The notes under the pieces: model-generated
The model's database searches: none
What the model was told of the DNA's origin: nothing
The model's input: only the letters and a program-made list of their open reading frames with translations
From: Basidiobolus meristosporus CBS 931.73
Taxonomy: Eukaryota; Fungi; Basidiobolomycota
Reading direction: 5' to 3'
DNA: 64,000 bases
NCBI GenBank assembly: GCA_002104905.1
Contig: MCFE01000241.1
Coordinates: 54,262 to 118,261, forward strand
Made by a program: the position numbers and the translations under genes
Part shown: positions 1 to 64,000 of the stretch, one piece after another
Position numbering within the stretch: position 1 is the first letter of the stretch
Layout of the letters: each line of letters begins with the position of its first letter

Positions 1-1653
1 AAGCTTAAGAATACCTGACTCCAGAAAAGATTTTACTCTGTGCACAGATGCTTCAGATTATGCAATTGGTGGAGTGTTGAGCCAAGAACACAAGGGAAAG
101 GACTACCCTGTTGCCTTTGAATCCAAGAAACTGAACTCAGCAGAACAAAACTATCCAGTGCATGAGAAGGAGATGCTTGCTATAATACACTGTTTGAAGA
201 CATGGAGATACTATATTGAAGGAGTCAAATGCTCTGTGAAGACTGATCATGCCTCCCTCAAGTATATGTTTACTCAGAAGGTACTCTCTAGTAGAATGAC
301 AAGATGGAGAGAATACATTCAGCAATTTGACTTGGAGATTATCTACTGCCTTGGAAAAAAACAACACGGTTGCTGATGCCTTATCAAGATTAGATCATAT
401 TGCACAACTCAACTTGGTGCATGAATCAGATTGGCCTAGCCTATTACCAAAGTACTTAGAGGACCAAGCCATTCCTGATGAGGTGGATGAAGATATCAAG
501 AAGATAATCAGGGATGAAGCCAGCAAATATATATTACAGGATGAAACACTCTACCAAATTGTTGATGGAAGCCCTTTTGCCTATTGCCCTTATGTTTCTT
601 GCCTGGATATAATACATAAGCTACACAATGGATACAGACATCTTGGAATTGAAGGAACCTATAACCTTGTGAAAGCCAGAGCATGGTGGCCCAGAATGAA
701 ATAAGACATTGAGAAGCTAGTGAAAACATGCCAAATTGCCAAATCAACCAAGGCCAACCACAGATAATTGCTGAACTCTTTCCCTTGGAGCCTGCAAGAC
801 TATTTGAAAGATGGGGAATTGACTTTATTGAAAGACTGCCAACTACCAGGAAATGCAACCGTTGGATCCTAGTAACAATTGACCATGCAACTAAATGGCC
901 AGTGGCCAGAGCTGTACTAATGGCCAGTGAACAAGAAGTTGCAAGTTTTATCTACGATGAGATCCTCATGAAGTTTGGATGCCCTGTAGAGATTCTATCC
1001 AATAGAGGTGCAAACTTTATGGCAAAGACAATAGAAGCTTACCTGGAAATGCAGCAGATCAAACACTTGAAAGCCTTGTCATATCACCCCAGAACTAATG
1101 GAGTCACTGGACAGATTAATGAATTATTTGGAAAAATGCTGACCAAGTATGCAATTGGAGTTGTCAGTAGATGGGATGAGTATATAAACCAAGCACTCTT
1201 TGCATGCAGAGTCAGAGTACACAACACCACCCAGCAATTGCCATTTACTTAGTGTAGGGATGTGTACTAAGGAATCCAGGAGATCTCACACAAACAAAGC
1301 TTACAAACACCTTAGAAGATGAACTCAGTCAACCAAGTAGACACCAGCAACTGGAACAAAGACATCAAGAGGCACAAACTAAAGTATCTCAAAGTGCAGC
1401 AAAGATGAAGCAGAGATTTGATAAGACTATAGCACCAGAAGAATCAACAGTTGGGAACTTTGTATTGCTAAGAAATAACACTTGGAAGAAGTTTGAGCCA
1501 CAATGGACAGGACCATTTAAGATCATCAGAGAATGTCCATTTGCAACCTATCAACTAGTGGACAAACAAGGCAATATCCGGGAAGACTTAGTTCATAGGG
1601 ACAGACTCAAGCTTGCAAGACTTGCTGATAATACTGAACCATCAAGATATTAG
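1..1653 (+). mobile_element. Ty3/Gypsy LTR retrotransposon pol 3' part (RNase H - integrase), decayed by frameshifts and stops
   Basis: ORFs 74-376, 327-704, 728-1252 and 1405-1653 carry TDASDYAIGGVLSQ...VAFESKKLNSAEQNYPVHEKEMLAII (RNase H), H..GH.GIEGT...WWPRM...C..C (IN zinc finger), WGIDFI...IDHATKW...YHPRTNG (IN core) and W.GPFKI (GPF/Y tail). The order RH-IN is Gypsy-type. Confidence 0.93.
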
Positions 1654-1705
1654 TATCACAAGAAAAGAGATTCAGGGGAACCCTCTCAACTTTAGCAGGG
1701 GAGAA

Positions 1706-2073
1706 TGTTTTGATCCGCTGCTTGAATGTTCAAGTTAGATCAGTTTTTAGTCAGATCATTTAGTTATAGGTTTAGGTTATCAGTATATCAGTATTATTTA
1801 TCAAATCAGTAGCATTAGTCAGCAAATGAATTAGCAGATCCTTATCAGACAGAAATAGATATATTAGGTAGAATCTTATTGGGTGATGATGATGCAATCA
1901 AAAAAGTCATCAGCCATGGCCTATATTGGGAAATGCAATTAGTAATCAATTGATCTGGCAAAATGTATATAAGGAGCTGCTGGAATCTCAATAAAGATGA
2001 GTTAAAGTTTTAGTGCATACAATACTGGCTAAACTCCCTATTCCCCTACAGTTCTTATACCAGACTTGTAACA
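1706..2073 (+). repeat. 3' LTR of the Gypsy element (LTR family A), preceded by a polypurine tract
   Basis: PPT AGCAGGGGAGAA at 1694-1705, then TGTTTTGATC...ACTTGTAACA (TG..CA, 368 bp). Homologous copies at 8800, 16406, 17197 and 32403 and partial copies elsewhere. Confidence 0.88.
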
Positions 2074-2117
2074 GAATTTAGCTGATATTATGATGGTATC
2101 TTGCTGGCCTTCTTTTA

Positions 2118-2498
2118 ACTTTTTTTCTCTGGGGATATTGGAAGTGACTTGGAAAACAAGTAGTTATGTGGCTTTCACTCAAAGACTTTTGAATGTAAAA
2201 GTAGTATATATACTATCACATGGTCTAGGAATAACAAGCATGTAAAATATGCTTAAGAAAGTCCCAAGAACATGTGTGCAAAGTTTGGGACTATTTAGAC
2301 AACTTTGGGAGTTTCAAGTTCTGGGTATCAGAAATTTTGGTGAAAATACTCTTAGGAAGTCCAAACAAGAAATTTGATCAGTACTCTCCAAGACTTGCAG
2401 GTAACAATATAAGTGACTAAGCTAGGTATATATATCAATAGAAATACAAATTTTCATAAAATTCAAGTCAATCAATTAGATGAGACATTGAGCCAACA
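2118..2498 (-). repeat. Copia-type LTR (family B)
   Basis: Reverse complement begins TGTTGG at 2498 and is homologous to the LTRs upstream of the Copia gag regions at ~21865-22211 (+) and 36115-36462 (-). Left boundary approximate. Confidence 0.65.
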
Positions 2499-2589
2499 TC
2501 TATGTAAGATTCACCCATGACTCAACATTATAAGTATGATTAATAAGGTTGTAGCCCCCCATCACACCTAGATGCAGCAAAATTACTCA

Positions 2590-3480
2590 TTTTGATTGAC
2601 TTACTTCCATGTATATGTTGCAAAAAATAAAGCCAAGTTTTCAGATTCCCTGCTAAACACCAGCACAAACAACAGCAGAAAATTGGTAGGAGAGCTGCTT
2701 GCTCCAATATCCAATGCAACAAGCAGGGCTACATCCAAAAAAGCCATGTTGACAGTGTGCTCATTGACAGTACTAATGCAAACTCCTCCGGTTCTCATTC
2801 AAGTATGTAATTAAGAGCCTTAGCAGAGCCACAAGCTCACCACAATGCTTAGGCAGTTGAGAATGTAGCAAGCATAGTACTTCTAACTCTATGAAAATAA
2901 TAAATGTGATGATCCAGTCAATAGGTCATGACATATTTAAAGTCCCTTGACTAAGAAGTATTGTTCCCATTGGGACACTGTATAAAGACCATCAAAAAAT
3001 AACTGCACCCCAGATCTCATAAAAAACTTGGTCAGAGTTTTTTATCACAACAGCAACGGTGCTGTTAGGTTGGTTTTCTGCAAATTTTCACACTTTGTGA
3101 TCCCAGACACTCTATCAACTCCATTGTTTGCATGCATTGATTGGCTATTGCAACTTTCCAGGTGTAAACACTACAGTCCCTCCCACCCATGTTGTGATTG
3201 GCTTTTCCATGGGCTCTTTCTTTAGGCACTGCTGCTGTGACTTAAAGACAGTATGGTGTTCCTGTGCTCTCTACCACAAATATTGGTTGCACTACATATG
3301 TTATCCACTCATCTTCACTTTGGACTGATGCATGATTTCTCTGGGTCATTGCATCAATCCTATTGGCTGCTGCACCCAGTTGCCTCATATATGCTTTTGG
3401 TATGAGCTACCAATGTAGTTGCAAATACCGGTAGGAGTGATCTTATGATGGTCTTTGCTGGTCTTCCTAGGACCCTGTGA
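2590..3480. mobile_element. Rearranged fragments of the CACTA-like element accessory gene and right arm
   Basis: 2590-2890 matches 29370-29640 in the same orientation. 2930-3050 matches the reverse complement of 31590-31720. 3050-3480 matches the reverse complement of ~29700-30050. Confidence 0.65.
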
Positions 3481-3489
3481 GAGTAATTT

Positions 3490-5290
3490 GGTCCTGCAGG
3501 TGTATTCAATCTAGATCAGCCATCAAGATTCTGTCAGGAGACCACTATATACCAACAGCTTGGAGTTTATGACCATCTACACAATCTTATGAGGGGATCA
3601 TAATGGCATTTGGCTATCTTTACTGCCAAATAATGTTAAAAACAATAGAGCATTAGTACAGGGTTTTGCCAAGTGTGGCATGGCATTGTTGTGGTCTTAG
3701 TGCACTCAACAACTATTTGAGTGGATCTAATTGGCAGGTACATCCAATTGCCAAATATGGCAAGACACCTGATGGCATTTGAAAACCTTGTTGCAGGTAT
3801 CTGATGGTATTAGAATGGCAGTATAGTGGCCTACAGCTAGTTCTGTACAATGCTGCTGTACCAATTAACCAAGTGGTATTTCCTTTTTCTACCTCCCCTT
3901 GCGCAATTTGTATGTTTCACTGCAAAATCACCCCTCTATATCTACTTATCAACTCCTACCTTGGGTACTTCACATCTAGCTCCAATCAAAAAATACTTTA
4001 GCCACCTGCTTACTAATCTTTACAAACACACACTTGTGGCATTTAACATACTTCTATCACCTCATCTTTACAGCTTTTTAGTGTGATACTTGCAAGGATG
4101 CCATATACCTTGTATTGCTGATAACATATATCTTGCAAACATATACTTGGTTGCCACCACTTATGCCATGAATACCTCCTGAATATCCACAAAGAGCTTT
4201 GGTAAGTGTCTTCATGTGCACATCTATACTCAGTATTTTCCAACTCTTCAGGGCTATCTGCCATGTGCCAATGCATCACATGAGATTTGGATATGGTAGT
4301 ACCAGCAACTTGACTTATCTTCATATCACCCCTTGCATCTGCTCCATAGGAAACTTCCAAAAGGTCAAGCAAGGCCCAATATTCTCAACACACCAAGCAG
4401 GATGGAGTAGCAAATGGATACAGTAGTGGCAGAGATCTATGAGTTTGGCCCCACCTCATACTCTTTGTACAAAAGCTGTGGATTTGTCAAGTTGCCACTG
4501 GTGATCCACTTCTGGATACATATTGCTACAATTTTTGCATATGACTCCCAATGCTTCTGATGTACTCTTGGTAGAAAATAGCAAGCAGCATATGACCCAG
4601 ATCTTATACCATTACCTGCATGCATATGCATTTACATTTGATTTACATCAGGAATTGCCACCATTACATGGTGCCCATCTTGTCAGAAGTCCATCACTAC
4701 ATCAGGAAAGCATTATTAGCACTCTGAATATTTTGCATTAATGCCCCACTTCATGAAGCTCTTGCAGTCAGACAAATATTGCTAAGCAACAAAGTACTTC
4801 ACTTAATTATATGCAAGCACCAACATTTTCAATATATTGCATGGCAACACTAAGCAATTAAGAGGTAAGTGCTACGTTGAGGGTGTGTATGACAATGCCT
4901 TTACTTTGACACTCGATAGATTTGCATTAAGCAAGTACTCTACCAGCAAGTCCTGCTGGCCACTGCCTCCAATCAGCCAAAGTTTGCCGTAAATCTGAGT
5001 GTAGACTCACCAATATCCAGGCTTAGCTCATTGTTGAGCCTGGAGAGCTACTGTTCATATTGGCATTGCTTGCTATACAGTTTGATACTTGAGATTAGCC
5101 ATTTTGTCAAAGCACATAGTATCATTTGCACTGGAGTTATCCAAGCCTATATCTAGATGGAATAGAGAATATTACTGTCCAATGTGTCAGATCCTGGGAA
5201 TTCACCCCATTGCTCAAACCATATTTTTGATCTCACCACCAAAACTACAAACATTGTGTCACCACAGATAGCATGTACCTACCATATGAA
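3490..5290 (-). mobile_element. CACTA/EnSpm-like transposase, 3' part with left arm (decayed copy 1)
   Basis: 3490-3560 resembles 24930-24990. 3700-4340 matches 25130-26059 and 4340-4560 matches 27131-27390 (GP...W.FPME motif region). It provides the uninterrupted empty site for the LTR inserted at 26060-27130. Confidence 0.78.
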
Positions 5291-5299
5291 AATATATTA

Positions 5300-8200
5300 T
5301 ATTACTTAGTTCACTAGAATATGGCTCTACTTGATGAGCTGCTAACACTTGAGATTACTTTGGTAGTTATATTAGTATTCTCTGGGCTGTCATGGTGTTC
5401 AGCCTGCTCCAGACTTATGCCATTGATTGATAGGAACTGAAGCTTTTTCTTACTCCTCCTTGTCTCTGGCTTCAGTAGACTTTCTTCCCTCACCTTTGTC
5501 TTCATCACTGCTGGGTCTTTCACTGCCACTATGTCAAGGTGCCACTTTAATGAGATATGATTTCAACTTAATAAATGCTTTACTGGTGAATGCATTTTTT
5601 CTGGATTACTTCTTAATGGCACTTTTCCAGAAACCAGATATTTCTTTGCTGCATTTTTTGAGATATCAGTCCAAGCAGTGATGGACTTCTGAGAAAGCCA
5701 CTGTTCTTTTGACTGCCAGGTCCTTCTCAGCTAATTTGACTAGGTGCCTTGTGAGTAGACCTACATGATTTTGTAGACAAGTATCTCACTGGTGCATCCT
5801 TGCCTGCCTGTTTGTCTCTTACCAACACTCTTTCTGGCTATCAGACATATCTTTGCTGCTTTTGAACAGCTTATGGCCCTTCTTAATCAGGCTCATGGGG
5901 AAGCCACTGGTTTGAGCTATGGCACCCTAATTCAGCTGCTTTCAATAGGTTCTGTTACACTTGAAATATCTTCTTGGCATATCAATGCTGCCCACAAACT
6001 CATTTACTTGTTTCAATAGAGGATAATGGTCACAGGACAAGCTAATCACATTCTGCTTAGCCTTCAGCTCTATTGAGCCCATGGAATGTCAACATTGAGA
6101 CGATGGTGTTCTAGACCTTTTTAATGCTGAAATTAAAGACTATTTGGCATCATTCAGCAACTAAAAATATACTCAGTAGTTCTTGACTAGTATGCACACT
6201 GTAGGATTATTTCATAGCCATAACTTTGGTTCTTTCTTCAGAACTATGATTCCATGCTTATTCCCCAATGGTCAAGATCAAATAGCTCTTTAATCAAAAG
6301 TTATGTCAGACCCCCCCCCCCAACTGTTACAGAATGCTCCTGAATGCTGGGAAGCTCTCCTCAGTGTTACTGCTGTATTGCTTCTACAAAGGTATAAATA
6401 CTGAGCTTCTCAATGAATAAGCAACAGTTCAACCATTATCATTATTTCTTATTTCCTCATATCCAAAACACTTCTTAAATTGCAACACCTACATCCTATT
6501 CATACTAGCTCACTCCTCATAATTGCATTGACAGCTTTATGGATCTTCAATGTATTTGGATATTTAAGCATTGTTACAAATATCAAAGTCTTGTTCTTCT
6601 ATGCTGTGGTAGGCTTTTTGTGGGCATTATCATTTGGCACTGTTATGCTTCAAGGACTTTTTGGTGAACTACTCCTCCCATACTGGGATGTGACTCAATT
6701 CTTAGCTGAGGCATTGAGCTACCTGGAATCCTTCTCAGCATCATATATACTGCATTCTGTACTTGACATTTACAGTGATCTACATGTGTAACTTACTCAA
6801 CCTATATCTTGACAAAATTGTGATCTCACAGGGCCATTGTATTCATCCAACTTGTCACTCTACATGCTTGCCCTATGAGTTCTTTGGCAAAAGCTGACAA
6901 CATATTTGTTAATACTGTTAGTGATGATATTGTGGTGGTCATTGGCTGATCTTCTACTGGAGGTACTTTGTTTGCTGCACTCTCATCTGCCTGAGCATGA
7001 TGGTCAGGTTGTTGCTGCAGAGGTTCTCAAGTGCCTACATTCCTGACATCCAGAGGAATTTACAATATCATCTGTAGTGGGTACACTGCTAGTCCTTTTT
7101 TGGATGTAGTCCCACTTGTTGCACTGAATGTCAAAGCAAACTGTTGTCCAACTTTTCTTCTGCTAATTTTGACAATGGAGCATGATTGCAAGCTAGATGA
7201 ATTTCTTTTTTTAAGCAGTATATTTATAGAAGTGAGTTGGACCACAGGGGAAATAGTGTTACCTATACATGTGTATGTCTGCCATAACTTTATTCAAGAC
7301 ACTTACTCTGATAGGTCTTCTTTATATCTTACAGTGAGGTGTGTGCAATGTCTCCAATTCAATGCTGAACTAATTTTACATCAATATTATCAAAGAAGTC
7401 ATATAGTAGCATCACACTGTATAGTGTCCAGCTGTTTTCCCATGGACAAGACTACATTAGCTTTAAGCTGTATGAGAACAGTAGAGAGACATTGTGGGTA
7501 TTCTGACAAGCCTCCCAAGTGTCAAGCATTCAGGTAGCATAGGAAGTGCTACAAGCATCATGGCCATTGTTCTGCCACACTGATCATAATGTGGCATTCA
7601 TCAGGCAGTACTATATCAATATTTTATTGGATGCCACTTGTTACTTCTATTGCAGCAATCAGCTGCACTTGTTACATTGGACAAGCGCAGCCTGGTGAGT
7701 TTGGGATGCATGTTGGCTCACCTCAGCCTTCCAAACATAGTTTGCAGACTGATGACTATGACTAAGAAACCTCACTGCTGCATTGCAAGCATGTTGCACC
7801 ACACAACAGTAGCATGCATGAGACTGGCAAATCCAAATGCTTTATCATATTACACAAGCTGAAAAGTGGCTGAGGATACTCAATGGAGTCAAGTAAGCCA
7901 TGTAGTTGATTTACTTTTTAAAGATGTGATATTTTGGCACAAGAAGTGGTGTGTTTTCACTAATATCACTAATGGGGGCTTTGGGACTTATTGCTACTTA
8001 TTGCCAAAATATTGTAGAATGCAACTTACCATTTACATGGTACAAATGGACAACTATTGTGTGGCAGACAACTTATGACTAGACACTCTACTAAAACTAG
8101 CATCTGTAAATGGGCTCATGTCATTCAGATCAGAGAATGCCACCATTGCAAGGGGTCATATTACCACCTATAAGGAAGTCTAGCATACAACAGGGAGAAG

Positions 8201-8790
8201 TAATATGTTGATTAAGTTTCAGAAAGTCCTTTGTGTATATTCAATTAATATGCATGGAATAGCGGTGGCAACCAAACAAATGTTGGCAAGAAGTGTTGGT
8301 TTCCAGAAATACAAGGTATATGCCAGCTTTCAAATAGTATATTACATAGATACAGAGTTGAGGTAATAGAAGCGTCTCACTTAGAGCAGATGGGTGCATA
8401 TCTAATTGTTGGTAATCAATAGGCTGTAGTTTTCCTGATTTGAAATTCCTGTGGAATACCCATAGTAGTAGGTAAGCAAAATAAAGAGAGGTGATTCTTA
8501 AGTACAACATATCAGTGGCACAAGGGGAGTAAAATAAAAAGCACCATTTGGTAAATACATATGGCAGTATTATTTGTAACTAGCTGTAGGCTGCTGTACT
8601 GCCATAATAATGCCAACAGAGGTCTACAAGCAAGTAGTCAAAGCACTGTCAAGTATTTTGGCTTATAAGGCATGTGTGTTGATTGGTTGTGCAGGTCTGT
8701 TGCAGAAGACACACCACACAATGAGCTGAAGAAAATGTCATAATATTTCTGCAAAATGGCTGTTAAAGTACTATCTTGTTTTTGGCTTTA
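5300..8790. mobile_element. CACTA-like element copy in inverted orientation: accessory gene (-) and transposase (+), internally deleted and interrupted by an LTR
   Basis: 5300-5950 (-) matches 30250-30900 (KDPAVMK..PET vs KDLAVIK..PET). 6500-7260 (-) matches 29340-30000. 7300-8200 (+) matches the transposase 5' part (DTQWSQVS..WCVFTNITNGGF vs DTLWSQVS..WCVSTNISNGGF). 8200-8760 (+) matches the transposase 3' part. Confidence 0.7.
6125..6487 (+). repeat. LTR, family C (probably Copia)
   Basis: TGCTGAAATT...TTGCAACA; homologous over its full length to the solo LTR at 13793-14161 (-). Confidence 0.7.
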
Positions 8791-8799
8791 TTCATCAAC

Positions 8800-9166
8800 T
8801 GTTATAATCTGCTTCTTGAATGTTTAAGTTAGATCAGTTTGAGTCAAATCCATTGGTTTTATGTTTAGAATATCAGTTTATCAGTATTTTTGATCAAATT
8901 AGTGGCGTTAGTCAGCAGATGAATCTGCAGATTATTATCAGACAGAAATATATATATCAATTAAGATATAAAAGGGTGATGATATTTCAATAGCGTGAGG
9001 CAGCATCCACATGCTAGAGTAGATAACATAGTTAGTGAGCAGTTGAGCTGACAAAATGTAAATAAGGAGCTGCTGGAACTACAATATAGATCAGATCAGG
9101 TTTACTAAATATAATGCTAGCTAAGCTCCCTAGCTCACTACAACACTTATATCAAGAATTGTAACA
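8800..9166 (+). repeat. LTR family A copy, possibly a solo LTR
   Basis: TGTTATAATCTGCT...TTGTAACA, homologous to 1706-2073. Flanks CAAC/CAAT would be a 4-bp TSD with one C>T change. Confidence 0.78.
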
Positions 9167-9169
9167 CAA

Positions 9170-9385
9170 TCAAACTCCAACTGCTATAACAATCCTGTGA
9201 ATTTCATGGTCACTTCCAAATATCATCACACATCTTATTAGGAATGGCTTGGTCCTCCAAGTTCTTGAATGATAAGCTTGGCAAATCTGATTCATGCGCC
9301 GGATTGAGTTGTGTAACTTGTTCCAGTCTTGATAAAGCACTGACATCCATGTTATTTTTCCCAGGGTAGTAGACAATCCCTAGGT
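9170..9385 (-). mobile_element. Gypsy pol fragment (RNase H-integrase linker)
   Basis: LGIVYYPGKNN..SALSRLEQVTQLNPAHESDLPSL aligns with LEIIYCLGKKNTVADALSRLDHIAQLNLVHESDWPSL at 330-450. Confidence 0.8.
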
Positions 9386-9399
9386 TGTTTGCCTCAATC

Positions 9400-12300
9400 A
9401 ACACCAGGAAATGCAATTAGTCAGCACTTAACTTAGTAAAATTATTATAAGGAGCTGCCAGAACTGCACTAAAATCAGTTCACATTTCTGTGAATACAAT
9501 ACTACTTAATTTCCAACTCCTCCAACACTATTATATTCAGATTGTAACATAGAAAGCTGCAATTACCAGACACCTCCCCCCTCAAGCAAGAAGAAGCCTC
9601 CCTTTAGATGTTGGAGAATAAAAATTGGAGAATGCAATGCTGCCAATCCTGACCCAACAGCAAGAGCTACTCCCAGTTTTTAGCCAGCACCAAGAAGGAA
9701 TAACCACAATGGCTCAGTACAAGCAAAGCCCTGTCAAGAGCTACTTCAGTGTGAGGGTGAGCCAATACTCTGGTATAGTCAGCAAAAGCCCTAGACATAG
9801 CTATTTCAAATCAAAGCAGCTTTTATGGCTACAAAAACAGCACCAGAAATCAGGTTAGGCACCAAGATAGTGTACTCCACTATCTCCACATGGGATGGGC
9901 TTGTAGGGAATGTAAAAGAACGCCTTTGAGCCTACACATCAACTGACACTAGTAAGAAAGAAACTGAACACACTAAGACCAACAGGAATAGTTCAAGAAT
10001 ACATCTATGATTCCAGATATGTTGATAGACCAACTTTAAAAATGCACCACCTTGAGCAGGATAATTACTTCATTGATGGTTTCAGGTAACAAGCTGAGCA
10101 ATAAGAGAGTTATCAAAGACCACACACAGGTAAAGAAGCCATTAAGATTCCGATTCACTATATATTTGCTCTATTTAAGAATGTAAAGCTTGCAGTAACT
10201 AATCAGAGAGGTTACAGGCATTATGAGAACAGTTGATTGGAAGCTGAGCCCATGAAAATAGAAGTTAGGCAGCAGAATATAAGAAGGTAGGATGTTGTTT
10301 CCATTGGTGCTAACAATGACATACTTCAAGATACAGCTCTCACAGAAAGACTAGACACCAGTCAACAAGAACCTTTAACCATATTAAAGCCCTTGAGTAT
10401 AGTAACACAGACTATGTACTTTAAGAAGACTTGAAACTCACCTTCTATATGACAGCAATATAATTAACCCCAGCAGCCACAAGTTCAGGAAAGCTATTAT
10501 ACTTGAATGAATCAATCAATGGAGTACCTGCCAATTACAACTGACTTGGGATCATCACATGAGTATATCTCAGAATATTTTGCTTTGACAGCCTAATTCA
10601 ACTGAGAATGCACCAAATCAACTTCATTATCAATAGCTGATGAGAAAGCTGACATCATCAACTGTGTTATTTGGTCAGTGCAAATGAGAACTAATTATAA
10701 TAAACAAGATGCTGAAATGTTAGAGTATATTGGAAGTGAAATAGAGAATTCAGAAGACTTGCACAATATTTACCTGCTGATTTATTGAGATACAACACAG
10801 TATTTATACTTATTGCAGGACTACTAACTGGTAACTATCTGGTCAGTATAAGGGGAGTCTCCTGACTAAAAATGCAAGTCTTAGCTCATTTGAACAAGTC
10901 TCAGATCTTCCTAAAATTCTGTGCTTCAATAATTCATAACTATTAGTAAATAAGTTACAAACAAGCTTCAAAGTCAATATTCAGATATATATTGCTTAAC
11001 TATATACTAGTTCATAATATACTAATAGTCTTGGTGGACTCCTAATAATTTAATAGAAGACCTACAGGCCTACATATTTGGAAACTACAAATTTGACCTG
11101 ATACTTGGAAAACACAGCTATACCATATTAATTCATAAGTCAACTGGAGAATCCATGCTATTGAGATCAAAAAAGACAAGAAGAGTAATGTGATATTACA
11201 TACCACACAGTGTTTCTGCTTGGTCAAGTGGATTCCCTATACATGTTTCCCAGAAAGCTCACACACTTTTGAATCAGTACTAAAACATGTTACCAGACAA
11301 ACTTGTGAACCTGCTGTGCCAGTCAGAGAAGCGAGTCATGCTGCTGATACTGGGGATAGCCCTCTGGAGACTAAGTCACTTACAGAAAAAGCCCACTAGA
11401 GTTTGGACATATGGAGAATTGTATTGATGAGTTGCTGGAACAGGCATACATCACACCCAGCTAGGCACTCCGGAGAGCATCAGTGCTTTTAGTTATGAAG
11501 AATGATGTGATAGTACTGAAGTGTACTGGCTAGAGGGCCTTGAACTCAGTTAATGTGAAGAACAAGCACCTACACATCTTGGACTGTAAAGCTTTTGTAC
11601 TAACTCAATGAAGCAACATATTCTGCAAGCTTGACCCAATATTAGGCATAATCCAGATTATGGTAAAGCCAGCATATATCTGCAAAATAGCAATCAAGAC
11701 TAGATCCCAATATTATGAGCAATTAGTCATGAGCTTTAGCCTCACTAATGCTCCTACAACATTCTTGATCTGATGCAAACCATCTTCCAGGTGTACTTGG
11801 ACAAATTTGTGGCAATCAGCAGAGATTACATATTGCTATTCATCAAGGCAATCAAAATCACTTGGTGCACACTGAAATGGTATAGAGAAAACAACAGCAA
11901 CAATACATATGGCACAGCAGCTCAGTATCAGTTCTTCAAAAACCACAATAAACATCTGGGAACTGTAGTGACTAGTATGGGAGTGACCTTTGGCCCCCAG
12001 AAGGCTAGAGTCATCAACAATCTGAAACAACATTATACAATATCAGAACTTAGATCATCCATTGCAATGGATTTCCATTATCTATTATTTGGAGAGTCCT
12101 TTGCTAGTACTGTAACCCTTTTACTGATATGCTCAAGAGAGATAATACCTAGTTGTTGGACATTGCTTCTGAGACAGCAGTACTGATTCTTAAGAATGAA
12201 CCTGTCTAGCTGCTAAACTTAGAAATAGCTGACTTCAGAAAAATGTTAAATCTCTGCTCAGACACTTCGGATTATGCAATTGGTGAAGTACCAATATAAG

Positions 12301-12430
12301 GATAAAAGGTAGTGCAATACCAGTTGCTTTCAATCTCAGAAGCTGAACTCAGGTGCAAAAAGCTACCTAGAGCATGAGATATAGATACCTGCCACCAAAC
12401 ACTGCTTAAGGAAATGGAGAAGCTATATTG
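9400..12430 (+). mobile_element. Heavily decayed Gypsy element: 3' half of 5' LTR (to 9549), gag, protease, RT, RNase H
   Basis: LTR end TTGTAACA at 9549; protease LVDS at ~11030 and DLILGK...VNW at ~11090-11150; RT YEQLVMSFSLTNAPTTF..MQTIFQVYLDKFV at ~11710-11810; RNase H remnants (SDYAIG; SQKLNS..SYLEHE) at ~12260-12380. Confidence 0.75.
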
Positions 12431-13329
12431 CAGAAGTGTTTGTCAGATTTGTAATTTCACCTGAATACTTACCTGACTTATTTGCTTAGATTATAACCTA
12501 CAAATCTTAAAAAATCCTAGCCAGATTCCTGATTGTAGCTATTGAAAAGCAAATGATACACATGAGACTGGTGCCTTAAATGAGGATAATCTGCAGACAA
12601 AGCCTGAGTATAGAATTGCAGCAAAAGCTGAAGATACTCAATTCAGCTATGTGGTGGATTACAGACTAGTCTTGGTCAATGCAGGACTAGCCTATAGCCC
12701 TTACTTTGCCACTTTCTTCAGATCAATGATCACATAGTTACTCTCCTATAGTCAATATCAAGTTAGCACTCTTACTAAACAGTATGTAATAACCCCAAAA
12801 CTGCTACAAAATACTTCTAAGTGCTAAGAAGACCTCCTTATGTGGTTTTACAATTATATTACATCTAAAAGGTAAAAACACTGAGCTTCTTTATGAATTA
12901 ACTGTTGAAATATTAGAGAGAAATGTTGGAAGTGAAATGCAGAATTTGAACATTGATAAATCTTTACTTGATAATTTATTGAGTTCTAACATATTATTTA
13001 TGCTTATTGAAAAAATAAATACATGTCACTATTTGCTCAATATTAAAGGTGTTTTAGGAGTACATGTGCCAAGTTGCAGTTCATTTGCACCAATCTGGAT
13101 TTTCCTTAAATTCTGTACTTCACTAATTTGTAATAATTATCAGAGATGTTACAAACTATTCTCTGAGTTGATATTTGGAAATAAGTCATTTAACTAAGTG
13201 CTAGCTCATACTATATCAATAACTAGATGGACTCCTAGTTAATTCAACATAGACAACAGTTCAACTATTATCACTATTTCTTGATAAGTTCCTTATATCC
13301 TACTTCCTAAAGTGCAATAGGAGTCACAT

Positions 13330-13600
13330 GTGTATATTCAAAGCTGTATACCAGATATGGCCAAAAACCTACTATCTGTATGTAAGGCCATAACAGAGGG
13401 TGTCAGTCTCATTTTTGACATCTCTGCATTTAGGATCAAAGATGAAATTGATGTCAATATTACTGAGGGTATCAAAGATTGGAATATCCACAAGTGGACC
13501 TATACACCATCATGTTTGGATGTCAATATAAGTAATATAAATGAAGATACTCCAATGCTTTGGCACAGTAGATTCAAGCACATCTGTGTTGTGTTGTTGA
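13330..13600 (+). mobile_element. Copia pol fragment (protease to GAG-pre-integrase)
   Basis: IPDMAKNLLSV...DTPMLWHSRFKHI; homologous to 23270-23500. Confidence 0.72.
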
Positions 13601-13792
13601 ATCCTAACAATTGCTCATGAGCTTTGGCTAATCCAAATTAAGAGAAAGTTAGATCTATATAGCTTGAATCTGTAGGGACCCACCGTTGTAGCCTAAACCT
13701 ACTCAGTGTACATAGATGGGCCTCTGACTGCAAAAGAGGCCTTAAATGAGCCTCTTATATGGCGGTGAAGATCTTCAATGATAGGAATATCA

Positions 13793-14161
13793 TGTTGTAA
13801 TTTAATAAGTGATTTGGATATAAGGAACTCATCAACATATAGCGGTAATAGTTGAACTGTTGTTTATTCATAAAGTAGATCAGTATTTATAACTTTATAG
13901 AGGTAGTACAGATGCAACACTAAGAAAGGGGGGTTTTTAACATTCAGGAGCTTTCTGTAACAGTTTCAGGGTTTGTATATAATGTTGGGTAAAAAGTATT
14001 AATTTGATCTTGACTATAGGGGAATAATCATAAGATCATAGATGTGAAGAAACTGGCAAAGTTGGGGCTGCAAACAAGTCCTTCAGTGACCAAGACTGAT
14101 CTATAATTATTAATTAAATTTTTGGCTGCTGAATGATACCAAATAGTCCAATATTTCAACA
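13793..14161 (-). repeat. Solo LTR (family C) with perfect 5-bp TSD TATCA
   Basis: Reverse complement runs TGTTGAAATA...TTACAACA. TATCA lies at both 13788-13792 and 14162-14166. A 5-bp TSD is typical of Copia. Confidence 0.85.
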
Positions 14162-14459
14162 TATCAAGCACTCAGAGAAAATCAAACCAGGGACTTCTCA
14201 GGTTACAAATTGGCCAAAATTCAATTGGATGCAATTTGGTCTTCAAGAGAAGTCATTAGACCAATGGCTCAATTAACAGATACAACACAAGATACATGCC
14301 TGAAAGATATTCTCAAACAAAAGAACTGGACTACAAAGAGATCTTTGTACCAACAGCCAAGTTTAGTTACATCAGACTAATACTGAATATGGCCACCACA
14401 TCAATGTTTCTTATTCATCAAATGAATGTAAGCTGCATTTATAAATGAAGGACTCAGTG

Positions 14460-16330
14460 ATAGTTTGTAAGTAAGCTAGCCAGATGGCTTACTAACCAAG
14501 ATAATCTATTTCATGTGCAAACTTAAGAAGTATTTATATTGTCATAAATAATTATCAAGAGCCTAAAACTCAAAGAGAGATTCATATTTGTAATGCTTAA
14601 GTACTTAGAGAAAAACTGCCAGCTGGAGTGTATGATTTAAGCAAGATGGAGCAAGTTCAGCTTTATTAGCTCTACATGTGAAGAGTTTCATTAAAGGTGC
14701 AATAGTCAAGAAGCCTTGGAAGAGACTAAATCCAACTCAACCATGGCATTGTAGCAGGGTCACAGTGACACCCACTGACAGATGTGCTCATTCCCATATG
14801 TTCTACTTTACTATTTCTCTACTACACTTATTTAGTTTATGCCATTTGTCTTACTTGATCAGTACTATCCCATAAGCTGGCTGACTATCACACCTGCTTA
14901 CCTTATTCAATAAGTTATCCCTCACTTTATGTAACATTACTAGCTGTAAGTGCTTCTATATTAGACAAGTATGTGTGACACATGGTCAACCCATGTCACC
15001 ATCCCTACCATTTCTATACCATATATAGTATCCCTATGTTTCACAAGTTTCAGAGTACTGATTCCTGATTGGTTGGATGTGCTGTGCCTCTTAGAACCTT
15101 CTGGCACCTACTTATAATACTCTCCACTCATTCTGATGTCATTGGGATTTCTATTGATCTCCACAACCATCTGGAACACCATTATTAGTAATCACTTAGC
15201 CAGTGAGAAAAGTATATAAGGGAGGTAATCCCTCAACAATAAATCATCATCCCTTTGATCAATATACCAACTTGTTGATTAGTGTGATCACTGCTACCTG
15301 CTGCTACCCCAACTTCCAATCCTGGACCACAGGACACTCCCAGGAAACTGTAGAGACAGCCAACTGATCTTGGAGGCACTACTTGTGAGGAATACTCAGA
15401 GTAGGTATCTTCTATTATATTTGATTCTTTCCCAAGTTTATTCTTGTTCAGGCAAAGACATTTTTCTGTCTTTGTAACTATTGACTGCAGCTGCATTCAT
15501 ATCAAGTCCTTGGTGGTGGAGCTTACAGTTGCTCTGACTTTGGAAGCCTTAGTACATTGTCATCTCAAATGATGCTGAACCCAGGACATACTTTTGTTAG
15601 GAAGCCAACTAAGTTGGGGATTGTAGTTCAATAACTTTTCCTTGATAAGCTTGTGGCTTTATTCCCCATCATGTTAGAGACAGAACCCAAGTATTCCTAG
15701 CAAGCTTTAGCCAAGGGTTATTGCACGTAGTGAGCACCCCACAGACAAAACACTTCAGAAGTGTTGGGTGTATCTCTCCTTTGGACTTATACACCACCAC
15801 AGTGTTTACCATTTTTGAAATAGGAGTACTCATTTACTATTCAGGGATAAAGTTCCCTATAGACAAAAGCACCCAGGCTACCACCATAATTCAGCCCAAG
15901 TATGCTCAGGTTATTCTAGAGAAGCTACAAATGGAGATTTATATACCAGTAGCTATCTCAATGGAGATAAACCTTAACTTGGTCTCAACACAGCCAAAGC
16001 AAGTAAGCTTGGTCTCATCACAAACCCTGGGCCCCCTTACCAGTCAATGATTGGCAGCTTATGTATATCATATTTAGATCACATCCACATATTTCATATT
16101 AAATGGTAGTTGTCAGACAGCATAATCAGAAATATGGTTTTGATCATATTGCTTCTGTCTAGCAGATTTCTAACTACCTAAGAAGCTGCTAAGAGCTGGT
16201 TACAGTATACCCATAAGAACTTAGAAATGAGTCTTATGGAATACACTGATGCTAATTGAGGACAAAACTCATTGGACACAAGGTATATTATAGCTTACAC
16301 CTTATTATGCTCTGAGCAGTTGGATGGAAC
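14460..16330 (+). mobile_element. Copia reverse transcriptase remnant interrupted by a solo LTR
   Basis: CKLKK at ~14515. Removing 14750-15801 plus one TSD copy restores EALEETKSNSTMAFTIFEIGVLIYYSGIK, which aligns with Copia RT (LSxEFxMxDLGxLxYFLGI). Confidence 0.72.
14750..15801 (+). repeat. Solo LTR, family D (1052 bp)
   Basis: TGTAGCAGGGTCACAG...CACCACCACA; full-length inverted homologue at 26060-27130. Flanks GCAT/GTGT are both one CpG deamination away from GCGT. Confidence 0.85.
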
Positions 16331-16393
16331 CCAAATAAATCACCAGCTGTAGAACTTTCCACCAGAGATGAAGTATATAGCCCTTTCAGCATT

Positions 16394-16680
16394 AGCACGG
16401 GAGAATGCTATGATCTGCTGCCAGAATCTGTAAGCTTGAGCACTTTTCTATCAAATCAGTTAGTCTTATGTCTAGCTTATCAGTACACCGGTGTCATCTA
16501 TTAAATCTGTAGCATTAGCAGCAGATGAGTTGGCACAATCATATAAAACAGAAATTGCTATAATGCAAGATCTGATTGGATAATGATGACGCAACTATAC
16601 AGGTGATACACCACAATCTACATTAGGAAATACAACTAGTTGGCACCTGATCAGGTAAATATATAAAGATCAGCCAAACC
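16394..16680 (+). repeat. PPT plus truncated LTR family A copy
   Basis: AGCACGGGAGAA followed by TGCTATGATCTGCTGCC at 16406; homology to 1706-1980 fades near 16680. Confidence 0.65.
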
Positions 16681-16919
16681 TTGATAATAATCAGTGCAGG
16701 TTTTGGTCATTATAATGTTAGTAAACCCCCTACTTATCAACAACTCTGATACAAGAGTTGTAACTAATAGACTGGCAGTACTGTTTAGTAGTTCTTTATA
16801 AATAGTCTTAGGCCAATCCAACTCTGGGAAGAGTAGTTGGCACCCATATGATGTAGAAAACAAATGTGTACAGCTATCAAGGCTAAAATATTGTTAGTGA
16901 TGTCAGACTTGGCAGCAGG

Positions 16920-19900
16920 AGCAAGTACTTGCTCAGAGTTCTGTCCTGCTGACCCATGCTACTGATTCAATGAAATTACTGATATACCAAGAGACTAAGC
17001 ATAGAATTAATTGATTTGACTAAAAACTAATCTGACTTATTCATTGAAGCAGTAGATTGTAATATTCTCCCAAACTAAAGCTGAGAGGTTTCTCCTGAAT
17101 CTCTTTACATATAACACCAATATATTGATGGCTCAGTATTGTCAATACATTGTCCCAGCTATAGTCTGTCTCTATGGACTAAATCTTCCTTGATATTGTT
17201 ATGGTCTGCTACACGAATGTTTAAGTTAGATCAGTTTAAGTTAGATCAGTTTTTAGTCAAATCAGTTAGCTACATGTTTAGCTTCTCAGTATATCAGTAT
17301 TATCTATCCAATCAGTAGCATAAGTCAGCAAATGAATCAGCAGATCCTTATCAGACAGAAATAGATACATTAAGTAGGATCTTGTTGGGTGATGATGATG
17401 AAATCAAATGAGTCATCAGCCACAGCCTACATTAGGAAATACAGTTATTCAGCAATTGATCTGGCAAAATTTATATAAGGAGCTTCTGAAACCTCAATAA
17501 AGATCAGTTCAAGTTTTAGTGAATACAATACTAGCTAAACTCCATATTCCTCTACAACTCTTATACCAAGATTTGTAGCAATATTCCCTTGTTTATTGGT
17601 TAGTTTGTAAGTGTGAAGGGACATTATGTGATGATTATATCAAACTCTGTGTATTGTGGTCCAAACTTCTAAGTGTGGTTTTCCATCAACTCAAAGTTCC
17701 CAACTGTCAAGGCTTCTGGCTGATTTCCACCAAGATTTGCTGATTGCATTTCCTAGTGGTGCATGCCATGATCACATCACATCCTTGACCTTTCATAATT
17801 CAACCATATCAAGTTGGTGAAGAAATCCTAGCTCATTCTGGAAAGTTCTACTATATTCAAGCAACTTCTTGAAAACTTCAAGTCAACATTACACATTGGA
17901 ACATTCTATGGAAGCTTCCCTTTGATACTTATGTAACTTGGTACTATATATGGTAATTGCATCTCATATGGCCTAGTCACATGATCAGCTTACTCTTGGC
18001 ATATCCCCATGTGATGTTCTATTCTGTACTTTAGTATACATCTATCTTGAAACATATACTGTGCCTCACCCCAGAACCCCATCAGTATTAGCCAATATCT
18101 CTTGGCATCTATATCGCCAAACAGTATATATAGTTCTATTCCCCCTTATGTATTCCTCAGTCTGATAATCACAGGTCTTGAATATACTGCCTTGCCTTTT
18201 TGATCCACACCTAAGTCCTTCCCTGGTCCTGCCTTGCCTAGCTCTACTCTCCTGCCTTATGTCTACTCATAACAGTGTGCAATCTTCCAATGGAGTCAAA
18301 TCCCCATCTCTCATAAAGCCTTACCAGCACTAAGAGGAAGAGTGTGATAATCATCTGTGGTTGGCTTTGTTTGATTTGGCTTGTCAATTTGCACAAATGG
18401 CCCTCTTCTGTCTTGCTGTATATCAGTATGTCATCAAGGTAGAATACTACAAGCCAAAAAGCATTGTTGAAGCCAGAACTCATAACTAAGTACTTGTAAT
18501 GTCCATATCCAGTCCTGAGTGCTGTCTTAGGGTTAACTTTTGGCTTCACTCCTATTTTGTTGTATCATAACATGAGGACAATCTTCCTGAATATGGTGGC
18601 TCCATTGAGTTGTTCAAGTAGCTCATTGATCTAAGGTATGAGGTTCTTATTCTTCACAGAAACTGAGTTAAGAGCTCTGTAGTTAATGCATATTGTGAGT
18701 ATTCCATGCTTCTTTTTCACAAAAAGCACTGGGCTCCCCAAGGTGACTTGCTGGGCCTGATGTATCCTTGCTCAATAGTTGACTGATTTGTCTTTTCATC
18801 TCTTACAACTTTAATAGATTTATCCTGTAAGGTACCTTGTTCACTATGTGGCTATCCCCTGAGCTAATGGTATGATCCATGTGTCTGACTGGTAGTAGGC
18901 CTAAAGGTTCATCTGGAGCACATCTCAATATTCCCTTTACAGAGTCTGGACCTCTTGGGGAATGGGAGTAGAGGTATCTTCCTGTAATATAACCATGAGA
19001 AGCCTCTGAGTACCCTTCCTAAGTACACTACAGCACTGTGTCTTGCTAGGTTAATTTGTTGCACAAATACTGGGCCTGACCAAGTTGATATCCAGTCTGG
19101 CAGGTAATAGCTCATAAGTATTGCTGTCCTTTTTGTTCAGACAGCATGGGTTCTCCAGTTAGTTAATGTATTGCAACAAAATAGCCAGGCCTTTCCAAAG
19201 TACATGGTTAAGCTTGTAGCTCCCAAATATGTAGGCCTGTAGGTTTTCTTCATAGTCATTGAATTACATTTTTGCTGGCTGAGTGATAGGGCTGAAAATG
19301 TTAGAGCTCCCATCAGATTATAAGTCTGGAGTAGATTTTTTGGGTTCTAAGTTGATTCCAGCTTTCAAGGCAAATTGGTCCAACATATACTCAGGTGATG
19401 CTTCTGAGTGGGTCAAGATCTTTTCAGGTACTCCATTGATTGCTCCATTCAAGTGTAATAGCTGCTCAGAGTTTGAGGTAATTTGTGATGAGTATTATTT
19501 TGTAACATTGAAGGTAGGCTCTGACTCTTCTTCAGGCTCATTATACATGTTGTTCTGCTGAAGGGCTTGAATGTAGTTAAGGCTCTTGTTGAGTGGTGCT
19601 CATTTCTTCTCTGAGGGTAGCTCTTTGAGATATGCCCTTGCTGATGGCAATTAGGACCAGGTCCTTTCAAGCATTCTGCTGAGATGGGATTCTTCTGCAT
19701 AGCATCTATTTCTATAGGTACTGCTTTGGATTGTCTTCCTCCTGGTGACTGTAACCTTTCTGATTAGTCACTGTTGGCTTTCCAACTTCAAACATAGCTG
19801 AGTCATAGTCAATGGTAATCACAACAACTTCTTCAATAGTCTGATGTCTTCAATAATTTGCTTCCTTGCAAGTTCTTTCTTTCAATTCATCAATAAAGTA

Positions 19901-19960
19901 TTTAACTTTTGCAAGTGGTTCCATTTATTTAATTTACCTAAGTAGATATGTGGTAATGGA
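16920..19960 (-). mobile_element. Decayed Gypsy element (gag zinc knuckle, RT, integrase 3' end, PPT, start of 3' LTR)
   Basis: Minus-strand NCHQQGHISKSYP (CCHC-like) at ~19620-19660; KTALRTGYGHYKYLVMSSG...YLDDILIYSK (RT) at ~18410-18530; IN tail KQGNIKEDLVHRDRL at ~17165-17600; PPT at 17065-17075; LTR from 17064 leftwards. Confidence 0.82.
17197..17580 (+). repeat. Solo LTR family A with 4-bp TSD ATAT, nested in the integrase of a same-family element
   Basis: TGTTATGGTC...TTTGTAGCA; ATAT at 17193-17196 and 17581-17584; excision restores minus-strand K-Q-G-N-I-K-E-D. Confidence 0.9.
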
Positions 19961-20249
19961 AAGTATTCCATTACTACAATGTCTCTAAGCCAATATTGCA
20001 CTCATTTCTTTATTTTGCTTTTTGCTATCGTAACACACAAGTGAAAGATCAAGAATTTCCAACTTTGAAGAACAAATGCTCCAGACCCTGGCAAGCAATC
20101 CACCCAAGAATATTATGTCATACAGAACACGTAGTAGCCAACACATGTTTCAAATTACAGCTCATTTGAAGCAGTACTTAAGGAGTTATGACCAAAAGAG
20201 TCCAACTATTATATATACTATGCCTTATTGCTAGGATTACTATGGTGAC

Positions 20250-20380
20250 TTTGATTGCGTGTAACTTTTGAACCAGCCAATTAAATCACGTGAAATTTTC
20301 ACAGGTGCTGCGCCTATGTCGGATCTGCGCCACTGCAAAATTTTAGCTTTGTATCACGTGTATTACTTGCGTAATCGCCC
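20250..20380. promoter_or_regulatory. CpG-retaining island with two ATCACGTG (bHLH E-box) motifs
   Basis: About 8 CpGs in 130 bp within a block that otherwise has very few; ATCACGTG at 20285-20292 and 20353-20360. Function is inferred only. Confidence 0.4.
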
Positions 20381-20633
20381 AAAAACTTTGATCCTTCAAA
20401 ATTTTCATATATATGACTTCCCCAGCTGAAAAATAAAGAGAGAGCCTCTCTTTCCAGAATCTCCACACTACAATTACAAGTTTAAAGGTTATAAGACTTC
20501 CCCTGCATCACTTGCACTGTTGAGTATTCTGACTTTGATCAGTACTACATCAGTAAAGAGACTGCAAAGCCCACAAGAATCCAATCTAAGTTCTACAAGA
20601 AACTACCACTTTTCTGTTGGAAAAGTCCCCTCT

Positions 20634-20861
20634 AAGAAGCCCCTTTACTCTAAAGACACCCCTTTAGACACCCCTTTAGAGACCCCTTTAAGAAACCTCT
20701 TTACTCTAAAGAAGCCCCTTTAGGCACCCCTTTAGTGTAAAGTCCACTTTAGAGACCATTACAAGAAGCCCCTTTACTCTAAAGACACCCCTTTAGACAC
20801 CCCTTTAGGTCTAAAGACCCCTTTAGAGACTTCTACAACACGCCCCTTTAGGCTAAAGGGG
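20634..20861. repeat. Array of ~13 CCCCTTTA(G)-like motifs with higher-order units and a terminal palindrome
   Basis: 46-bp unit AAGAAGCCCCTTTACTCTAAAGACACCCCTTTAGACACCCCTTTAG is identical at 20634 and 20763 with a variant at 20690. Perfect inverted repeat CCCCTTTAG-G-CTAAAGGGG at 20843-20861. Confidence 0.92.
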
Positions 20862-20870
20862 AGTTCAGAA

Positions 20871-20925
20871 TTTCCATATTAGGAAATATTTTCTCAGAAA
20901 GGAAAGTGACTTCCAAATAAGGAAA
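20871..20925. promoter_or_regulatory. Two CArG boxes (CC-W6-GG; MADS/Mcm1/SRF-type sites)
   Basis: TTTCCATATTAGGAAA (core 20874-20883) and TTCCAAATAAGGAAA (core 20913-20922). Motif match is direct; binding is untested. Confidence 0.45.
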
Positions 20926-21249
20926 AGTTACTACAAAAGAAAATAAGCCCATTAGTCAACAGAAGGTCAGAACACTGCTGTAGAAGTGATAAACACTGCC
21001 TACAGTATGTTTTGAGCCCAAGATTGAGGAAATTAGTGAAAGTTATATCTTCTATTGGTATATCAAACTCCCAATAAACTATTTCAGTATTAGCATACTG
21101 GAAGTTGTTGTATATTGCTGATTAGCCTCTGCATTGTAGAACAAGCCCCAAGCTAATCATAATACAACACAACAGATATCAATACTCTTAGATGCAATCT
21201 TGAATCATTCATTTATGTCTGAGTGTCTTCAGCTCTCTTCTTAGTAGTA

Positions 21250-21850
21250 TCTGCTGATGTGGAGGGTTAAGAGCATCCTGAATATTGAACATAAAGTCTT
21301 CCCAGGTGATGGTAGTACAACATCATATCATGGTGGCTGACCAGATCTGGCTGTAGTACCACTGTCAAGCTGCATCTGCCAGCTACAATGCTGCATAATG
21401 CAACTTGCTCTCTGGTGCAATCCTTTATCCTCAGAAGCTTTTTCAGTTTGAATAAGCCAGTTTCCCAGGTTTTCTTTGACTCAGCCATGGCACCAGATGG
21501 CCTTTACACTTAAGTGGTTTGTGACCGGGCTTTGCTGACTCTGGGACATAGTAGTTATTTCCTGTTGCTGCTGACTCAGAATCTGGTGTAGATATTATTG
21601 TGGGGTCAAGATTTCAGCATGGCATTCTTCCATTCTTGATTTTCCAACATCTTAAGGGAGGCTTCTTCATACTTGAGGTGGGATCTATCTGATTATTGAG
21701 GCTTTCAATATTACAAGTCTTAATATAAGAGTGTTGGAGGAGTTGGGAGCTTAGTAGCATTGTATCACCAAAACATGAACTGAGTTTCATTGCAGTTCTA
21801 GCAGCTCCTTATATAGATTTTGCTGGATCAATGCAGACTAATTGCATTTC
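21250..21850 (-). mobile_element. Gypsy 5' region: 3' half of LTR family A (21709-21850) and leader/gag start
   Basis: Reverse complement matches 9410-9650 (LTR end, then ..AAGAAGCCTCCC..AGATGTTGGA..). Confidence 0.72.
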
Positions 21851-21864
21851 CTGGTGTAGAATAT

Positions 21865-24800
21865 ACTGAAAAAGTTTGTAAATCCACCTATATACTCACC
21901 TAACTTGGTCACTTAGATCATTGCCTTTAAATCTCTGAAAATTCTGACTAAAATCCTTGTTGGGATTTACTTAGAATATTTTCACCAAAATATTGGGTAC
22001 CCAGAACATTAAAATGCTCAATATTGTTCAAACAACCCCAAACTTTGCACTCATGCTCCTGGGACCTTCCTGAACCTATTCTACATGTATTTTATGCCAA
22101 GACCATGTAAAGGTATAAATACTACTTTAACATTGAGTAGGTCATTAATTGAAAATCACAAAACTACTTGTTCTCCCAATCACTTCTAATATCTCCAAGA
22201 CTCTTACAACAGATTATGAGCTGCAACTGGCTACTCTCTGCAATATCTACTACTGCTATTACTGTAATTCTTCTCTTGGCTAAAAAGTTGGATGGAACTA
22301 ACTACCAAGTGTAGAAGGTGAAGATGAAGATGCTGCAACAAGAAAGAGGCCTTTGGGACATTGTAATGGGAGAACAATGCCCATCTAAAAACATGAGAGA
22401 GTAATTCTGAAAGTACTAGAAGAAAGTACAAAGTCCCTCTAACTGCCTTTGCCTTAATGTCAAAGACAAATTGCTAATTCAATGCTCAAGAGCAAAAACA
22501 GCAAAGAATGCCTGGAAGGCATTAGAAGATACATACCAGGCATATTCAGCTGCTAAGAAAATGTATCTTGGACAAAAACTCTTTACTACAAAGATGCAGC
22601 CAGGAGAAGAAATGGAAACTCTTATCAACTGAATTACCATGCTGGTGGTTGGGATGGAATCTGTGAGTGTACCAACTAATTATGAGGATGTGAGAGTAAC
22701 CATCCTGAGCTGCCTGACAGACAACCTTCAAGCCATGTATTGGCTCTAGAGTTCAGAACAGAATAATCAACCTTAAATTATATATATGGATTGCTCCTGG
22801 ATGAAGAATCATAACAATTGTGCACTATTAAGAAGGGAGAAGAAAATGCTTTAATAAGCAATAATAGCCAACAAAGGAGATAACCAAGACTCTCAGAGGC
22901 AATAGCAATCTGTCTTGCAACTACTGCAAAAGGAAAGGACACATGTCTGACCAGTGCTTCAAAAGAGAGACAGTCAGCAGAAAAAGCCTGAATATGAAAA
23001 TTCTGCAACAACCAATGATAGACTATTCAATTCTGCTCTAAAAACAACCACAAAAAAGGATTCTCAGACATGGCATATTGACTCTGGAGCATCTCAACAT
23101 TTTGCACACCAAAAGAACTTTTTTCCCAATATCAAGAAATTCCAATTAAGAAGGTTTTCATGGGTGACAATAGAACACTTAATGCAGTGGGAGAAGGAAC
23201 TATCCAAGTAAGCCTTAAAAGCAGTGGAGGGAGCCATACACTGACCTTTGATGAAGTACCCTATGTACCAGAAATAGCCAAGATCCCACTGTCTGTAAGC
23301 ATGGCCATAGCAGAAGGACTCAGTTTTAGCTTTGACAATTCTGGATGGAGGATCACTGATCAACTGGTGCTCATATTGCTCTGGGTACCAAAGATTGGAA
23401 TCTGTATAAGAAGACTTATATTCCATCATATCTGGAGGCCAATATAAGTAACTTAAATGAAGAAACACCAATGCTATGGCACAGGAGATTCAGACACATC
23501 AATTTTGATCATTTGCCAAAACAATCAAAGATCACCTAATCTCTGGAGTAAAAGTTGACCCCCCCCGCTAATTTGGAGCACTGTGAAGCCTGCGTATATG
23601 GGAGACAAGCCACACAATTGCTGATGAGCTCTGGGTTATTCAAAACTAAGAAAAGATTGAATCTAACTTACTCAGAACTGTGTGGACCTAAGCAAGATTT
23701 ACCCTTAGGCAGGGTGAAGTTTTAATCACTTTTACTAATAATTATACAAGATACATGTGGGTTTACTTCATGGAGAGAAAAAAAGAAGCTCTGTCTAAGC
23801 TCAGGGACCTTAAAGCCGTGTTGGAGAGAGAACTGGTAGAAAAAGCAAGAAATTATGCTCTGACAATGGTGGATAATCTACCTCAAAACTCTTCATCCAC
23901 TTCTGCAAAATTCATGGGATAAAGCAGGAGATTACTGTGCCATACTCCCCAGAGCAAAATGGAGTAAGAGAATATGTAAACAAATCAATAATTGAAATGG
24001 CAAGATCCATGGTCCATGATCAAAAATTATGCTATATTTTTTGAGCAGAATCAGTTGCCCCAACTGTGTACCCTAAAAATGGGAATTATATTAGAGTACT
24101 AAATGAATCTACTCCACCTGAAGCATGATATGGACACAGGCCAAGTGCAAAACATTTAAGAAATTTTGGGTGTACAGCATATGCCAAGAAACTGCCCAGA
24201 AATCAGTCAATATTTGAGCCAAAAAGTTTGAAATTCATATTTTTGGGCTACTGCAACAAGAGTAAAGCATACACACTCCACAATACTAAAGCAAAGAAGC
24301 CAATTAAGTACAGGTATGTGTGTTTTTTAATGAGAATTCTAAATTTTCACAAACATGACATCAGATAATGACAAAAATTTGATTTTGAGTCCACCAACTT
24401 TCAGGATTGATTCAGAGCAGAAGAATGAAGGTTTTCCCACTCCAGAGGACTCTACACCTGTGGTTCAGCCTGAGGCAGTGTCCAGGAATATCCCAGAGGT
24501 GATTATTCTGGTATCAAATGTCACCAGGATCCTTCCAGAAAAGAAATAGCCAGAATTGAAATATTAATGAGGATACTATCTTAGTCCATGCCTCTTCCAT
24601 CCATATTGATAATCCCCAGATTGTAAAAGGGGCACTGAATAGCCCTCAGACAGAGACTTTGAGATCTGTAAAGACTGAAGAATTACAGGCCCTATTGGAA
24701 TATCAAACATGAGACTTGGTCAAATTACCAATCAATCAAAAATCAATTGGATGCAGATGTGTCTTTGAGACAAAATACAAGGCTGATGGTTCAATTGAAA

Positions 24801-24905
24801 GATACAAAGCAAAACTTGTTGCCAAAGTGTACTCTCAAATAAAAGTACTTGACTATACTGAGACCTTTGCACTGGTAGCCAAGTTTATTTCTGTTATATC
24901 AACCC
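21865..24905 (+). mobile_element. Ty1/Copia element, decayed and 3'-truncated in RT
   Basis: LTR B end TACAACA at 22211 followed by GATTATGAGC (decayed copia GGTTATGAGCC start); gag KLDGTNYQV..KMKM; protease WHIDSGASQHF; LWHRRF.HI; integrase; RT TWDLVKLP...RYKAKLVAK..SQ...DYTETFALVAK. IN precedes RT, the Copia order. Confidence 0.9.
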
Positions 24906-25129
24906 TACAAAAAATAACTTGGTTTCACAGGTGGATCCAATCCAGATCAGCCATCAGGATCCTGTTTAGAGACTGTCATAAAACCAGCAGCTTTGAATTA
25001 TTAATCCTTTTAATGTTCTGATGAAGGGATTGAAATGGTGTTTTGCTAATTTTAAAACCAAATAAGGGGATAAAACTTGACAAGATTTATTTGGTGCTTT
25101 GACATAAATTGCATGGTTTTGTTGTGGTC

Positions 25130-28100
25130 TTTTAGCACTCTACATTTATTTTAAGTGGATCCAACCAGCCAGGACATCTAATTGTTGTATATGGCAAGAA
25201 ACTTGACGGTATTTTGATGGCCTTACAGCAAGACTCTGATGGCATTATATTGGCAGTATGAAGGCCTACTGCCGGTTCTGTATATTGCTACCATACCAAT
25301 CTACCAAATGGTACTTCCTTTTTCTACTTCCCCTCGTGCCATTCATATTTTCCACTGTGGAATCACCCCTCTTTATTTGCTTGCCTGCTACTACCTTAAT
25401 TATTCCACATATAGTCCAAATCAAAAAAAACTATGGCCTCCAGCTTACTAACCTCTAAAAACATGCATACCTGCTGCAGTTGACATACTGCTATCACCTC
25501 AACTTTACAGCTTTTAGTATGATACTTGCAAAGTTGCCATAAACCTTGTACTCCTGGTAACACATACATCTTGCAAACATATGCCTTGTTGTGGCCACTG
25601 CTGGCATGAATACCTCCTGAATATCTACAAAGAGCTTCTTGGTATTTAGCCAATAGATTCCTTTTCCCTACTGGCTTCTAGTCCCCCTTATAGGTGCTCA
25701 CTGGCATTTGTTTGTGTGAGTTCTATATTGAGTGGTGTCAAAGTTGGCTTGTGATCAAGAGAAATCTGGCATACCTTGGTAGAGTTTTCCTAATAAGAAT
25801 TAGCTGCATGTTGCACCCAACCCAACTTTGCATTACTTAACTGATTACCCACTGATTGGGGCTGCTTAGCTTCTTAATGCCATAGGCATAGGTGTCCCCA
25901 TGTGCACATTTGTCCTTTGTACTTTCCAACTCCTCCAGGCTTTCCTCCATATGCCAACTCACCACATCCATGATGGACTTGAAGGTAATATTCTAGATGA
26001 GATTGGGATATGGTAGTACCTGCAACTTGACTTGCCTTCCTATCTCCCCACACATCTGCTGTGGTGGTGTATAAGTCCAAGGGAGAGATACGTCCAACAC
26101 TTCTCAAGTGTTTTGTGTGTGGGGTGTTCACTGGGTGCAATAACCTCTGGCAAAAGCTTGCTAGGAATACTTGGGTTCTGTCTCTAATCTAATGTGAAGG
26201 GGAATAAAGCCACAAGCTTGTCAAGGGAAAACTATTGAGCTACAATCCCCAACTTAATTGGCATCTTAACAAAAGTATGTGCTGGGTTTAGCGTCCTTTG
26301 AGATGACAATGTACTAAAGCTTCCAAAGTCAAAACAACTGTAAACTCCACCAGCAGGGACTTGATAAGAATGCAGCTTTAGTCAATAGTTACAAAGACAG
26401 AAAAGTATCTTTGCCTGTACAACAACAAACTTGGGAAAGAATCAAATATAATAAAAGATACCTACTCTGAGTATTCCTCACAAGTAGTGCCTCCAAGGTC
26501 AGTTGGCTGTCAGCGCGGTTTCCTGGGAGTGTCCTGTGGTCTAGGGTTGGAAGTTCAGGTAGCAGCAGGTAGCAGTGATCACACTAATCAACAAGTTGGT
26601 ATATTGATAAAAGGGATGATGATTTATTGTTGAGGGATAGCCTCCCTTATATACTTTTCTCACTGGCTAAGTGATTACTAATCATGGTGTTCCAGAAGGT
26701 TCCGGAGATCAATAGAAATCTTAATGACATCAGAATGACCTAAGAATGTTCTAAGTAGGTGCCGGAAGGTTCTAAGAGGCACAGCACATCCAACCAATCA
26801 GGAATCAGTATTCTGAAACCTGTGTAACATGGGGATACCATATATGGTATGGAAATGGTAGGGATGGTGACACAGGCTGATCATGTGTCACGGGTACTGG
26901 CGCGGGTACTTGCCTAATATAGAAGTACTTATAGCTAGTAATCTTACATAAAGTGAGGGGTAACTTATGCAATAAGGTAAGCAGGTGTGATAGTCAACCG
27001 GCTTATGGGATAGTACTGATTGGGTAAGACAAACGGGATAAAACTAAAATAAGTGTAGTAGTGATATAGGTATGTAGAAAATAAGGGAATGAGCACATCT
27101 GTCAGTGGGTGTCACTGTCACCCCACTACACCGCTCCATAGGAAACTCCCAAAAGATGAAGCAAGGCCCAATATTCTCCACACACCAAGCAAGATGGAGT
27201 AGAGAATGGATACAGTAGCAGCAGAGATCTATGTGCTCAGCTTTATGCTTGTAGTATAGCCGCTCAAATTCCATTACAAACTCGTTGCACAGCAGCTGTA
27301 GATGTGTCAAGTTGGCATTGGTGATCCGCTTCTGGATAAATATTCCTACAATGTTGACATATGACTCCCAATGCTTTCAATGTACTCTTGGTAGGAATGA
27401 CTTCAGAGCACCACTTAAATAAAAACATATCCAGTTCATCCAGTCTTTGAATTTATATTGTCACATATGTGTATGAATATTAATTGGAGCTCATGAGAAG
27501 TACTTAGGGTAGCAGATACTTTGTAATATCTTGCCAATTCTTTCAAATTTCTCTGGTATCTCAAAGAGCTCATTTAGCTTGAAATGCACCATGTACAACT
27601 TGGTCACCAGTATATGGGTTGTGTTGAAAAGCAAGTGCATTGCTCCCAGTGCAAAGCTTTTGCTCCAACAGATACCCTCTAGCTTAAGTATCTCTGGTTT
27701 CCAATTGATTCCATATTCTGGCCAATGACTTATAGCTTGCCAACCTTGCTGCAATTGCATGCTGACTTCTGTACATTCTCTCTGTGGAAAGATGATGTTT
27801 TTGGTGCTGGTGTTTAGGTAATAATAATGAGTGTGAGTTATGGAATAAATCCCCTGGATCTCACACATTTAATAGCAATACCATCCATTGTGCCCAGAAA
27901 AACCTGCTATCTTGCTGATGGCTGGGGTATCTCCAATGCAGATAATAATATGTGCTTTTACATGATGTCCATTTACTGTTATTCCACTTGAAAGCATACA
28001 AAATTCATATAGCAATAGATACAGGTAGCTATCCAGGTTGGACCGTGATTTAGGCCCAGATACCAGTGAGACACCATCAGATTATTGCTCTAATACCATA

Positions 28101-29240
28101 AGATGGGTGGCAGCATCAGATTGATGAGAATCAGTGGCCAGTAGGATTTGCTGGTAGAGTACTTGTTTAATGAGAATCCATGAAGTGCTAAGGCAAAAGC
28201 ATGGTCATACATACCTTAGAAGTAGCCCTTGCTTCTTAGCTGTTTGTAATGTTTGCCATCAAATATATTGGATAGGTTTGTGCTTGATGTATACTGAGTG
28301 CAGTGCTGTATAGCTCTGCAATATTTGATGGACTGCATCAGCTTCCTCAGATGGGGTATGACTGCAATATATCTGGAGTGTGAACAATGATTTCCCTCAA
28401 TGGTGGTGGATTCCTGACAATTTGGACATGTTGCAATGGTAGCATTTTTGGATGTGAATGCCATGCAACTATTAACACATGCTTGAATCAGGACAGTCTC
28501 TGAATTATATGTTGCCAGCCGCATGATGGTAGTCCACTTGTACCATGTACATGGTAAGTTGCATCCTGGTATGATTTGAAATAAAGTAGTAATAAATCCT
28601 CAAAGCCCCCATTACTGATATTAGTGGAAACACACCACTTCTCTAGCCACAACATGACATCATTTACCAGTAGATGGATTACTGGGCTCACTTGGCTCCA
28701 TAAAGTATCCTTGGCATTTGTTTCAACAAGTGTTGTCTTGTTACATATAGGGATTTGACTGGGCTCATTCATGGTACTGTTGTTAGGGGAGATAGGCTCA
28801 AAATCCATCAGTGAACCTTCTTTGTCAGTACTATCACTCTGCATGCCATATTCAGAAGGCTGTGGTGAGCCCAAAGGTGTCACAAACTCACCTGACTCAG
28901 TTTGCAAAAGGTGACAAAGATGGCCATGTGCCAATATAGAAGTATCAACTGGCCAGTAAGATAATGTTGGTACAGTAGTGACCAATGAATGGTCAAATAT
29001 GACTTGTGTGGCAAAACACTGGTTGTGATCCTTGTAATACTTCCTGTGCTCTCTGCATGCTTCATGGCTGAGAGGCTTGCCACAATAGCCACATGGTCTT
29101 TTTCCGCTTCTCTTATGGTATTGAGTCAAAGTAGTCTTGTCTATGGGACAAATATTTTGACCTTGACAACATAATGCTATTATATCACTTTTGGGCAATG
29201 CTCATGTGAACTTAAGACAGTCTTGTATTTGAGACATTGC
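25130..29240 (-). pseudogene. Tnp2/CACTA-family transposase pseudogene (interrupted by solo LTR 26060-27130)
   Basis: CGYCGKPLSHEACREH; ACVNSCMAFT...CPNCQE; SNIFDGKHYKQL; HSLLHLAWCVENIGPCFIFWEFPMER continuing after LTR removal as MCGEIGRQVK..PYPNL. These motifs fit Transposase_21/Tnp2 proteins. Confidence 0.85.
26060..27130 (-). repeat. Solo LTR family D (1071 bp) with 4-bp TSD CTGC/CCGC
   Basis: Reverse complement TGTAGTGGGGTGACAG...CACCACCACA. The empty site (CATCTGCTCCATAGG) is present in the paralogous transposase at ~4334-4350. Confidence 0.9.
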
Positions 29241-29339
29241 ACCTACATGAGTGTAAAATTCAACATTAACCTGCCATTTTAAGCATTATAAATAAAGTTG
29301 TGGCCCTACATATACATGTATATGTAACACTATTTCCCC

Positions 29340-31230
29340 TTTAGTTTTACTCACTTCCATATATATACCGCCAAAAAATAAAGCAAAGTTTTCTGGTTCC
29401 CAACCTAACCCCACTGCTGATGGCTACAGAAGAACAGTTGGACAACAGCTTGCTTTGACATTCAGTGCAACAAGCAGGGCTACATCCAAAGAAGGCCCTG
29501 TGGACAGTGTGCCCATTGAAGGTAATAATGTGGACCCTCAGGCTCTCAGTCAAGTAGGCAATTGAGAACATCTACAGAGCCACAAGCCAACCATTATCCT
29601 CAGGCAAATGAGAATGTAGCAAACACAGTACCCTCAGTTGAAGACCAGCAAGTGGCTGTCATAACATCACTACCACCCATACTAGCAAGTATGTTGTCAG
29701 CTCATACCAAAGCATTAATGCAGCAATTAGGTGCAGTGGCTGATAGGATAGATGCAATGGCCCAGAGAAATCAGGAAGTAGTCCAATAACAGGAGTAGCA
29801 GATAATATGTGTAGAGCAATCAATATACCAGGTAGAGAAAGCAGTATTTTTGCTGCAAAGAAGGAACTGAAGTAGCTGAATTTCATAGCCAAGAATTGAG
29901 CCATATCCCAATGCAACAGCAGAGGAACACTGTGCAGTCTTTGAAGCACAAAGCAGTGCCCAAAGATAAAGCTCACAGAAAAACCTATCACAGTGTGGGA
30001 GGGAGACATTGTGGTTTTTATACCAGAGCCTAAAAATCAGAAGACATTGAAGATCTGTGAAGTTGTTGAGTGCAATAATGCATAGTGGCTAACAATCAAG
30101 AGGCCATCCAAAGTCTAGCACACCATCAACTTAAGGCTGGCATATTATGGGACCATTGGGAGCTCAATGCCAAGCAGAATGCACTTGACTTGTTCCATGA
30201 GCATTATCCTGGATGAAATGGGCAAATGGATTCTAGGCCAGCATTGCTATGCTAAGAAAGCATCTTAAGAATATCAGAAGCTATGAAAGGCAGAAGAACA
30301 AGGGCGCTATGGCTGAAAGCCAGCAGATTCCTCAAGAGCCCATTATAAGCAGTGCCAAAAGCTCCAGACAAGCATTAAAGAGACTTCAGGTAGCTGGAAG
30401 AGTGCCAATTAGGAGCAAGCAGGCAAACATGGATGCCCTAGCGCTACATTTATTAAGGAAAAGGTGTAGTACCACTCAAAAAGCACTTAGTCAAAGTAGC
30501 AGTGAAGGACCTGGCAGTGATAAAAGCCAGCGGCTTTTGCAAGAGCCCATCACAACTAAAGTTGAGAGCTCAAAACAAGCAGAAAAAAATGTCAGGTTGC
30601 CAGAAGAGAGCCAGCAAGGGACAAGCAGGCCCAAACAGATGTGTAAGAGCAGAATTTATCCAGGAGAAAATGTAGTTCTTTACAAGAAGCACTCAGACAA
30701 AGTAGCAGCAAAAGACCTGGCAGTGATAAAGGAAAAGGTAAAGGAAAAATGTCTACCCAAGCCTGAGACAGGGAGGCATGCAAAAAAAAATGCAGTTCTT
30801 GCCAATTTGTGCCACAAGCCCAGAACAGCCAGAATCCCATCATAGCCCAAAAGAATTACCAACAAGAAACTAGCTGTTTTCACAAGTGTTAGAAGCGCAG
30901 CCAGTTGATCTACACTTCAGCAAGGTAGATGAGTTTGCTGAAAAAGGCAATTTGTCTACCACACCCTCCACATCCTCCATTGTTGACAGAGTGGAGATTG
31001 CACTGACAGACAAGGCTACAACACTAAGAGCTTGAAAGACTATCACACTGCCTTCAGTGGAATATGGGAACATTAATAGGCACACCAAGAGGTTGCAGCA
31101 CTTTTTCAAGAGCAGTGCTTAAGAAAACACACTAGAATATTGCAAGGAATTATTGCAAAGACTGGCAGATAAGGTGCTAGACCTTTCAGTGCCAGCCAAA
31201 GACCAGGATGTGTGGGAGCCAGTGAATGAA
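29340..31230 (+). pseudogene. Accessory gene of the CACTA-like element (K/Q/E-rich, internal ~208-bp repeat, possible Cys/His knuckle), decayed
   Basis: ORF fragments 29562-29789 and 30249-30845; internal repeat GTAGCAG..AA.GACCTGGCAGTGATAAA at ~30495 and ~30700; further copies at 2.6-3.5 kb and 5.3-7.3 kb. No family assignment possible by eye. Confidence 0.5.
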
Positions 31231-31779
31231 TAGTGGCATAAAGTCATTTGATTCCTGCCAAAGTTGTGGAACCAGAGCATTCAGCAGAAATACTTCTTGA
31301 GTGGTGGATTTTAATGTAGCTACTTGATGAGTTTGGGGTTGGGTTTAAAGTTAGTGTAGGGTAGAGGGCCTTGCATAGGTCAATACAATTGGCAATTGAG
31401 GTTCAACTGAAGTTTCAACAGCAATAAATCAATTTGTATGCATGAGAAGTAAGAGAAATGGTTGAGTCAGGAGGTAAGGAGTGTGAAAAAGAGGCAATAG
31501 CTAATCAGTGCATACAAATGTAGGAGGCAATAGAGTGTCTGGGATAAGAAAGTGAGCAAATTGGCAGGGAACCAATCAAAAGCCACTTATACATAGTTGT
31601 GATGAAAAATTTTGACTAAGTTTTTTGTGAAATCTGGGGTGCAAATATTTTTTAACAGTCTCTGGACAGTGTCCTGACAGGATCAGTACCTCTTAGTTAT
31701 GGGACTTTAACTTTGTTACAGCCTTTTGATGGGTTCATCTCAATAATTTTTCATAGGGCAATATAAGCTATTGCAGCCA

Positions 31780-32148
31780 AATATAAGTTTTTTATTCATT
31801 AAATGGATGTAAAAACTGAATTTTAAATGGAGCTCTTGATGAGAATGCATTTGTGGACCAGCCTAAAGGGCTTGCTGACCAAGATAGCCCCCATTTGGTC
31901 TGCAACCTTAAAAGTCTCTATATGGACTCAAACAGTCACCAAGGGCCTGTGATTGCAAAATAGATTTATATTTGGAGTCCTTGGGTTTCAAAAGGAGTAA
32001 AGCCAACTATAGTCTATACCATGAGCAAGAGAGGGCAAATCTAGTTCTATTAACTCTATATGTGGAAGATCTTATTATAGCCACCAATAACTTTGAGATG
32101 TTGGAAGAGACTAAATACAGCCTATCTAAAGAGTTCAAGATGTCCAAT
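31780..32148 (+). mobile_element. Copia RT fragment
   Basis: LYGLKQSPRA...LTLYVEDLIIATNNFEMLEETKYSLSKEFKM (YVDD motif decayed to YVED). Confidence 0.85.
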
Positions 32149-32149
32149 C

Positions 32150-32770
32150 AGGAACTTTGTATTGCTAAGAAAAAACACTTGGAAGAATCTTGAGCTGCAA
32201 TGGACTGGACCATCTATAATCATCAAAGAATATCCATTTACAACTTACCAACTAGTAGAGAAGCAAGGTAATATTCAACAAGATTTAGCTCATAGAGACA
32301 GTCTCATGCTTGCAAGATTTATAGACAATCCTCAACCATCAAGATACTGATATTATTAGAGAAATGATTCAGGAGAGCCCTCTCAACTTGAGTATAGAAG
32401 GATGCTTTAATCTGCCACTTGTATTTTAAAGTGGGATTAGTTTCTAGTCAAACCAACTAGTTCTATATTTAGTCTATTAGTATATCAATATTTCTATCAA
32501 ATTAGTAGTATTGGAGTGCAGATGAATCAGCAGATCCTTAACAGATGTTAATATATATAGCAAGGAAAATTTAACTTTGTGATGATGATGCAATTAAATG
32601 AGTCATCAGCCACAACCTGCATTAGCAAATGCAATTAGTCAGCAATAGATCTGGCAAAGTGAATATACAGAGCTGCTGGAACCTCAGTGAAAGTTGGCTC
32701 AAGTTTTAGTCAATAAAATACTTACTAAACTCCCTATTCCTCTACAACCATTATATCAAGACTTGTAACA
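32150..32770 (+). mobile_element. Gypsy integrase C-terminus, PPT region and 3' LTR family A (32403-32770)
   Basis: NFVLLRKNTWKNLELQWTGP...LAHRDSLMLARF..NPQPSRY matches 1450-1653; LTR TGCTTTAATC...CTTGTAACA. Confidence 0.85.
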
Positions 32771-32899
32771 AGTATACAGTAGCAACAGTGGTATAAGAAA
32801 CACCAATGTAGCGGTATGAAAGTGCCAGAAGGCATATGCAGTGGTGGGGCTGGTATACCCCCCAGAAAGAAGTTTACCCATACAACAGTTAGAGTGCAC

Positions 32900-35800
32900 T
32901 TATACATTCTTTATTATATCAGTATCTACATTGAGGTTTGTCTTCTTTGGGGTAGCCACTGACTTACAGTCTTTCATTAGGTGCTTCTTTAGTATATCTT
33001 TGATATACTTGAAATGTCCTAGGGTGATAATCTATGTACTTCTGTCTATGAAGTAGTTCATTCTTAGTTAGTAACTCAGTTTCCCTACAGTGGGCACTTT
33101 GAATTCTTGAGATAGGTAGGATTTAGTCTCTTCCAATGTTGCTAGGTTATTGGCAGCTATAATAAGATCATCTGCATATAGAGCTAATAGAACTGGATTT
33201 GCTCTATCTGGCTTATGGTATACACTATAGTCAGCAGTAGTCCTTTTGAAGCTTGAAGATCCCAAATAAGAATCTATCTTGCAAGTCCAAGCTCTTAGTG
33301 ATTGTTTGAGACCATATAGAGATTTTTTAAGCTTGCACACCAAATGGGACTGTCTTGGTCAGAAGACCCATCAGGCTGGCTCATATACACATCCTTATCA
33401 TGTTCTCAATTCAAAAATGCAGCTTTTACATCCATTTGATGCACAGAAACCTTGTATTTGGCTGTAATTGCCAATATTAATCTAATTGAATTAAACTTGG
33501 CTACTGGTGCAAAGGTCTCAATATAGTCAAGTCCTTTTGTCTGAGAGTATCATTTGGCCACAAGTCTTGTTTTGCATCTTTCAATTGTACCATCAGCCTT
33601 GTATTTTGTCTTGAAGTCCCATTGGCATCAAATTGATTTTTGGTCAACTGGTAATTTGACCAAGTCCCAAGTTTGATTTTGCATTGGTGCCTGATATTCC
33701 TCTGTCACCATAGATCTCCAAAGCCCTGTCTGAGGGCTACTTATGGCCTCCTTTACAGTCTGGAGCTCACCAATATGGACTGAATAGACATAGGCTAAGT
33801 TTGTACCCTTGTTGATATAGTAATTTGGACTATTTTTTGTCTGGGTAGATCTCTGGGCATTTGATAGAGGAATGATCACTTCTGGGATATTCCCAGGCAC
33901 TGATTTAGGCTGAACTACAGTTTTAAAGTCCTCTGGAGTACAAACTCTTCATTCTTTTACTCTAATTCAGTCCTGACTATTGGTGGACCAGAGATCAATT
34001 TTTTGTTGTCTTCTGATGTCATATTATGTCAAAAATTTGAATATTGCTGAAACAAAATTGCCCTAGACTCCATCAGCTTTTTACTTTGTCATGGTATGGT
34101 CTGTATGGCTTTATTTCACCACAGTTACCCAAAAATGCTCATTTGACACTTTTTAGCTCAATTTTGACTGATTTCCAGCAGGTTTTGTGGCATATGCTGT
34201 GTACCCAAGCATTCTGAGATATTCTGCACTAGGTCTGTATCCATAACATGCGTGAAGCAGAGTAGAGTCTCAAAGTATTCTGCTATAACCCCCATTTTTT
34301 AGATATATAGCAGTAACAACTTATTCTGCCCAAAAATCATGGCATAATTTTTGATCATGGATCATAAATGTTGCCATATCAATTATTGATCTGTATGCAC
34401 ATTCTGCCACTCTGTTTTGCAGTGGGGAGTATTGTACAGTGGCCTATTAACTTATGTTATGAATTTTGCTGAAGCAGTTGATATGTTCTGAGGTGTATTG
34501 TCTGCCATGTGCAGTGCATATTTTTTTGATTATTTCACCATTTTCTCTCTCCACTGTGGTTTAAAGCTACAGTTCTTCTGGCATTCCATGAAGTAGACCC
34601 ATGAGTAACTTGTAGAATCATTGATAAAAGAGACCTAATATTCATCCCACCTGAGGATATATCATGCATATGTCTACACAGATATGAGTTGGGTCCATTT
34701 TTTCTTAGTTTTGATTAACCCAGAGCTCTTGAGCAGTTATCTGGCTTGTTTCCCATATATGCAGGCTTCTCAGTGCTCCAAATCAGCTGGGGACTAATTT
34801 TACTCTCAAAATTAGCCAATCTTTGATCATTTTATGCAAGTCAACAAATTCAATGTGTCAAAATATCCAGTGCAAAGGCATTGGTGTTTCTTCATTTGAG
34901 TTGATTATATTGGCTTCCAGATATAGTGAAATAAGTGAGTTTGTACAGATTCTGATATCTGATACCCAAAGCACTACATGCAACATTTTGATCTGTGATC
35001 CTGCATCCAGAGTTGTCAAAACTGAAACTGAGTCCTTCTGTGGTGGCCTTGCTTGCAGATAAAAGGTTCTTGGCTATATCTGGTTAAAAGAGTATTTCTT
35101 TCAAGATAAGTGGGTGACTTCCTTCAATACTTCTGAAGCTCACTTGGATAGTTCCCACTCCAACTGCATCCAGTGTTCTATTATCACCTGTCAAAGTATT
35201 GAGTAAAATATTCTTTTTGGTGTCTAAAGGGTTGAGATGCTCCAGAGTCACAATACCACATCTGAGAATGCTTCTCTGTGGCTTTATTTATTGCCAATGG
35301 GAAGAGACTATGTTCAGTTGTTGCAGCATATCCATATTTAGGCTTTTCTGCCAGTTATTGCTCTTTTTGAGGCACCAGTCTGATGTGTGTCCATTCCTTT
35401 TGCTGTAGTTGCAAAACATATTGCTGTTGCCTTTAAAGGGTCTTGAGTACCTTCTCTGTAGGTTATCAACGCTTATTAAAGCATTTTCTTCTTCCTACTT
35501 ATAGGTACTGGATTTTCTTGACTCTTAGCCCAGGAGCTGTCCATATACATAATATAAGGTCAAATCTTCAGCTCTGGACTCTGGTTCTAATACAAAACCT
35601 TAATACCTGTCTGTCTAGCTATTCAGGAGGGTAACTATTACATTATCATCAGTTGTTGGTACACCCACAGATTCTATCTGATCAACCAACAGGGTAATTT
35701 TGTTAGATTATTCATTTTTCTCCTGGCAGCCTCCTTGTAGTAAATAATTCTCATCTAAGATATACTTTCTTAGCAGCTGATCATGACTTATAGTTGTCTT

Positions 35801-36462
35801 CTAATATCTTCCAGGCATTCTATACTTCTTTTGCTCTTGAGCATTGAATTAGCAATTTGTCTTTAACATTAAGGCATATGCAATTGAAAGCACTTTATCC
35901 TTTCTTCTGGTACAATAAGGCTTCCTTTCCAACATTCTTAGGATGGCATTCTTCCCCCATAACAATATCCCAATGGCCTCTTTCCTGTAGCAGCATCTTC
36001 ATCTTCACCTTCCACCCATGGTAGTTAGATCCATCCAACTTCTCAGCAAAGAGGAAAATTCCGGTAATAGCAGTAGTACACAGTGTAGACAGTGGCAGCT
36101 TGGGGCTCATAGCCTGTTGCAAGAGTCTTGGTGATATTGGAAGTGATTGGGAGAGCAAGTAGATTATGTGGTATTCATTCAATGATTTATTGAATGTAGA
36201 TGTAGTATTTATACTTTTACATGGCCCTGGCATATCAAGCTTGTATGATATGCTTAGAGCAGTCCCATGAGCTTGTGTGAAAAGTTTGGGGCTGTTTGGA
36301 GAATCTTGATAATTTCCATGTTCAGTGTACCAGATATTTTGGTGCAAATATTCCAGTAAGTCCCTAAAAGGAATTAGGCCAGTGTTCTCTAAGATTTGTA
36401 AGTAATGATCCAAGTGACTAAGTTAGATGAATACTTAGGTTGGATAATGAAATTCTACAACA
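32900..36462 (-). mobile_element. Ty1/Copia element, decayed (5' LTR B, gag, PR, IN, RT)
   Basis: LTR end TTGCAACA at 36115 followed by GGCTATGAGCCC; FAEKLDGSNYHGWKVKMKMLLQERGHWDIV; TWDLVKLP; VCKLKKSLYGLKQS; LALYADDLII; KYIKDILKK..MKDCKSVATP. Same family as 21865-24905. Confidence 0.9.
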
Positions 36463-36700
36463 GATGGAAGTGTGTCAATTACAGCAGGTGTGCAGATATG
36501 TAGTGATTACTAAGCAGGAGGCCATAATACTTTTTATTCAAACTATATGTGATATACCCATGGCAGTGGTGGGTAAGCAAATCTATAGGGATGAATCTAC
36601 AGTGGAATATATGAGTGCTTCAAGGGGAGGTAGAAAAAGGGCTAGTTACTCACACTGCCACCCTGTGATCTGTACAATAATATTAGTAATACTACAGTGC
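36462..36700 (+). mobile_element. CACTA-like transposase 3' fragment
   Basis: EVCQLQQVC and GGTAAGCAAA..GA..C.ACAGTGGAA..TATGA.TG...AGGGGA.GTAGAAAAAGG match the reverse complement of 25300-25500. Confidence 0.65.
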
Positions 36701-39700
36701 CACATCCTCAAAACTCACTTAGTATTGCCCATTATGTCTTGGCTCCAATGTTGCAAGAGGTATATATAGCTGTACTGCTTTATATTCCTCAGTCTGATGT
36801 ATACAGGTCTTGACTAACCAGCCTTGCCATGCATCGTGCCTTTTGGAAGTACTTCAAAATTTGTATGTGCAACATGCTGTAACCTGCCTATGCCATACCA
36901 TGGCCTATACTCATAGCTGATACTCAACCAACGTCTTATCCAATAAAACTCTAAGCTAATATATGGATATCATAAAAATTCCATTAGAATTTTCGCAGGG
37001 ATGGCTGCTGGGGAGATTTATTGCAGTAGAATTAGATTTGCATCCAGATCATGTCACTTGAAATGATTACTACTCAATACGAGTCCACGTGTTGGTGTAC
37101 TGAAAAGTGATCTCTAATCGGGACTTTTAATCAATCCAAGTTGGATTAGTTCCGAATTTTGCTGGGTATGCCAATTGTGCCCATCAGACCGTTTACCTGG
37201 AAGGATTCCGCGACCGATTTCAACTGAGCGCAGCATCCAGTTGTAACCAAAGCACAGCCTTGCTGGTTCTACTGGATGCATTAACACGTACGATCTGCTT
37301 GGCTCCAAATGAACCGAATGGCGTCCACGCGGATATGTGGTATATAGTGCATCTCAACTATGGGAGCTGGAACGATTCCATGCAAAGGTTCGGCTGGTGA
37401 ATCCAAACCAGTTCTGGCGGTGGCAAGTTGGCCTATGGAACAACGCGAGTCCTTTTTTTGGAAAAATACCAGAATGCTGGATAGCGGTGGCTGATACACG
37501 TGTGCTTAATCCACTGGAACTACTGGGAATATCGAAATGTTGACCGAGGGTTGCCGAAGTTGCATTGCGTGAAGATGATGGATGTGTTTATCTTTAGTTG
37601 GGTATGCGAATAGGTGAAGCTAGACATCCCTGTTCCAACGGTATTGAGTAAATCGGGACCCACGTACGACATCTACAGTTAAAGAAGCATCAGGAGGGAT
37701 GGATTATACGAGTCAAGAAATATGGAATCTAGTTTAGGTACGTGTTTGCACATGGAGTCCATTTAGGGGAGTGAGTGTAGTGGTGGACCGAAATGCTACG
37801 GAGAGCGCATGATATAAACATTCGTAGACTGCGAAAACCATGTAGTGTCGATATGAGGGAAACCGACAAGAGTGTCAGGTAATTGAGCGATGCACCCAAA
37901 AAGCCGGTTAAGTTGAAAGGATCCATTACTGGATTCGAGCAGGTATGTGCCGCTATCGAAAGACAGTCAAGCTTCCTCCCACGTAAGGGAACATCATTTC
38001 AGGAGTGAATTGTATTGTAAGATCGCTTAAAAAAGGTGCAATACATACAAATGCATTGTAGCAAAAGCATCCAGTAAGAGCAGAGTAGGCCGAGTCATCA
38101 TAGGGCTGAATTTCGACATACAAGGTGGCGCCCAACTGGAGCCTGGTTGTCAGATATGTGTACGCGCTCGTTGCATTGATTGGTATCGCATCAGCCGAGT
38201 GTACTGCGCGATGCAATACTACAGACTCGCCCCTAGCGTTCCATACCGAAAAAACCTTTCTCACCGAAAAGAGCCCCTTTGTTTGCTTGTTGGTACTTAA
38301 CCGGCCGCATGGATTCGGTTTCACCTGCCCGGAAATTGGCGAGACCCTTAAGTGATGGCAATCAAGCCAATTTCAGGAGCAAGAAATTGGGCGGTTTGCA
38401 TCTCAATCGCCTCGAATCAATTTGCTGGGTTACTTGGTAGTTGCATCCGAAAATAACCTTGCATCATGTATTAATAACTGATCGTGATTGTTGACGGTAT
38501 TAAATGGTTGATCTTGAACCTGCACCGAAGCCTGCTTACTGGACGCAGCAAACGACGGGCTTCGTAAACACGACATCATCGGCATCAAGATGACATTGTC
38601 AATACAAGCATCCATTAATCTACAAATGGCAACCATTCAGCTCATTTAATGCCTGCTGCCTCCGAAATCCGAATCTTCGCAATCTGCGGAGCTCACATGG
38701 CCATGCAGGAGCATAACGAAGATTGGCTTGTGTGGGCCAAGGGAAACTGGGGCAATCCGTTCAATGGGAAAATCCGTGGTGACTATCCAGTCAGGCACTA
38801 TCCAATAGATTGGGTCCAGCACTCACTAAAATTAGGTGAATCATTAAAGATCATATAAAGTCTTGGATCCTACTGGAAAATCCCCCATGTGATCCGGATG
38901 GTGTTAGATTGAATCATGTATTAGATTTCTTAAGGACATCAATTGATCTTTCGGGAGATACTTTGGGAACTCGTAAGCACACACTATAAACACTGATCCC
39001 TTGCAAGACACGACAGTGTAGCGGCCGACGTAGGCCATTCACTGAGTTCCACCATCGTCTGCATTCCTGCACCTGTCCTACACAAAACCTTAATAGAACT
39101 CGACCCATGATCATATTCAGCAGAGGTTTGAATCAATGGAGATCACCCACGATCATACACCGAATCCACAAGCTCGTAATTACAAAATCCGGTGCTATCA
39201 ACTTCCTATACTGGGAGGCATGTAGAGTTGTTGCATTGTGGAGATCGAACCATTTTAAAAATAGATCGATGAGCACAGCCAAACCCGGGGTCAGTGCGCT
39301 TGGTGGATAAGGTCTCTAGCCCCAACGCTGCTCTATGAGCCCTATGGCATCGGAAATGGTAGCCGGTTTCATGACTTCCATGGCATGTCTCGACTTGCAG
39401 ATTGGAGACATTGGTGCGTCTCCTCCTTGTACCAAGTCCCAGACGGGCGCCTGCTTGATTCGTCGCCTGCCAATGAACTGACGCTCGAAAGAGTTGCTGA
39501 ACTGGCGTGGAAGTGGCTGGGATAGCTGCCCCCAAAGCACCCTGTTTCGCAGGTGCGGGATTAGGTTTTAACCGCAATTTATTTGACTAGAATGGACTCC
39601 GTAAGCAATGTATGAAAAGCCTAGCCCGTTTACACAACACTATTCACACACTTCAAATTCCCACCATTTCTCTGGCGGGGGTACATCATGATCAAGATGG

Positions 39701-40297
39701 AGGATATTAATTGTCTATTTCGACTTGGGAAACCAGTAACTAACCTTATACATGCGCCTAGAGTAGCACCACTCCATTACAGCCAGGCTTGCAAAATGAG
39801 ACCAACCACGAATAGATCATTGGCTCTCGTGGATATACTGGAGTTTTGCTTTATCTATTCCCAATTTTGGCAATAATAACCTTGTGTTCCCAATTTGGTT
39901 CAGTGACAATCCAAACATGGGTATTGGAGAGTAGATCATTGTGACAGCAATTGTGCGATATCGCAACCTACACACGAATACAATACACTAATGAGCACCA
40001 ATAAGGCACAGCATTCCCTCTTGACGAATTGCTTCGAACACCTTCTGATCCTTTGGTTACTTACGGCATTATTGGTGGAAGCATGGTGTGTACACCCATA
40101 TTAGATATAATTGCTTCCACTTTGTTGGAACATGGCTTAGCCATTGAGTGTATTTAAGGCGAGCATTACTAGGGGTGTTGGGTATACAGTACATTGCATT
40201 TTTTACCATCGAGTTGGAAGAGTAATTTGCTTTAGATCATTGAACAACCCGAAGATTGAGCTTTGTGCGCATTCCTACAACTACTTCCTGAAGCAAT

Positions 40298-43200
40298 ATG
40301 CATACATTCCAAACTCCAAGCAAGCCCGCCCAGGTAAGGATTCGAAGTCTTGAGTGTCCGGCCATGTGGTTCACTGGGACGGCAGAGAATCGTGGCTCCT
40401 AACAAACGTGATTTCATTTTGCTAGACTTTAGAGAGCTACCGCAGCGATGTCAGTGACGATATCTTTGAAGACAATGCCAGCATCACGACAATTAACTCC
40501 ACGGGAAATCTAGAAAGGTAGGGGAGAAAGTGGTAATGGAATGATCTCCTGTGTATCTAAGCTAATGTTTCTATCAGTGAATTCGATGCTCCCATGTATC
40601 AAGCGCCATCAGAGTCTAGCTCAGAGACTACGCTTCACTCTGTTGAATCATACAACGAAAACAGAGGCTTGAAGATCCAAGACATTAATCAAAAGTACCA
40701 GGCGCCTGCAGGTGCCATCACACCTGTTTCTCGGGAAGCTGCTCTGCTTCCATCATATGCCCAAAAGCGTCTGTGGATTCTTGCCCAGAGCGATGCAGCC
40801 AGCTACGTCCACCATATGCAAACAGCATTCCGCCTGCGAGGCTCTCTCAATCATGATGCTCTGCAACGTGCTTTGAATACAGTGTTTACTAGGCATGAGT
40901 CACTTCGCTCGGTTTTTGTCACTGTTGACGGCCAGCCCGAAGTTCAACTATTGGATCCTAAATCTGGGTTACCAATGTTCACTTATGATCTTCGGGGAGA
41001 GCTAGATGTTGAAAGATGTCTTCAGGAGTTGCGTGCAAACGAAGTTCGGGTACCTTTTGACCTCATAACAGGTCCATTGATTCGCGCACAATTGATCCAA
41101 CTTGCTCACGATGATCATGTCTTCTTGCTGACACAGCATCACATTGTTACTGACGGTTGGTCCACGAGGCTGTTGATTCGTGAGCTGAGTGCACTATACA
41201 CAGCCTACCGCAATGATCAACCCGATCCATTGGTTCCACTCACCCTTCAGTACCCTGACTATGCAGCCTGGCAAAGAAAGTGGCTGAGTGGTGATAGGCT
41301 TCGGGAACAGTGCGAATTCTGGCGCACCGCACTCGCCGGGGCACCTGTGTCAATCACCCTGCCAACTGATCGGCCTCGTCCTTCTCGACAATCATTTGCA
41401 GGAGCTCGGATGCCAGTTCATGTGAATTCGCATACAACGTTCGCGCTTAAACAGCTAAGTCAGCAGAACGGAGTTACACTTTTCATGACACTTCTCGCTG
41501 CATGGAGTGTTGTGCTATCACGGCTTTCAGGACAAGACGATATAGTAATTGGTACGCCAAATGCCAATCGTAACCATCACGAGCTCGAGCAATTGATCGG
41601 CCTCTTTGTGAACACTCTGGTGCAACGGGTTGATCTTTCGGGTAATCCAAACGTGTCAGAGCTACTAAGGCGGATCCATCAATTTTCTGCAGCAGCTCAA
41701 GCACATCAAGATGTCCCATTCGACCAAGTAGTGGAGATTATGGACCAGAAATCACCTCTTCAGCTGATGTTCGGGTGGCAAAACAATGAAGTGGGGGAAA
41801 TGCACCTGCCTGGAATTAGTGTGGCACCTCAAGGGGTGAGCCATGGCGTTGCTACGTTTGACCTAAGCCTTGAGCTCCGCGAAGATAATGATGAAATTAT
41901 CGGCCATCTTGATTACTCAACTTCGATCTTTGATCGATCCACAATCGATAGACAGATCGGGTATTTCCTGGCCACGTTGCAAGCCATGTTTACCGATGCC
42001 ACACAGTCTATCATCAACATAAATTTACTTTCTTCTTCAGAACAAGAGCTTTTGCTGCAAAAATGGAACACTGCTGATGAGCCATACCCAAACCAATTAT
42101 GTATCCATCAATTGTTTGAGGATCAAGTTGCTCGCTCTCCCGATGCCATCGCTATTGTGTCGGAGTCTCAGACATTGACTTATACTCAAGTCAACGAGCG
42201 TGCTAATCGCCTCGCACATCGCCTCATTGATCTTGGAGTCAAACCGGATACTCTTGTTGCTCTCTGCGTTGAGCGATCCCCGGCGATTGTGATCGGTATA
42301 CTGGCCATCTTGAAGGCCGGTGGTGCCTACTTGCCACTGGATCCAGTGTATGCTAGTGAACGACTGAACGATATTATTTCCGATGCGTCGCCCTCCATTC
42401 TCTTGGCGGATAAGCATGGTCGCAATACTATTGGCGAGGAATCACTCGCTTCGCTAACTGTGATCGATCCCAACGCAGAGTTGGAGGGCTGCCCCTCTGT
42501 AAACCCACAGGTCTCTAGCCTGACCTTGGACAATCTCATCTATATCATCTACACCTCTGGATCCACCGGCAAGCCAAAGGGCGTGATGGTGAAGCATGCC
42601 CACGTCACCCGCCTGTTTGATACGACGGCTCCCTGGTACCAGTTCAACCAAAAGGATGTCTGGTGCTTGTCTCACTCCTACAGCTTTGACGTATCCGTGT
42701 GGGAGCTATGGGGAGCACTTCGCTACGGCGGAAAGCTGGTTGTCCCTAGCCAGAACGTGATCCGCTCGCCTGAAGATATGTACCGCTTGATCTGCGAGCA
42801 AGAAATCACCGTTCTGAATATGACTCCAAGCTCCTTCAAGCCGCTGATTGGTTGCCAAGCGCAGAGTGAACTCAGTGATCGGCTGCGCTTTGTGATCCTT
42901 GCTGGTGAAGCGCTGGAGCCAGCTATTTTGCAACCGTGGTACGCCACGCGCTCCGAGGATTCACCCAAAATAGTGAACATGTATGGGCCCACCGAAATCA
43001 CCGTGTACGCCACCTATCGCGTGATGAAGGCACAGGATTGCTCCCAAGCCGTCAGTCCCATCGGTGTCAGGCTTCCGGATCTGACCACCTATATTCTGGA
43101 TGCTCAGGGTCGCCCTGTGCCTTTGGGTGCTGTTGGGGAGCTGTGTATTGGTGGTGCCGGCGTCACTTGCGGATATCTTCACCGGCCAGAGCTGACGGCC

Positions 43201-46200
43201 GAAAAGTTCCCTCTTGACCCATTTAGCAAGAAACAGGGTGCCCGCATGTACAGGACTGGGGATCTTGTCCGATACTTGTCTGATGGCAGTATCATCTTCC
43301 TGGGTCGTAACGATGACCAAGTCAAGATCCGTGGATTCAGAATTGAGCTTGGTGAGGTTGAGGCACGTCTTGTTGACCATCCCCTCGTGAAGGAAGCAGC
43401 GGTGCTAGCCCTCGGCAATGGTACGGATAAGCGCCTGGTTGCCTATGTGGTCGCTGAGCAGAGCGAAGGTCTCGCTCATTTGCTGCATTCTCATGTTGCC
43501 GAGAAATTGCCGGACTACATGACACCAACAGCATATGTTCGCATGGACAGACTTCCACTGACAGCTAATGGCAAACTCGACCGTCGCGCACTTCCCGAGC
43601 CGGATAGAGACTCCCTTGTCAGTCAGACATACGAAGCCCCTGTGGGCGAGACGGAAACTGCCTTGGCACGCATCTGGGAGGAACTGCTCAACATCAAACA
43701 AGTTGGGCGCCATGACAACTTCTTCATGCTTGGTGGTCACTCTCTACTCGCTGTTCAGCTGATTGAGCGCCTTCATCACAATGGGCTGGGTCTGTCAATT
43801 CGTGCACTGTTTGAGACACCGACCTTGAGTGTACTTGCCCAATCTCTTAATTTAGACCCTATTGCAGTAGCAGCGGCGGCAGAAGCACCATCAAACCTCA
43901 TTATGCCTGACACTACTCAAATTACCCCGGAAATGCTACCACTCATCGACTTGACTCAGTGGGAAATCGACCATATCGTCAATCAAGTCGAAGGAGGAGT
44001 AAGTAATATCCAGGATATCTACGCTCTCACTCCATTGCAAGATGGTATGCTCTTCCATCACATCATGGCAACCAAGGGCGATCCTTACCTTATATATGTT
44101 ATCATGAATTTTGATAACAAAGCTATACTCGATCGCTACTTGGATGCTGTGCAGAAGGTAGTTGATCGCCACGATGTCTTACGAACGGGCATCATGTGGG
44201 AAGGTCTATCCAACCCTGCTCAGGTTGTATTGCGCCACGCGACACCCTTAGTTACCGAACTTGCATTGAACTCAGCAGATGGTCCAATTACCGAGCAACT
44301 CATAAGGCGCATTGATCCTCGTGAGCATCGTATAGACTTGACCCAAGCTCCATTGACTCGTTTCATCATTGCCCAGGATGCTGATGGTCGTTGGGTAGCT
44401 GCTCAATTGCTACACCATACGATTGGTGATCACTCCACTTTTGAAGAAATGAACCACGAAATTGAGGCATTCCTTGGAGGCCGAGGAGGTTTGCTGCCAG
44501 CACCATCTTCATTCCGTAATCTCATTGCACAAACACGCGCAGGACCAAGCGTAGAAGAACATGAGCAGTTTTTTACCAAGATGCTTAGCGGGATTGAGAC
44601 ACCTGCGTTACCGTTTGGACTTTCGGATGTTCATGGTGACGGTTTGAACATCACCGAAAACTACCGTTTGTTGCCTCAAAACCTGAATAATCGCCTGCGC
44701 AGCCTTGCCAAATCGCTGGGAGTCAGTCTTGCGAGTTTGTGTCATCTTGCATGGGCTGGGGTGGTTGCACGAACCAGCGGTCAACAACAAGTTGTGTTTG
44801 GTACTGTGCTCCTGGGACGTATGCAGGCTGGATCAGTGATAGATCGCGCAATGGGTTTGTTCATCAACACATTACCCATACGCATAGATATGGAGAATTC
44901 CAGTGTTGAAGATACTCTCCGCCAAACCCAAATTAGTTTGGCAGCCCTGCTTGAGTATGAGCATGCATCATTGGCAGTGGCACAGCAATGTAGTAGCGTT
45001 CCAGCCGGCATTCCACTTTTCAGTGCCGTGCTGAATTATCGCCATAACAACAAAAAACTCGCAGAAACCACAAAAATGGAGGGGGTAGAGTTCGGCCATG
45101 AACAGGAACGCACGAACTATCCATTCTTAATGAACGTTGAGGATTCTGGGGACTCTTTAGGCTTGACTGCCCAGATCATTCAGTCATTTGATTCGGCTCA
45201 CATCAACGAGTACATGCAGCAAGCGTTGCAAAATCTGGCCGATGCGTTAGAGTTCACCCCGAAGATGCCAGTTAACGAACTTGAAATAATGCCAGTGGAC
45301 GAGCGCAACCTGTTGCTTCATTCGTGGAACACAACTGACGAAATCTACCCGGACCAGTTGTGTATCCATCATCTCTTTGAGCAGCAGGTCTCTCGATCCC
45401 CCGATGCTGTGGCTATTGTGTATGAATCCGTAACCCTGACCTATGCTGAGGTCAACGCATGCGCCAATCGCCTGGCGCATCACCTCATCGCCGTTGGAGT
45501 CAGACCTGACACTCTTGTGGCGATCTGTGTGGAGCGCAGCCCGGCCATGGTCGTAGGCCTGCTGGCGATCCTGAAAGCCGGTGGTGCCTACGTTCCACTC
45601 GATCCAGTGTATGCAAGTGAGCGCCTTGGCCACATCCTCAAGGATGCGGCACCCATTGCTCTGCTTGCCGATGCAGCAGGCTGTGCCGCACTTGGCAAGG
45701 CTGCTATTGCTTCATTGACTGTGATTGACCCGAATGAAGTACCTGATTTGCCAGCCACCAACCCGCATATCCTTGACCTTACCTCCGAGCATCTTGCTTA
45801 TCTGATCTACACCTCTGGCTCCACTGGTACACCCAAGGGTGTAATGATTCCTCACAGCGGCGCGTGCAACTACTTGCACTGGGCAGTGCAAACGTACGCA
45901 CCTAAGCAAGGCTCTGTGGTATCATCATCACTCTCCTTCGACGCGACCGTTACCAGCTTGTGGACCCCGCTTCTTTATGGTAGCACTGTGACACTACTGA
46001 AGTCAGGCGATGAAATGGTGGCACTGGAAGCCTACGTGCGCCAAGCACAGGGTGAGGGCTTGCTGAAGATCACCCCAGCCCACCTTGACCTGATGGGTCG
46101 ACGCCTACAGGCAGATGGAGCGAAAACGCGAGTGGATACGTTCGTAGTTGGTGGAGAAGCGCTGAGTCCTTCGACAGTAGCACTTTGGCGCAGCATTCAG

Positions 46201-49200
46201 CCTGGTGTGCGGATAGTCAACGAGTATGGACCCACAGAAACAGTGGTCGGGTGTTCCGTCTACGACATGAGCACACCACTGGACCAGGCCATCAATGTCC
46301 CCATTGGCCGTCCTATTGCCAACACCCGACTTTACCTATTGGACTCGCACGGGAAGCCGGTACCACTCGGGGCTGTCGGTGAGCTTCATATCGGTGGAGC
46401 TGGTGTCGCACGCGGCTATTTAAACCGCCCCGACTTGACCGCCGAGCGATTCCTACCCGATCCATTCAGCGATAAAGAAGGTTGTCGCATGTACAAGACC
46501 GGAGACCTGGCTCGCTACCTGCCAGATGGCAACTTGGAATATCTAGGCCGTAACGACCACCAAATCAAGATCCGTGGATTCCGAATCGAGCCTGGTGAGA
46601 TTGAGGCTCGTCTCGTCGATCATCCTCTCGTCAAGGAAGCAGCAGTGCTAGCCCTGGGCGAGGGCACCGAGAAACGTTTAGTTGCATATGTGGTTGCTGA
46701 GCACAAGGAGGGCCTTGCTCATTTGCTCCGCACTCATGTTGCTGAGAAGCTGCCCGATTACATGACACCAGCAGCATTTGTTCGCCTGGATGAACTGCCG
46801 TTAACTCCAAATGGCAAGCTCGACCGTCGGGCACTTCCAGAGCCAGACAGCAGCTCTCTCGTCAGCCAGAAATACGAGGCACCAGTGGGCGAGATCGAGA
46901 TCGCCCTGGCTGCCATCTGGGAGGAGCTCCTTAGTATCGAACGAGTCGGTCGTCACGATAACTTCTTCATGCTTGGTGGCCACTCCTTACTTGCCGTGCG
47001 TTTGATGAATCGGGTCTCTGTTCTCGGTATACAGCTTCAGTTGACTTCACTATTCGCCTCACCAATATTGTCTGATCTTGCGAATGTGATTACTAAGCAG
47101 CTATCTCAAGAGGAGCAGGTGTTTGATAGTATCATGCCGGTATCTCGAGGAGCCGCTCTAATGCCATCTTTTGCTCAGCAACGTTTGTGGTTCCTAGCCC
47201 AAATGGAAGATGTCAGCGACATCTATCACATGCCAATGGCGCTCCGCCTGCGCGGTACTCTCGATCGATATGCATTGCAAGGCGCTTTAAATACCATATT
47301 TTCTAGACATGAGTCACTTCGCTCTGTCTTCGTAACCATTGAAGGCCAACCTCAGGTCCAAATCTTAAGCTCTGACTCTGGAATACCCATGCGTGTTCTT
47401 GAGCTTCAGGGCAAGCAAGATTTGGATAGATACGTTCGTGATTTGAGTGTGAATGAGGCTCATGCATCTTTTGACCTTGAACAAGGACCATTGATTCGTG
47501 CACAGTTGATCCAACTTGCTCACGATGATCATGTCTTCTTGCTAACACAGCATCATATTGTCTCGGATGGTTGGTCAATGGGACTGTTGACTCGTGAGCT
47601 GAGTGACCTCTACACAGCATTCCATAATGGTCTACCCGACCCATTAGCCCCACTTACCCTCCAGTACCCCGACTATGCCGCCTGGCAGAGAAAGTGGCTC
47701 AGCGGTGATAGGCTCCAGGAACAAAGCGAGTTCTGGCGCAATGCACTCGCCGGGGCACCTGTGTCAATCACCCTGCCAACTGACCGGCCTCGTCCTTCTC
47801 GGCAATCGTTTGCAGGAGCCCGGATGCCAATTCGTGTGGACTCGCACACAACATTGGCCCTTAAGCGCCTCAGTCAGCAGAATGGAGCAACATTGTTCAT
47901 GACTATCCTGGCAGCATGGAGTGCTGTGCTGTCGCGACTCTCAGGACAAGATGATATAATGATTGGCACACCAAGCGCCAATCGCAACCATCGCGCGATC
48001 GAGCAATTGATCGGATTCTTTGTAAACACCCTGGTTCTTCGCGTTGATCTTTCCGGTAATCCAAGCGGGTTGGAGCTACTGGAGCGTGTCCGTCAATTTG
48101 CAGTGGCTGCCCAAGCTCATCAGGATCTGCCGTTTGACCAAGTGGTGGAGATTACGAAGCCGCCTCGTAGAATGGATCAGACCCCACTCTTCCAAGTGAT
48201 GTTTGCTTGGCAAAATAATGACGAAGGTGAAGTACATCTACCGGGAATAGTGATGTCACCAGCCGAAGTGACCTATGATATTGTCAAGTTTGACCTGGAC
48301 CTTGAGCTGTACGAAGAGAATGACGAGATTATCGGCCATCTTGGGTACTCGACTGCCCTCTTTGAGCAATCCACCATCGAGAGACATATCGGATATTTGC
48401 AAACCATGTTGCAAGCTATAGCCACCGATGCCGGGCAGTCTGTCTCATCAGTGAATCTACTTTCTTCGTCAGAGCAAGAGCTTTTGCTTCATACATGGAG
48501 TACTACCGACAAACCATATCCCGACCATTTATGTATCCATCATCTCTTTGAGGAGCATGTTATTAGCTCTCCCGACTCTGTTGCCGTTGTGTATGAGTCT
48601 CAGTCACTGACCTATGCTGAGGTCAACGAGCGTGCCAATCGCCTCGCCCATCATCTCATTGAGCTCGGAGTTAAACCCGACAGCCTTGTTGCGATCTGCT
48701 TGGAGCGAGGTCCAGCTCTGGTAGTGGGATTACTTGCGATCCTGAAAGCAGGTGGTGCATATGTCCCTCTGGATCCGTCATATGCTAGCGACAGACTAAG
48801 GGACATAATCAGCGATGCTCAACCGGGTATCTTAATAGCCGATACTGTTGGTCAAACAGCACTTGGTGCTAGTGTACTCTCTTCGGTAACTTTATTGGAC
48901 CCACACACTTACTCAGACTATCCCTCCACCAATCCCGATGTCCCCGAGTTAAATTCACACCATCTTGCCTATGTAATTTACACCTCTGGCTCTACTGGTA
49001 AACCCAAGGGCGTCATGGTCGAGCATGAAGGGTTTGTAAACCTTATCAGAACAAGACCGGATGTCTATGGTATCAGACCCTCCAGTCAGGTTATGCAGTT
49101 CTTCTCTTTCAGCTTTGATGGTGGTGCCTTAGAAACCTTTATGGCCATTGGATTGGGTGCTAGCCTACATATGCTACCGGATTATATCCGACTTGATAGA

Positions 49201-52200
49201 GGACTTTTGTGGAATTATTTGGAAAGGAATTCGATCACACAAACCATTTTGACGCCAGCTGTGTTACAAGACTGTAAAGCATTGCCTCCTTTGACCACAT
49301 CGTTGACCCTTGTCATGGCCGGCGAAGCGCTCCCGGCAACACTGCTCCGTACACTTCAGCGATTAATTCCCAACGGTAGAATTATTAACGATTACGGGCC
49401 GACCGAGGCAACTGTCAGTGCTATAGCGTGGAAGTGTCCTCCAAATTTCTCAGACGATATTGTTCCAATCGGTCGCGCGATTACAAACAAGCGAGTCTAC
49501 CTTCTGGATGCTTTTGGACAACCTGTACCATTAGGAGCAGTAGGTGAAATGTATATTGGAGGAGTAGGAGTGGCAAGAGGCTATCTCAATAGACCTGAAT
49601 TGACCGCACAGAGTTTCTTGGCTGATCCATTCAGCGATAAAGAAGGTTGCCGCATGTACAAGACCGGAGACCTGGCTCGCTACCTGCCAGATGGCAACTT
49701 GGAATATCTGGGCCGTAACGACCACCAAATCAAGATCCGTGGATTCCGAATCGAGCCTGGTGAGATTGAGGCTCGTCTCGTCGATCATCCTCTCGTCAAG
49801 GAAGCAGCAGTGCTAGCCCTGGGCGAGGGCACCGAGAAACGTTTAGTTGCATATGTGGTTGCTGAGCACAAGGAAGGCCTTGCTCATTTGCTCCGCACTC
49901 ATGTTGCTGAGAAGCTGCCCGATTACATGACACCAGCAGCATTTGTTCGCCTGGATGAACTGCCGTTAACTCCAAATGGCAAGCTCGACCGTCGGGCACT
50001 TCCAGAGCCAGACAGCGGCTCTCTCGTCAGCCAGAAATACGAGGCACCAGTGGGCGAGATCGAGACCGCCCTGGCTGCCATCTGGGAGGAGCTCCTTAAT
50101 ATCGAACGAGTCGGTCGTCACGATAACTTCTTCATGCTTGGTGGTCATTCCCTACTCGCTGTACAGCTGATTGAACGTCTTCGTCGCGTTGATCTTGGTT
50201 TATCTGTTCGCGCCCTGTTCGAGACCCCTACTTTGAGTGTTTTAGCCGAATCTCTTAATGGAGACCAAGTAGCCATCACCTCTACTCTAGCAGTACCTCC
50301 GAACCTTATTAAACCCGGCACCACCACGATCACTCCAGAAATGCTGCCGCTTATCAACTTGACCCAGAATGACATCGATCACATTGCAAATCACGTCAAA
50401 GGTGGAGTAAGTAATATCCAAGATATCTATGCTCTGGCTCCATTACAAGACGGCATGCTGTTCCATCATATCATGGCCACCAAAGGTGATCCTTATTTAC
50501 TTTATGTTATCATGGCCTTTGATAACATAACTATACTCGATCGCTACCTAAATGCTGTGCAGAAGGTGGTTGACCGCCATGATATTTTGCGCACTGGTAT
50601 TATGTGGGAAGGTCTATCAAGCCCTGCTCAAGTTGTATTACGTCAGGCGACTCTATCTGTTACTGAGCTACCTCTTAACCCAGCAGACGGTCCTATTATT
50701 GAGCAACTCGCAAAGCGCGTGGATCCTCGAGAACATTCCATTGACTTGACCCAAGCTCCATTGACTCGTTTCATCATTGCCCAAGAGGGTAATGGCCGTT
50801 GGATCGCAGCCCAATTGCTGCATCACACTATTGGTGACCACTCCACACTTGAGGAAATGAATCGTGAAATTGAGACTTTCCTTAAAGGCCCAGAAGAAAC
50901 TTTGCCTGCGCCTTCCTCCTTCCGTAATCTGATTGCCCAAACACGCAAAGGACCTAGTGTTGAAGCACATGAACGTTTCTTTACGGAAATGCTTGCGGAG
51001 ATTGAAACACCAGCATTGCCTTTTGGATTATCTGATGTTCACGGTAATGGTGGAAATATCACCCAGTCCTACCGCTTGCTGCCACAGAGTCTGAACAACC
51101 GTCTTCGTAGTCAAGCTAAGTCGATGGGCGTTAGTCTTGCTACTATGTGCCACCTTGCTTGGGCCCAGGTAATTGCTCGAACTAGTGGACAGCAGCAAGT
51201 TGTGCTTGGTACGGTGCTATTTGGACGTATGCATGCGGGATCTGGCGCAGATCGCGCAATGGGACTATTCATCAACACGCTACCGATTCGCATAGACATG
51301 AAAAATGCTAGTGTGCAGGATACTGTGCACCAAACTCAGACCAGTTTAGCAGCGTTGCTTGAATATGAACATGCATCCTTGGCACTGGCGCAACGGTGCA
51401 GTAATGTTCCAGCCGGTATTCCGCTCTTCAGTGCCCTTTTGAACTATCGCCATAACAGCACTCAACTGGACACTGAGACTACCATATTGGAAGGTGTTGA
51501 ATTCCTTCAAGAACAAGAGCGCACTAACTATCCATTCTTAATGAATGTAGAAGACTTTGGGGACTCACTTGGCTTGACCGCTCAAATTGTTCAGCCTTAC
51601 GATTCGAATCGCATCATCAATTATATGCAGCAAGCCTTACAGAGCATAGCCGATGCGTTGGAGTTCACGCCCATGATGCCAATTAATGAGCTCGATGTCT
51701 TGCCTATAGATGAACGCAACTTGGTACTTGATACATGGAACATCACCGATGGCCCATATCCAGACCATTTATGCGTCCATCAACTATTCGAGGAACAGGT
51801 CTCTCGTTCCCCGAACGCCATCGCTGTTGTGTCGGAATCTCAGACACTGACCTATGCTGAGGTCAACGAGCGTGCCAATCGCCTCGCCCATCATCTCATT
51901 GAGCTCGGAGTCAAGCCTGACACCCTTGTTGCACTCTGCGTAGAGCGTTCCGTTGCAATCGTCATTGGAATACTGGCCATCTTGAAGGCTGGTGGCGCTT
52001 ACTTGCCACTGGACCCGGTGTATGCTAGTGAACGACTCAACGATATTGTTTCCGATGCGTCGCCCTCCATTCTCTTGGCGGACGAGCATGGTGGCAACAC
52101 TATTGGTGAAGCATCACTCGCTTCACTGACGGTGGTCGACCCCAATGCGCAGTTCGAAGAACACCCCGCCACCAACCCACAAGTCACCAGCCTGACCTCG

Positions 52201-55200
52201 CATCACCTTGCCTACGTCATCTACACCTCTGGATCCACTGGAAAGCCTAAGGGTGTGATGGTGGAGCACGCACAGGTCACTCGCCTGTTTGATGCAACGG
52301 CCGCCTGGTACCAGTTCAACGAAAACGATGTCTGGTGCCTGCTGCACTCGTACAGCTTCGATTTCTCCGTGTGGGAGTTGTGGGGTGCTCTGCGATATGG
52401 TGGTAAGTTGGTGCTCCCATCCCACCATGTCACTCGTTCCTCCGAGGACCTCTATGAACTGATCTGTGAGCAAGGCATCACCGTGCTGAACCTTACCCCG
52501 AGCGCCTTCAAGCCGCTGATTGCGTGCCACGCGCAAAGTGAGCTCCAGGACCAATTGCGCTACGTGATCTTCGGAGGGGAGGCCCTCGAGCCGGCCATCC
52601 TGCAGCCATGGTACGCCACCCGATCTGAACACTCCCCCAAGATCGTGAACATGTATGGCATCACGGAGACCACAGTCCATGTCACCTACCGTGTGATGAA
52701 GAAGACGGACTGCACACAGGCGATTAGTCCCATTGGTGCAAGAATCCCTGATCTGACCACGTACATCCTGGACACTCGCGGCAATCCCGTGCCTATGGGA
52801 GTGGTTGGCGAGCTGTACATCGGAGGTGCTGGTGTCACCCGTGGATACCTGAACCGACCAGAGCTGACAGCTGAACGGTTCCCACTTGACCCATTCAGCA
52901 AGACGCCAGGTGCTCGCATGTACCGGACTGGTGACCTCGGTCGCTACCAAAGTGATGGCAGCCTCATCTTTTTGGGTCGTAACGATCATCAAGTCAAGAT
53001 CCGCGGTTTCCGTATTGAACTCGGGGAGATTGAGGCTCGTCTTGTTGATCACCCACTGGTCAAAGAAGCAGCGGTACTTGCAGTCGGTGACGACTCTGAC
53101 AAGCGTCTAGTTGCATATGTTGTTGCTGCACACGAGGAGGAACTTGCGCATTTGCTTCGCTCTCATGTGGCAGAAAAACTACCTGATTACATGACCCCAG
53201 CAGCGTTTGTTCGTATGGATAAATTTCCGCTAACGGCGAATGGTAAGCTCGACCGTCGTGCCCTTCCAGAGCCCGATAGCGACTCTCTCGTCAGCCAGAA
53301 ATACGAGGCACCTGTGGGTGAGATCGAAACTGCACTAGCGAGTATTTGGGAGGAGCAACTCAACGTCACTCGAGTCGGGCGTCATGACAACTACTTTATG
53401 CTTGGTGGACATTCTCTGCTTGCTGTACAGCTGATTGAACGCCTTCGTCGTATTGGACTTGGTTTGTCTATCCGTGCTTTGTTTGACACTCCTACCTTAA
53501 GCGTACTCGCCCAATCTATTAATCATGACAATGTAGCTGTAGCAGCAGCAGCAGCCACGCCATCCAACCTTATTAATCCTGACACCACCGAAATATTCCC
53601 AGCAATGCTTCCTCTGATCGATCTGACCCAGAGTGACATTGATCATATTGTCAATCAGGTTGAAGGAGGCGTTAGTAATATTCAAGATATCTATGCCCTG
53701 GCTCCATTACAGGATGGCATGCTGTTCCATCATATCATGTCGACTAAGGGTGATCCGTACCTGCTCATCAGTGCTATTGCCTTCGATAGCAGAGCGGTAC
53801 TCAATGAATACCTGAGTGCTGTGCAGAAGGTGATCGATCGTCACGACATCTTGCGCACGAGCATTATGTGGGAAGGCCTTTCCACTCCTGCTCAGGTTGT
53901 GTTGCGCCACGCGACTTTGTCCTTCACCGAGCTGTCGCTCAACTCATCCGATGGCCCTATTGTGGAGCAACTGAAGCAACGGTTCGATCCTCGGGAACAT
54001 CGTATGGATTTAACTCGAGCCCCTTTGTTGCGTTATGTGGCTGCCCAGGATGATGATGGTAGATGGATAGTGATTGAATTGATGCATCACATCATTGATG
54101 ACAATACTTCAGTGCAGCTAATGTACATGGAGATCCAAGCATTCATGGATGGTGAAGGTGACTCACTACCATCACCACAACCGTTCCGTAACCTCATTGC
54201 ACAAGCTCGTGCAGGACCCAATGTCGAGGCACATGAGCGTTTCTTCACCCAGATGCTTGGCGAAATCGACACGCCAGCCTTGCCTTTTGGGCTGTCAGAT
54301 GTGCACGGTGAGGGCCTAGATATCACTGAAACCCAACTATGGCTACCACAAGATTTGAACAAACGCCTTCGTAGCCAAGCTAGATCCATGGGTGTTAGTC
54401 TTGCCAGCTTATGCCATCTGGCTTGGGCACAGGTGATTGCTAGAACTAGTGGACAGCAACAAGTAGTGTTTGGCACCGTGCTCTTCGGACGTATGAATGC
54501 CGGCTCAGGCCTAAAGAGTACAATGGGTCCGTTCATCAATACCTTACCACTTCGCATTGGCATGGACGCCAGCAGTATTCTCGATACTGTGCGAAAGACT
54601 CACGCCACTCTAGCCGCTTTGATGGAGCATGAATACGCATCATTAACGCTGGCACAAAGGTGCAGTAGTGTCCCCTCAGGCACCCCAATGTTTAGTGCAC
54701 TTTTGAACTACCGTCATAATATGCAAGTATCCAATGAGGATACAAGAATTGCTGGCATTGAACACTTGGAAGGGCAAGAGCGCACTAATTATCCATTCGT
54801 CATGTCTGTAGAAGACTTTGGGGACACACTCGGAGTAACTGCTCAGGTCGTACAGCCATATGATTCAGTACGCATTGCAGAGTACATGAAGCAAGCCTTA
54901 CAAAACCTGGCAAGTGCTTTGGAGTGCTCACCTACAATGGCCGCTCAAGAATTGGAAGTCTTGGCTATAGAGGAGCGTAACCTGTTGCTTCATTTATGGA
55001 ATACAGCTGACGAAGCCTATCCCAACCAATTATGTATCCATCAATTGTTTGAGGATCAAGTTGTTCGCTCTCCCGATGCCATCGCTATTGTGTCGGAGTC
55101 TCAGACATTGACTTATACTCAAGTCAACGAGCGTGCTAATCGCCTCGCACATCGCCTCATTGATCTTGGAGTCAAACCGGATACTCTTGTTGCTCTCTGC

Positions 55201-58200
55201 GTTGAGCGATCCCCGGCGATTGTGATCGGTATACTGGCCATCATGAAGGCCGGTGGTGCCTACTTGCCACTGGATCCAGTGTATGCTAGTGAACGACTGA
55301 ACGATATTATTTCCGATGCGTCGCCCTCCATTCTCTTGGCGGATAAGCATGGTCGCAATACTATTGGCGAGGAATCACTCGCTTCGCTAACTGTGATCGA
55401 TCCCAACGCAGAGTTGGAGAGCTGCCCCTCTGCAAACCCACAGGTCTCTAGCCTGACCTTGGACAATCTCATCTATATCATCTACACCTCTGGATCCACC
55501 GGCAAGCCAAAGGGCGTGATGGTGAAGCATGCCCACGTCACCCGCCTGTTTGATACGACGGCTCCCTGGTACCAGTTCAACCAAAAGGATGTCTGGTGCT
55601 TGTCTCACTCCTACAGCTTTGACGTATCCGTGTGGGAGCTATGGGGAGCACTTCGCTACGGCGGAAAGCTGGTTGTCCCTAGCCAGAACGTGATCCGCTC
55701 GCCTGAAGATATGTACCGCTTGATCTGCGAGCAAGAAATCACCGTTCTGAATATGACTCCAAGCTCCTTCAAGCCGCTGATTGGTTGCCAAGCGCAGAGT
55801 GAACTCAGTGATCGGCTGCGCTTTGTGATCCTTGCTGGTGAAGCGCTGGAGCCAGCTATTTTGCAACCGTGGTACGCCACGCGCTCCGAGGATTCACCCA
55901 AAATAGTGAACATGTATGGGCCCACCGAAATCACCGTGTACGCCACCTATCGCGTGATGAAGGCACAGGATTGCTCCCAAGCCGTCAGTCCCATTGGTGT
56001 CAGGCTTCCGGATCTGACCACCTATATTCTGGATGCTCAGGGTCGCCCTGTGCCTTTGGGTGCTGTTGGGGAGCTGTGTATTGGTGGTGCCGGCGTCACT
56101 TGCGGATATCTTCACCGGCCAGAGCTGACGGCCGAAAAGTTCCCTCTTGACCCATTTAGCAAGAAACAGGGTGCCCGCATGTACAGGACTGGGGATCTTG
56201 TCCGATACTTGTCTGATGGCAGTATCATCTTCCTGGGTCGTAACGATGACCAAGTCAAGATCCGTGGATTCAGAATTGAGCTTGGTGAGGTTGAGGCACG
56301 TCTTGTTGACCATCCCCTCGTGAAGGAAGCAGCGGTGCTAGCCCTCGGCAATGGTACGGATAAGCGCCTGGTTGCCTATGTGGTCGCTGAGCAGAGCGAA
56401 GGCCTCGCTCATTTGCTGCATTCTCATGTTGCCGAGAAATTGCCGGACTACATGACACCAACAGCATATGTTCGCATGGACAGACTTCCACTGACAGCTA
56501 ATGGCAAACTCGACCGTCGCGCACTTCCCGAGCCGGATAGAGACTCCCTTGTCAGTCAGACATACGAAGCCCCTGTGGGCGAGACGGAAACTGCCTTGGC
56601 ACGCATCTGGGAGGAACTGCTCAACATCAAACAAGTTGGGCGCCATGACAACTTCTTCATGCTTGGTGGTCACTCTCTACTCGCTGTTCAGCTGATCGAA
56701 CGTCTCCGTCGCATTGGCCTTGGGTTGTCTGTTCGTGCCTTGTTCGACACCCCTACGCTGAGTGTAATTGCCCAATCTCTCAACCGTGACCGTGTTGCTG
56801 TAGCAGCTTCGGCAGTGGCACCACCAAACCTCATCACACCTGACACCACCGAGATCACCCCGGAGATGCTTCCACTGATCGACTTGACTCAGGACGACAT
56901 TGATCATATTGTCAACCAGGTTGAAGGAGGGGTTAGCAATATTCAAGACATTTATGCTCTGGCTCCATTACAAGACGGTATGCTGTTCCATCATATCATG
57001 CTCACTAAGGGTGATCCTTACGTGATCAATGTGATCATGGCTTTTGACAACAGAGCTATACTCGATCGCTACTTGGATGCTGTGCAGAAGGTGGTGGATC
57101 GCCATGATATCTTGCGTACTGGGATTATGTGGGAAGGCTTATCCACGCCTGCTCAAGTTGTACTACGTCACGCGACTCTCTCGGTCACTGAGCTTGTATT
57201 GAACCCAGCTGATGGCTCAATTGTTGAGCAACTCACAAAGCGCGTGGACCCTCGAGAGCACCGTATCGACTTGACCCAAGCTCCATTGACCCGTTTCATC
57301 ACTGCTCAGGATATTGATGGACGTTGGGTAGCTGCTCAATTGCTACACCATACGATTGGTGATCACTCCACCCTCGAAGAAATGAATTATGAAATTGAGT
57401 CGTTCCTTGGGGGTAGAGGGGAGACACTACCTGTCCCTTCACCTTTCCGCAACCTCATCGCCCAGGCGCGTGCGGGACCTGGTGTCGAGGAACAAGAACG
57501 ATTCTTCACAAAAATGCTTGGAGAGATTGACACACCTGCCTTGCCTTTTGGACTGACAGATGTTCACGGGAATGGCTTCAATTTAACCGATTGCTACATA
57601 TCACTGCCACAAGACTTAAATGATAGCCTTCGTAATCACGCCAAGAAGCTGGGGGTCAGTCTTGCAAGTATGTGTCACCTGGCTTGGGCGCAGGTGATTT
57701 CCCGAACCAGCGGACAACAGAGAGTAGTGTTTGGCACGGTGCTCTTTGGGCGTATGCAGGCTGGATCCGGTGCAGATCACGCAATGGGATTGTTTATTAA
57801 TACACTTCCAATTCGTATTGACATGGAAAATATCAGCGTCCAAGAATCTATCCTCCAGACCCAAGCCTCTTTAGCCGCCTTGATGGATCATGAGCATGCA
57901 TCTTTGGCACTAGCCCAGAGATGTAGTAGTGTTCCCTCTGGCACTCCAATGTTCAGCGCCCTTTTGAACTACCGTCACAATAAGCAAGTAGCTGGCGGGG
58001 ACGCAAAAATCGATGGTATCGAGTATCTTGATGGGCAAGAGCGTACCAACTATCCATTCACTATGTCTGTAGAAGATGGAGGAGTATCATTGGGATTAAC
58101 TGCTCAAGCTGTTCGCCCATATGATTCGTCTCGCATTTGTAACTACATGCAGCAGGCTCTACAGAGTCTAGATGAGGCTTTGAATCATGCACCGAACACA

Positions 58201-61200
58201 TCAGTCGGAGACCTTGAGATCTTGCCTACGGATGAACGCCACTTATTAATTCAATCGTGGAATGATACTGATAAGCCTTGTCCTCATCACATACGTGTTC
58301 ACCAGCTGTTTGAGAATCAGGTGGACCAAACTCCAGATGCCATCGCCGTTGTCTACAGAGATCAGGCTTTGACTTTCCGGGAACTGAATGCACGCGCTAA
58401 CTGGTATGCGCAGCAGCTTAAGGCACTTGGTATCCAACCGGGAGACTTTATTGCTACCCTACTGAAGAGATCCACTGAGCTGATTGTCATGCAAATTGCG
58501 ATTCTCAAGGTCGGAGCTGCCTACGTTCCGATCGATCCGAAGGCACCTGCCGATCGTCAAGCATTTATTATTGACGATTGTGCAGCACGGCTGTTGGTTA
58601 CCACCGAAAATACTCAAATCCCATCCGTGCTTAATACACCGCTGCTTCGTTTAAGTGACAACCCGGATAGTACAGACATAATTATCGATGCTCCGAATGT
58701 GATCTCTAGTGGTTCCAGCGTAGCCATCGCATATGCAATGTACACTTCTGGCTCCACAGGAATTCCCAAAGGCGTGCTTGTACCACATCGAGCAATCGTA
58801 CGCCTGACTATCAACAACGGTTATGCGAACGTTGGACCGGACGATCGTGTCGCGTTTGCTGCCAATCCTGCATTTGATGCAAGTACATTTGAAATCTGGG
58901 CGCCACTGCTCAATGGCGGCCAAGTGGTGATTATTGATGCGGACACGTTTACGGACTCGGTCCTAATGGCAGAAGCGATTGATAGACATCACATCACTAC
59001 TCTCTTCCTGACAACAGTGCTTTTCAATCAATTCGTCTTATCTATGGGTTCGACCTTGGCTAAGCTGAGATATCTTCTCTGTGGAGGAGAGCAAGAAAGC
59101 CTAGAGTCTTTCGCCACTCTTCTGAAATACGGAGGGCCTGAGCACCTCATCCATTGCTATGGACCTACCGAGACCACAACGTTTGCCACTACGTATGAGG
59201 TAACGAGTATTGATCACATACAAGGTCGCTTGCCTATCGGTCGGCCTATTTCCAAAACAAGTGTCTATGTATTAGATCAACATGGTCATCCAGTGCCATT
59301 AGGGGTTGTGGGAGAGCTTTACATTGGTGGTACAGGAGTTGCAAATGGCTACCTCAACCGAGCTGACCTATCAGCAGAACGCTTCCTTCCTGATCCGTTC
59401 AGTACGTGCGAGGGGAATCGTATGTACAGAACAGGCGATTTGGTGCGCTTCTTACCCGATGGTAATTTAGTATTTGTAAGCCGTAACGATCATCAAGTCA
59501 AAATCCGTGGATTCCGTATTGAACTCGGCGAAATTGAAGCTCGTCTTATTGAGCACCCTCTTGTTAACGAAGTAGCAGTACTTGCGATCGGCAATGGTGC
59601 GGATAAGCGCCTGGTTGCCTATGTGGTCGCTGAGCAGAGCGAAGGCCTCGCTCATTTGCTGCATTCTCATGTTGCCGAGAAATTGCCGGACTACATGACA
59701 CCAACAGCATATGTTCGCATGGACAGACTTCCACTGACAGCTAATGGCAAACTCGACCGTCGCGCACTTCCCGAGCCGGATAGAGACTCCCTTGTCAGTC
59801 AGACATACGAAGCCCCTGTGGGCGAGACGGAAACTGCCTTGGCACGCATCTGGGAGGAACTGCTCAACATCAAACAAGTTGGGCGCCATGACAACTTCTT
59901 CATGCTTGGTGGTCACTCTCTACTCGCTGTTCAGCTGATCGAACGTCTCCGTCGCATTGGCCTTGGGTTGTCTGTTCGTGCCTTGTTCGACACCCCTACG
60001 CTGAGTGTAATTGCCCAATCTCTCAACCGTGACCGTGTTGCTGTAGCAGCTTCAGCAGTGGCACCACCGAACCTCATCACACCTGACACCACCGAGATCA
60101 CCCCGGAGATGCTTCCACTGATCGACTTGACTCAGGACGACATTGATCATATTGTCAACCAGGTTGAAGGAGGGGTTAGCAATATTCAAGACATTTATGC
60201 TCTGGCTCCATTACAAGACGGTATGCTGTTCCATCATATCATGGCGACCAAAGGCGATCCTTACCTGATCTTCGGTATCATGGCCTTTGCGGATAAGCAT
60301 ATTCTCACTCGATACTTGGATGCTGTGCAGAAGGTGGTGGATCGCCATGATATCTTGCGTACTGGGATTATGTGGGAAGGCTTATCCACGCCTGCTCAAG
60401 TTGTACTACGTCACGCGACTCTCTCGGTCACTGAGCTTGTATTGAACCCAGCTGATGGCTCAATTGTTGAGCAACTCACAAAGCGCGTGGACCCTCGAGA
60501 GCACCGTATCGACTTGACCCAAGCTCCATTGACCCGTTTCATCACTGCTCAGGATATTGATGGTCGCTGGATAGCTGCTCATCTCCTACATCATGCCATT
60601 GGTGATCACTCTGCCGCCGATGAAATGAACCATGAAATCGAGGCGATCCTGGATGGTCGAGCAGACCTGCTCCCGGCACCATCCTCTTTCCGTAATCTCA
60701 TTGCACAAGCACGAGTAGGACATAGTGTTGAGGCACACGAGCGTTTCTTCACTGAGATGCTTTCCGAGATAGAAACGCCAGCATTGCCTTTTGGGTTGTC
60801 CGATGTTCATGGTAACGGTCACAATATCACTGAGGCCTACTGTTTACTACCCCAGGGCCTGAACAACCGCCTTCGTAGTCAAGCCAAGTCGATGGGCGTT
60901 AGTCTTGCTAGTATATGCCATCTTGCATGGGCTCAGGTAATTGCCCGAACTAGTGGACAGCAGCAAGTTGTGTTTGGTACGGTGCTCTTTGGACGTATGC
61001 AGGCTGGATCTGGTGCAGATCGTGCCATGGGATTGTACATCAACACGCTACCGATTCGTATCGATGTAGATAACGCCAGTGTTCAGGATACAGTGCGTCA
61101 GACCCAAGCCTCATTAGCAGCCTTGATGGATCATGAGCACGCATCCCTGGCACTAGCCCAGAGATGTAGTAGTGTTCCCTCTGGTATCCCCATGTTCAGC

Positions 61201-64000
61201 GCACTTTTGAACTATCGCCACAATAAGCAAGAACCGACTAACGATACAGGAATCCCTGGTATCGAATACATTGAAGGGCAAGAGCGTACCAATTATCCAT
61301 TCTTAATGTCCGTAGAAGATAATGGAACCTCGCTTGGGGTCACGGCTCAAATTGTCCAGCCTTACGATTCGAATCGCATCATCAATTATATGCAGCAAGC
61401 CTTACAGAGCATAGCTGATGCGTTGGAGTTCACGCCCATGATGCCAATTAATGAGCTCGATGTCTTGCCTATAGATGAACGCAACTTGGTACTTGATACA
61501 TGGAACATCACCGATGGCCCATATCCAGACCATTTATGCGTCCATCAACTATTCGAGGAACAGGTCTCTCGTTCCCCGAACGCCATCGCTGTTGTGTCGG
61601 AATCTCAGACACTGACCTATTCTGAGGTCAACGAGCGTGCCAATCGCCTCGCCCATCATCTCATTGAGCTCGGAGTCAAGCCTGACACCCTTGTTGCACT
61701 CTGCGTAGAGCGTTCCGTTGCAATCGTCATTGGAATACTGGCCATCTTGAAGGCTGGTGGCGCTTATTTGCCACTGGACCCGGTGTATGCTAGTGAACGA
61801 CTCAACGATATTGTTTCCGATGCGTCGCCCTCCATTCTCTTGGCGGACGAGCATGGTAGCAACACTATTGGTGAAGCATCACTCGCTTCACTGACGGTGG
61901 TCGACCCCAATGCGCAGTTCGAAGAACACCCGCCACCAACCCACAAGTCACCAGCCTGACCTCGCATCACCTTGCTTACGTCATCTACACCTCTGGATCC
62001 ACTGGAAAGCCTAAGGGTGTGATGGTGGAGCACGCACAGGTCACTCGCCTGTTTGATGCAACGGCCGCCTGGTACCAGTTCAACGAAAACGATGTCTGGT
62101 GCCTGCTGCACTCGTACAGCTTCGATTTCTCCGTGTGGGAGCTGTGGGGTGCTCTGCGATATGGTGGTAAGTTGGTGCTCCCATCCCACCATGTCACTCG
62201 TTCCTCCGAGGACCTCTATGAACTGATCTGTGAGCAAGGCATCACCGTGCTGAACCTTACCCCGAGCGCCTTTCAAGCCGCTGATTGCGTGCCACGCGCA
62301 AAGTGAGCTCCAGGACCAATTGCGCTACGTGATCTTCGGAGGGGAGGCCCTCGAGCCGGCCATCCTGCAGCCATGGTACGCCACCCGATCTGAACACTCC
62401 CCCAAGATCGTGAACATGTATGGCATCACGGAGACCACAGTCCATGTCACTTACCGTGTGATGAAGAAGACGGACTGCACACAGGTGATTAGTCCCATTG
62501 GTTCAAGAATCCCTGATCTGACCACGTACATCCTGGACACCCGCGGCAATCCTGTGCCTATGGGAGTGGTTGGCGAGCTGTACATCGGAGGTGCTGGTGT
62601 CACCCGTGGATACCTGAACCGACCAGAGCTGACAGCTGAGCGGTTCCCACTTGACCCATTCAGCAAGACGCCAGGTGCTCGCATGTACCGGACTGGTGAC
62701 CTCGGTCGCTACCAAAGTGATGGCAGCCTCATCTTTTTGGTCGTAACGACCACCAAGTCAAGATCCGCGGTTTCCGTATTGAACTCGGGGAGATTGAGGC
62801 TCGTCTTGTTGATCACCCACTGGTCAAAGAAGCAGCGGTACTTGCAGTCGGTGACGACTCTGACAAGCGTCTAGTTGCATATGTTGTTGCTGCACACGAG
62901 GAGGAACTTGCGCATTTGCTTCGCTCTCATGTGGCAGAAAAACTACCTGATTACATGATCCCAACGGCATTTGTTCGCATGGACAAACTTCCACTGACTG
63001 CAAATGGCAAACTCGACCGTCGGGCACTTCCAGAGCCCGATAGTGACTCTCTCGTCAGCCAGAAATACGAGGCACCAGTGGGCGAGATCGAGACCGCCCT
63101 GGCTGCCATCTGGGAAGAGTTGCTCCAGATCAATAGAGTAGGACGTCATGACAACTTCTTCATGCTCGGTGGCCATTCCCTACTCGCTGTACAGCTGATT
63201 GAACGCCTTCGTCGCATTGGACTCGTTCTACCTATTCGTGCTCTATTCAATACTCCTACTTTGAGCATACTAGCTCAATCTCTCAATTGTGACCGTATAT
63301 CTGTTGCAGCAGCATCAATGATACCTCCAAATCTTATTAAGCACGAAACCACCGAAATAACTCCGGAAATGCTTCCACTCATTGATTTGACTCAGAGTGA
63401 TATTGATCGTATCGTCAGCCAGGTCGAAGGAGGTGTTAGTAATATTCAAGATATCTACGCCCTGGCTCCATTGCAGGATGGCATGCTATTCCATCACATC
63501 ATGTCGACTAAGGGTGACCCGTATTTGCTCATCAGTGCACTTGCCTTCGATAGCAGAGCTGTCCTCGATCGTTACCTTGGCGCTGTGCAAAAGGTGGTAG
63601 ATCGCCATGAATCTTGCGCACGGGCATTATGTGGGAAGGTCTTTCCACCCCTGCTCAGGTTGTATTGCGCCATGCAACTTTGTCCTTCACCGAGCTGTCG
63701 CTCAACTCATCCGATGGCTCTATTGTGGAGCAACTGAAGCAACGGTTCGATCCCCGCGAGCATAGCATCGACTTGACCCAGGCACCGTTGTTACGTTATG
63801 TGGCTGCCCAGGATGATGATGGCAGATGGATAGTGATTCAACTGATGCATCACATCATTGATGACAATACTTCAGTGCAGCTAATGTACATGGAGATCCA
63901 AGCATTCATGGATGGTGAAGGTGACTCACTACCATCACCACAACCGTTCCGTAACCTCATTGCACAAGCTCGTGCAGGACCCAATGTCGAGGCACATGAG
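40298..64000 (+). CDS. Giant multimodular NRPS (>=8 modules, bacterial-type with dual E/C domains); proposed exons 40298-40333, 40426-40517, 40578-beyond window end
   Basis: 7121-aa ORF 40594-61959 with repeated C (HHxxxD), A ([47 protein letters not shown]) and T (FF.LGGHSL) motifs. Homologous sequence continues through four single-base indels to 64000. No TE or reductase domain within the window. The NRPS call is near certain; the spliced 5' exons are a prediction. Confidence 0.95.
40334..40425 (+). other. Predicted spliceosomal intron 1 (92 nt)
   Basis: CAG|GTAAGG ... CCTAAC (40398-40403) ... TTTTGCTAG|; phase 0; keeps ATG 40298 in frame with exon 2. Confidence 0.72.
40518..40577 (+). other. 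Predicted spliceosomal intron 2 (60 nt)
   Basis: AAG|GTAGGG ... GCTAAT (40561-40566) ... TATCAG|; phase 2; AG+T forms Ser and runs E-F-D-A-P into the ATG at 40594. Confidence 0.72.
40744..43850 (+). other. NRPS module 1: C(LCL-type, HHIVTDG) - A1 (code DVWNIAMVYK) - T1
   Basis: PSYAQKRLW...HHIVTDGWS; code read by aligning to the Thr-type A4; GGHS serine at 43741. Confidence 0.85.
44000..47100 (+). other. NRPS module 2: dual E/C (HHIMATKGD; HHTIGD) - A2 (DATKVGEVGK, Asn-type) - T2
   Basis: The N-terminal HH[I/L]xxxxGD motif marks dual epimerisation/condensation domains; the code resembles Asn codes DLTK[L/I]GEVGK. Confidence 0.82.
47160..50260 (+). other. NRPS module 3: C(LCL, HHIVSDG) - A3 (DGLIVADVSK, substrate unresolved) - T3
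   Basis: [11 protein letters not shown]...[10 protein letters not shown]; no N-terminal HH motif. Confidence 0.85.
50420..53520 (+). other. NRPS module 4: dual E/C (HHTIGD) - A4 (DFWNIGMVHK, Thr) - T4
   Basis: FDFSVWE, TVLNLTP, YVIFGGE and [13 protein letters not shown] give the canonical Thr code. Confidence 0.9.
53680..56790 (+). other. NRPS module 5: variant dual E/C (HHIMSTKGD; active site HHIIDD) - A5 (near-identical to A1) - T5
   Basis: HHIIDDNTS at 54085-54111; A5 matches A1 at offset 12933 with only a handful of substitutions. Confidence 0.88.
56950..60030 (+). other. NRPS module 6: dual E/C (HHTIGD) - A6 (DAFFLGCTFK, Ile/Val-type) - T6
   Basis: FDASTFE, TLFLTT, YLLCGGE and [12 protein letters not shown]; resembles Ile codes such as DAFFLGVTFK/DAMFLGCTYK. 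Confidence 0.82.
60190..63290 (+). other. NRPS module 7: dual E/C (HHAIGD) - A7 (Thr, near-identical to A4, three indels) - T7
   Basis: 61345-62958 matches 51580-53194; indels at 61929-31, 62271-73 and 62739-40. Confidence 0.85.
63450..64000 (+). other. NRPS module 8, N-terminal part of variant dual E/C (HHIMSTKGD; HHIIDD), truncated by the window end
   Basis: Paralogue of C5; one 1-bp deletion at ~63610; open frame to 64000. Confidence 0.85.

Follow-up and report, generated by a model that had tools for sequence, protein, structure and literature searches.

The gene examined here, a very long nonribosomal peptide synthetase (NRPS) reading frame in Basidiobolus meristosporus CBS 931.73, raises the question of whether it is an intact assembly line, which peptide that line would make and how an enzyme of bacterial type came to lie beside eukaryotic transposon remains. 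To our knowledge, few of the natural products that early-diverging fungi make have been assigned to genes (malpinins, malpicyclins, malpibaldins and calpinactam), and we know of no large Basidiobolus assembly line with a known product. In the window, the whole 64,000-nucleotide stretch that we analysed, the gene seems broken and open-ended; the analysis turns it into a defined target with ten modules, thioesterase (TE) release and a prediction of residues and stereochemistry. The best explanation of the whole, which we consider fairly probable, is one apparently intact ten-module NRPS gene with a terminal TE, split over two overlapping contigs, that would produce a collinear decapeptide and derives from a bacterial lineage.

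The ORF listing of the window contains a single plus-strand NRPS frame at 40594..61959 (7,121 codons). Pfam identified repeats of Condensation, AMP-binding, AMP-binding_C and PP-binding in this ORF and no other families; a weak match to T4_Gp59_C fell under its cut-off and was discounted. The condensation (C) His motif, the adenylation (A) motifs A3 (SGxTGxPKG) and A8, the A10 lysine and the carrier (T) GGxS serine are all present, as in type I modular NRPSs. Upstream, the predicted exons 1 (40299..40334, plus strand; an ATG and 11 codons, followed by GTAAGG) and 2 (40426..40517, plus strand) of a 48-aa leader are delimited by two predicted GT-AG introns (40335–40425 and 40518–40577). These were read by comparing gene model P0001 with the DNA: the P0001 N-terminus matches exon 1, its sequence matches the DNA of exon 2, and it has the same predicted start, the ATG at 40299, and the same two introns. 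This start is compatible with the position 40298 given in the preliminary description of the locus. The coding body that follows runs for 21.4 kb without interruption, in agreement with the intron-free 21-kb body claimed there, and once read-supported corrections are applied its frame stays open as far as the end of the window, 23.4 kb in all.

The large exon starts at 40578 and, within module 1 (40578..43848), encodes C1 of the LCL type (HHIVTDGWS), A1 (specificity code DVWNIAMVYK) and T1. Module 2 (43867..47091) is composed of a dual E/C domain C2, A2 (DATKVGEVGK, Asn) and T2; module 3 (47110..50256) of an LCL domain C3, A3 (DGLIVADVSK) and T3; and module 4 (50275..53520) of a dual E/C domain C4, A4 (DFWNIGMVHK, Thr) and T4. 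Module 5 (53539..56781) features C5, a dual-type domain with HHIIDDNTS that is putatively Thr-dehydrating, followed by A5 (DVWNIAMVYK) and T5. Module 6 (56800..60024) contains a dual E/C domain C6, A6 (DAFFLGCTFK, the code of CalA module 5, Ile) and T6, and module 7 (60043..63284) a dual E/C domain C7, A7 (Thr) and T7, with assembly errors at 61928/9, 62271 and 62738/9. Module 8 (63303..64000) is truncated by the window end within the same plus-strand frame; it begins with C8, again of dual type with HHIIDDNTS, and contains an assembly error at 63610/1. The remainder was identified at the protein level on the contig of P0009 and comprises A8-T8, C9 (LCL)-A9 (Thr)-T9 and C10 (variant)-A10 (Asn)-T10-TE. 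The C-terminus of P0009, which lies beyond the window on this overlapping contig, is a thioesterase with the motif GWSFGG and a precomputed PF00975 match.

A motif scan of the composite of window and P0009 recovered ten each of A3 motifs, carrier serines and C domains. The carrier serines are spaced by 1,055–1,088 aa, too tight for a separate E domain, so the stand-alone E domains said to be lacking are indeed absent. The gene most likely comprises ten C-A-T modules and a TE, about 11,050 aa, plus the predicted 48-aa spliced leader. The earlier count of at least eight modules with an open end was correct as to a modular NRPS, but the composite closes at ten modules with a TE; the remaining modules and the release domain, proposed as targets of a downstream search, are both supplied at the protein level by the overlapping P0009 contig.

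Four frame breaks lie downstream of 61959, in the last 2.1 kb of the window as assembled. Each corresponds to a 1-nt indel when set against the paralogous A4-T4-C5 stretch, three of the four in homopolymer runs, and compared with this paralogue the broken stretch carries zero in-frame stops and codon differences (92 synonymous, 44 non-synonymous) that resemble purifying selection. The breaks themselves, the artificial introns that P0001 requires to cross them and the one or more NRPS models reported as silent in the clade (Tabima et al, 2020, PMC7466969) could be taken to indicate a decaying pseudogene, with real 3′ frameshifts and an assembly line that is non-functional beyond module 6. However, in Logan contigs of three public runs (X1, X2 and X3) sites 61928, 62271 and 62738 are corrected alike in each run, site 63610 receives one inserted base in every run (T in X1 and X2, C in X3), and no contig of these runs carries the window's version of the four breaks. 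The breaks are assembly errors, and it is precisely these four sites that the contigs of the three runs correct. The corrected frame is open for 7,803 codons, to the window end, and P0009, itself open through the break sites, is identical to it over 1,373 consecutive residues before continuing to the thioesterase. The P0009 contig overlaps the last 5.85 kb of the window and has frameshift blocks of its own at its start, a mirror-image contig-end artefact. We rejected the pseudogene reading on the read evidence and regard it as very unlikely; in practical terms, indel errors at contig ends in this assembly look like pseudogenes.

The assembly kept the two contigs apart, and they might represent separate, recently duplicated loci or haplotypes, in which case the window gene may end differently. 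Contig depth across the overlap ranges from 109 to 233, and two alleles, each at roughly half depth, occur at a few sites (61185–61191). The depth doubling nevertheless falls on stretches with near-identical in-gene copies (A7 against A9 and A4); these account for it, and twofold depth was dismissed as a sign of duplication. The half-depth variants are located 31–37 nt from the end of a contig that reaches 58001 at its other end, as expected of a paralogous C-domain tail. After correction, all differences outside the identical 1,373 aa of the overlap are frameshift blocks at the contig end. We judge two loci or haplotypes unlikely and retain a single gene split over two contigs. An apparent joint between 61231 and 58001 in the read mapping was likewise discarded as a rearrangement; upstream of 58001 lies sequence similar to the C7 end, and the joint is an artefact of in-gene paralogy. 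The corrected A7 stretch is identical to A9 at 394 of 397 aa, and the correcting contig may blend the A7 and A9 copies.

C-domain types and specificity codes were read for all ten modules. C1 and C3 carry HHIV[TS]DGWS and belong to the ordinary LCL type. C2 and C4 to C8 combine the dual E/C signature HHIMxTKGD with the HHxxxD core, which bears out the earlier count of six dual-type domains out of the window's eight. Over the full set, the extra N-terminal HH[I/L]xxxxGD accompanies the HHxxxD core in C2, C4–C8 and C10 and is absent from C1, C3 and C9. The dual-type domains form a clade with those of CalA and MalA-like proteins inside the dual-type domains of Burkholderiaceae and Photorhabdus. 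The same parser recovered the order of E/C and LCL domains in CalA and in P0127, a MalA-like protein of Mortierella alpina, in agreement with published assignments (PMC9893682, PMC9365243). L-to-D inversion at these positions is a prediction from domain type, and in Pseudomonas such domains can be idle (PMC10531924). C1 shares 70–72% identity with C3 and C9 and groups with these LCL domains (support 100) and not with starter C domains; its N-terminus resembles an internal T-C linker. With an internal LCL domain copied into the C1 position, N-acylation of the product is uncertain.

Specificity codes were obtained by alignment to A4, with position 331 anchored on the YGPTE motif. A4, A7 and A9 all have the Thr code DFWNIGMVHK. 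A1 and A5 share DVWNIAMVYK, a Thr-derived pocket that is not Ala-like, and the A1-T1 and A5-T5 stretches are 98.7% identical at the nucleotide level. A3 lies within an A-domain clade of Mortierellaceae only. A full-text literature search for the codes DVWNIAMVYK, DGLIVADVSK, DGLIIADVSK and DAFFLGCTFK found none of them.

C5, C8 and C10 lie directly downstream of the Thr modules A4, A7 and A9 and are of dual type with HHIIDDNTS in place of the canonical motif. In general form this variant is HHxx[D/E]D, i.e., the dual E/C His motif minus the Gly and the next His. Among 166 relatives, dual-like C domains that follow a Thr module had it in 25 of 63 cases and those that follow other modules in 1 of 477, the sole exception coming after a Ser module. 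The acidic variant appears in seven separate clades, and the columns common to all seven fall only inside the His motif. In P0127, the post-Thr C domain at the position of the Dhb-forming C* of MalA reads HHLVEDNST, the same kind of change as HHIIDDNTS; P0127 was equated with MalA by architecture and length (7,734 versus 7,760 aa), not by accession. A pattern of Thr1, variant C2 and Pro2 is repeated in Pseudomonas and Burkholderia proteins and fits the Dhb1-Pro2 that is conserved in the tolaasin group (PMC6433849). The link from variant to dehydrobutyrine (Dhb) draws on two product families, with the proteins recognised by architecture and not by accession. Given the enrichment of the variant after Thr modules and the same change at the MalA-like C* position, the product likely contains three Dhb residues.

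C5, C8 and C10 could instead be ordinary dual E/C domains suited to a Thr donor, yielding D-allo-Thr and no Dhb. Pseudomonas lipopeptides commonly contain D-allo-Thr that C/E domains have installed, both the HHxxxD core and the N-terminal HHxxxxGD are intact in the variants, and the variants cluster in the tree with canonical domains of the same protein. Yet the canonical HHxxGDH is kept in 38 of the 63 post-Thr domains, so a Thr donor alone does not need the variant, and the variant swaps the conserved His at motif position +6 and gains an acidic residue. The same change at the MalA-like Dhb-forming position and at Dhb1-Pro2 positions (PMC9365243; PMC6433849) also argues against D-allo-Thr, which we consider improbable although a serious competitor. 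We therefore continue with dehydration as the preferred reading. If the rule holds, HHxx[D/E]D would allow genome miners to separate Dhb from D-allo-Thr in lipopeptide predictions.

By the collinearity standard of NRPSs, module order sets residue order. Each A domain would charge its own carrier domain with one L-amino acid. The LCL-type domains C3 and C9 would join L-donors, whereas the canonical dual E/C domains C2, C4, C6 and C7 would convert the upstream residue to its D-form before coupling. C5, C8 and C10, fed a Thr-ending chain, would most likely remove water to give Dhb, with no re-protonation. The predicted peptide reads D-X1, L-Asn, D-X3, Thr*, D-X1, D-allo-Ile, Thr*, L-X3′, Thr*, L-Asn, where X1 is the residue of A1 and A5, and X3 and X3′ are the residues of A3 and A8. 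The TE would free the decapeptide D-X1, L-Asn, D-X3, Dhb, D-X1, D-allo-Ile, Dhb, L-X3′, Dhb, L-Asn. The product guess in the preliminary description agrees with this prediction at the Asn, Ile and Thr/Dhb positions and departs from it in its tentative D-Ala at A1 and A5, which have the Thr-derived pocket; its Thr/Dhb alternative now leans towards Dhb, with an acidic-variant C domain after each Thr module. The prediction is usable for an LC-MS search by its three 18-Da deficits.

The best named full-length relatives are NRPSs of Photorhabdus, Mycetohabitans and Mycoavidus (56–58% identity), and in trees both dual-type and LCL-type C domains fall inside a Burkholderiaceae and Photorhabdus/Xenorhabdus radiation, which substantiates the claim of a bacterial-type enzyme. 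Within it, the C domains nest among the bacterial-like NRPSs of Mortierellaceae (support 99/95 and 99/91; AU p=0.0002), one of the outcomes foreseen for such a phylogeny, and the Mortierellaceae NRPSs are themselves placed among Burkholderiaceae. The horizontal acquisition proposed earlier stands as to bacterial type and eukaryotic flank; the nearest kin, however, are Mortierellaceae NRPSs and not bacteria, so the evidence does not establish direct transfer from a bacterium to Basidiobolus. Judged from these trees, the gene appears to belong to a bacterial-derived NRPS lineage common to Mortierellaceae and rooted among Burkholderiaceae-like bacteria, and it has since been enlarged by internal module duplication. 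Its nesting informs the spread of bacterial NRPSs among fungi. No characterised synthetase matches the Basidiobolus NRPS.

Malpinin synthetase MalA of Mortierella alpina (PMC9365243) is likewise a bacterial-like fungal C-A-T NRPS that has dual E/C domains and ends in a TE, in which a Thr module followed by the dual-type C* gives (Z)-Dhb, and MalA-like and present C domains belong to the same fungal clade. MalA differs in having seven modules and one Dhb against ten modules and three putative Dhb positions here, in an unrelated residue order and in the introns of malA, which the present gene body lacks; identity over A4-T4-C5 is 59%. The dual E/C domains of the calpinactam synthetase CalA of M. 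alpina (PMC9893682; P0086, with P0083 a CalA allele) form the sister group, and CalA module 5 and A6 have the identical code DAFFLGCTFK, with a dual E/C domain next in both; CalA nevertheless has six modules, another peptide, a caprolactam-forming release, six introns and only ~50% overall identity. Lipopeptide synthetases of Burkholderiaceae and Pseudomonas (Mycetohabitans, Mycoavidus; tolaasin/peptin) and of Photorhabdus/Xenorhabdus use dual E/C domains in place of separate E domains, and have in common with the present gene the Thr and Asn codes and, at Dhb positions, an acidic-variant C domain following Thr (56–66% identity). These bacterial systems usually consist of several proteins and begin with a true starter C domain that serves lipidation; the present gene, in contrast, lies in a eukaryotic genome and encodes one polypeptide, with a predicted spliced leader and a first C domain that is an LCL copy.

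Horizontally acquired bacterial-type NRPSs with 7–8 A domains have been catalogued in B. meristosporus (Tabima et al, 2020, PMC7466969). The 'surfactin-like clade' models 375475, 307892 and 343011 of that study are large (7–8 A domains) and intron-poor, with bacterial affinity and inferred horizontal transfer (HGT). The present gene is intron-poor, has bacterial best named hits and a eukaryotic flank, and is probably one of these models; none of them has ten A domains, as expected for a gene split in the assembly. The enzyme class in Basidiobolus has thus been known since 2020, unlike the product of the present gene; Tabima et al (PMC7466969) assigned A-domain classes only, without dual E/C analysis, module order, product prediction or the Mortierellaceae C-domain link. 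A joint reading, that an unseen D-rich decapeptide with three Dhb residues, a general HHxx[D/E]D rule and a single ancestor shared with Mortierellaceae NRPSs all hold together, is tentative, and we lean against its being true in full. Its first part would mean three C/E-derived dehydrating C domains in one 11,000-aa enzyme; its second, that HHxx[D/E]D is a repeatedly evolved predictor of Dhb versus D-allo-Thr in Proteobacteria and fungi; and its third, inter-phylum transfer from fungus to fungus or repeated donation by one endosymbiont lineage.

The NRPS and 37 kb of eukaryotic retrotransposon DNA form one contiguous sequence. In the decayed LTR block (1..36800), Pfam assigned ORFs to RT_RNaseH, Integrase_H2C2 and rve of gypsy type and to RVT_2 and gag of copia type, as expected from the LTR debris noted earlier beside the NRPS; eleven further flank ORFs gave zero Pfam matches, hence nothing that supports a CACTA label. 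CpG o/e in the block is extremely depleted (0.03–0.09). The adjoining region (36801..40298; CpG o/e 0.69–0.88, GC 45%) is non-coding and presumably contains the promoter; its largest ORF is at most 123 aa, and it gave no Pfam match. The coding density of this region is low, unlike that of bacterial DNA. The NRPS could in principle be bacterial DNA, from an endosymbiont or contaminant, mis-assembled onto fungal DNA: at 36.8 kb a GC content of 38% gives way to 50% and CpG o/e rises sharply, the NRPS body is without introns, and relatives include the endofungal Mycetohabitans and Mycoavidus. Against such a junction, 3.5 kb of ORF-poor non-coding DNA separates the CpG boundary from the gene, and the CpG depletion is limited to repeats, which matches expectation for repeat-directed mutation. 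Upstream of the gene is a leader predicted to be spliced at two GT-AG introns, the top bacterial identity is just 58% and the nearest kin are fungal genes, and the source runs contain 97% of the sampled words from 38.0–46.0 kb. In addition, all large HGT NRPS models of Tabima et al (PMC7466969) lie within 0.6 SD of scaffold coverage, with fungal genes flanking them on both sides. We find mis-assembly extremely unlikely and place the gene in the fungal genome. The retrotransposon block also contains a 300-nt repeat family in four copies.

The NRPS gene contains a single open reading frame on the forward strand (40594..61959, 7,121 aa) in which repeated Condensation, AMP-binding, AMP-binding_C and PP-binding domains were the only Pfam domains. 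Carrier-domain serines are spaced 1,055–1,088 aa apart; all modules are therefore C-A-T and leave no space for a separate E domain, as the preliminary description had stated. C1 and C3 carry the ordinary motif HHIV[TS]DGWS, whereas C2, C4–C7 and the C domain lying past the frame break have the additional N-terminal dual E/C motif HHIMxTKGD, so our motif scan reproduced the earlier count of this signature in six of eight C domains. The gene model P0001 (7,764 aa, encoded on the 118,261-bp contig) extends the N-terminus by a 48-aa leader predicted to be spliced. Placed on the DNA, this model predicts forward-strand exons at 40299–40334 and 40426–40517 and GT-AG introns at 40335–40425 and 40518–40577. 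C1 spans a full-length domain whose His motif is intact; it shares 70–72% identity with C3 and C9 and forms one clade with both, and the stretch ahead of it looks like an internal A-T and T-C linker. Judged from sequence, C1 does not belong to the starter type; N-acylation of the peptide is possible but unsupported.

NRPS coding continues in other frames beyond 61959. In comparison with its paralogue within the gene (A4-T4-C5, 51735–54237, 93.4% nucleotide identity), this tail shows four 1-nt indels, at 61929, 62271, 62739 and 63611, three of them in homopolymer runs, with no in-frame stops and with 92 synonymous and 44 non-synonymous codon differences. The tail was checked over 58001–64000 against Logan contigs from the public runs X1 and X2, which derive from the source sample, and X3, which has a different organism label in the same study. 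All three add C after 61928 and G after 62738 and have one base fewer at 62271; the base inserted after 63610 is T in X1 and X2 and C in X3. Applying the four read-based changes yields an open frame of 7,803 codons that reaches the window end, and the 3′ end of the gene is not broken. Contig depth is doubled at 61.9–63.1 kb, a stretch identical to A9 at 394/397 aa and to A4 at 392/397 aa, and these near-identical copies within the gene explain the doubling. Because of the same near-identity, the correcting contig could mix gene copies, but the window's own version of the four indel sites occurred in no contig of X1, X2 or X3. Beside the indels, window 61889–63076 carries seven substitutions in 1.2 kb relative to all read contigs, which together indicate that the last roughly 2 kb of the window contig are poorly polished. 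A few sites (61416, 62186, 62750 and the inserted base at 63610) set X3 apart from X1 and X2 and show it to be a distinct data set.

The 3′ part of the gene is most likely carried by P0009, a 5,115-aa protein encoded on a 25,295-bp contig and matching window 58147–64000. It is identical to the read-corrected window across 1,373 consecutive residues, and elsewhere it differs by frameshift blocks that all lie within about the first 500 residues, where its own contig starts. P0001 stops five residues short of the window end, which would fit a contig end at that point. Read most simply, the two contigs share a 5.85-kb overlap and each end is poorly polished, the assembly having probably been broken by near-identical modules. 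Beyond the window, P0009 contains A8-T8, C9 (LCL)-A9-T9, C10-A10-T10 and a thioesterase (GWSFGG, PF00975), and so would supply the remaining modules and the release domain that had been expected downstream. The repeated C-A-T modules described earlier as at least eight stand, and their count is now most likely ten. Counted from the ATG at 40594, the composite protein (read-corrected window plus P0009) has 11,045 aa.

Specificity codes, whose positions follow GrsA numbering, were read by alignment to A4 using the anchors FDxS, LTPS, GGE, YGPTE and GKxDR. The modules run M1 (LCL C, DVWNIAMVYK), M2 (E/C, DATKVGEVGK, Asn), M3 (LCL C, DGLIVADVSK), M4 (E/C, DFWNIGMVHK, Thr), M5 (variant C, DVWNIAMVYK), M6 (E/C, DAFFLGCTFK), M7 (E/C, Thr), M8 (variant C, DGLIIADVSK), M9 (LCL C, Thr) and M10 (variant C, Asn), followed by the TE. 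The Asn and Thr codes are the textbook ones. The A6 code is identical to that of module 5 of the calpinactam synthetase CalA (P0086). The C domain order of CalA as parsed here (E/C, LCL, LCL, E/C, E/C) equals D-L-L-D-D-L, which we take to be the calpinactam pattern with D-allo-Ile in fifth place; the parsed order presumably fits calpinactam stereochemistry. The order of C and E/C domains in CalA is reported to mirror its peptide (PMC9893682). Nps5 (CalA) is listed as E/C, C, E/C, E/C, C (PMC9365243, Table 1), and the deposited P0086 parses as E/C, C, C, E/C, E/C. DVWNIAMVYK is a Thr-derived pocket, and its residue is written X. Mortierella sp. AD010 (P0066) has the same code, and Mycoavidus (P0032) and Gryganskiella (P0164) carry DVWNIAMVHK; A domains with DGLI[VI]ADVSK fall in a Mortierellaceae-only clade. 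Neither unusual code was found in the searchable literature. The tentative D-Ala assignments of the preliminary description lack support, and the residues of both codes are written X.

Three C domains, C5, C8 and C10, are variants with HHIIDDNTS, whereas the remaining four dual domains carry HH[TA]IGDHS[TA]. Each variant is preceded by a Thr module, and each Thr module is followed by a variant. Across 166 related NRPSs, 63 dual-like C domains follow Thr modules and 25 of these have the acidic variant HHxx[D/E]D; of 477 elsewhere, one does (Fisher's p about 1e-24, with domains that are not independent). A tree of 310 domains from 120 relatives and the window gene requires seven changes for the variant, and just two discriminating columns, both within the His motif, are common to all seven variant clades (Gly to Asp; Thr to Ser). 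MalA (7,760 aa) has the order Cs, E/C, E/C, E/C, C, C*, E/C, TE, with C* proposed to form (Z)-dehydrobutyrine (Dhb) (PMC9365243). This domain order is shared by the M. alpina protein P0127 (7,734 aa), which at the C* position, after a Thr module, has HHLVEDNST where C5, C8 and C10 have HHIIDDNTS. The variant lies between Thr module 1 and Pro module 2 in P0058 and in proteins of Pseudomonas cichorii, Burkholderia glumae and B. plantarii, a layout that agrees with Dhb1-Pro2, which is conserved in the tolaasin group (PMC6433849). Suspicion of "special dehydrating C/E domains" had been voiced in a review from 2023 (PMC10880069). The post-Thr association and the parallels with MalA C* and Dhb1-Pro2 make Dhb the likely residue at positions 4, 7 and 9 of the predicted product. 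We speculate that, once the motif His is lost and an acid gained, the enolate would undergo beta-elimination in place of re-protonation. The sole non-Thr variant (HHLIDDVTS, ahead of the A domain at residue 6002 of P0147 from Pseudomonas syringae) follows a Ser-coded module, DVWHLSLIDK, and may be a dehydroalanine-forming counterpart.

The best named full-length matches were to Photorhabdus (58%), Mycetohabitans and Mycoavidus (56%), Benniella (53%) and M. alpina (49–51%) proteins. In trees of dual-type C domains (FastTree, 310 domains; IQ-TREE with LG+C20 PMSF, 67 domains), the seven from the window gene form one clade (100/99) sister to M. alpina domains (99/95), within a clade of Mortierellaceae and the window gene (99/91) that sits among Mycetohabitans/Mycoavidus and Photorhabdus/Xenorhabdus dual-type domains. 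LCL domains show the same nesting. A Mortierellaceae clade without the window gene was rejected by the AU test (p=0.00024, the group having been named after the tree was seen). The A domains form a mosaic, with A3, A6 and A8 falling with Mortierellaceae and A2 and A10 with Burkholderiaceae. The phylogeny proposed as a check places the C domains among Mortierellaceae NRPSs; the observation of a giant bacterial-type NRPS in a fungal genome is real, and its interpretation as probably horizontally acquired is supported. The module order was found in no relative compared. Whereas calA has six introns (PMC9893682), the window gene body has none, which argues against an intron-bearing Mortierella gene as the source in a simple transfer of DNA. 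Near-identical internal copies (A1-T1 versus A5-T5, 98.7% nucleotide identity; A2 versus A10, 99% aa identity; A4, A7 and A9, 97–98% aa identity) show growth by in-place duplication or conversion. Two gall-midge NCBI proteins, P0046 (Contarinia nasturtii, 6,605 aa) and P0157 (Sitodiplosis mosellana, 5,316 aa), belong to the same dual-E/C family at 43–52% identity and reflect either insect HGT or symbiont contamination; P0046 domains form their own long-branched clade.

Intron-poor NRPS models of bacterial affinity with 7–8 A domains, normal read coverage and fungal neighbours were described in CBS 931.73 (Tabima et al, 2020; PMC7466969), so this class of gene, and probably the window locus itself, was already catalogued there. 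The corrected ten-module structure, product prediction, variant-C analysis and Mortierellaceae link are new. Next to no words of 38.0–46.0 kb were present in runs X4–X6, which carry the source's species label and come from a different study; judging by these words, which are no proof of absence, the NRPS gene may be strain-specific. Such A domains are also much scarcer in strain B9252 (Tabima et al, 2020; PMC7466969).

Upstream, GC content is 37–41% in 1–36 kb versus about 50% in the NRPS gene. Since ORFs of 1–36.8 kb match the Pfam domains RT_RNaseH, Integrase_H2C2, rve, RVT_2 and copia-type gag, this block is read as eukaryotic LTR-retrotransposon debris; the LTR part of the "LTR/CACTA debris" described earlier beside the gene is thereby retained, and the CACTA part is without Pfam support. 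CpG o/e is 0.03–0.09 over 1–36800 versus 0.7–0.9 beyond, with a sharp step near 36.8 kb, and looks like repeat-directed C-to-T mutation sparing unique DNA. The 3.5 kb from this boundary to the gene contain no ORF >123 aa and no Pfam match, and are unlike bacterial DNA. Within the transposon block, a four-copy family of 300-nt direct repeats (1728–2027, 8821–9120, 17234–17533 and 32424–32723; 64–88% identity) probably represents LTR remnants of nested retroelements.

What the first reader, a model, noticed from the sequence alone, without database searches (positions are those of the whole stretch)
40298..40593. Two small spliced exons add a 48-aa eukaryotic leader to the intron-free NRPS body
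Seen: ATG 40298 (A at -3, in-frame TGA just upstream) gives [27 protein letters not shown] (40334-40425) and GTAGGG..GCTAAT..CAG (40518-40577) are canonical introns with branch points. Splicing both yields [36 protein letters not shown] in frame with the ATG at 40594 (36+92+16 = 144 nt). Inferred: the gene is domesticated in a eukaryotic nucleus, with introns confined to a new low-complexity N-terminus. This argues against bacterial contamination, and the ORF-track start is probably not the true start.
Basis: partly seen in the sequence, partly recalled or inferred. Interest (0 to 1): 0.75.

Follow-up and report, generated by a model that had tools for sequence, protein, structure and literature searches.

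The report
Spliced fungal leader on bacterial-type NRPS
Two short introns and two small exons really do seem to give this giant, bacterial-type peptide-synthetase gene of the fungus Basidiobolus meristosporus a fungal-style start, but the public gene model already has exactly this start and this kind of gene make-over after transfer is already described.

Summary
ATG 40298 starts exon 1 (36 nt). Intron 1 is 92 nt (GTAAGG..CTAAC..TAG), exon 2 is 92 nt, and intron 2 is 60 nt (GTAGGG..CTAAT..CAG). Exon 3 joins in frame to the 21.4-kb ORF and adds 48 residues.

Three lines of evidence support real splicing:
- The public gene model (P0049) starts with exactly this leader.
- Under fungal-type splice criteria, set after seeing the model, it is the only model in the 500 nt upstream. 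Only 0.35% of shuffles give a two-intron model.
- The homologous locus in Basidiobolus ranarum (dS about 1) keeps the ATG, both exon lengths (36 and 92 nt), the open frame, both donors, both acceptors and the intron 1 branch point. Its intron lengths differ (94 and 77 nt), and retaining either intron gives stops.

No transcript data could be checked.

The first 78 residues are Ser/Thr-rich and acidic, match no family, and are poorly conserved. NRPS homology begins at a "scar": an A-T linker joined to a T-C linker, with the carrier domain missing. B. ranarum shares this scar.

Side finding: the stop at 61959 and the model's four 3' "introns" reflect single-base frameshifts.

The parts
39998..40135 (+). 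Upstream non-coding block conserved with B. ranarum. It may be a promoter or 5'-flank element; no function is shown.
   Evidence: blastn gives 69.5% identity over 141 nt to L001 3430-3570.
40133..40297 (+). ATG-free stretch ahead of the start codon, probably the 5' UTR region. It includes the in-frame TGA at 40289-40291.
   Evidence: The last upstream ATG is at 40132. The TGA is read directly from the sequence.
40298..40333 (+). Exon 1, 36 nt, encoding [12 protein letters not shown]. The start codon has A at -3.
   Evidence: The exon is 29/36 nt identical to B. ranarum and the same length there (MHTFETSNKDAQ). It is the start of public model P0049.
40334..40425 (+). Intron 1, 92 nt, phase 0: GTAAGG ... 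CTAAC (23 nt from the 3' end) ... TAG.
   Evidence: B. ranarum has GTAAGG, CTAAC at the aligned position and CAG, with a length of 94 nt. Retention gives stops in both species.
40426..40517 (+). Exon 2, 92 nt, encoding [30 protein letters not shown] plus 2 nt of a split Ser codon.
   Evidence: Only this frame is open in the window, and it is also open in B. ranarum (where one other frame is open too). The length there is the same 92 nt, with 55/92 nt identity and 9/30 identical residues by hand count.
40518..40577 (+). Intron 2, 60 nt, phase 2: GTAGGG ... CTAAT (12 nt from the 3' end) ... CAG. It contains the in-frame TAA at 40558.
   Evidence: B. ranarum has GTAAGA...CTGAC...TAG with a length of 77 nt.
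40578..40683 (+). First part of exon 3. It encodes the non-NRPS, Ser/Thr-rich acidic sequence (S)[35 protein letters not shown] and contains the ORF-track ATG at 40594.
   Evidence: There is no family match. It is alignable with B. ranarum SELDTAMARVPSET..., and the MAFFT alignment places a 15-nt and a 3-nt gap here.
40684..40719 (+). Remnant of an A-T linker ([12 protein letters not shown]), the left side of the deletion scar.
   Evidence: BLASTP to the internal A2-T2 linker [12 protein letters not shown]. The same holds in B. ranarum.
40714..42057 (+). T-C linker plus a complete first condensation domain (LCL-like, with HHIVTDG intact).
   Evidence: Pfam PF00668 covers residues 54-488 of the ORF and profile positions 8-456 of 456. 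It is 69% identical to the internal C3, starting at ORF residue 41.
40594..61959 (+). Continuous 7121-codon ORF. The architecture is C-A-T-E/C-A-T-C-A-T-(E/C-A-T)x3-E/C followed by the start of A7.
61928..63610 (+). Module-7 region carrying four single-base indels (at about 61928, 62271, 62738 and 63610) relative to the intact 93%-identical copy at 51535-54237. The first indel causes the stop at 61957-61959.
   Evidence: dN/dS is 0.14 with no stops in the corrected frame. The public model bridges the indels with 62-, 100-, 20- and 62-nt 'introns'.

Best explanation
The stretch 40298-40593 is the true, eukaryote-style 5' end of a bacterial-type, multi-module NRPS gene of Basidiobolus meristosporus.

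How it works:
- Transcription probably starts within the ATG-free 165 nt upstream.
- Two short U2-type GT-AG introns (92 and 60 nt) are spliced out.
- Translation starts at ATG 40298, so the enzyme carries 48 more residues than the ORF call suggests.

The N-terminus:
- With the next 30 residues, the first 78 residues form a Ser/Thr-rich, acidic and probably disordered N-terminus with no NRPS ancestry.
- NRPS homology begins at a junction where an A-T linker is fused to a T-C linker and the carrier domain is missing.

Inferred history (not shown):
- An ancestral assembly-line gene, closest to those of endofungal Burkholderiaceae, was truncated at an internal module boundary.
- It was then joined to fungal 5' sequence that supplies a promoter, a start codon and promoter-proximal introns.
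- This happened before B. meristosporus and B. ranarum split.

Likely role of the leader:
- Its length, frame and splice signals are under selection, but its amino-acid sequence hardly is.
- Its main role is therefore more likely at the gene or mRNA level, providing a start site and 5'-proximal splicing that helps express a very long, otherwise intronless message.
- A structured protein domain is the less likely reading.
For: 1. The motifs and the arithmetic are exact.

2. Public model P0049 is encoded by this window and begins [21 protein letters not shown]...[12 protein letters not shown].

3. Contig L001 from B. ranarum (JASJQH010001590.1) has the same structure:
- ATG, then a 36-nt exon 1 followed by GTAAGG.
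- A 94-nt intron 1 with CTAAC at the aligned position and a CAG acceptor.
- A 92-nt open exon 2 followed by GTAAGA.
- A 77-nt intron 2 ending in TAG.
- An exon 3 that continues in frame.

4. Exon lengths are identical in the two species. Intron lengths differ by 2 and 17 nt. Retaining either intron gives early stops in both species.

5. The two loci are far apart. dS is about 1.0 and dN/dS is 0.21 in the adjoining C domain. Shared signals therefore reflect constraint rather than recent ancestry.

6. Under strict splice criteria it is the only model in the window. Only 0.35% of shuffles give a two-intron model.

7. There is no ATG in the 165 nt (window) or 149 nt (L001) upstream of the start. 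Both starts have A at -3.

8. The leader has no NRPS remnant and no Pfam match.

9. The scar is confirmed in both species.

10. A paralogous bacterial-type NRPS gene of the same genome (P0098, locus L002) has its own unrelated low-complexity leader. In the public model, three small 5' exons encode it.
Against: - No RNA-seq, cDNA or protein data could be examined, so splicing and use of ATG 40298 are inferred.
- The public model is not independent proof. Its four 3' 'introns' are artefacts that bridge frameshifts, and one is only 20 nt long.
- The leader's amino-acid sequence is poorly conserved. Exon 2 has 9/30 identical residues by hand count, with no excess of third-position change. Coding constraint therefore shows only as frame and length conservation.
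- The internal ATG (40594) is also conserved in B. ranarum, and the B. ranarum annotation starts elsewhere, at an ATG inside intron 2.
- Both donors have G rather than T at position +6.
- Only one other species could be compared, and its contig may hold a paralogue rather than the strict orthologue.
- The expression-adaptor role is speculation.
Confidence: 0.8

Rival explanations
1. The introns are real, but the leader is functionally a 5' UTR. Translation, or an alternative transcript that starts inside intron 2, begins at ATG 40594, and the 48 extra residues are not part of the working enzyme.
For: - The ATG at 40594 is conserved in B. ranarum, where it has a good context (GCCATGG).
- The leader's amino-acid sequence is barely constrained.
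- The B. ranarum annotators chose a downstream start.
Against: - After splicing, ATG 40298 is the first AUG and has A at -3.
- It is in frame with no stop in both species.
- Exon lengths of 36 and 92 nt are exactly conserved, while the flanking introns change length by amounts that are not multiples of 3.
- Neither frame nor length would need to be kept in a UTR.
Confidence: 0.1
2. The motifs are a chance GT..AG arrangement that an ab initio gene finder also picked. The gene is transcribed from a promoter within 40300-40590 and starts at ATG 40594.
For: - 82 loose GT..AG in-frame paths exist in the 500 nt upstream.
- The public model demonstrably contains false introns at its 3' end.
- The strict criteria were chosen after the fact.
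Against: - The same ATG, exon lengths, frame and splice signals recur in B. ranarum at a dS of about 1.
- Only 0.35% of shuffles give a comparable two-intron model in a single species.
- The CTAAC branch point sits at the aligned position in both species.
Confidence: 0.06
3. The locus is a decaying pseudogene, and its 5' structure, real or not, no longer matters. The frameshifts in module 7 would be the sign of decay.
For: There are four single-base frameshifts in the last 2.1 kb and a premature stop at 61959.
Against: - 21.4 kb of uninterrupted ORF precedes the frameshifts.
- The frameshifted module has dN/dS 0.14 against its intact copy, with no stops in the corrected frame.
- Three of the four indels lie in homopolymer runs, which is typical of assembly error.
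- The C1 domain has dN/dS 0.21 against B. ranarum.
Confidence: 0.04

Closest known systems
Horizontally acquired bacterial-type NRPS genes of Basidiobolus (Tabima et al. 2020, PMC7466969)
   Same: - Same organism and gene class: a 'surfactin-like', multi-A-domain NRPS.
- The best non-self matches are Mycetohabitans and Mycoavidus (endofungal Burkholderiaceae) and Mortierellaceae fungi, at 53-60% identity.
- The paper reports few or no introns in HGT candidates (median 0) and notes that some gained introns.
   Different: - The paper gives intron counts only. It does not describe this gene's 5' structure, the conserved leader exons or the carrier-domain deletion scar.
- I could not map this gene to one of its model numbers. 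The seven-A-domain models 307892 and 343011 are candidates.
Mortierella alpina MpcA/MpbA bacterial-like NRPS (Wurlitzer et al., bioRxiv 10.1101/2020.08.21.262279)
   Same: - A zygomycete NRPS of (endo)bacterial ancestry with dual E/C domains and the HH[I/L]xxxxGD motif.
- It is adapted to eukaryotic mRNA processing by introns.
- Its N-terminus was remodelled from an LCL-type C domain.
   Different: - The Mortierella genes have nine introns spread along the gene and an N-terminally truncated, HH-less starter C domain.
- Here the body is intron-free, both introns sit in a non-NRPS leader, and the first C domain is complete with HHIVTDG intact.
Intron gain and acquisition of fungal sequence by bacteria-derived xenologs in fungi (Da Lage et al. 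2013, cited; Ciach et al. 2024, PMC11291939)
   Same: This is the general phenomenon. Transferred genes start intronless, acquire introns with time, and sometimes gain host-derived terminal regions.
   Different: - Here the introns did not arise inside the transferred coding sequence.
- They came with, or arose in, a new 5' extension.
- Whether that DNA was a pre-existing fungal exon or non-coding DNA is unknown.
Paralogous Basidiobolus NRPS P0098 (MCFE01000681.1) and the Benniella NRPS N-termini
   Same: A low-complexity, Ser/Thr-rich leader sits ahead of a bacterial-type NRPS body. In P0098 it is encoded by three small 5' exons (21, 49 and 94 nt) with 94-111-nt GT-AG introns.
   Different: - There is no sequence similarity to this leader.
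- That leader joins a truncated C domain, not a complete one.
- Its exon structure is taken from the public model only and was not tested.

Membership tests
U2-type spliceosomal GT-AG introns of fungi | GT donor with a GTRNG-like extension and a YAG acceptor | tested here: met
   The window has GTAAGG..TAG and GTAGGG..CAG. B. ranarum has GTAAGG..CAG and GTAAGA..TAG.
U2-type spliceosomal GT-AG introns of fungi | Branch-point CTRAY close to the 3' end, and a short length (about 50-110 nt) | tested here: met
   - In the window, CTAAC lies 23 nt and CTAAT 12 nt from the intron 3' ends.
- In B. ranarum, CTAAC lies 25 nt and CTGAC 34 nt from the 3' ends.
- Intron lengths are 92/60 nt and 94/77 nt.
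- For comparison, the modelled P0098 introns are 94-111 nt.
U2-type spliceosomal GT-AG introns of fungi | Removal restores one open frame, and retention breaks it | tested here: met
   Retaining either intron gives stops in both species. The spliced frame is open in both.
U2-type spliceosomal GT-AG introns of fungi | Position and phase conserved in a related species, with indels tolerated in the introns but not in the exons | tested here: met
   Exons are 36 and 92 nt in both species. Introns are 92 vs 94 nt and 60 vs 77 nt. dS is about 1 between the loci.
U2-type spliceosomal GT-AG introns of fungi | Spliced junctions seen in transcripts | not testable with these tools
   No transcript collection for this fungus was available.
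Bacterial-type NRPS acquired by zygomycete fungi | Repeated C-A-T modules that include dual E/C domains (HH[ILMV]xxxxGD near the domain start) | tested here: met
   Pfam gives C, A, AMP-binding_C and PP-binding. There are five [17 protein letters not shown] motifs, six TSGSTG motifs and six GGHS motifs.
Bacterial-type NRPS acquired by zygomycete fungi | Nearest relatives are bacterial (Burkholderiaceae) rather than Dikarya NRPS | tested here: inconclusive
   The best hits are Mycetohabitans, Mycoavidus, Photorhabdus, and the Benniella and Mortierella fungi, at 53-60% identity. No phylogeny was built, so neither donor nor direction is shown here.
Bacterial-type NRPS acquired by zygomycete fungi | Residence in fungal chromosomal DNA | tested here: met
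   The gene is contiguous with about 36 kb of DNA at GC 0.35-0.42 with few ORFs. It has conserved spliceosomal introns, and a homologous locus occurs in a second Basidiobolus assembly.
Lipoinitiation starter C (Cs) domain | The first C domain belongs to the Cs clade and is not an elongation LCL domain | tested here: not met
   C1 is 69% identical to the internal C3 from the T-C linker onward. The Mycetohabitans Cs-type N-termini look different. No C-domain tree was made.
N-terminal targeting signal or NRPS docking domain | A recognisable family match, or signal-like composition | tested here: not met
   Pfam finds nothing at E up to 10 for exon 2 or the pre-C part of exon 3 in either species. 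Of the first 78 residues, 14 are acidic, 4 basic and 21 Ser/Thr. That composition does not resemble a signal peptide or a mitochondrial presequence, which is my inference from composition.

The most novel reading that the evidence does not exclude
The leader is a recurrent 'expression adaptor'. On this reading, bacterial-type NRPS genes that entered zygomycete fungi became expressible only after capturing a host 5' module made of a promoter, a start codon and promoter-proximal introns inside a disposable disordered leader. This would have happened independently in several genes: here, in P0098, and in the Benniella and Mortierella genes. Alternatively, the 78-residue acidic leader replaces the lost upstream module as a docking element that feeds the orphan first C domain in trans.
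Probability: 0.2. Interest if true: 0.5.

Novelty: already known. Interest (0 to 1): 0.25.

Why it matters
The gene start matters in practice. Anyone who expresses or annotates this synthetase from the ORF alone would lose 48 residues and miss its real promoter region. The B. ranarum annotation does appear to mis-start its copy.

The locus is also a tidy, comparatively validated example of how a bacterial-type gene is fitted with a eukaryotic 5' end. In the part held by this window, the credible introns sit only in a non-bacterial leader. That leader abuts a visible truncation scar left by a deleted carrier domain.

It rules out contamination for this locus. It adds no new principle beyond published work on Basidiobolus and Mortierella NRPS transfer and on intron gain in xenologs.

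Tried and rejected
- Remnants of an upstream NRPS module in window bases 1-40700: tblastn at E up to 10 found only the self-match. The leader is therefore not visibly decayed A-domain sequence.
- Other long proteins that carry the leader: a word search with P0049 residues 1-110 returned only P0049 itself. That search sees only proteins of about 4,300-13,600 residues that share exact words.
- Close orthologues of the first 400 residues: only B. ranarum fragments turned up, P0121 (an internal T-C-A piece) and P0231 (the 5' end). No other Basidiobolus genome could be reached.
- Pfam on the leader pieces and on ten ORFs in 36.4-39.9 kb found nothing.
- Similarity between this leader and the leaders of P0098 and the Benniella, Mortierella and Mycoavidus proteins: none.
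- A per-segment global alignment with lenient gap costs over-gapped and was not used.
- Scan notes searched for intron consensus gave nothing usable.
Full report
**What is in the sequence**

The finding's description is exact.
- ATG 40298 has A at -3, and an in-frame TGA lies 9 nt upstream.
- Exon 1 is 36 nt and encodes [12 protein letters not shown].
- Intron 1 (40334-40425, 92 nt) reads GTAAGG...CTAAC...TAG.
- Exon 2 (40426-40517, 92 nt) encodes [30 protein letters not shown] plus two bases.
- Intron 2 (40518-40577, 60 nt) reads GTAGGG...CTAAT...CAG. It contains the in-frame TAA (40558) that closes the long ORF upstream.
- Exon 3 starts at 40578 and runs in frame into the ATG at 40594. That ATG heads a continuous 7121-codon ORF ending at 61959.
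- The leader is 48 codons.

**Organism and gene**

- Notes from the scan name the genome as Basidiobolus meristosporus. A paralogue found here (P0098) carries that name in NCBI, in assembly GCA_002104905.1.
- The ORF encodes C-A-T-E/C-A-T-C-A-T-(E/C-A-T)x3-E/C-A.... It has five dual E/C signatures ([17 protein letters not shown]), six A-domain cores and six carrier serine motifs.
- The best non-self matches, at 53-60% identity, are NRPS of Mycetohabitans, Mycoavidus and Photorhabdus and of the fungi Benniella and Mortierella.
- This is the class of bacterial-type NRPS that Tabima et al. 2020 (PMC7466969) reported as horizontally acquired in Basidiobolus. Their HGT candidates have a median of zero introns. 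I built no tree, so the donor is not shown here.
- GC content is 0.35-0.42 over the first 36 kb, which holds few ORFs. It is about 0.50 over the gene.

**Is the splice model more than chance?**

- Loose GT..AG paths into the ORF are common. There are 82 in the 500 nt upstream.
- Fungal-type criteria were then applied: donor GT[AG][AGT]G, a YAG acceptor, and CTRAY 8-40 nt upstream of it.
- Of 2000 dinucleotide-preserving shuffles, 4.6% give any such model and 0.35% give a two-intron one.
- These criteria were set after seeing the model, so this is only supporting evidence.

**Public annotation**

- The protein collection holds a 7764-residue model encoded by this window (P0049).
- This means the structure is already annotated, but it is not independent proof.
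- The same model continues past the stop at 61959 through four GT-AG 'introns' of 62, 100, 20 and 62 nt. Each one removes conserved domain sequence exactly where the DNA has a single-base indel relative to the intact, 93%-identical module copy at 51535-54237.
- A 20-nt intron is not credible, so these four are frameshift-bridging artefacts.

**Comparative test (the key evidence)**

The word search with the first 400 residues found a Basidiobolus ranarum fragment, P0231. It shares the unusual pre-C-domain sequence. Its 5.5-kb contig is L001 (JASJQH010001590.1), and it aligns with the window from about 300 nt upstream of the ATG into the C domain.

B. ranarum has the following:
- ATG at 3746, then a 36-nt exon 1 (MHTFETSNKDAQ) followed by GTAAGG.
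- A 94-nt intron 1 with CTAAC at the aligned position and a CAG acceptor.
- A 92-nt exon 2 that is open in the same frame, followed by GTAAGA.
- A 77-nt intron 2 ending in TAG.
- An exon 3 that reads (S)ELDTAMARVPSET..., against (S)[13 protein letters not shown]... in the window.

How the two loci compare:
- Exon lengths are identical.
- Intron lengths differ by 2 and 17 nt.
- Retaining either intron gives early stops in both species.
- In exon 2, the predicted frame is the only one open in the window, and it is also open in B. ranarum.
- In the MAFFT alignment, the gaps in the non-NRPS part of exon 3 are 15 and 3 nt long.
- The strict enumeration recovers the same model in L001.
- The adjoining C domains differ by dS of about 1.0, with dN/dS 0.21. 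Unconstrained sequence between these loci should be largely randomised.

At that divergence, retention of the ATG, both donors, both acceptors, the intron 1 branch point, the exon lengths and the frame indicates selection on a spliced, translated 5' end.

The B. ranarum public model instead starts at an ATG inside intron 2 (MVSASELD...), which is probably a mis-start.

**Start codon**

- There is no ATG in the 165 nt before 40298 in the window, or in the 149 nt before the B. ranarum ATG.
- Both starts have A at -3.
- If the transcript starts in that stretch, 40298 is the first AUG and is in frame after splicing.
- The internal ATG (40594) is also conserved, so a minority reading remains: a shorter protein, or a leader that works only as a UTR.

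**What the leader is**

- The leader has no detectable NRPS remnant and no Pfam match.
- It has no similarity to the leaders of other fungal NRPS.
- The first 78 residues contain 21 Ser/Thr, 14 acidic and 4 basic residues.
- Conservation at the amino-acid level is low. Exon 2 is 55/92 nt identical, with 9/30 identical residues by hand count and no third-position excess.
- So the length, frame and signals are constrained, but the sequence is not.

**The scar**

- NRPS homology starts with [12 protein letters not shown], which matches the A-T linker [12 protein letters not shown] of module 2.
- It is followed at once by [21 protein letters not shown], which matches the T-C linker and the start of C3.
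- The roughly 78-residue carrier domain between them is missing.
- B. ranarum has the same junction.
- C1 is complete. It covers Pfam profile positions 8-456 of 456, is 69% identical to C3, and has HHIVTDG intact.
- This confirms another first-stage note on this window.
- It implies that the gene's 5' end arose by truncation at an internal module boundary, before the two species split.
- How an LCL-type first C domain with no upstream carrier gets its donor substrate is open.

**Mechanism proposed**

Shown:
- The anatomy of the leader.
- Its conservation in a second species.
- The scar.
- The absence of NRPS ancestry in the leader.

Inferred:
- The introns are spliced and ATG 40298 is used.
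- The 5' module (promoter region, start codon and two promoter-proximal introns in a dispensable disordered leader) was acquired in the fungus.
- It mainly serves expression of a very long, otherwise intronless message.

In line with a general pattern, the paralogue P0098 has its own unrelated low-complexity leader. Its public model places this in three small 5' exons (21, 49 and 94 nt; introns 109, 111 and 94 nt) ahead of a truncated C domain. Mortierella mpcA and mpbA carry nine introns and remodelled N-terminal C domains. Intron gain and acquisition of host sequence by xenologs in early-diverging fungi are documented.

**Side result**

- The 'stop' at 61957-61959 follows a one-base deletion in a C run.
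- Three further single-base indels follow. In all, three of the four indels are in homopolymer runs.
- The affected module has dN/dS 0.14 against its intact copy and no stops in the corrected frame.
- These indels are therefore assembly errors or very recent lesions. The gene is longer than 7121 codons and runs off the window.

Exons were translated and scanned separately by reference.
- The joined form was used only as the database protein P0049, by its id.
- Exons were also concatenated inside scripts, but only to check reading frames.
- A search of sequence collections for the exon-exon junction was not made.
- No transcript data were available.

**Verdict**

My confidence is about 0.8 that this is the spliced, translated 5' end.
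- The splice structure is already in the public gene model, and the phenomenon is published for this genus and for Mortierella. Novelty is therefore low and interest modest.

Noticed in passing
window 61856-63658 (indels at about 61928, 62271, 62738 and 63610): Module 7 is a 93%-identical copy of 51535-54237 with four single-base indels, three of them in homopolymer runs. The first indel creates the stop at 61959. The public model bridges the indels with GT-AG 'introns' of 62, 100, 20 and 62 nt. dN/dS is 0.14 with no stops in the corrected frame, so these are likely assembly errors or very recent lesions. The gene continues past the window end.
   Followed up: yes
window 40684-40760: Deletion scar: an A-T linker (QKYQAPAG) is fused directly to a T-C linker ([20 protein letters not shown]), and the carrier domain is missing. 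B. ranarum shares it. The complete LCL-type first C domain therefore has no upstream carrier in cis.
   Followed up: yes
L001 3746-4061 (B. ranarum JASJQH010001590.1): The B. ranarum public model P0231 (K7432_014315) starts at an ATG inside intron 2. Conserved exons 1 and 2 are left unannotated.
   Followed up: yes
L001, in the C domain (4205-5351): The C domain of this contig has a one-base deletion relative to the window. The deletion fits with the domain being called as two genes (4031-4897 and 4939-5355).
   Followed up: partly
L002 6001-6506 (B. meristosporus MCFE01000681.1): Paralogue P0098 has a different low-complexity leader. In its public model, three small 5' exons (21, 49 and 94 nt; introns 109, 111 and 94 nt; donors GTATGT, GTAAGA and GTAAGA) encode it, ahead of an N-terminally truncated C domain. 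Its GNIT.PSS-type leader resembles the N-termini of the Benniella NRPS models.
   Followed up: partly
window 39998-40135: A block 160-300 nt upstream of the start codon is 69.5% identical to L001 3430-3570. It may be a conserved promoter element. B. ranarum has a TATAAAA 74 nt before its ATG, and the window has no strict TATA match.
   Followed up: partly
window 1-36000: About 36 kb of DNA at GC 0.35-0.42 with few ORFs lies directly upstream of the gene. One 130-nt piece (21965-22094) is 71% identical to L001 411-540, so related repeat-like sequence also lies upstream of the B. ranarum copy.
   Followed up: no
window 36440-39876: This stretch between the AT-rich block and the gene has GC of 0.42-0.46. 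Pfam finds no domain in ten of its ORFs.
   Followed up: partly

What the first reader, a model, noticed from the sequence alone, without database searches (positions are those of the whole stretch)
54085..54111. HHIIDD variant C domains occur only after the Thr modules: candidate Thr-dehydrating (Dhb-forming) condensation domains
Seen: active sites are HHTIGD (C2, C4, C6), HHAIGD (C7) and HHIIDD (C5 at 54085; C8 at ~63848). Both HHIIDD domains directly follow an A domain with the canonical Thr code, and no other module has this motif; they also diverge elsewhere ([27 protein letters not shown]). Known: dehydrobutyrine in syringomycin/syringopeptin/tolaasin-type and malpinin peptides arises at Thr-loading modules, and some C-domain clades catalyse dehydration. 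Inferred: C5 and C8 convert Thr to Dhb rather than to D-allo-Thr. The two domains are paralogues, so the 2/2 correlation is not independent evidence.
Basis: partly seen in the sequence, partly recalled or inferred. Interest (0 to 1): 0.82.

Follow-up and report, generated by a model that had tools for sequence, protein, structure and literature searches.

The report
Thr-dehydrating condensation domains in fungal-type NRPS
A giant peptide-making enzyme gene carries variant coupling domains right after each threonine-loading module, and their active-site signature matches domains at known dehydro-amino-acid positions in bacterial and fungal peptides, so the peptide probably contains dehydrobutyrine.

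Summary
HHIIDD is encoded at 54085 and 63848 and nowhere else in the window. Both copies sit in condensation (C) domains directly downstream of Thr-coded adenylation (A) domains (code DFWNIGMVHK).

C5 and C8 belong to the dual epimerisation/condensation (E/C) clade. Their active site reads HHxx[D/E]D[A/N]xS, where ordinary E/C domains read HHxxxDHx[A/T].

The same signature marks known dehydro positions elsewhere:
- Dhb9 and Dhb14 of syringopeptin, but not aThr15.
- Dha12 and Dhb17 of medipeptin-type peptins.
- Dhb5 of malpinin (MalA "C*").
- HHxxDDx was already noted for the Dha-forming solanimycin domains.

In 120 homologous NRPSs, the acidic variant follows a Thr/Ser module in 18 of 22 cases, against 20 of 378 for other E/C domains. 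Phylogenetically independent pairs agree about 8 to 0.

- The C* domains are not one clade.
- The 61.9-64 kb tail has four 1-bp frame breaks in this assembly. Read-derived contigs from four runs lack them.
- A second gene model shows ten modules, a TE domain and a third C* after a third Thr module.

This is a new member of a known kind. Interest is moderate.

The parts
40594..61959 (+). Intron-free NRPS reading frame (7121 aa). It holds modules 1-6 plus C7 and the start of A7. Its 'stop' at 61959 is created by a 1-bp indel.
51772..53319 (+). A4, adenylation domain with Thr code DFWNIGMVHK.
53401..53418 (+). T4 carrier-domain LGGHSL motif. The phosphopantetheine Ser is at residue 4274.
53608..54984 (+). 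C5*, an E/C-clade condensation domain and candidate dehydrating/condensing domain.
53728..53754 (+). N-terminal second His motif of C5 (HHIMSTKGD), the hallmark of dual E/C domains.
54085..54111 (+). Active-site motif HHIIDDNTS of C5. It has D at the 5th position, N after the invariant Asp, and S two residues further on.
61537..63085 (+). A7, a Thr-coded adenylation domain. Its core is about 99% DNA-identical to A4. In this assembly it is interrupted by three of the four 1-bp frame breaks.
63372..64000 (+). C8* (first 210 residues; it runs off the window). It is 86% identical to C5. One frame break lies at about 63611.
63848..63865 (+). HHIIDD motif of C8.
61928..61929 (+). Frame break 1, a 1-bp indel in a C run. 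It is absent from read-derived contigs.
62271..62271 (+). Frame break 2, a 1-bp indel in a T run. It is absent from read-derived contigs.
62738..62739 (+). Frame break 3, a 1-bp indel in a G run. It is absent from read-derived contigs of all four runs.
63610..63611 (+). Frame break 4, a 1-bp indel. It is absent from read-derived contigs of all four runs.
43936..45312 (+). C2, an ordinary dual E/C domain (HHTIGDH), used as an internal comparator.
50344..51723 (+). C4, an ordinary dual E/C domain (HHTIGDH).
56869..58245 (+). C6, an ordinary dual E/C domain (HHTIGDH).
60112..61488 (+). C7, an ordinary dual E/C domain (HHAIGDH).

Best explanation
C5 and C8 are members of the dual epimerisation/condensation clade that have been converted into dual dehydration/condensation ('C*') domains. 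So is a third copy, C10, which lies beyond the window.

Proposed mechanism (all steps inferred):
1. Each C* receives a peptidyl-L-Thr thioester from the upstream carrier domain.
2. It removes the alpha-proton, as an E/C domain does.
3. Instead of re-protonating from the other face, it eliminates the beta-hydroxyl, giving peptidyl-Dhb.
4. It then condenses this with the next aminoacyl thioester.

The sequence correlate has three parts. An Asp or Glu sits at the 5th position of HHxxxD. The His that normally follows the invariant Asp is lost (N here, A in Pseudomonas). A Ser lies two residues further on.

The whole enzyme is a 10-module, TE-terminated, bacterial-like NRPS of the Mortierellaceae type. 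Its predicted product is a decapeptide with Dhb at positions 4, 7 and 9.

Shown here: the domain order, the motifs, the clade, and the correlation with known Dhb/Dha positions in other enzymes. Inferred: the chemistry in this enzyme and the catalytic roles of the three residues.
For: 1. Each HHIIDDN domain follows a Thr-coded A domain, and no other domain has the motif. This is 3 of 3 when the second gene model P0043 is included. P0043 is 100% identical to the window over long stretches and continues to a TE domain.
2. E/C-clade membership: the N-terminal HHIMSTKGD motif, the tree position among the enzyme's own E/C domains, and 68-74% identity to them.
3. Calibration on known products:
   - SypB: Ala-Val-Val-Thr->HHLVDDA-Ala, which is Dhb9.
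   - SypC: Val-Ala-Ala-Thr->HHLVDDA, Thr->HHLALDH, which is Dhb14-aThr15 of SP22 (sequence and colinearity from PMC3039948).
   - P. mediterranea locus: Ile-Ser->HHLVDDA-Ala-Ala-Ala-Val, which is Ile11-Dha12-Ala-Ala-Ala-Val16 of medipeptin B.
   - Pseudomonas L076: Val-Thr->HHMVDDA, Thr->HHMALDH, Ala, Dab, which is the peptin tail Val-Dhb-aThr-Ala-Dab.
   - The MalA orthologue has HHLVEDN after its Thr module, exactly where MalA's C* is drawn.
   - The solanimycin dual-clade domains are reported as HHxxDDx (PMC10204066).
4. Statistics: among E/C-type domains the counts are 18/22 against 20/378, Fisher p about 3e-17. About 8 phylogenetically independent pairs go the same way and 0 the other way, p about 0.008, on a tree built without the motif columns. 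In the replication set of 79 bacterial loci the counts are 2/2 against 10/129.
5. Co-varying positions that were not used to define the class: A/N instead of H, and Ser at +8 from the first His in 18/23 against 20/404.
6. The gene is intact through module 7 and C8 in read-derived contigs of 4 runs from 3 studies.
Against: - There is no chemistry for this organism. No RNA run was found, so expression is unknown.
- The calibration strains are not the chemically characterised strains. Assignments rest on colinearity.
- The signature is imperfect. Three C*-like domains keep His after the Asp. One Gryganskiella HHIIDDN domain follows an A domain coded DVWNIAMVHK, whose substrate is unknown. One Lysobacter HHLVDDH domain follows a non-hydroxy code. 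One Xanthomonas protein has HHLVDDA after Leu-coded modules, though those are 100% identical copies.
- Pseudomonas sp. B21-028 (P0004) has two consecutive Thr modules followed by ordinary motifs. Its product is unknown.
- Catalytic roles of the three residues are untested. Side-chain geometry could not be examined because the tools give no coordinates.
- I could not read Wheadon & Townsend 2021, which may already describe this.
Confidence: 0.72

Rival explanations
1. C5, C8 and C10 are condensation domains whose epimerisation function is dead. The loss of the His after the invariant Asp simply leaves L-Thr in the peptide, with no dehydration.
For: - Epimerisation-inactive E/C-type domains are common in Pseudomonas, and A or N at that position is a known minority variant (PMC10531924).
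- HHL[VI]NDA domains follow Leu-coded modules in SypA-like proteins. H->A alone is therefore not tied to hydroxy amino acids.
Against: The acidic 5th residue, not H->A/N alone, tracks Thr/Ser. It sits exactly at the Dhb/Dha positions of four characterised peptide families.
Confidence: 0.1
2. They are ordinary dual E/C domains, and the product carries D-allo-Thr at these positions. On this reading the motif change is neutral drift shared by paralogues.
For: - They keep the N-terminal HH motif and both active-site His residues.
- C5, C8 and C10 are paralogues.
Against: - In SypC and in the peptin tail, the domain after the allo-Thr module has the ordinary motif. The domain after the Dhb module has the acidic one.
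- The association recurs in about 8 independent contrasts.
Confidence: 0.07
3. The signature marks donor-site adaptation to a dehydro (planar) residue. The dehydration itself is done by another enzyme, or occurs spontaneously on the thioester.
For: - No biochemical proof exists for E/C-clade C* domains. MalA's assignment is by analogy.
- In solanimycin a separate enoyl-hydratase-like protein was considered.
Against: - No lanthipeptide-type dehydratase homologue is present in the M. alpina genomes (PMC9365243).
- The changed residues lie inside the catalytic HHxxxD loop, not at the tunnel entrance.
Confidence: 0.07
4. In this strain the gene is a decaying pseudogene truncated after C7, so C8 is not made at all.
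For: There are four frame-breaking 1-bp indels within 1.7 kb of the tail and none in the preceding 21 kb. The gene model had to bridge them with false introns.
Against: - All four are absent from read-derived contigs of every run that covers them, including the best holder.
- Three of them lie in homopolymer runs.
- The second gene model, P0043, reads through.
- There is no excess of stops otherwise.
Confidence: 0.04

Closest known systems
MalA module-6 'C*' dual dehydration/condensation domain (malpinin synthetase, Mortierella alpina; PMC9365243)
   Same: - It is in the E/C clade and has the N-terminal HH motif.
- It lies directly after the Thr module.
- It has an acidic 5th motif residue and N after the Asp (HHLVEDN against HHIIDDN).
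- It comes from the same bacterial-like Mortierellaceae NRPS lineage.
   Different: - It is only 57-58% identical.
- It has E rather than D.
- MalA has 7 modules and one C*. This enzyme has 10 modules and three C*.
- The other A-domain codes differ, so the product is not a malpinin.
C domains after the Dhb/Dha modules of Pseudomonas peptin synthetases (SypB/SypC syringopeptin; medipeptin/corpeptin type)
   Same: - They are in the dual E/C clade.
- They have HH[LM]VDDA with Ser at +8.
- They follow Thr or Ser modules whose residue is Dhb or Dha in the product.
- The neighbouring allo-Thr module is followed by an ordinary HHxxxDH domain.
   Different: - They are about 48% identical to C5.
- They have A instead of N after the Asp.
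- They cluster with Pseudomonas E/C domains, not with C5.
Solanimycin SolF/SolG/SolH C domains (Dickeya solani; PMC10204066)
   Same: They are reported to fall in the dual clade and to carry HHxxDDx in place of HHxxxDG. They were proposed to dehydrate Ser to Dha.
   Different: - They belong to an iterative single module in a PKS-NRPS hybrid.
- The substrate is Ser.
- Their sequences were not compared here.
CmodAA dehydrating C domains (AmbE C2, AlbB C2/C3, McyA, Crz1 C2)
   Same: They have the same proposed chemistry: beta-elimination on the carrier-bound donor before condensation.
   Different: - They form a separate clade.
- They keep a strict DG in the His motif and have a [K/R]SVLLAAH helix motif. 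C5 has DN and no such motif.
- C5 scores 69 bits against AmbE, compared with 170 bits against McyB and 141 bits against PvdL.
Canonical dual E/C domains (Balibar et al. 2005 type; this enzyme's own C2, C4, C6, C7)
   Same: They share the fold, the N-terminal HH[I/L]xxxxGD motif and both catalytic His residues, at 68-74% identity.
   Different: They have HHxxxDHx[A/T]. The 5th residue is G, L or M rather than acidic. They follow non-hydroxy residues, or the Thr that becomes allo-Thr.

Membership tests
Dual E/C-clade condensation domains | [quoted passage not shown] | tested here: met
   HHIMSTKGD at residues 4379-4387 of the ORF. The consensus is quoted in PMC10531924.
Dual E/C-clade condensation domains | Active-site HHxxxD followed by H, or less often A or N, instead of G. 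| tested here: met
   HHIIDDN. A/N is described as a minority variant in PMC10531924.
Dual E/C-clade condensation domains | Clusters with E/C domains rather than with LCL or starter domains in a domain tree. | tested here: met
   C5 is sister to the enzyme's own E/C domains. It is 19-21% identical to C1, C3 and C9, and 68-74% identical to C2, C4, C6 and C7.
C* dual dehydration/condensation domains (MalA M6 type) | Lies immediately downstream of a Thr- or Ser-activating module. | tested here: met
   A4, A7 and A9 all have the code DFWNIGMVHK.
C* dual dehydration/condensation domains (MalA M6 type) | Shares the active-site signature of domains at proven Dhb/Dha positions: acidic 5th residue, A/N after the Asp, and Ser at +8. 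| tested here: met
   HHIIDDNTS compared with HHLVEDN (MalA orthologue) and HH[LM]VDDATS (Syp, medipeptin type). The signature was derived here. It is not a curated definition.
C* dual dehydration/condensation domains (MalA M6 type) | The product contains Dhb at the corresponding position. | not testable with these tools
   No product is known for this enzyme. A literature search found none.
C* dual dehydration/condensation domains (MalA M6 type) | No separate dehydratase in the pathway. | not tested
   Only DNA upstream of the gene is visible, and it holds retroelement debris. The downstream neighbourhood lies outside the window.
CmodAA dehydrating condensation domains | Strictly conserved DG in the His motif. 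| tested here: not met
   C5 has DN. The CmodAA rule comes from PMC11342130.
CmodAA dehydrating condensation domains | The [K/R]SVLLAAH helix motif before core motif C5. | tested here: not met
   Regex searches found nothing in C5. The corresponding stretch reads SLCHLAWAQ.
CmodAA dehydrating condensation domains | Closest solved relatives are CmodAA domains. | tested here: not met
   AmbE 7r9x scores 69 bits and the McyA entry 8jbr scores 64 bits. McyB scores 170 bits and PvdL 141 bits.

The most novel reading that the evidence does not exclude
A small active-site switch may convert dual E/C domains from epimerases into beta-eliminases. The switch is an acidic residue at the 5th position of HHxxxD, loss of the following His, and Ser at +8.

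On this reading it has arisen, or been retained against intragenic homogenisation, many times across Pseudomonas, Xanthomonas, Lysobacter, endofungal Burkholderiaceae and Mortierellaceae fungi. On a tree built without those columns there are at least 14 state changes.

If true, Dhb/Dha against D-allo-Thr/D-Ser could be predicted from sequence alone and swapped by point mutation. This enzyme would then make an undescribed tri-Dhb decapeptide.
Probability: 0.4. Interest if true: 0.62.

Novelty: new member of a known kind. Interest (0 to 1): 0.45.

Why it matters
Structure prediction for Pseudomonas and Mortierella lipopeptides and oligopeptides currently cannot tell Dhb from D-allo-Thr using genome data. 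A-domain codes are identical for the two, and annotation tools call both kinds of downstream domain 'dual'.

The comparison made here gives a simple, testable rule. It also names three specific residues for a mutational switch experiment.

For this genome, the rule predicts an undescribed decapeptide with three dehydrobutyrines. The enzyme is a bacterial-like NRPS of the kind found in Mortierellaceae. The only characterised dehydropeptides of that group, the malpinins, are biosurfactants with nematicidal activity.

The finding also shows that the apparent truncation of the gene is an assembly artefact.

Tried and rejected
- Whole-domain phylogeny as a test for a dehydrating clade. It was rejected because C domains cluster by protein through concerted evolution. 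The acidic variants are scattered: the MRCA of C5 and the Syp Dhb domains spans 425 of 509 leaves. I used motif columns and independent contrasts instead.
- CmodAA membership. Rejected.
- Pseudogene reading of the tail. Rejected after laying contigs.
- The look-up of encoding contigs to see downstream DNA. P0043 was used instead.
- Wheadon & Townsend 2021 could not be read. I therefore cannot exclude that the signature is already described there.
- No structure was predicted. The tools return no coordinates, so the orientation of the three residues could not be measured.
- The protein is not 'open'.
- No RNA run holds the stretch, so expression could not be tested.
Full report
**What is in the window**

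Bases 1-40,000 are AT-rich (GC 35-42% up to 38 kb, 46% at 38-40 kb) and almost free of ORFs. They hold fragments of LTR-retroelement genes: integrase core, integrase zinc-binding domain and a Copia-type gag domain.

From 40,594 a single frame of 7121 codons runs to 61,959 at about 50% GC. Pfam finds only Condensation, AMP-binding, AMP-binding_C and PP-binding domains.

Core motifs and HMM envelopes give this order:
- C1 (HHIVTDG) - A1 (DVWNIAMVYK) - T
- C2 (HHTIGDH) - A2 (DATKVGEVGK, Asn-like) - T
- C3 (HHIVSDG) - A3 (DGLIVADVSK) - T
- C4 (HHTIGDH) - A4 (DFWNIGMVHK, the canonical Thr code) - T
- C5 (HHIIDDN) - A5 (same code as A1) - T
- C6 (HHTIGDH) - A6 (DAFFLGCTFK) - T
- C7 (HHAIGDH) - start of A7

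C2, C4, C5, C6 and C7 all carry the N-terminal second His motif HHIMxTKGD. This motif defines dual E/C domains (consensus in PMC10531924). Substrate names for codes other than Thr, Ser and Asn are my own reading of Stachelhaus codes and are not tool results.

**The observation**

HHIIDD is encoded at 54085-54102 and 63848-63865 and nowhere else. None is expected by chance.

The second copy lies past the ORF's stop. There the reading continues in other frames: A7 with the Thr-code residues, T7, and the first 210 residues of C8.

**The tail is not a pseudogene**

Bases 61,003-64,000 are 91% identical to 51,235-54,237. Relative to that paralogue the tail has four frame-breaking 1-bp indels, near 61,929, 62,271, 62,739 and 63,611. 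Three of them lie in homopolymer runs. The deposited gene model (P0001, 7764 aa) steps over them with four false mini-introns.

I laid contigs from four public runs, from three studies, on 61,500-64,000. Every run that covers a site differs from the window by exactly one base there. This removes all four frame breaks. They are therefore consensus errors of this assembly or, less likely, private to the isolate.

I describe the sites only.

**The rest of the enzyme**

A second gene model, P0043, comes from a hidden source on a 25-kb contig. It is 100% identical to the window's protein over stretches of several hundred residues, and to the last 130 codons of the window.

It continues as C7 - A7(Thr) - T - C8 (HHIIDDN) - A8 (DGLIIADVSK) - T - C9 (HHIVSDG) - A9 (Thr) - T - C10 (HHIIDDN) - A10 (Asn-like) - T - TE. 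The enzyme therefore has ten modules and three HHIIDDN domains, each directly after a Thr module.

C5, C8 and C10 are 86-91% identical to each other and 68-74% identical to the enzyme's ordinary E/C domains. The A4 and A7 cores are about 99% identical in DNA, while the T and C parts are 74-88% identical.

**Relatives**

I ran a word-index search with the C5 region against full-length NRPSs. It returned Mortierellaceae proteins (Mortierella, Gryganskiella, Benniella) and endofungal Burkholderiaceae (Mycoavidus, Mycetohabitans). It also returned Photorhabdus/Xenorhabdus, rhizobia and Pseudomonas peptin synthetases, and a few gall-midge proteins.

In a tree of 509 non-redundant C domains, C5 sits with the window's own E/C domains. 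Next come Mortierellaceae, then Mycoavidus. I infer a Mortierellaceae-type fungal host. The species is not given.

**Calibration on known products**

For all 655 C domains of the 120 hits I extracted the His motif, the N-terminal motif and the Stachelhaus code of the A domain immediately upstream. Five lines of evidence came out of this:

- Syringopeptin. [quoted passage not shown] A SypB protein reads Ala, Val, Val, Thr -> HHLVDDA, Ala, which is Dhb9. A SypC fragment reads Val, Ala, Ala, Thr -> HHLVDDA, Thr -> HHLALDH, which is Dhb14 followed by aThr15.
- Malpinin. The M. alpina protein P0011 has the architecture published for MalA. It shows HHLVEDN exactly at the position drawn as the C* dual dehydration/condensation domain after the Thr module.
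- Medipeptin. A P. mediterranea locus reads Ile-like, Ser -> HHLVDDA, Ala, Ala, Ala, Val. This matches Ile11-Dha12-Ala-Ala-Ala-Val16 of medipeptin B (PMC8477016).
- Peptin tail. A further Pseudomonas locus reads Val, Thr -> HHMVDDA, Thr -> HHMALDH, Ala, Dab. This is the Val-Dhb-aThr-Ala-Dab tail.
- Solanimycin. The authors reported that its dual-clade C domains, proposed to make Dha, have HHxxDDx (PMC10204066).

**Statistics**

- Among E/C-type domains with a readable upstream code, an acidic 5th motif residue follows a Thr/Ser code in 18 of 22 cases. For other E/C domains the figure is 20 of 378 (odds ratio about 80, Fisher p about 3e-17).
- Relatedness inflates that figure, so I built a tree without the motif columns. 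On it the acidic state changes at least 14 times. In about 8 independent pairs the upstream Thr/Ser state changes the same way, in 0 the opposite way, and in about 3 not at all (sign test p about 0.008).
- Two further positions co-vary although they were not used to define the class. The residue after the invariant Asp is A or N in 19 of 23, against H in 379 of 404. The residue two further on is Ser in 18 of 23, against 20 of 404. C5 has all three features (HHIIDDNTS).
- In an independent sample of 79 bacterial loci, only 2 of 131 E/C domains were acidic. Both followed Ser or Thr, and none of 119 domains after other residues was acidic.

**Exceptions**

- One Xanthomonas protein has three HHLVDDA domains, two of them after Leu-coded modules. 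The three are 100% identical copies, so this is one event or an assembly collapse.
- One Lysobacter HHLVDDH domain follows a non-hydroxy code.
- One Gryganskiella HHIIDDN domain follows DVWNIAMVHK, a Thr-like code of unknown substrate.
- HHL[VI]NDA domains follow Leu modules in SypA-like proteins. The acidic residue, not the H-to-A change alone, therefore carries the association.

**What it is not**

CmodAA domains are the biochemically proven dehydrating C domains (AmbE, AlbB). They keep a strict DG and have a [K/R]SVLLAAH motif (PMC11342130). C5 has neither. It also scores far lower against AmbE (69 bits) than against McyB (170 bits) or PvdL (141 bits) among solved structures.

C5, C8 and C10 are thus E/C-derived C* domains like MalA's. 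They are not CmodAA, and they are not a clade of their own.

**Mechanism**

This part is inferred. E/C domains deprotonate C-alpha of the donor thioester and re-protonate it from the other face (PMC9365243). In the C* variants the His that follows the invariant Asp is lost and a carboxylate appears in the catalytic loop.

The simplest reading is that re-protonation is suppressed and the beta-hydroxyl is expelled in an E1cB-type elimination. Condensation with the downstream aminoacyl thioester then follows. The predicted product is D-X1 - L-Asn2 - D-X3 - Dhb4 - D-X5 - D-(Ile/Val-like)6 - Dhb7 - L-X8 - Dhb9 - Asn10, released by the TE domain.

**Novelty and verdict**

C* domains of the dual clade are published for MalA. 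HHxxDDx has been remarked for solanimycin. Dhb after Thr modules is textbook for Pseudomonas peptins. This locus is therefore a new member of a known kind.

Three things may be new:
- The general three-residue signature, and its recurrence across lineages.
- The clean Dhb-versus-allo-Thr contrast within single enzymes.
- The prediction of a tri-Dhb decapeptide from this fungus-type NRPS.

I could not read Wheadon & Townsend 2021, so the first point may already be known. Confidence is about 0.7 and interest is moderate.

Noticed in passing
window 61928-63611: Four 1-bp indels break the frame in this assembly only. The public gene model hides them as four false mini-introns (61866/61917, 62168/62266, 62745/62763, 63599/63659).
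   Followed up: yes
window 51642-53140 vs 61410-62905: The A4 and A7 cores are about 99% identical in DNA, while the flanking T and C regions are 74-88% identical. This suggests recent gene conversion limited to the A domain.
   Followed up: partly
window 1-40000: This is an ORF-poor, AT-rich block with degenerate LTR-retroelement pieces: integrase core at 728-1249, integrase zinc-binding domain at 327-701, and a Copia-type gag DUF4219 at 35898-36413 (minus strand).
   Followed up: partly
P0016, P0091, P0099: Gall-midge (Contarinia nasturtii, Sitodiplosis mosellana) annotated proteins of 5-6.6 thousand residues are multi-module bacterial-type NRPSs with E/C domains. They are about 51-52% identical to C5. 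They could be horizontal transfers into insects or contamination.
   Followed up: no
P0052 (Xanthomonas cucurbitae), residues 1149-4847: Three HHLVDDA C domains are 100% identical to each other, two of them after Leu-coded modules. This is either very recent module duplication or repeat collapse in that assembly.
   Followed up: partly
P0061, P0063, P0064, P0072 (SypA-like Pseudomonas proteins): HHL[VI]NDA domains (N at the 5th position, A after the Asp) follow Leu-coded modules. They could be former C* domains that lost the carboxylate, or epimerisation-inactive E/C domains.
   Followed up: no
window 42100-43647 and 55033-56580 (A1, A5); P0059, P0008: The A-domain code DVWNIAM V[Y/H]K resembles the Thr code at 7 of 10 positions, and its substrate is unknown. 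In Gryganskiella the H variant is followed by an HHIIDDN domain. Here the Y variant is followed by ordinary E/C domains.
   Followed up: no
window 61976, 62451, 62486, 62503, 62541, 62553, 62750: The best-holding run differs from the window at these single bases, mostly T in the window against C in the contigs. This suggests further consensus errors or a different isolate.
   Followed up: no
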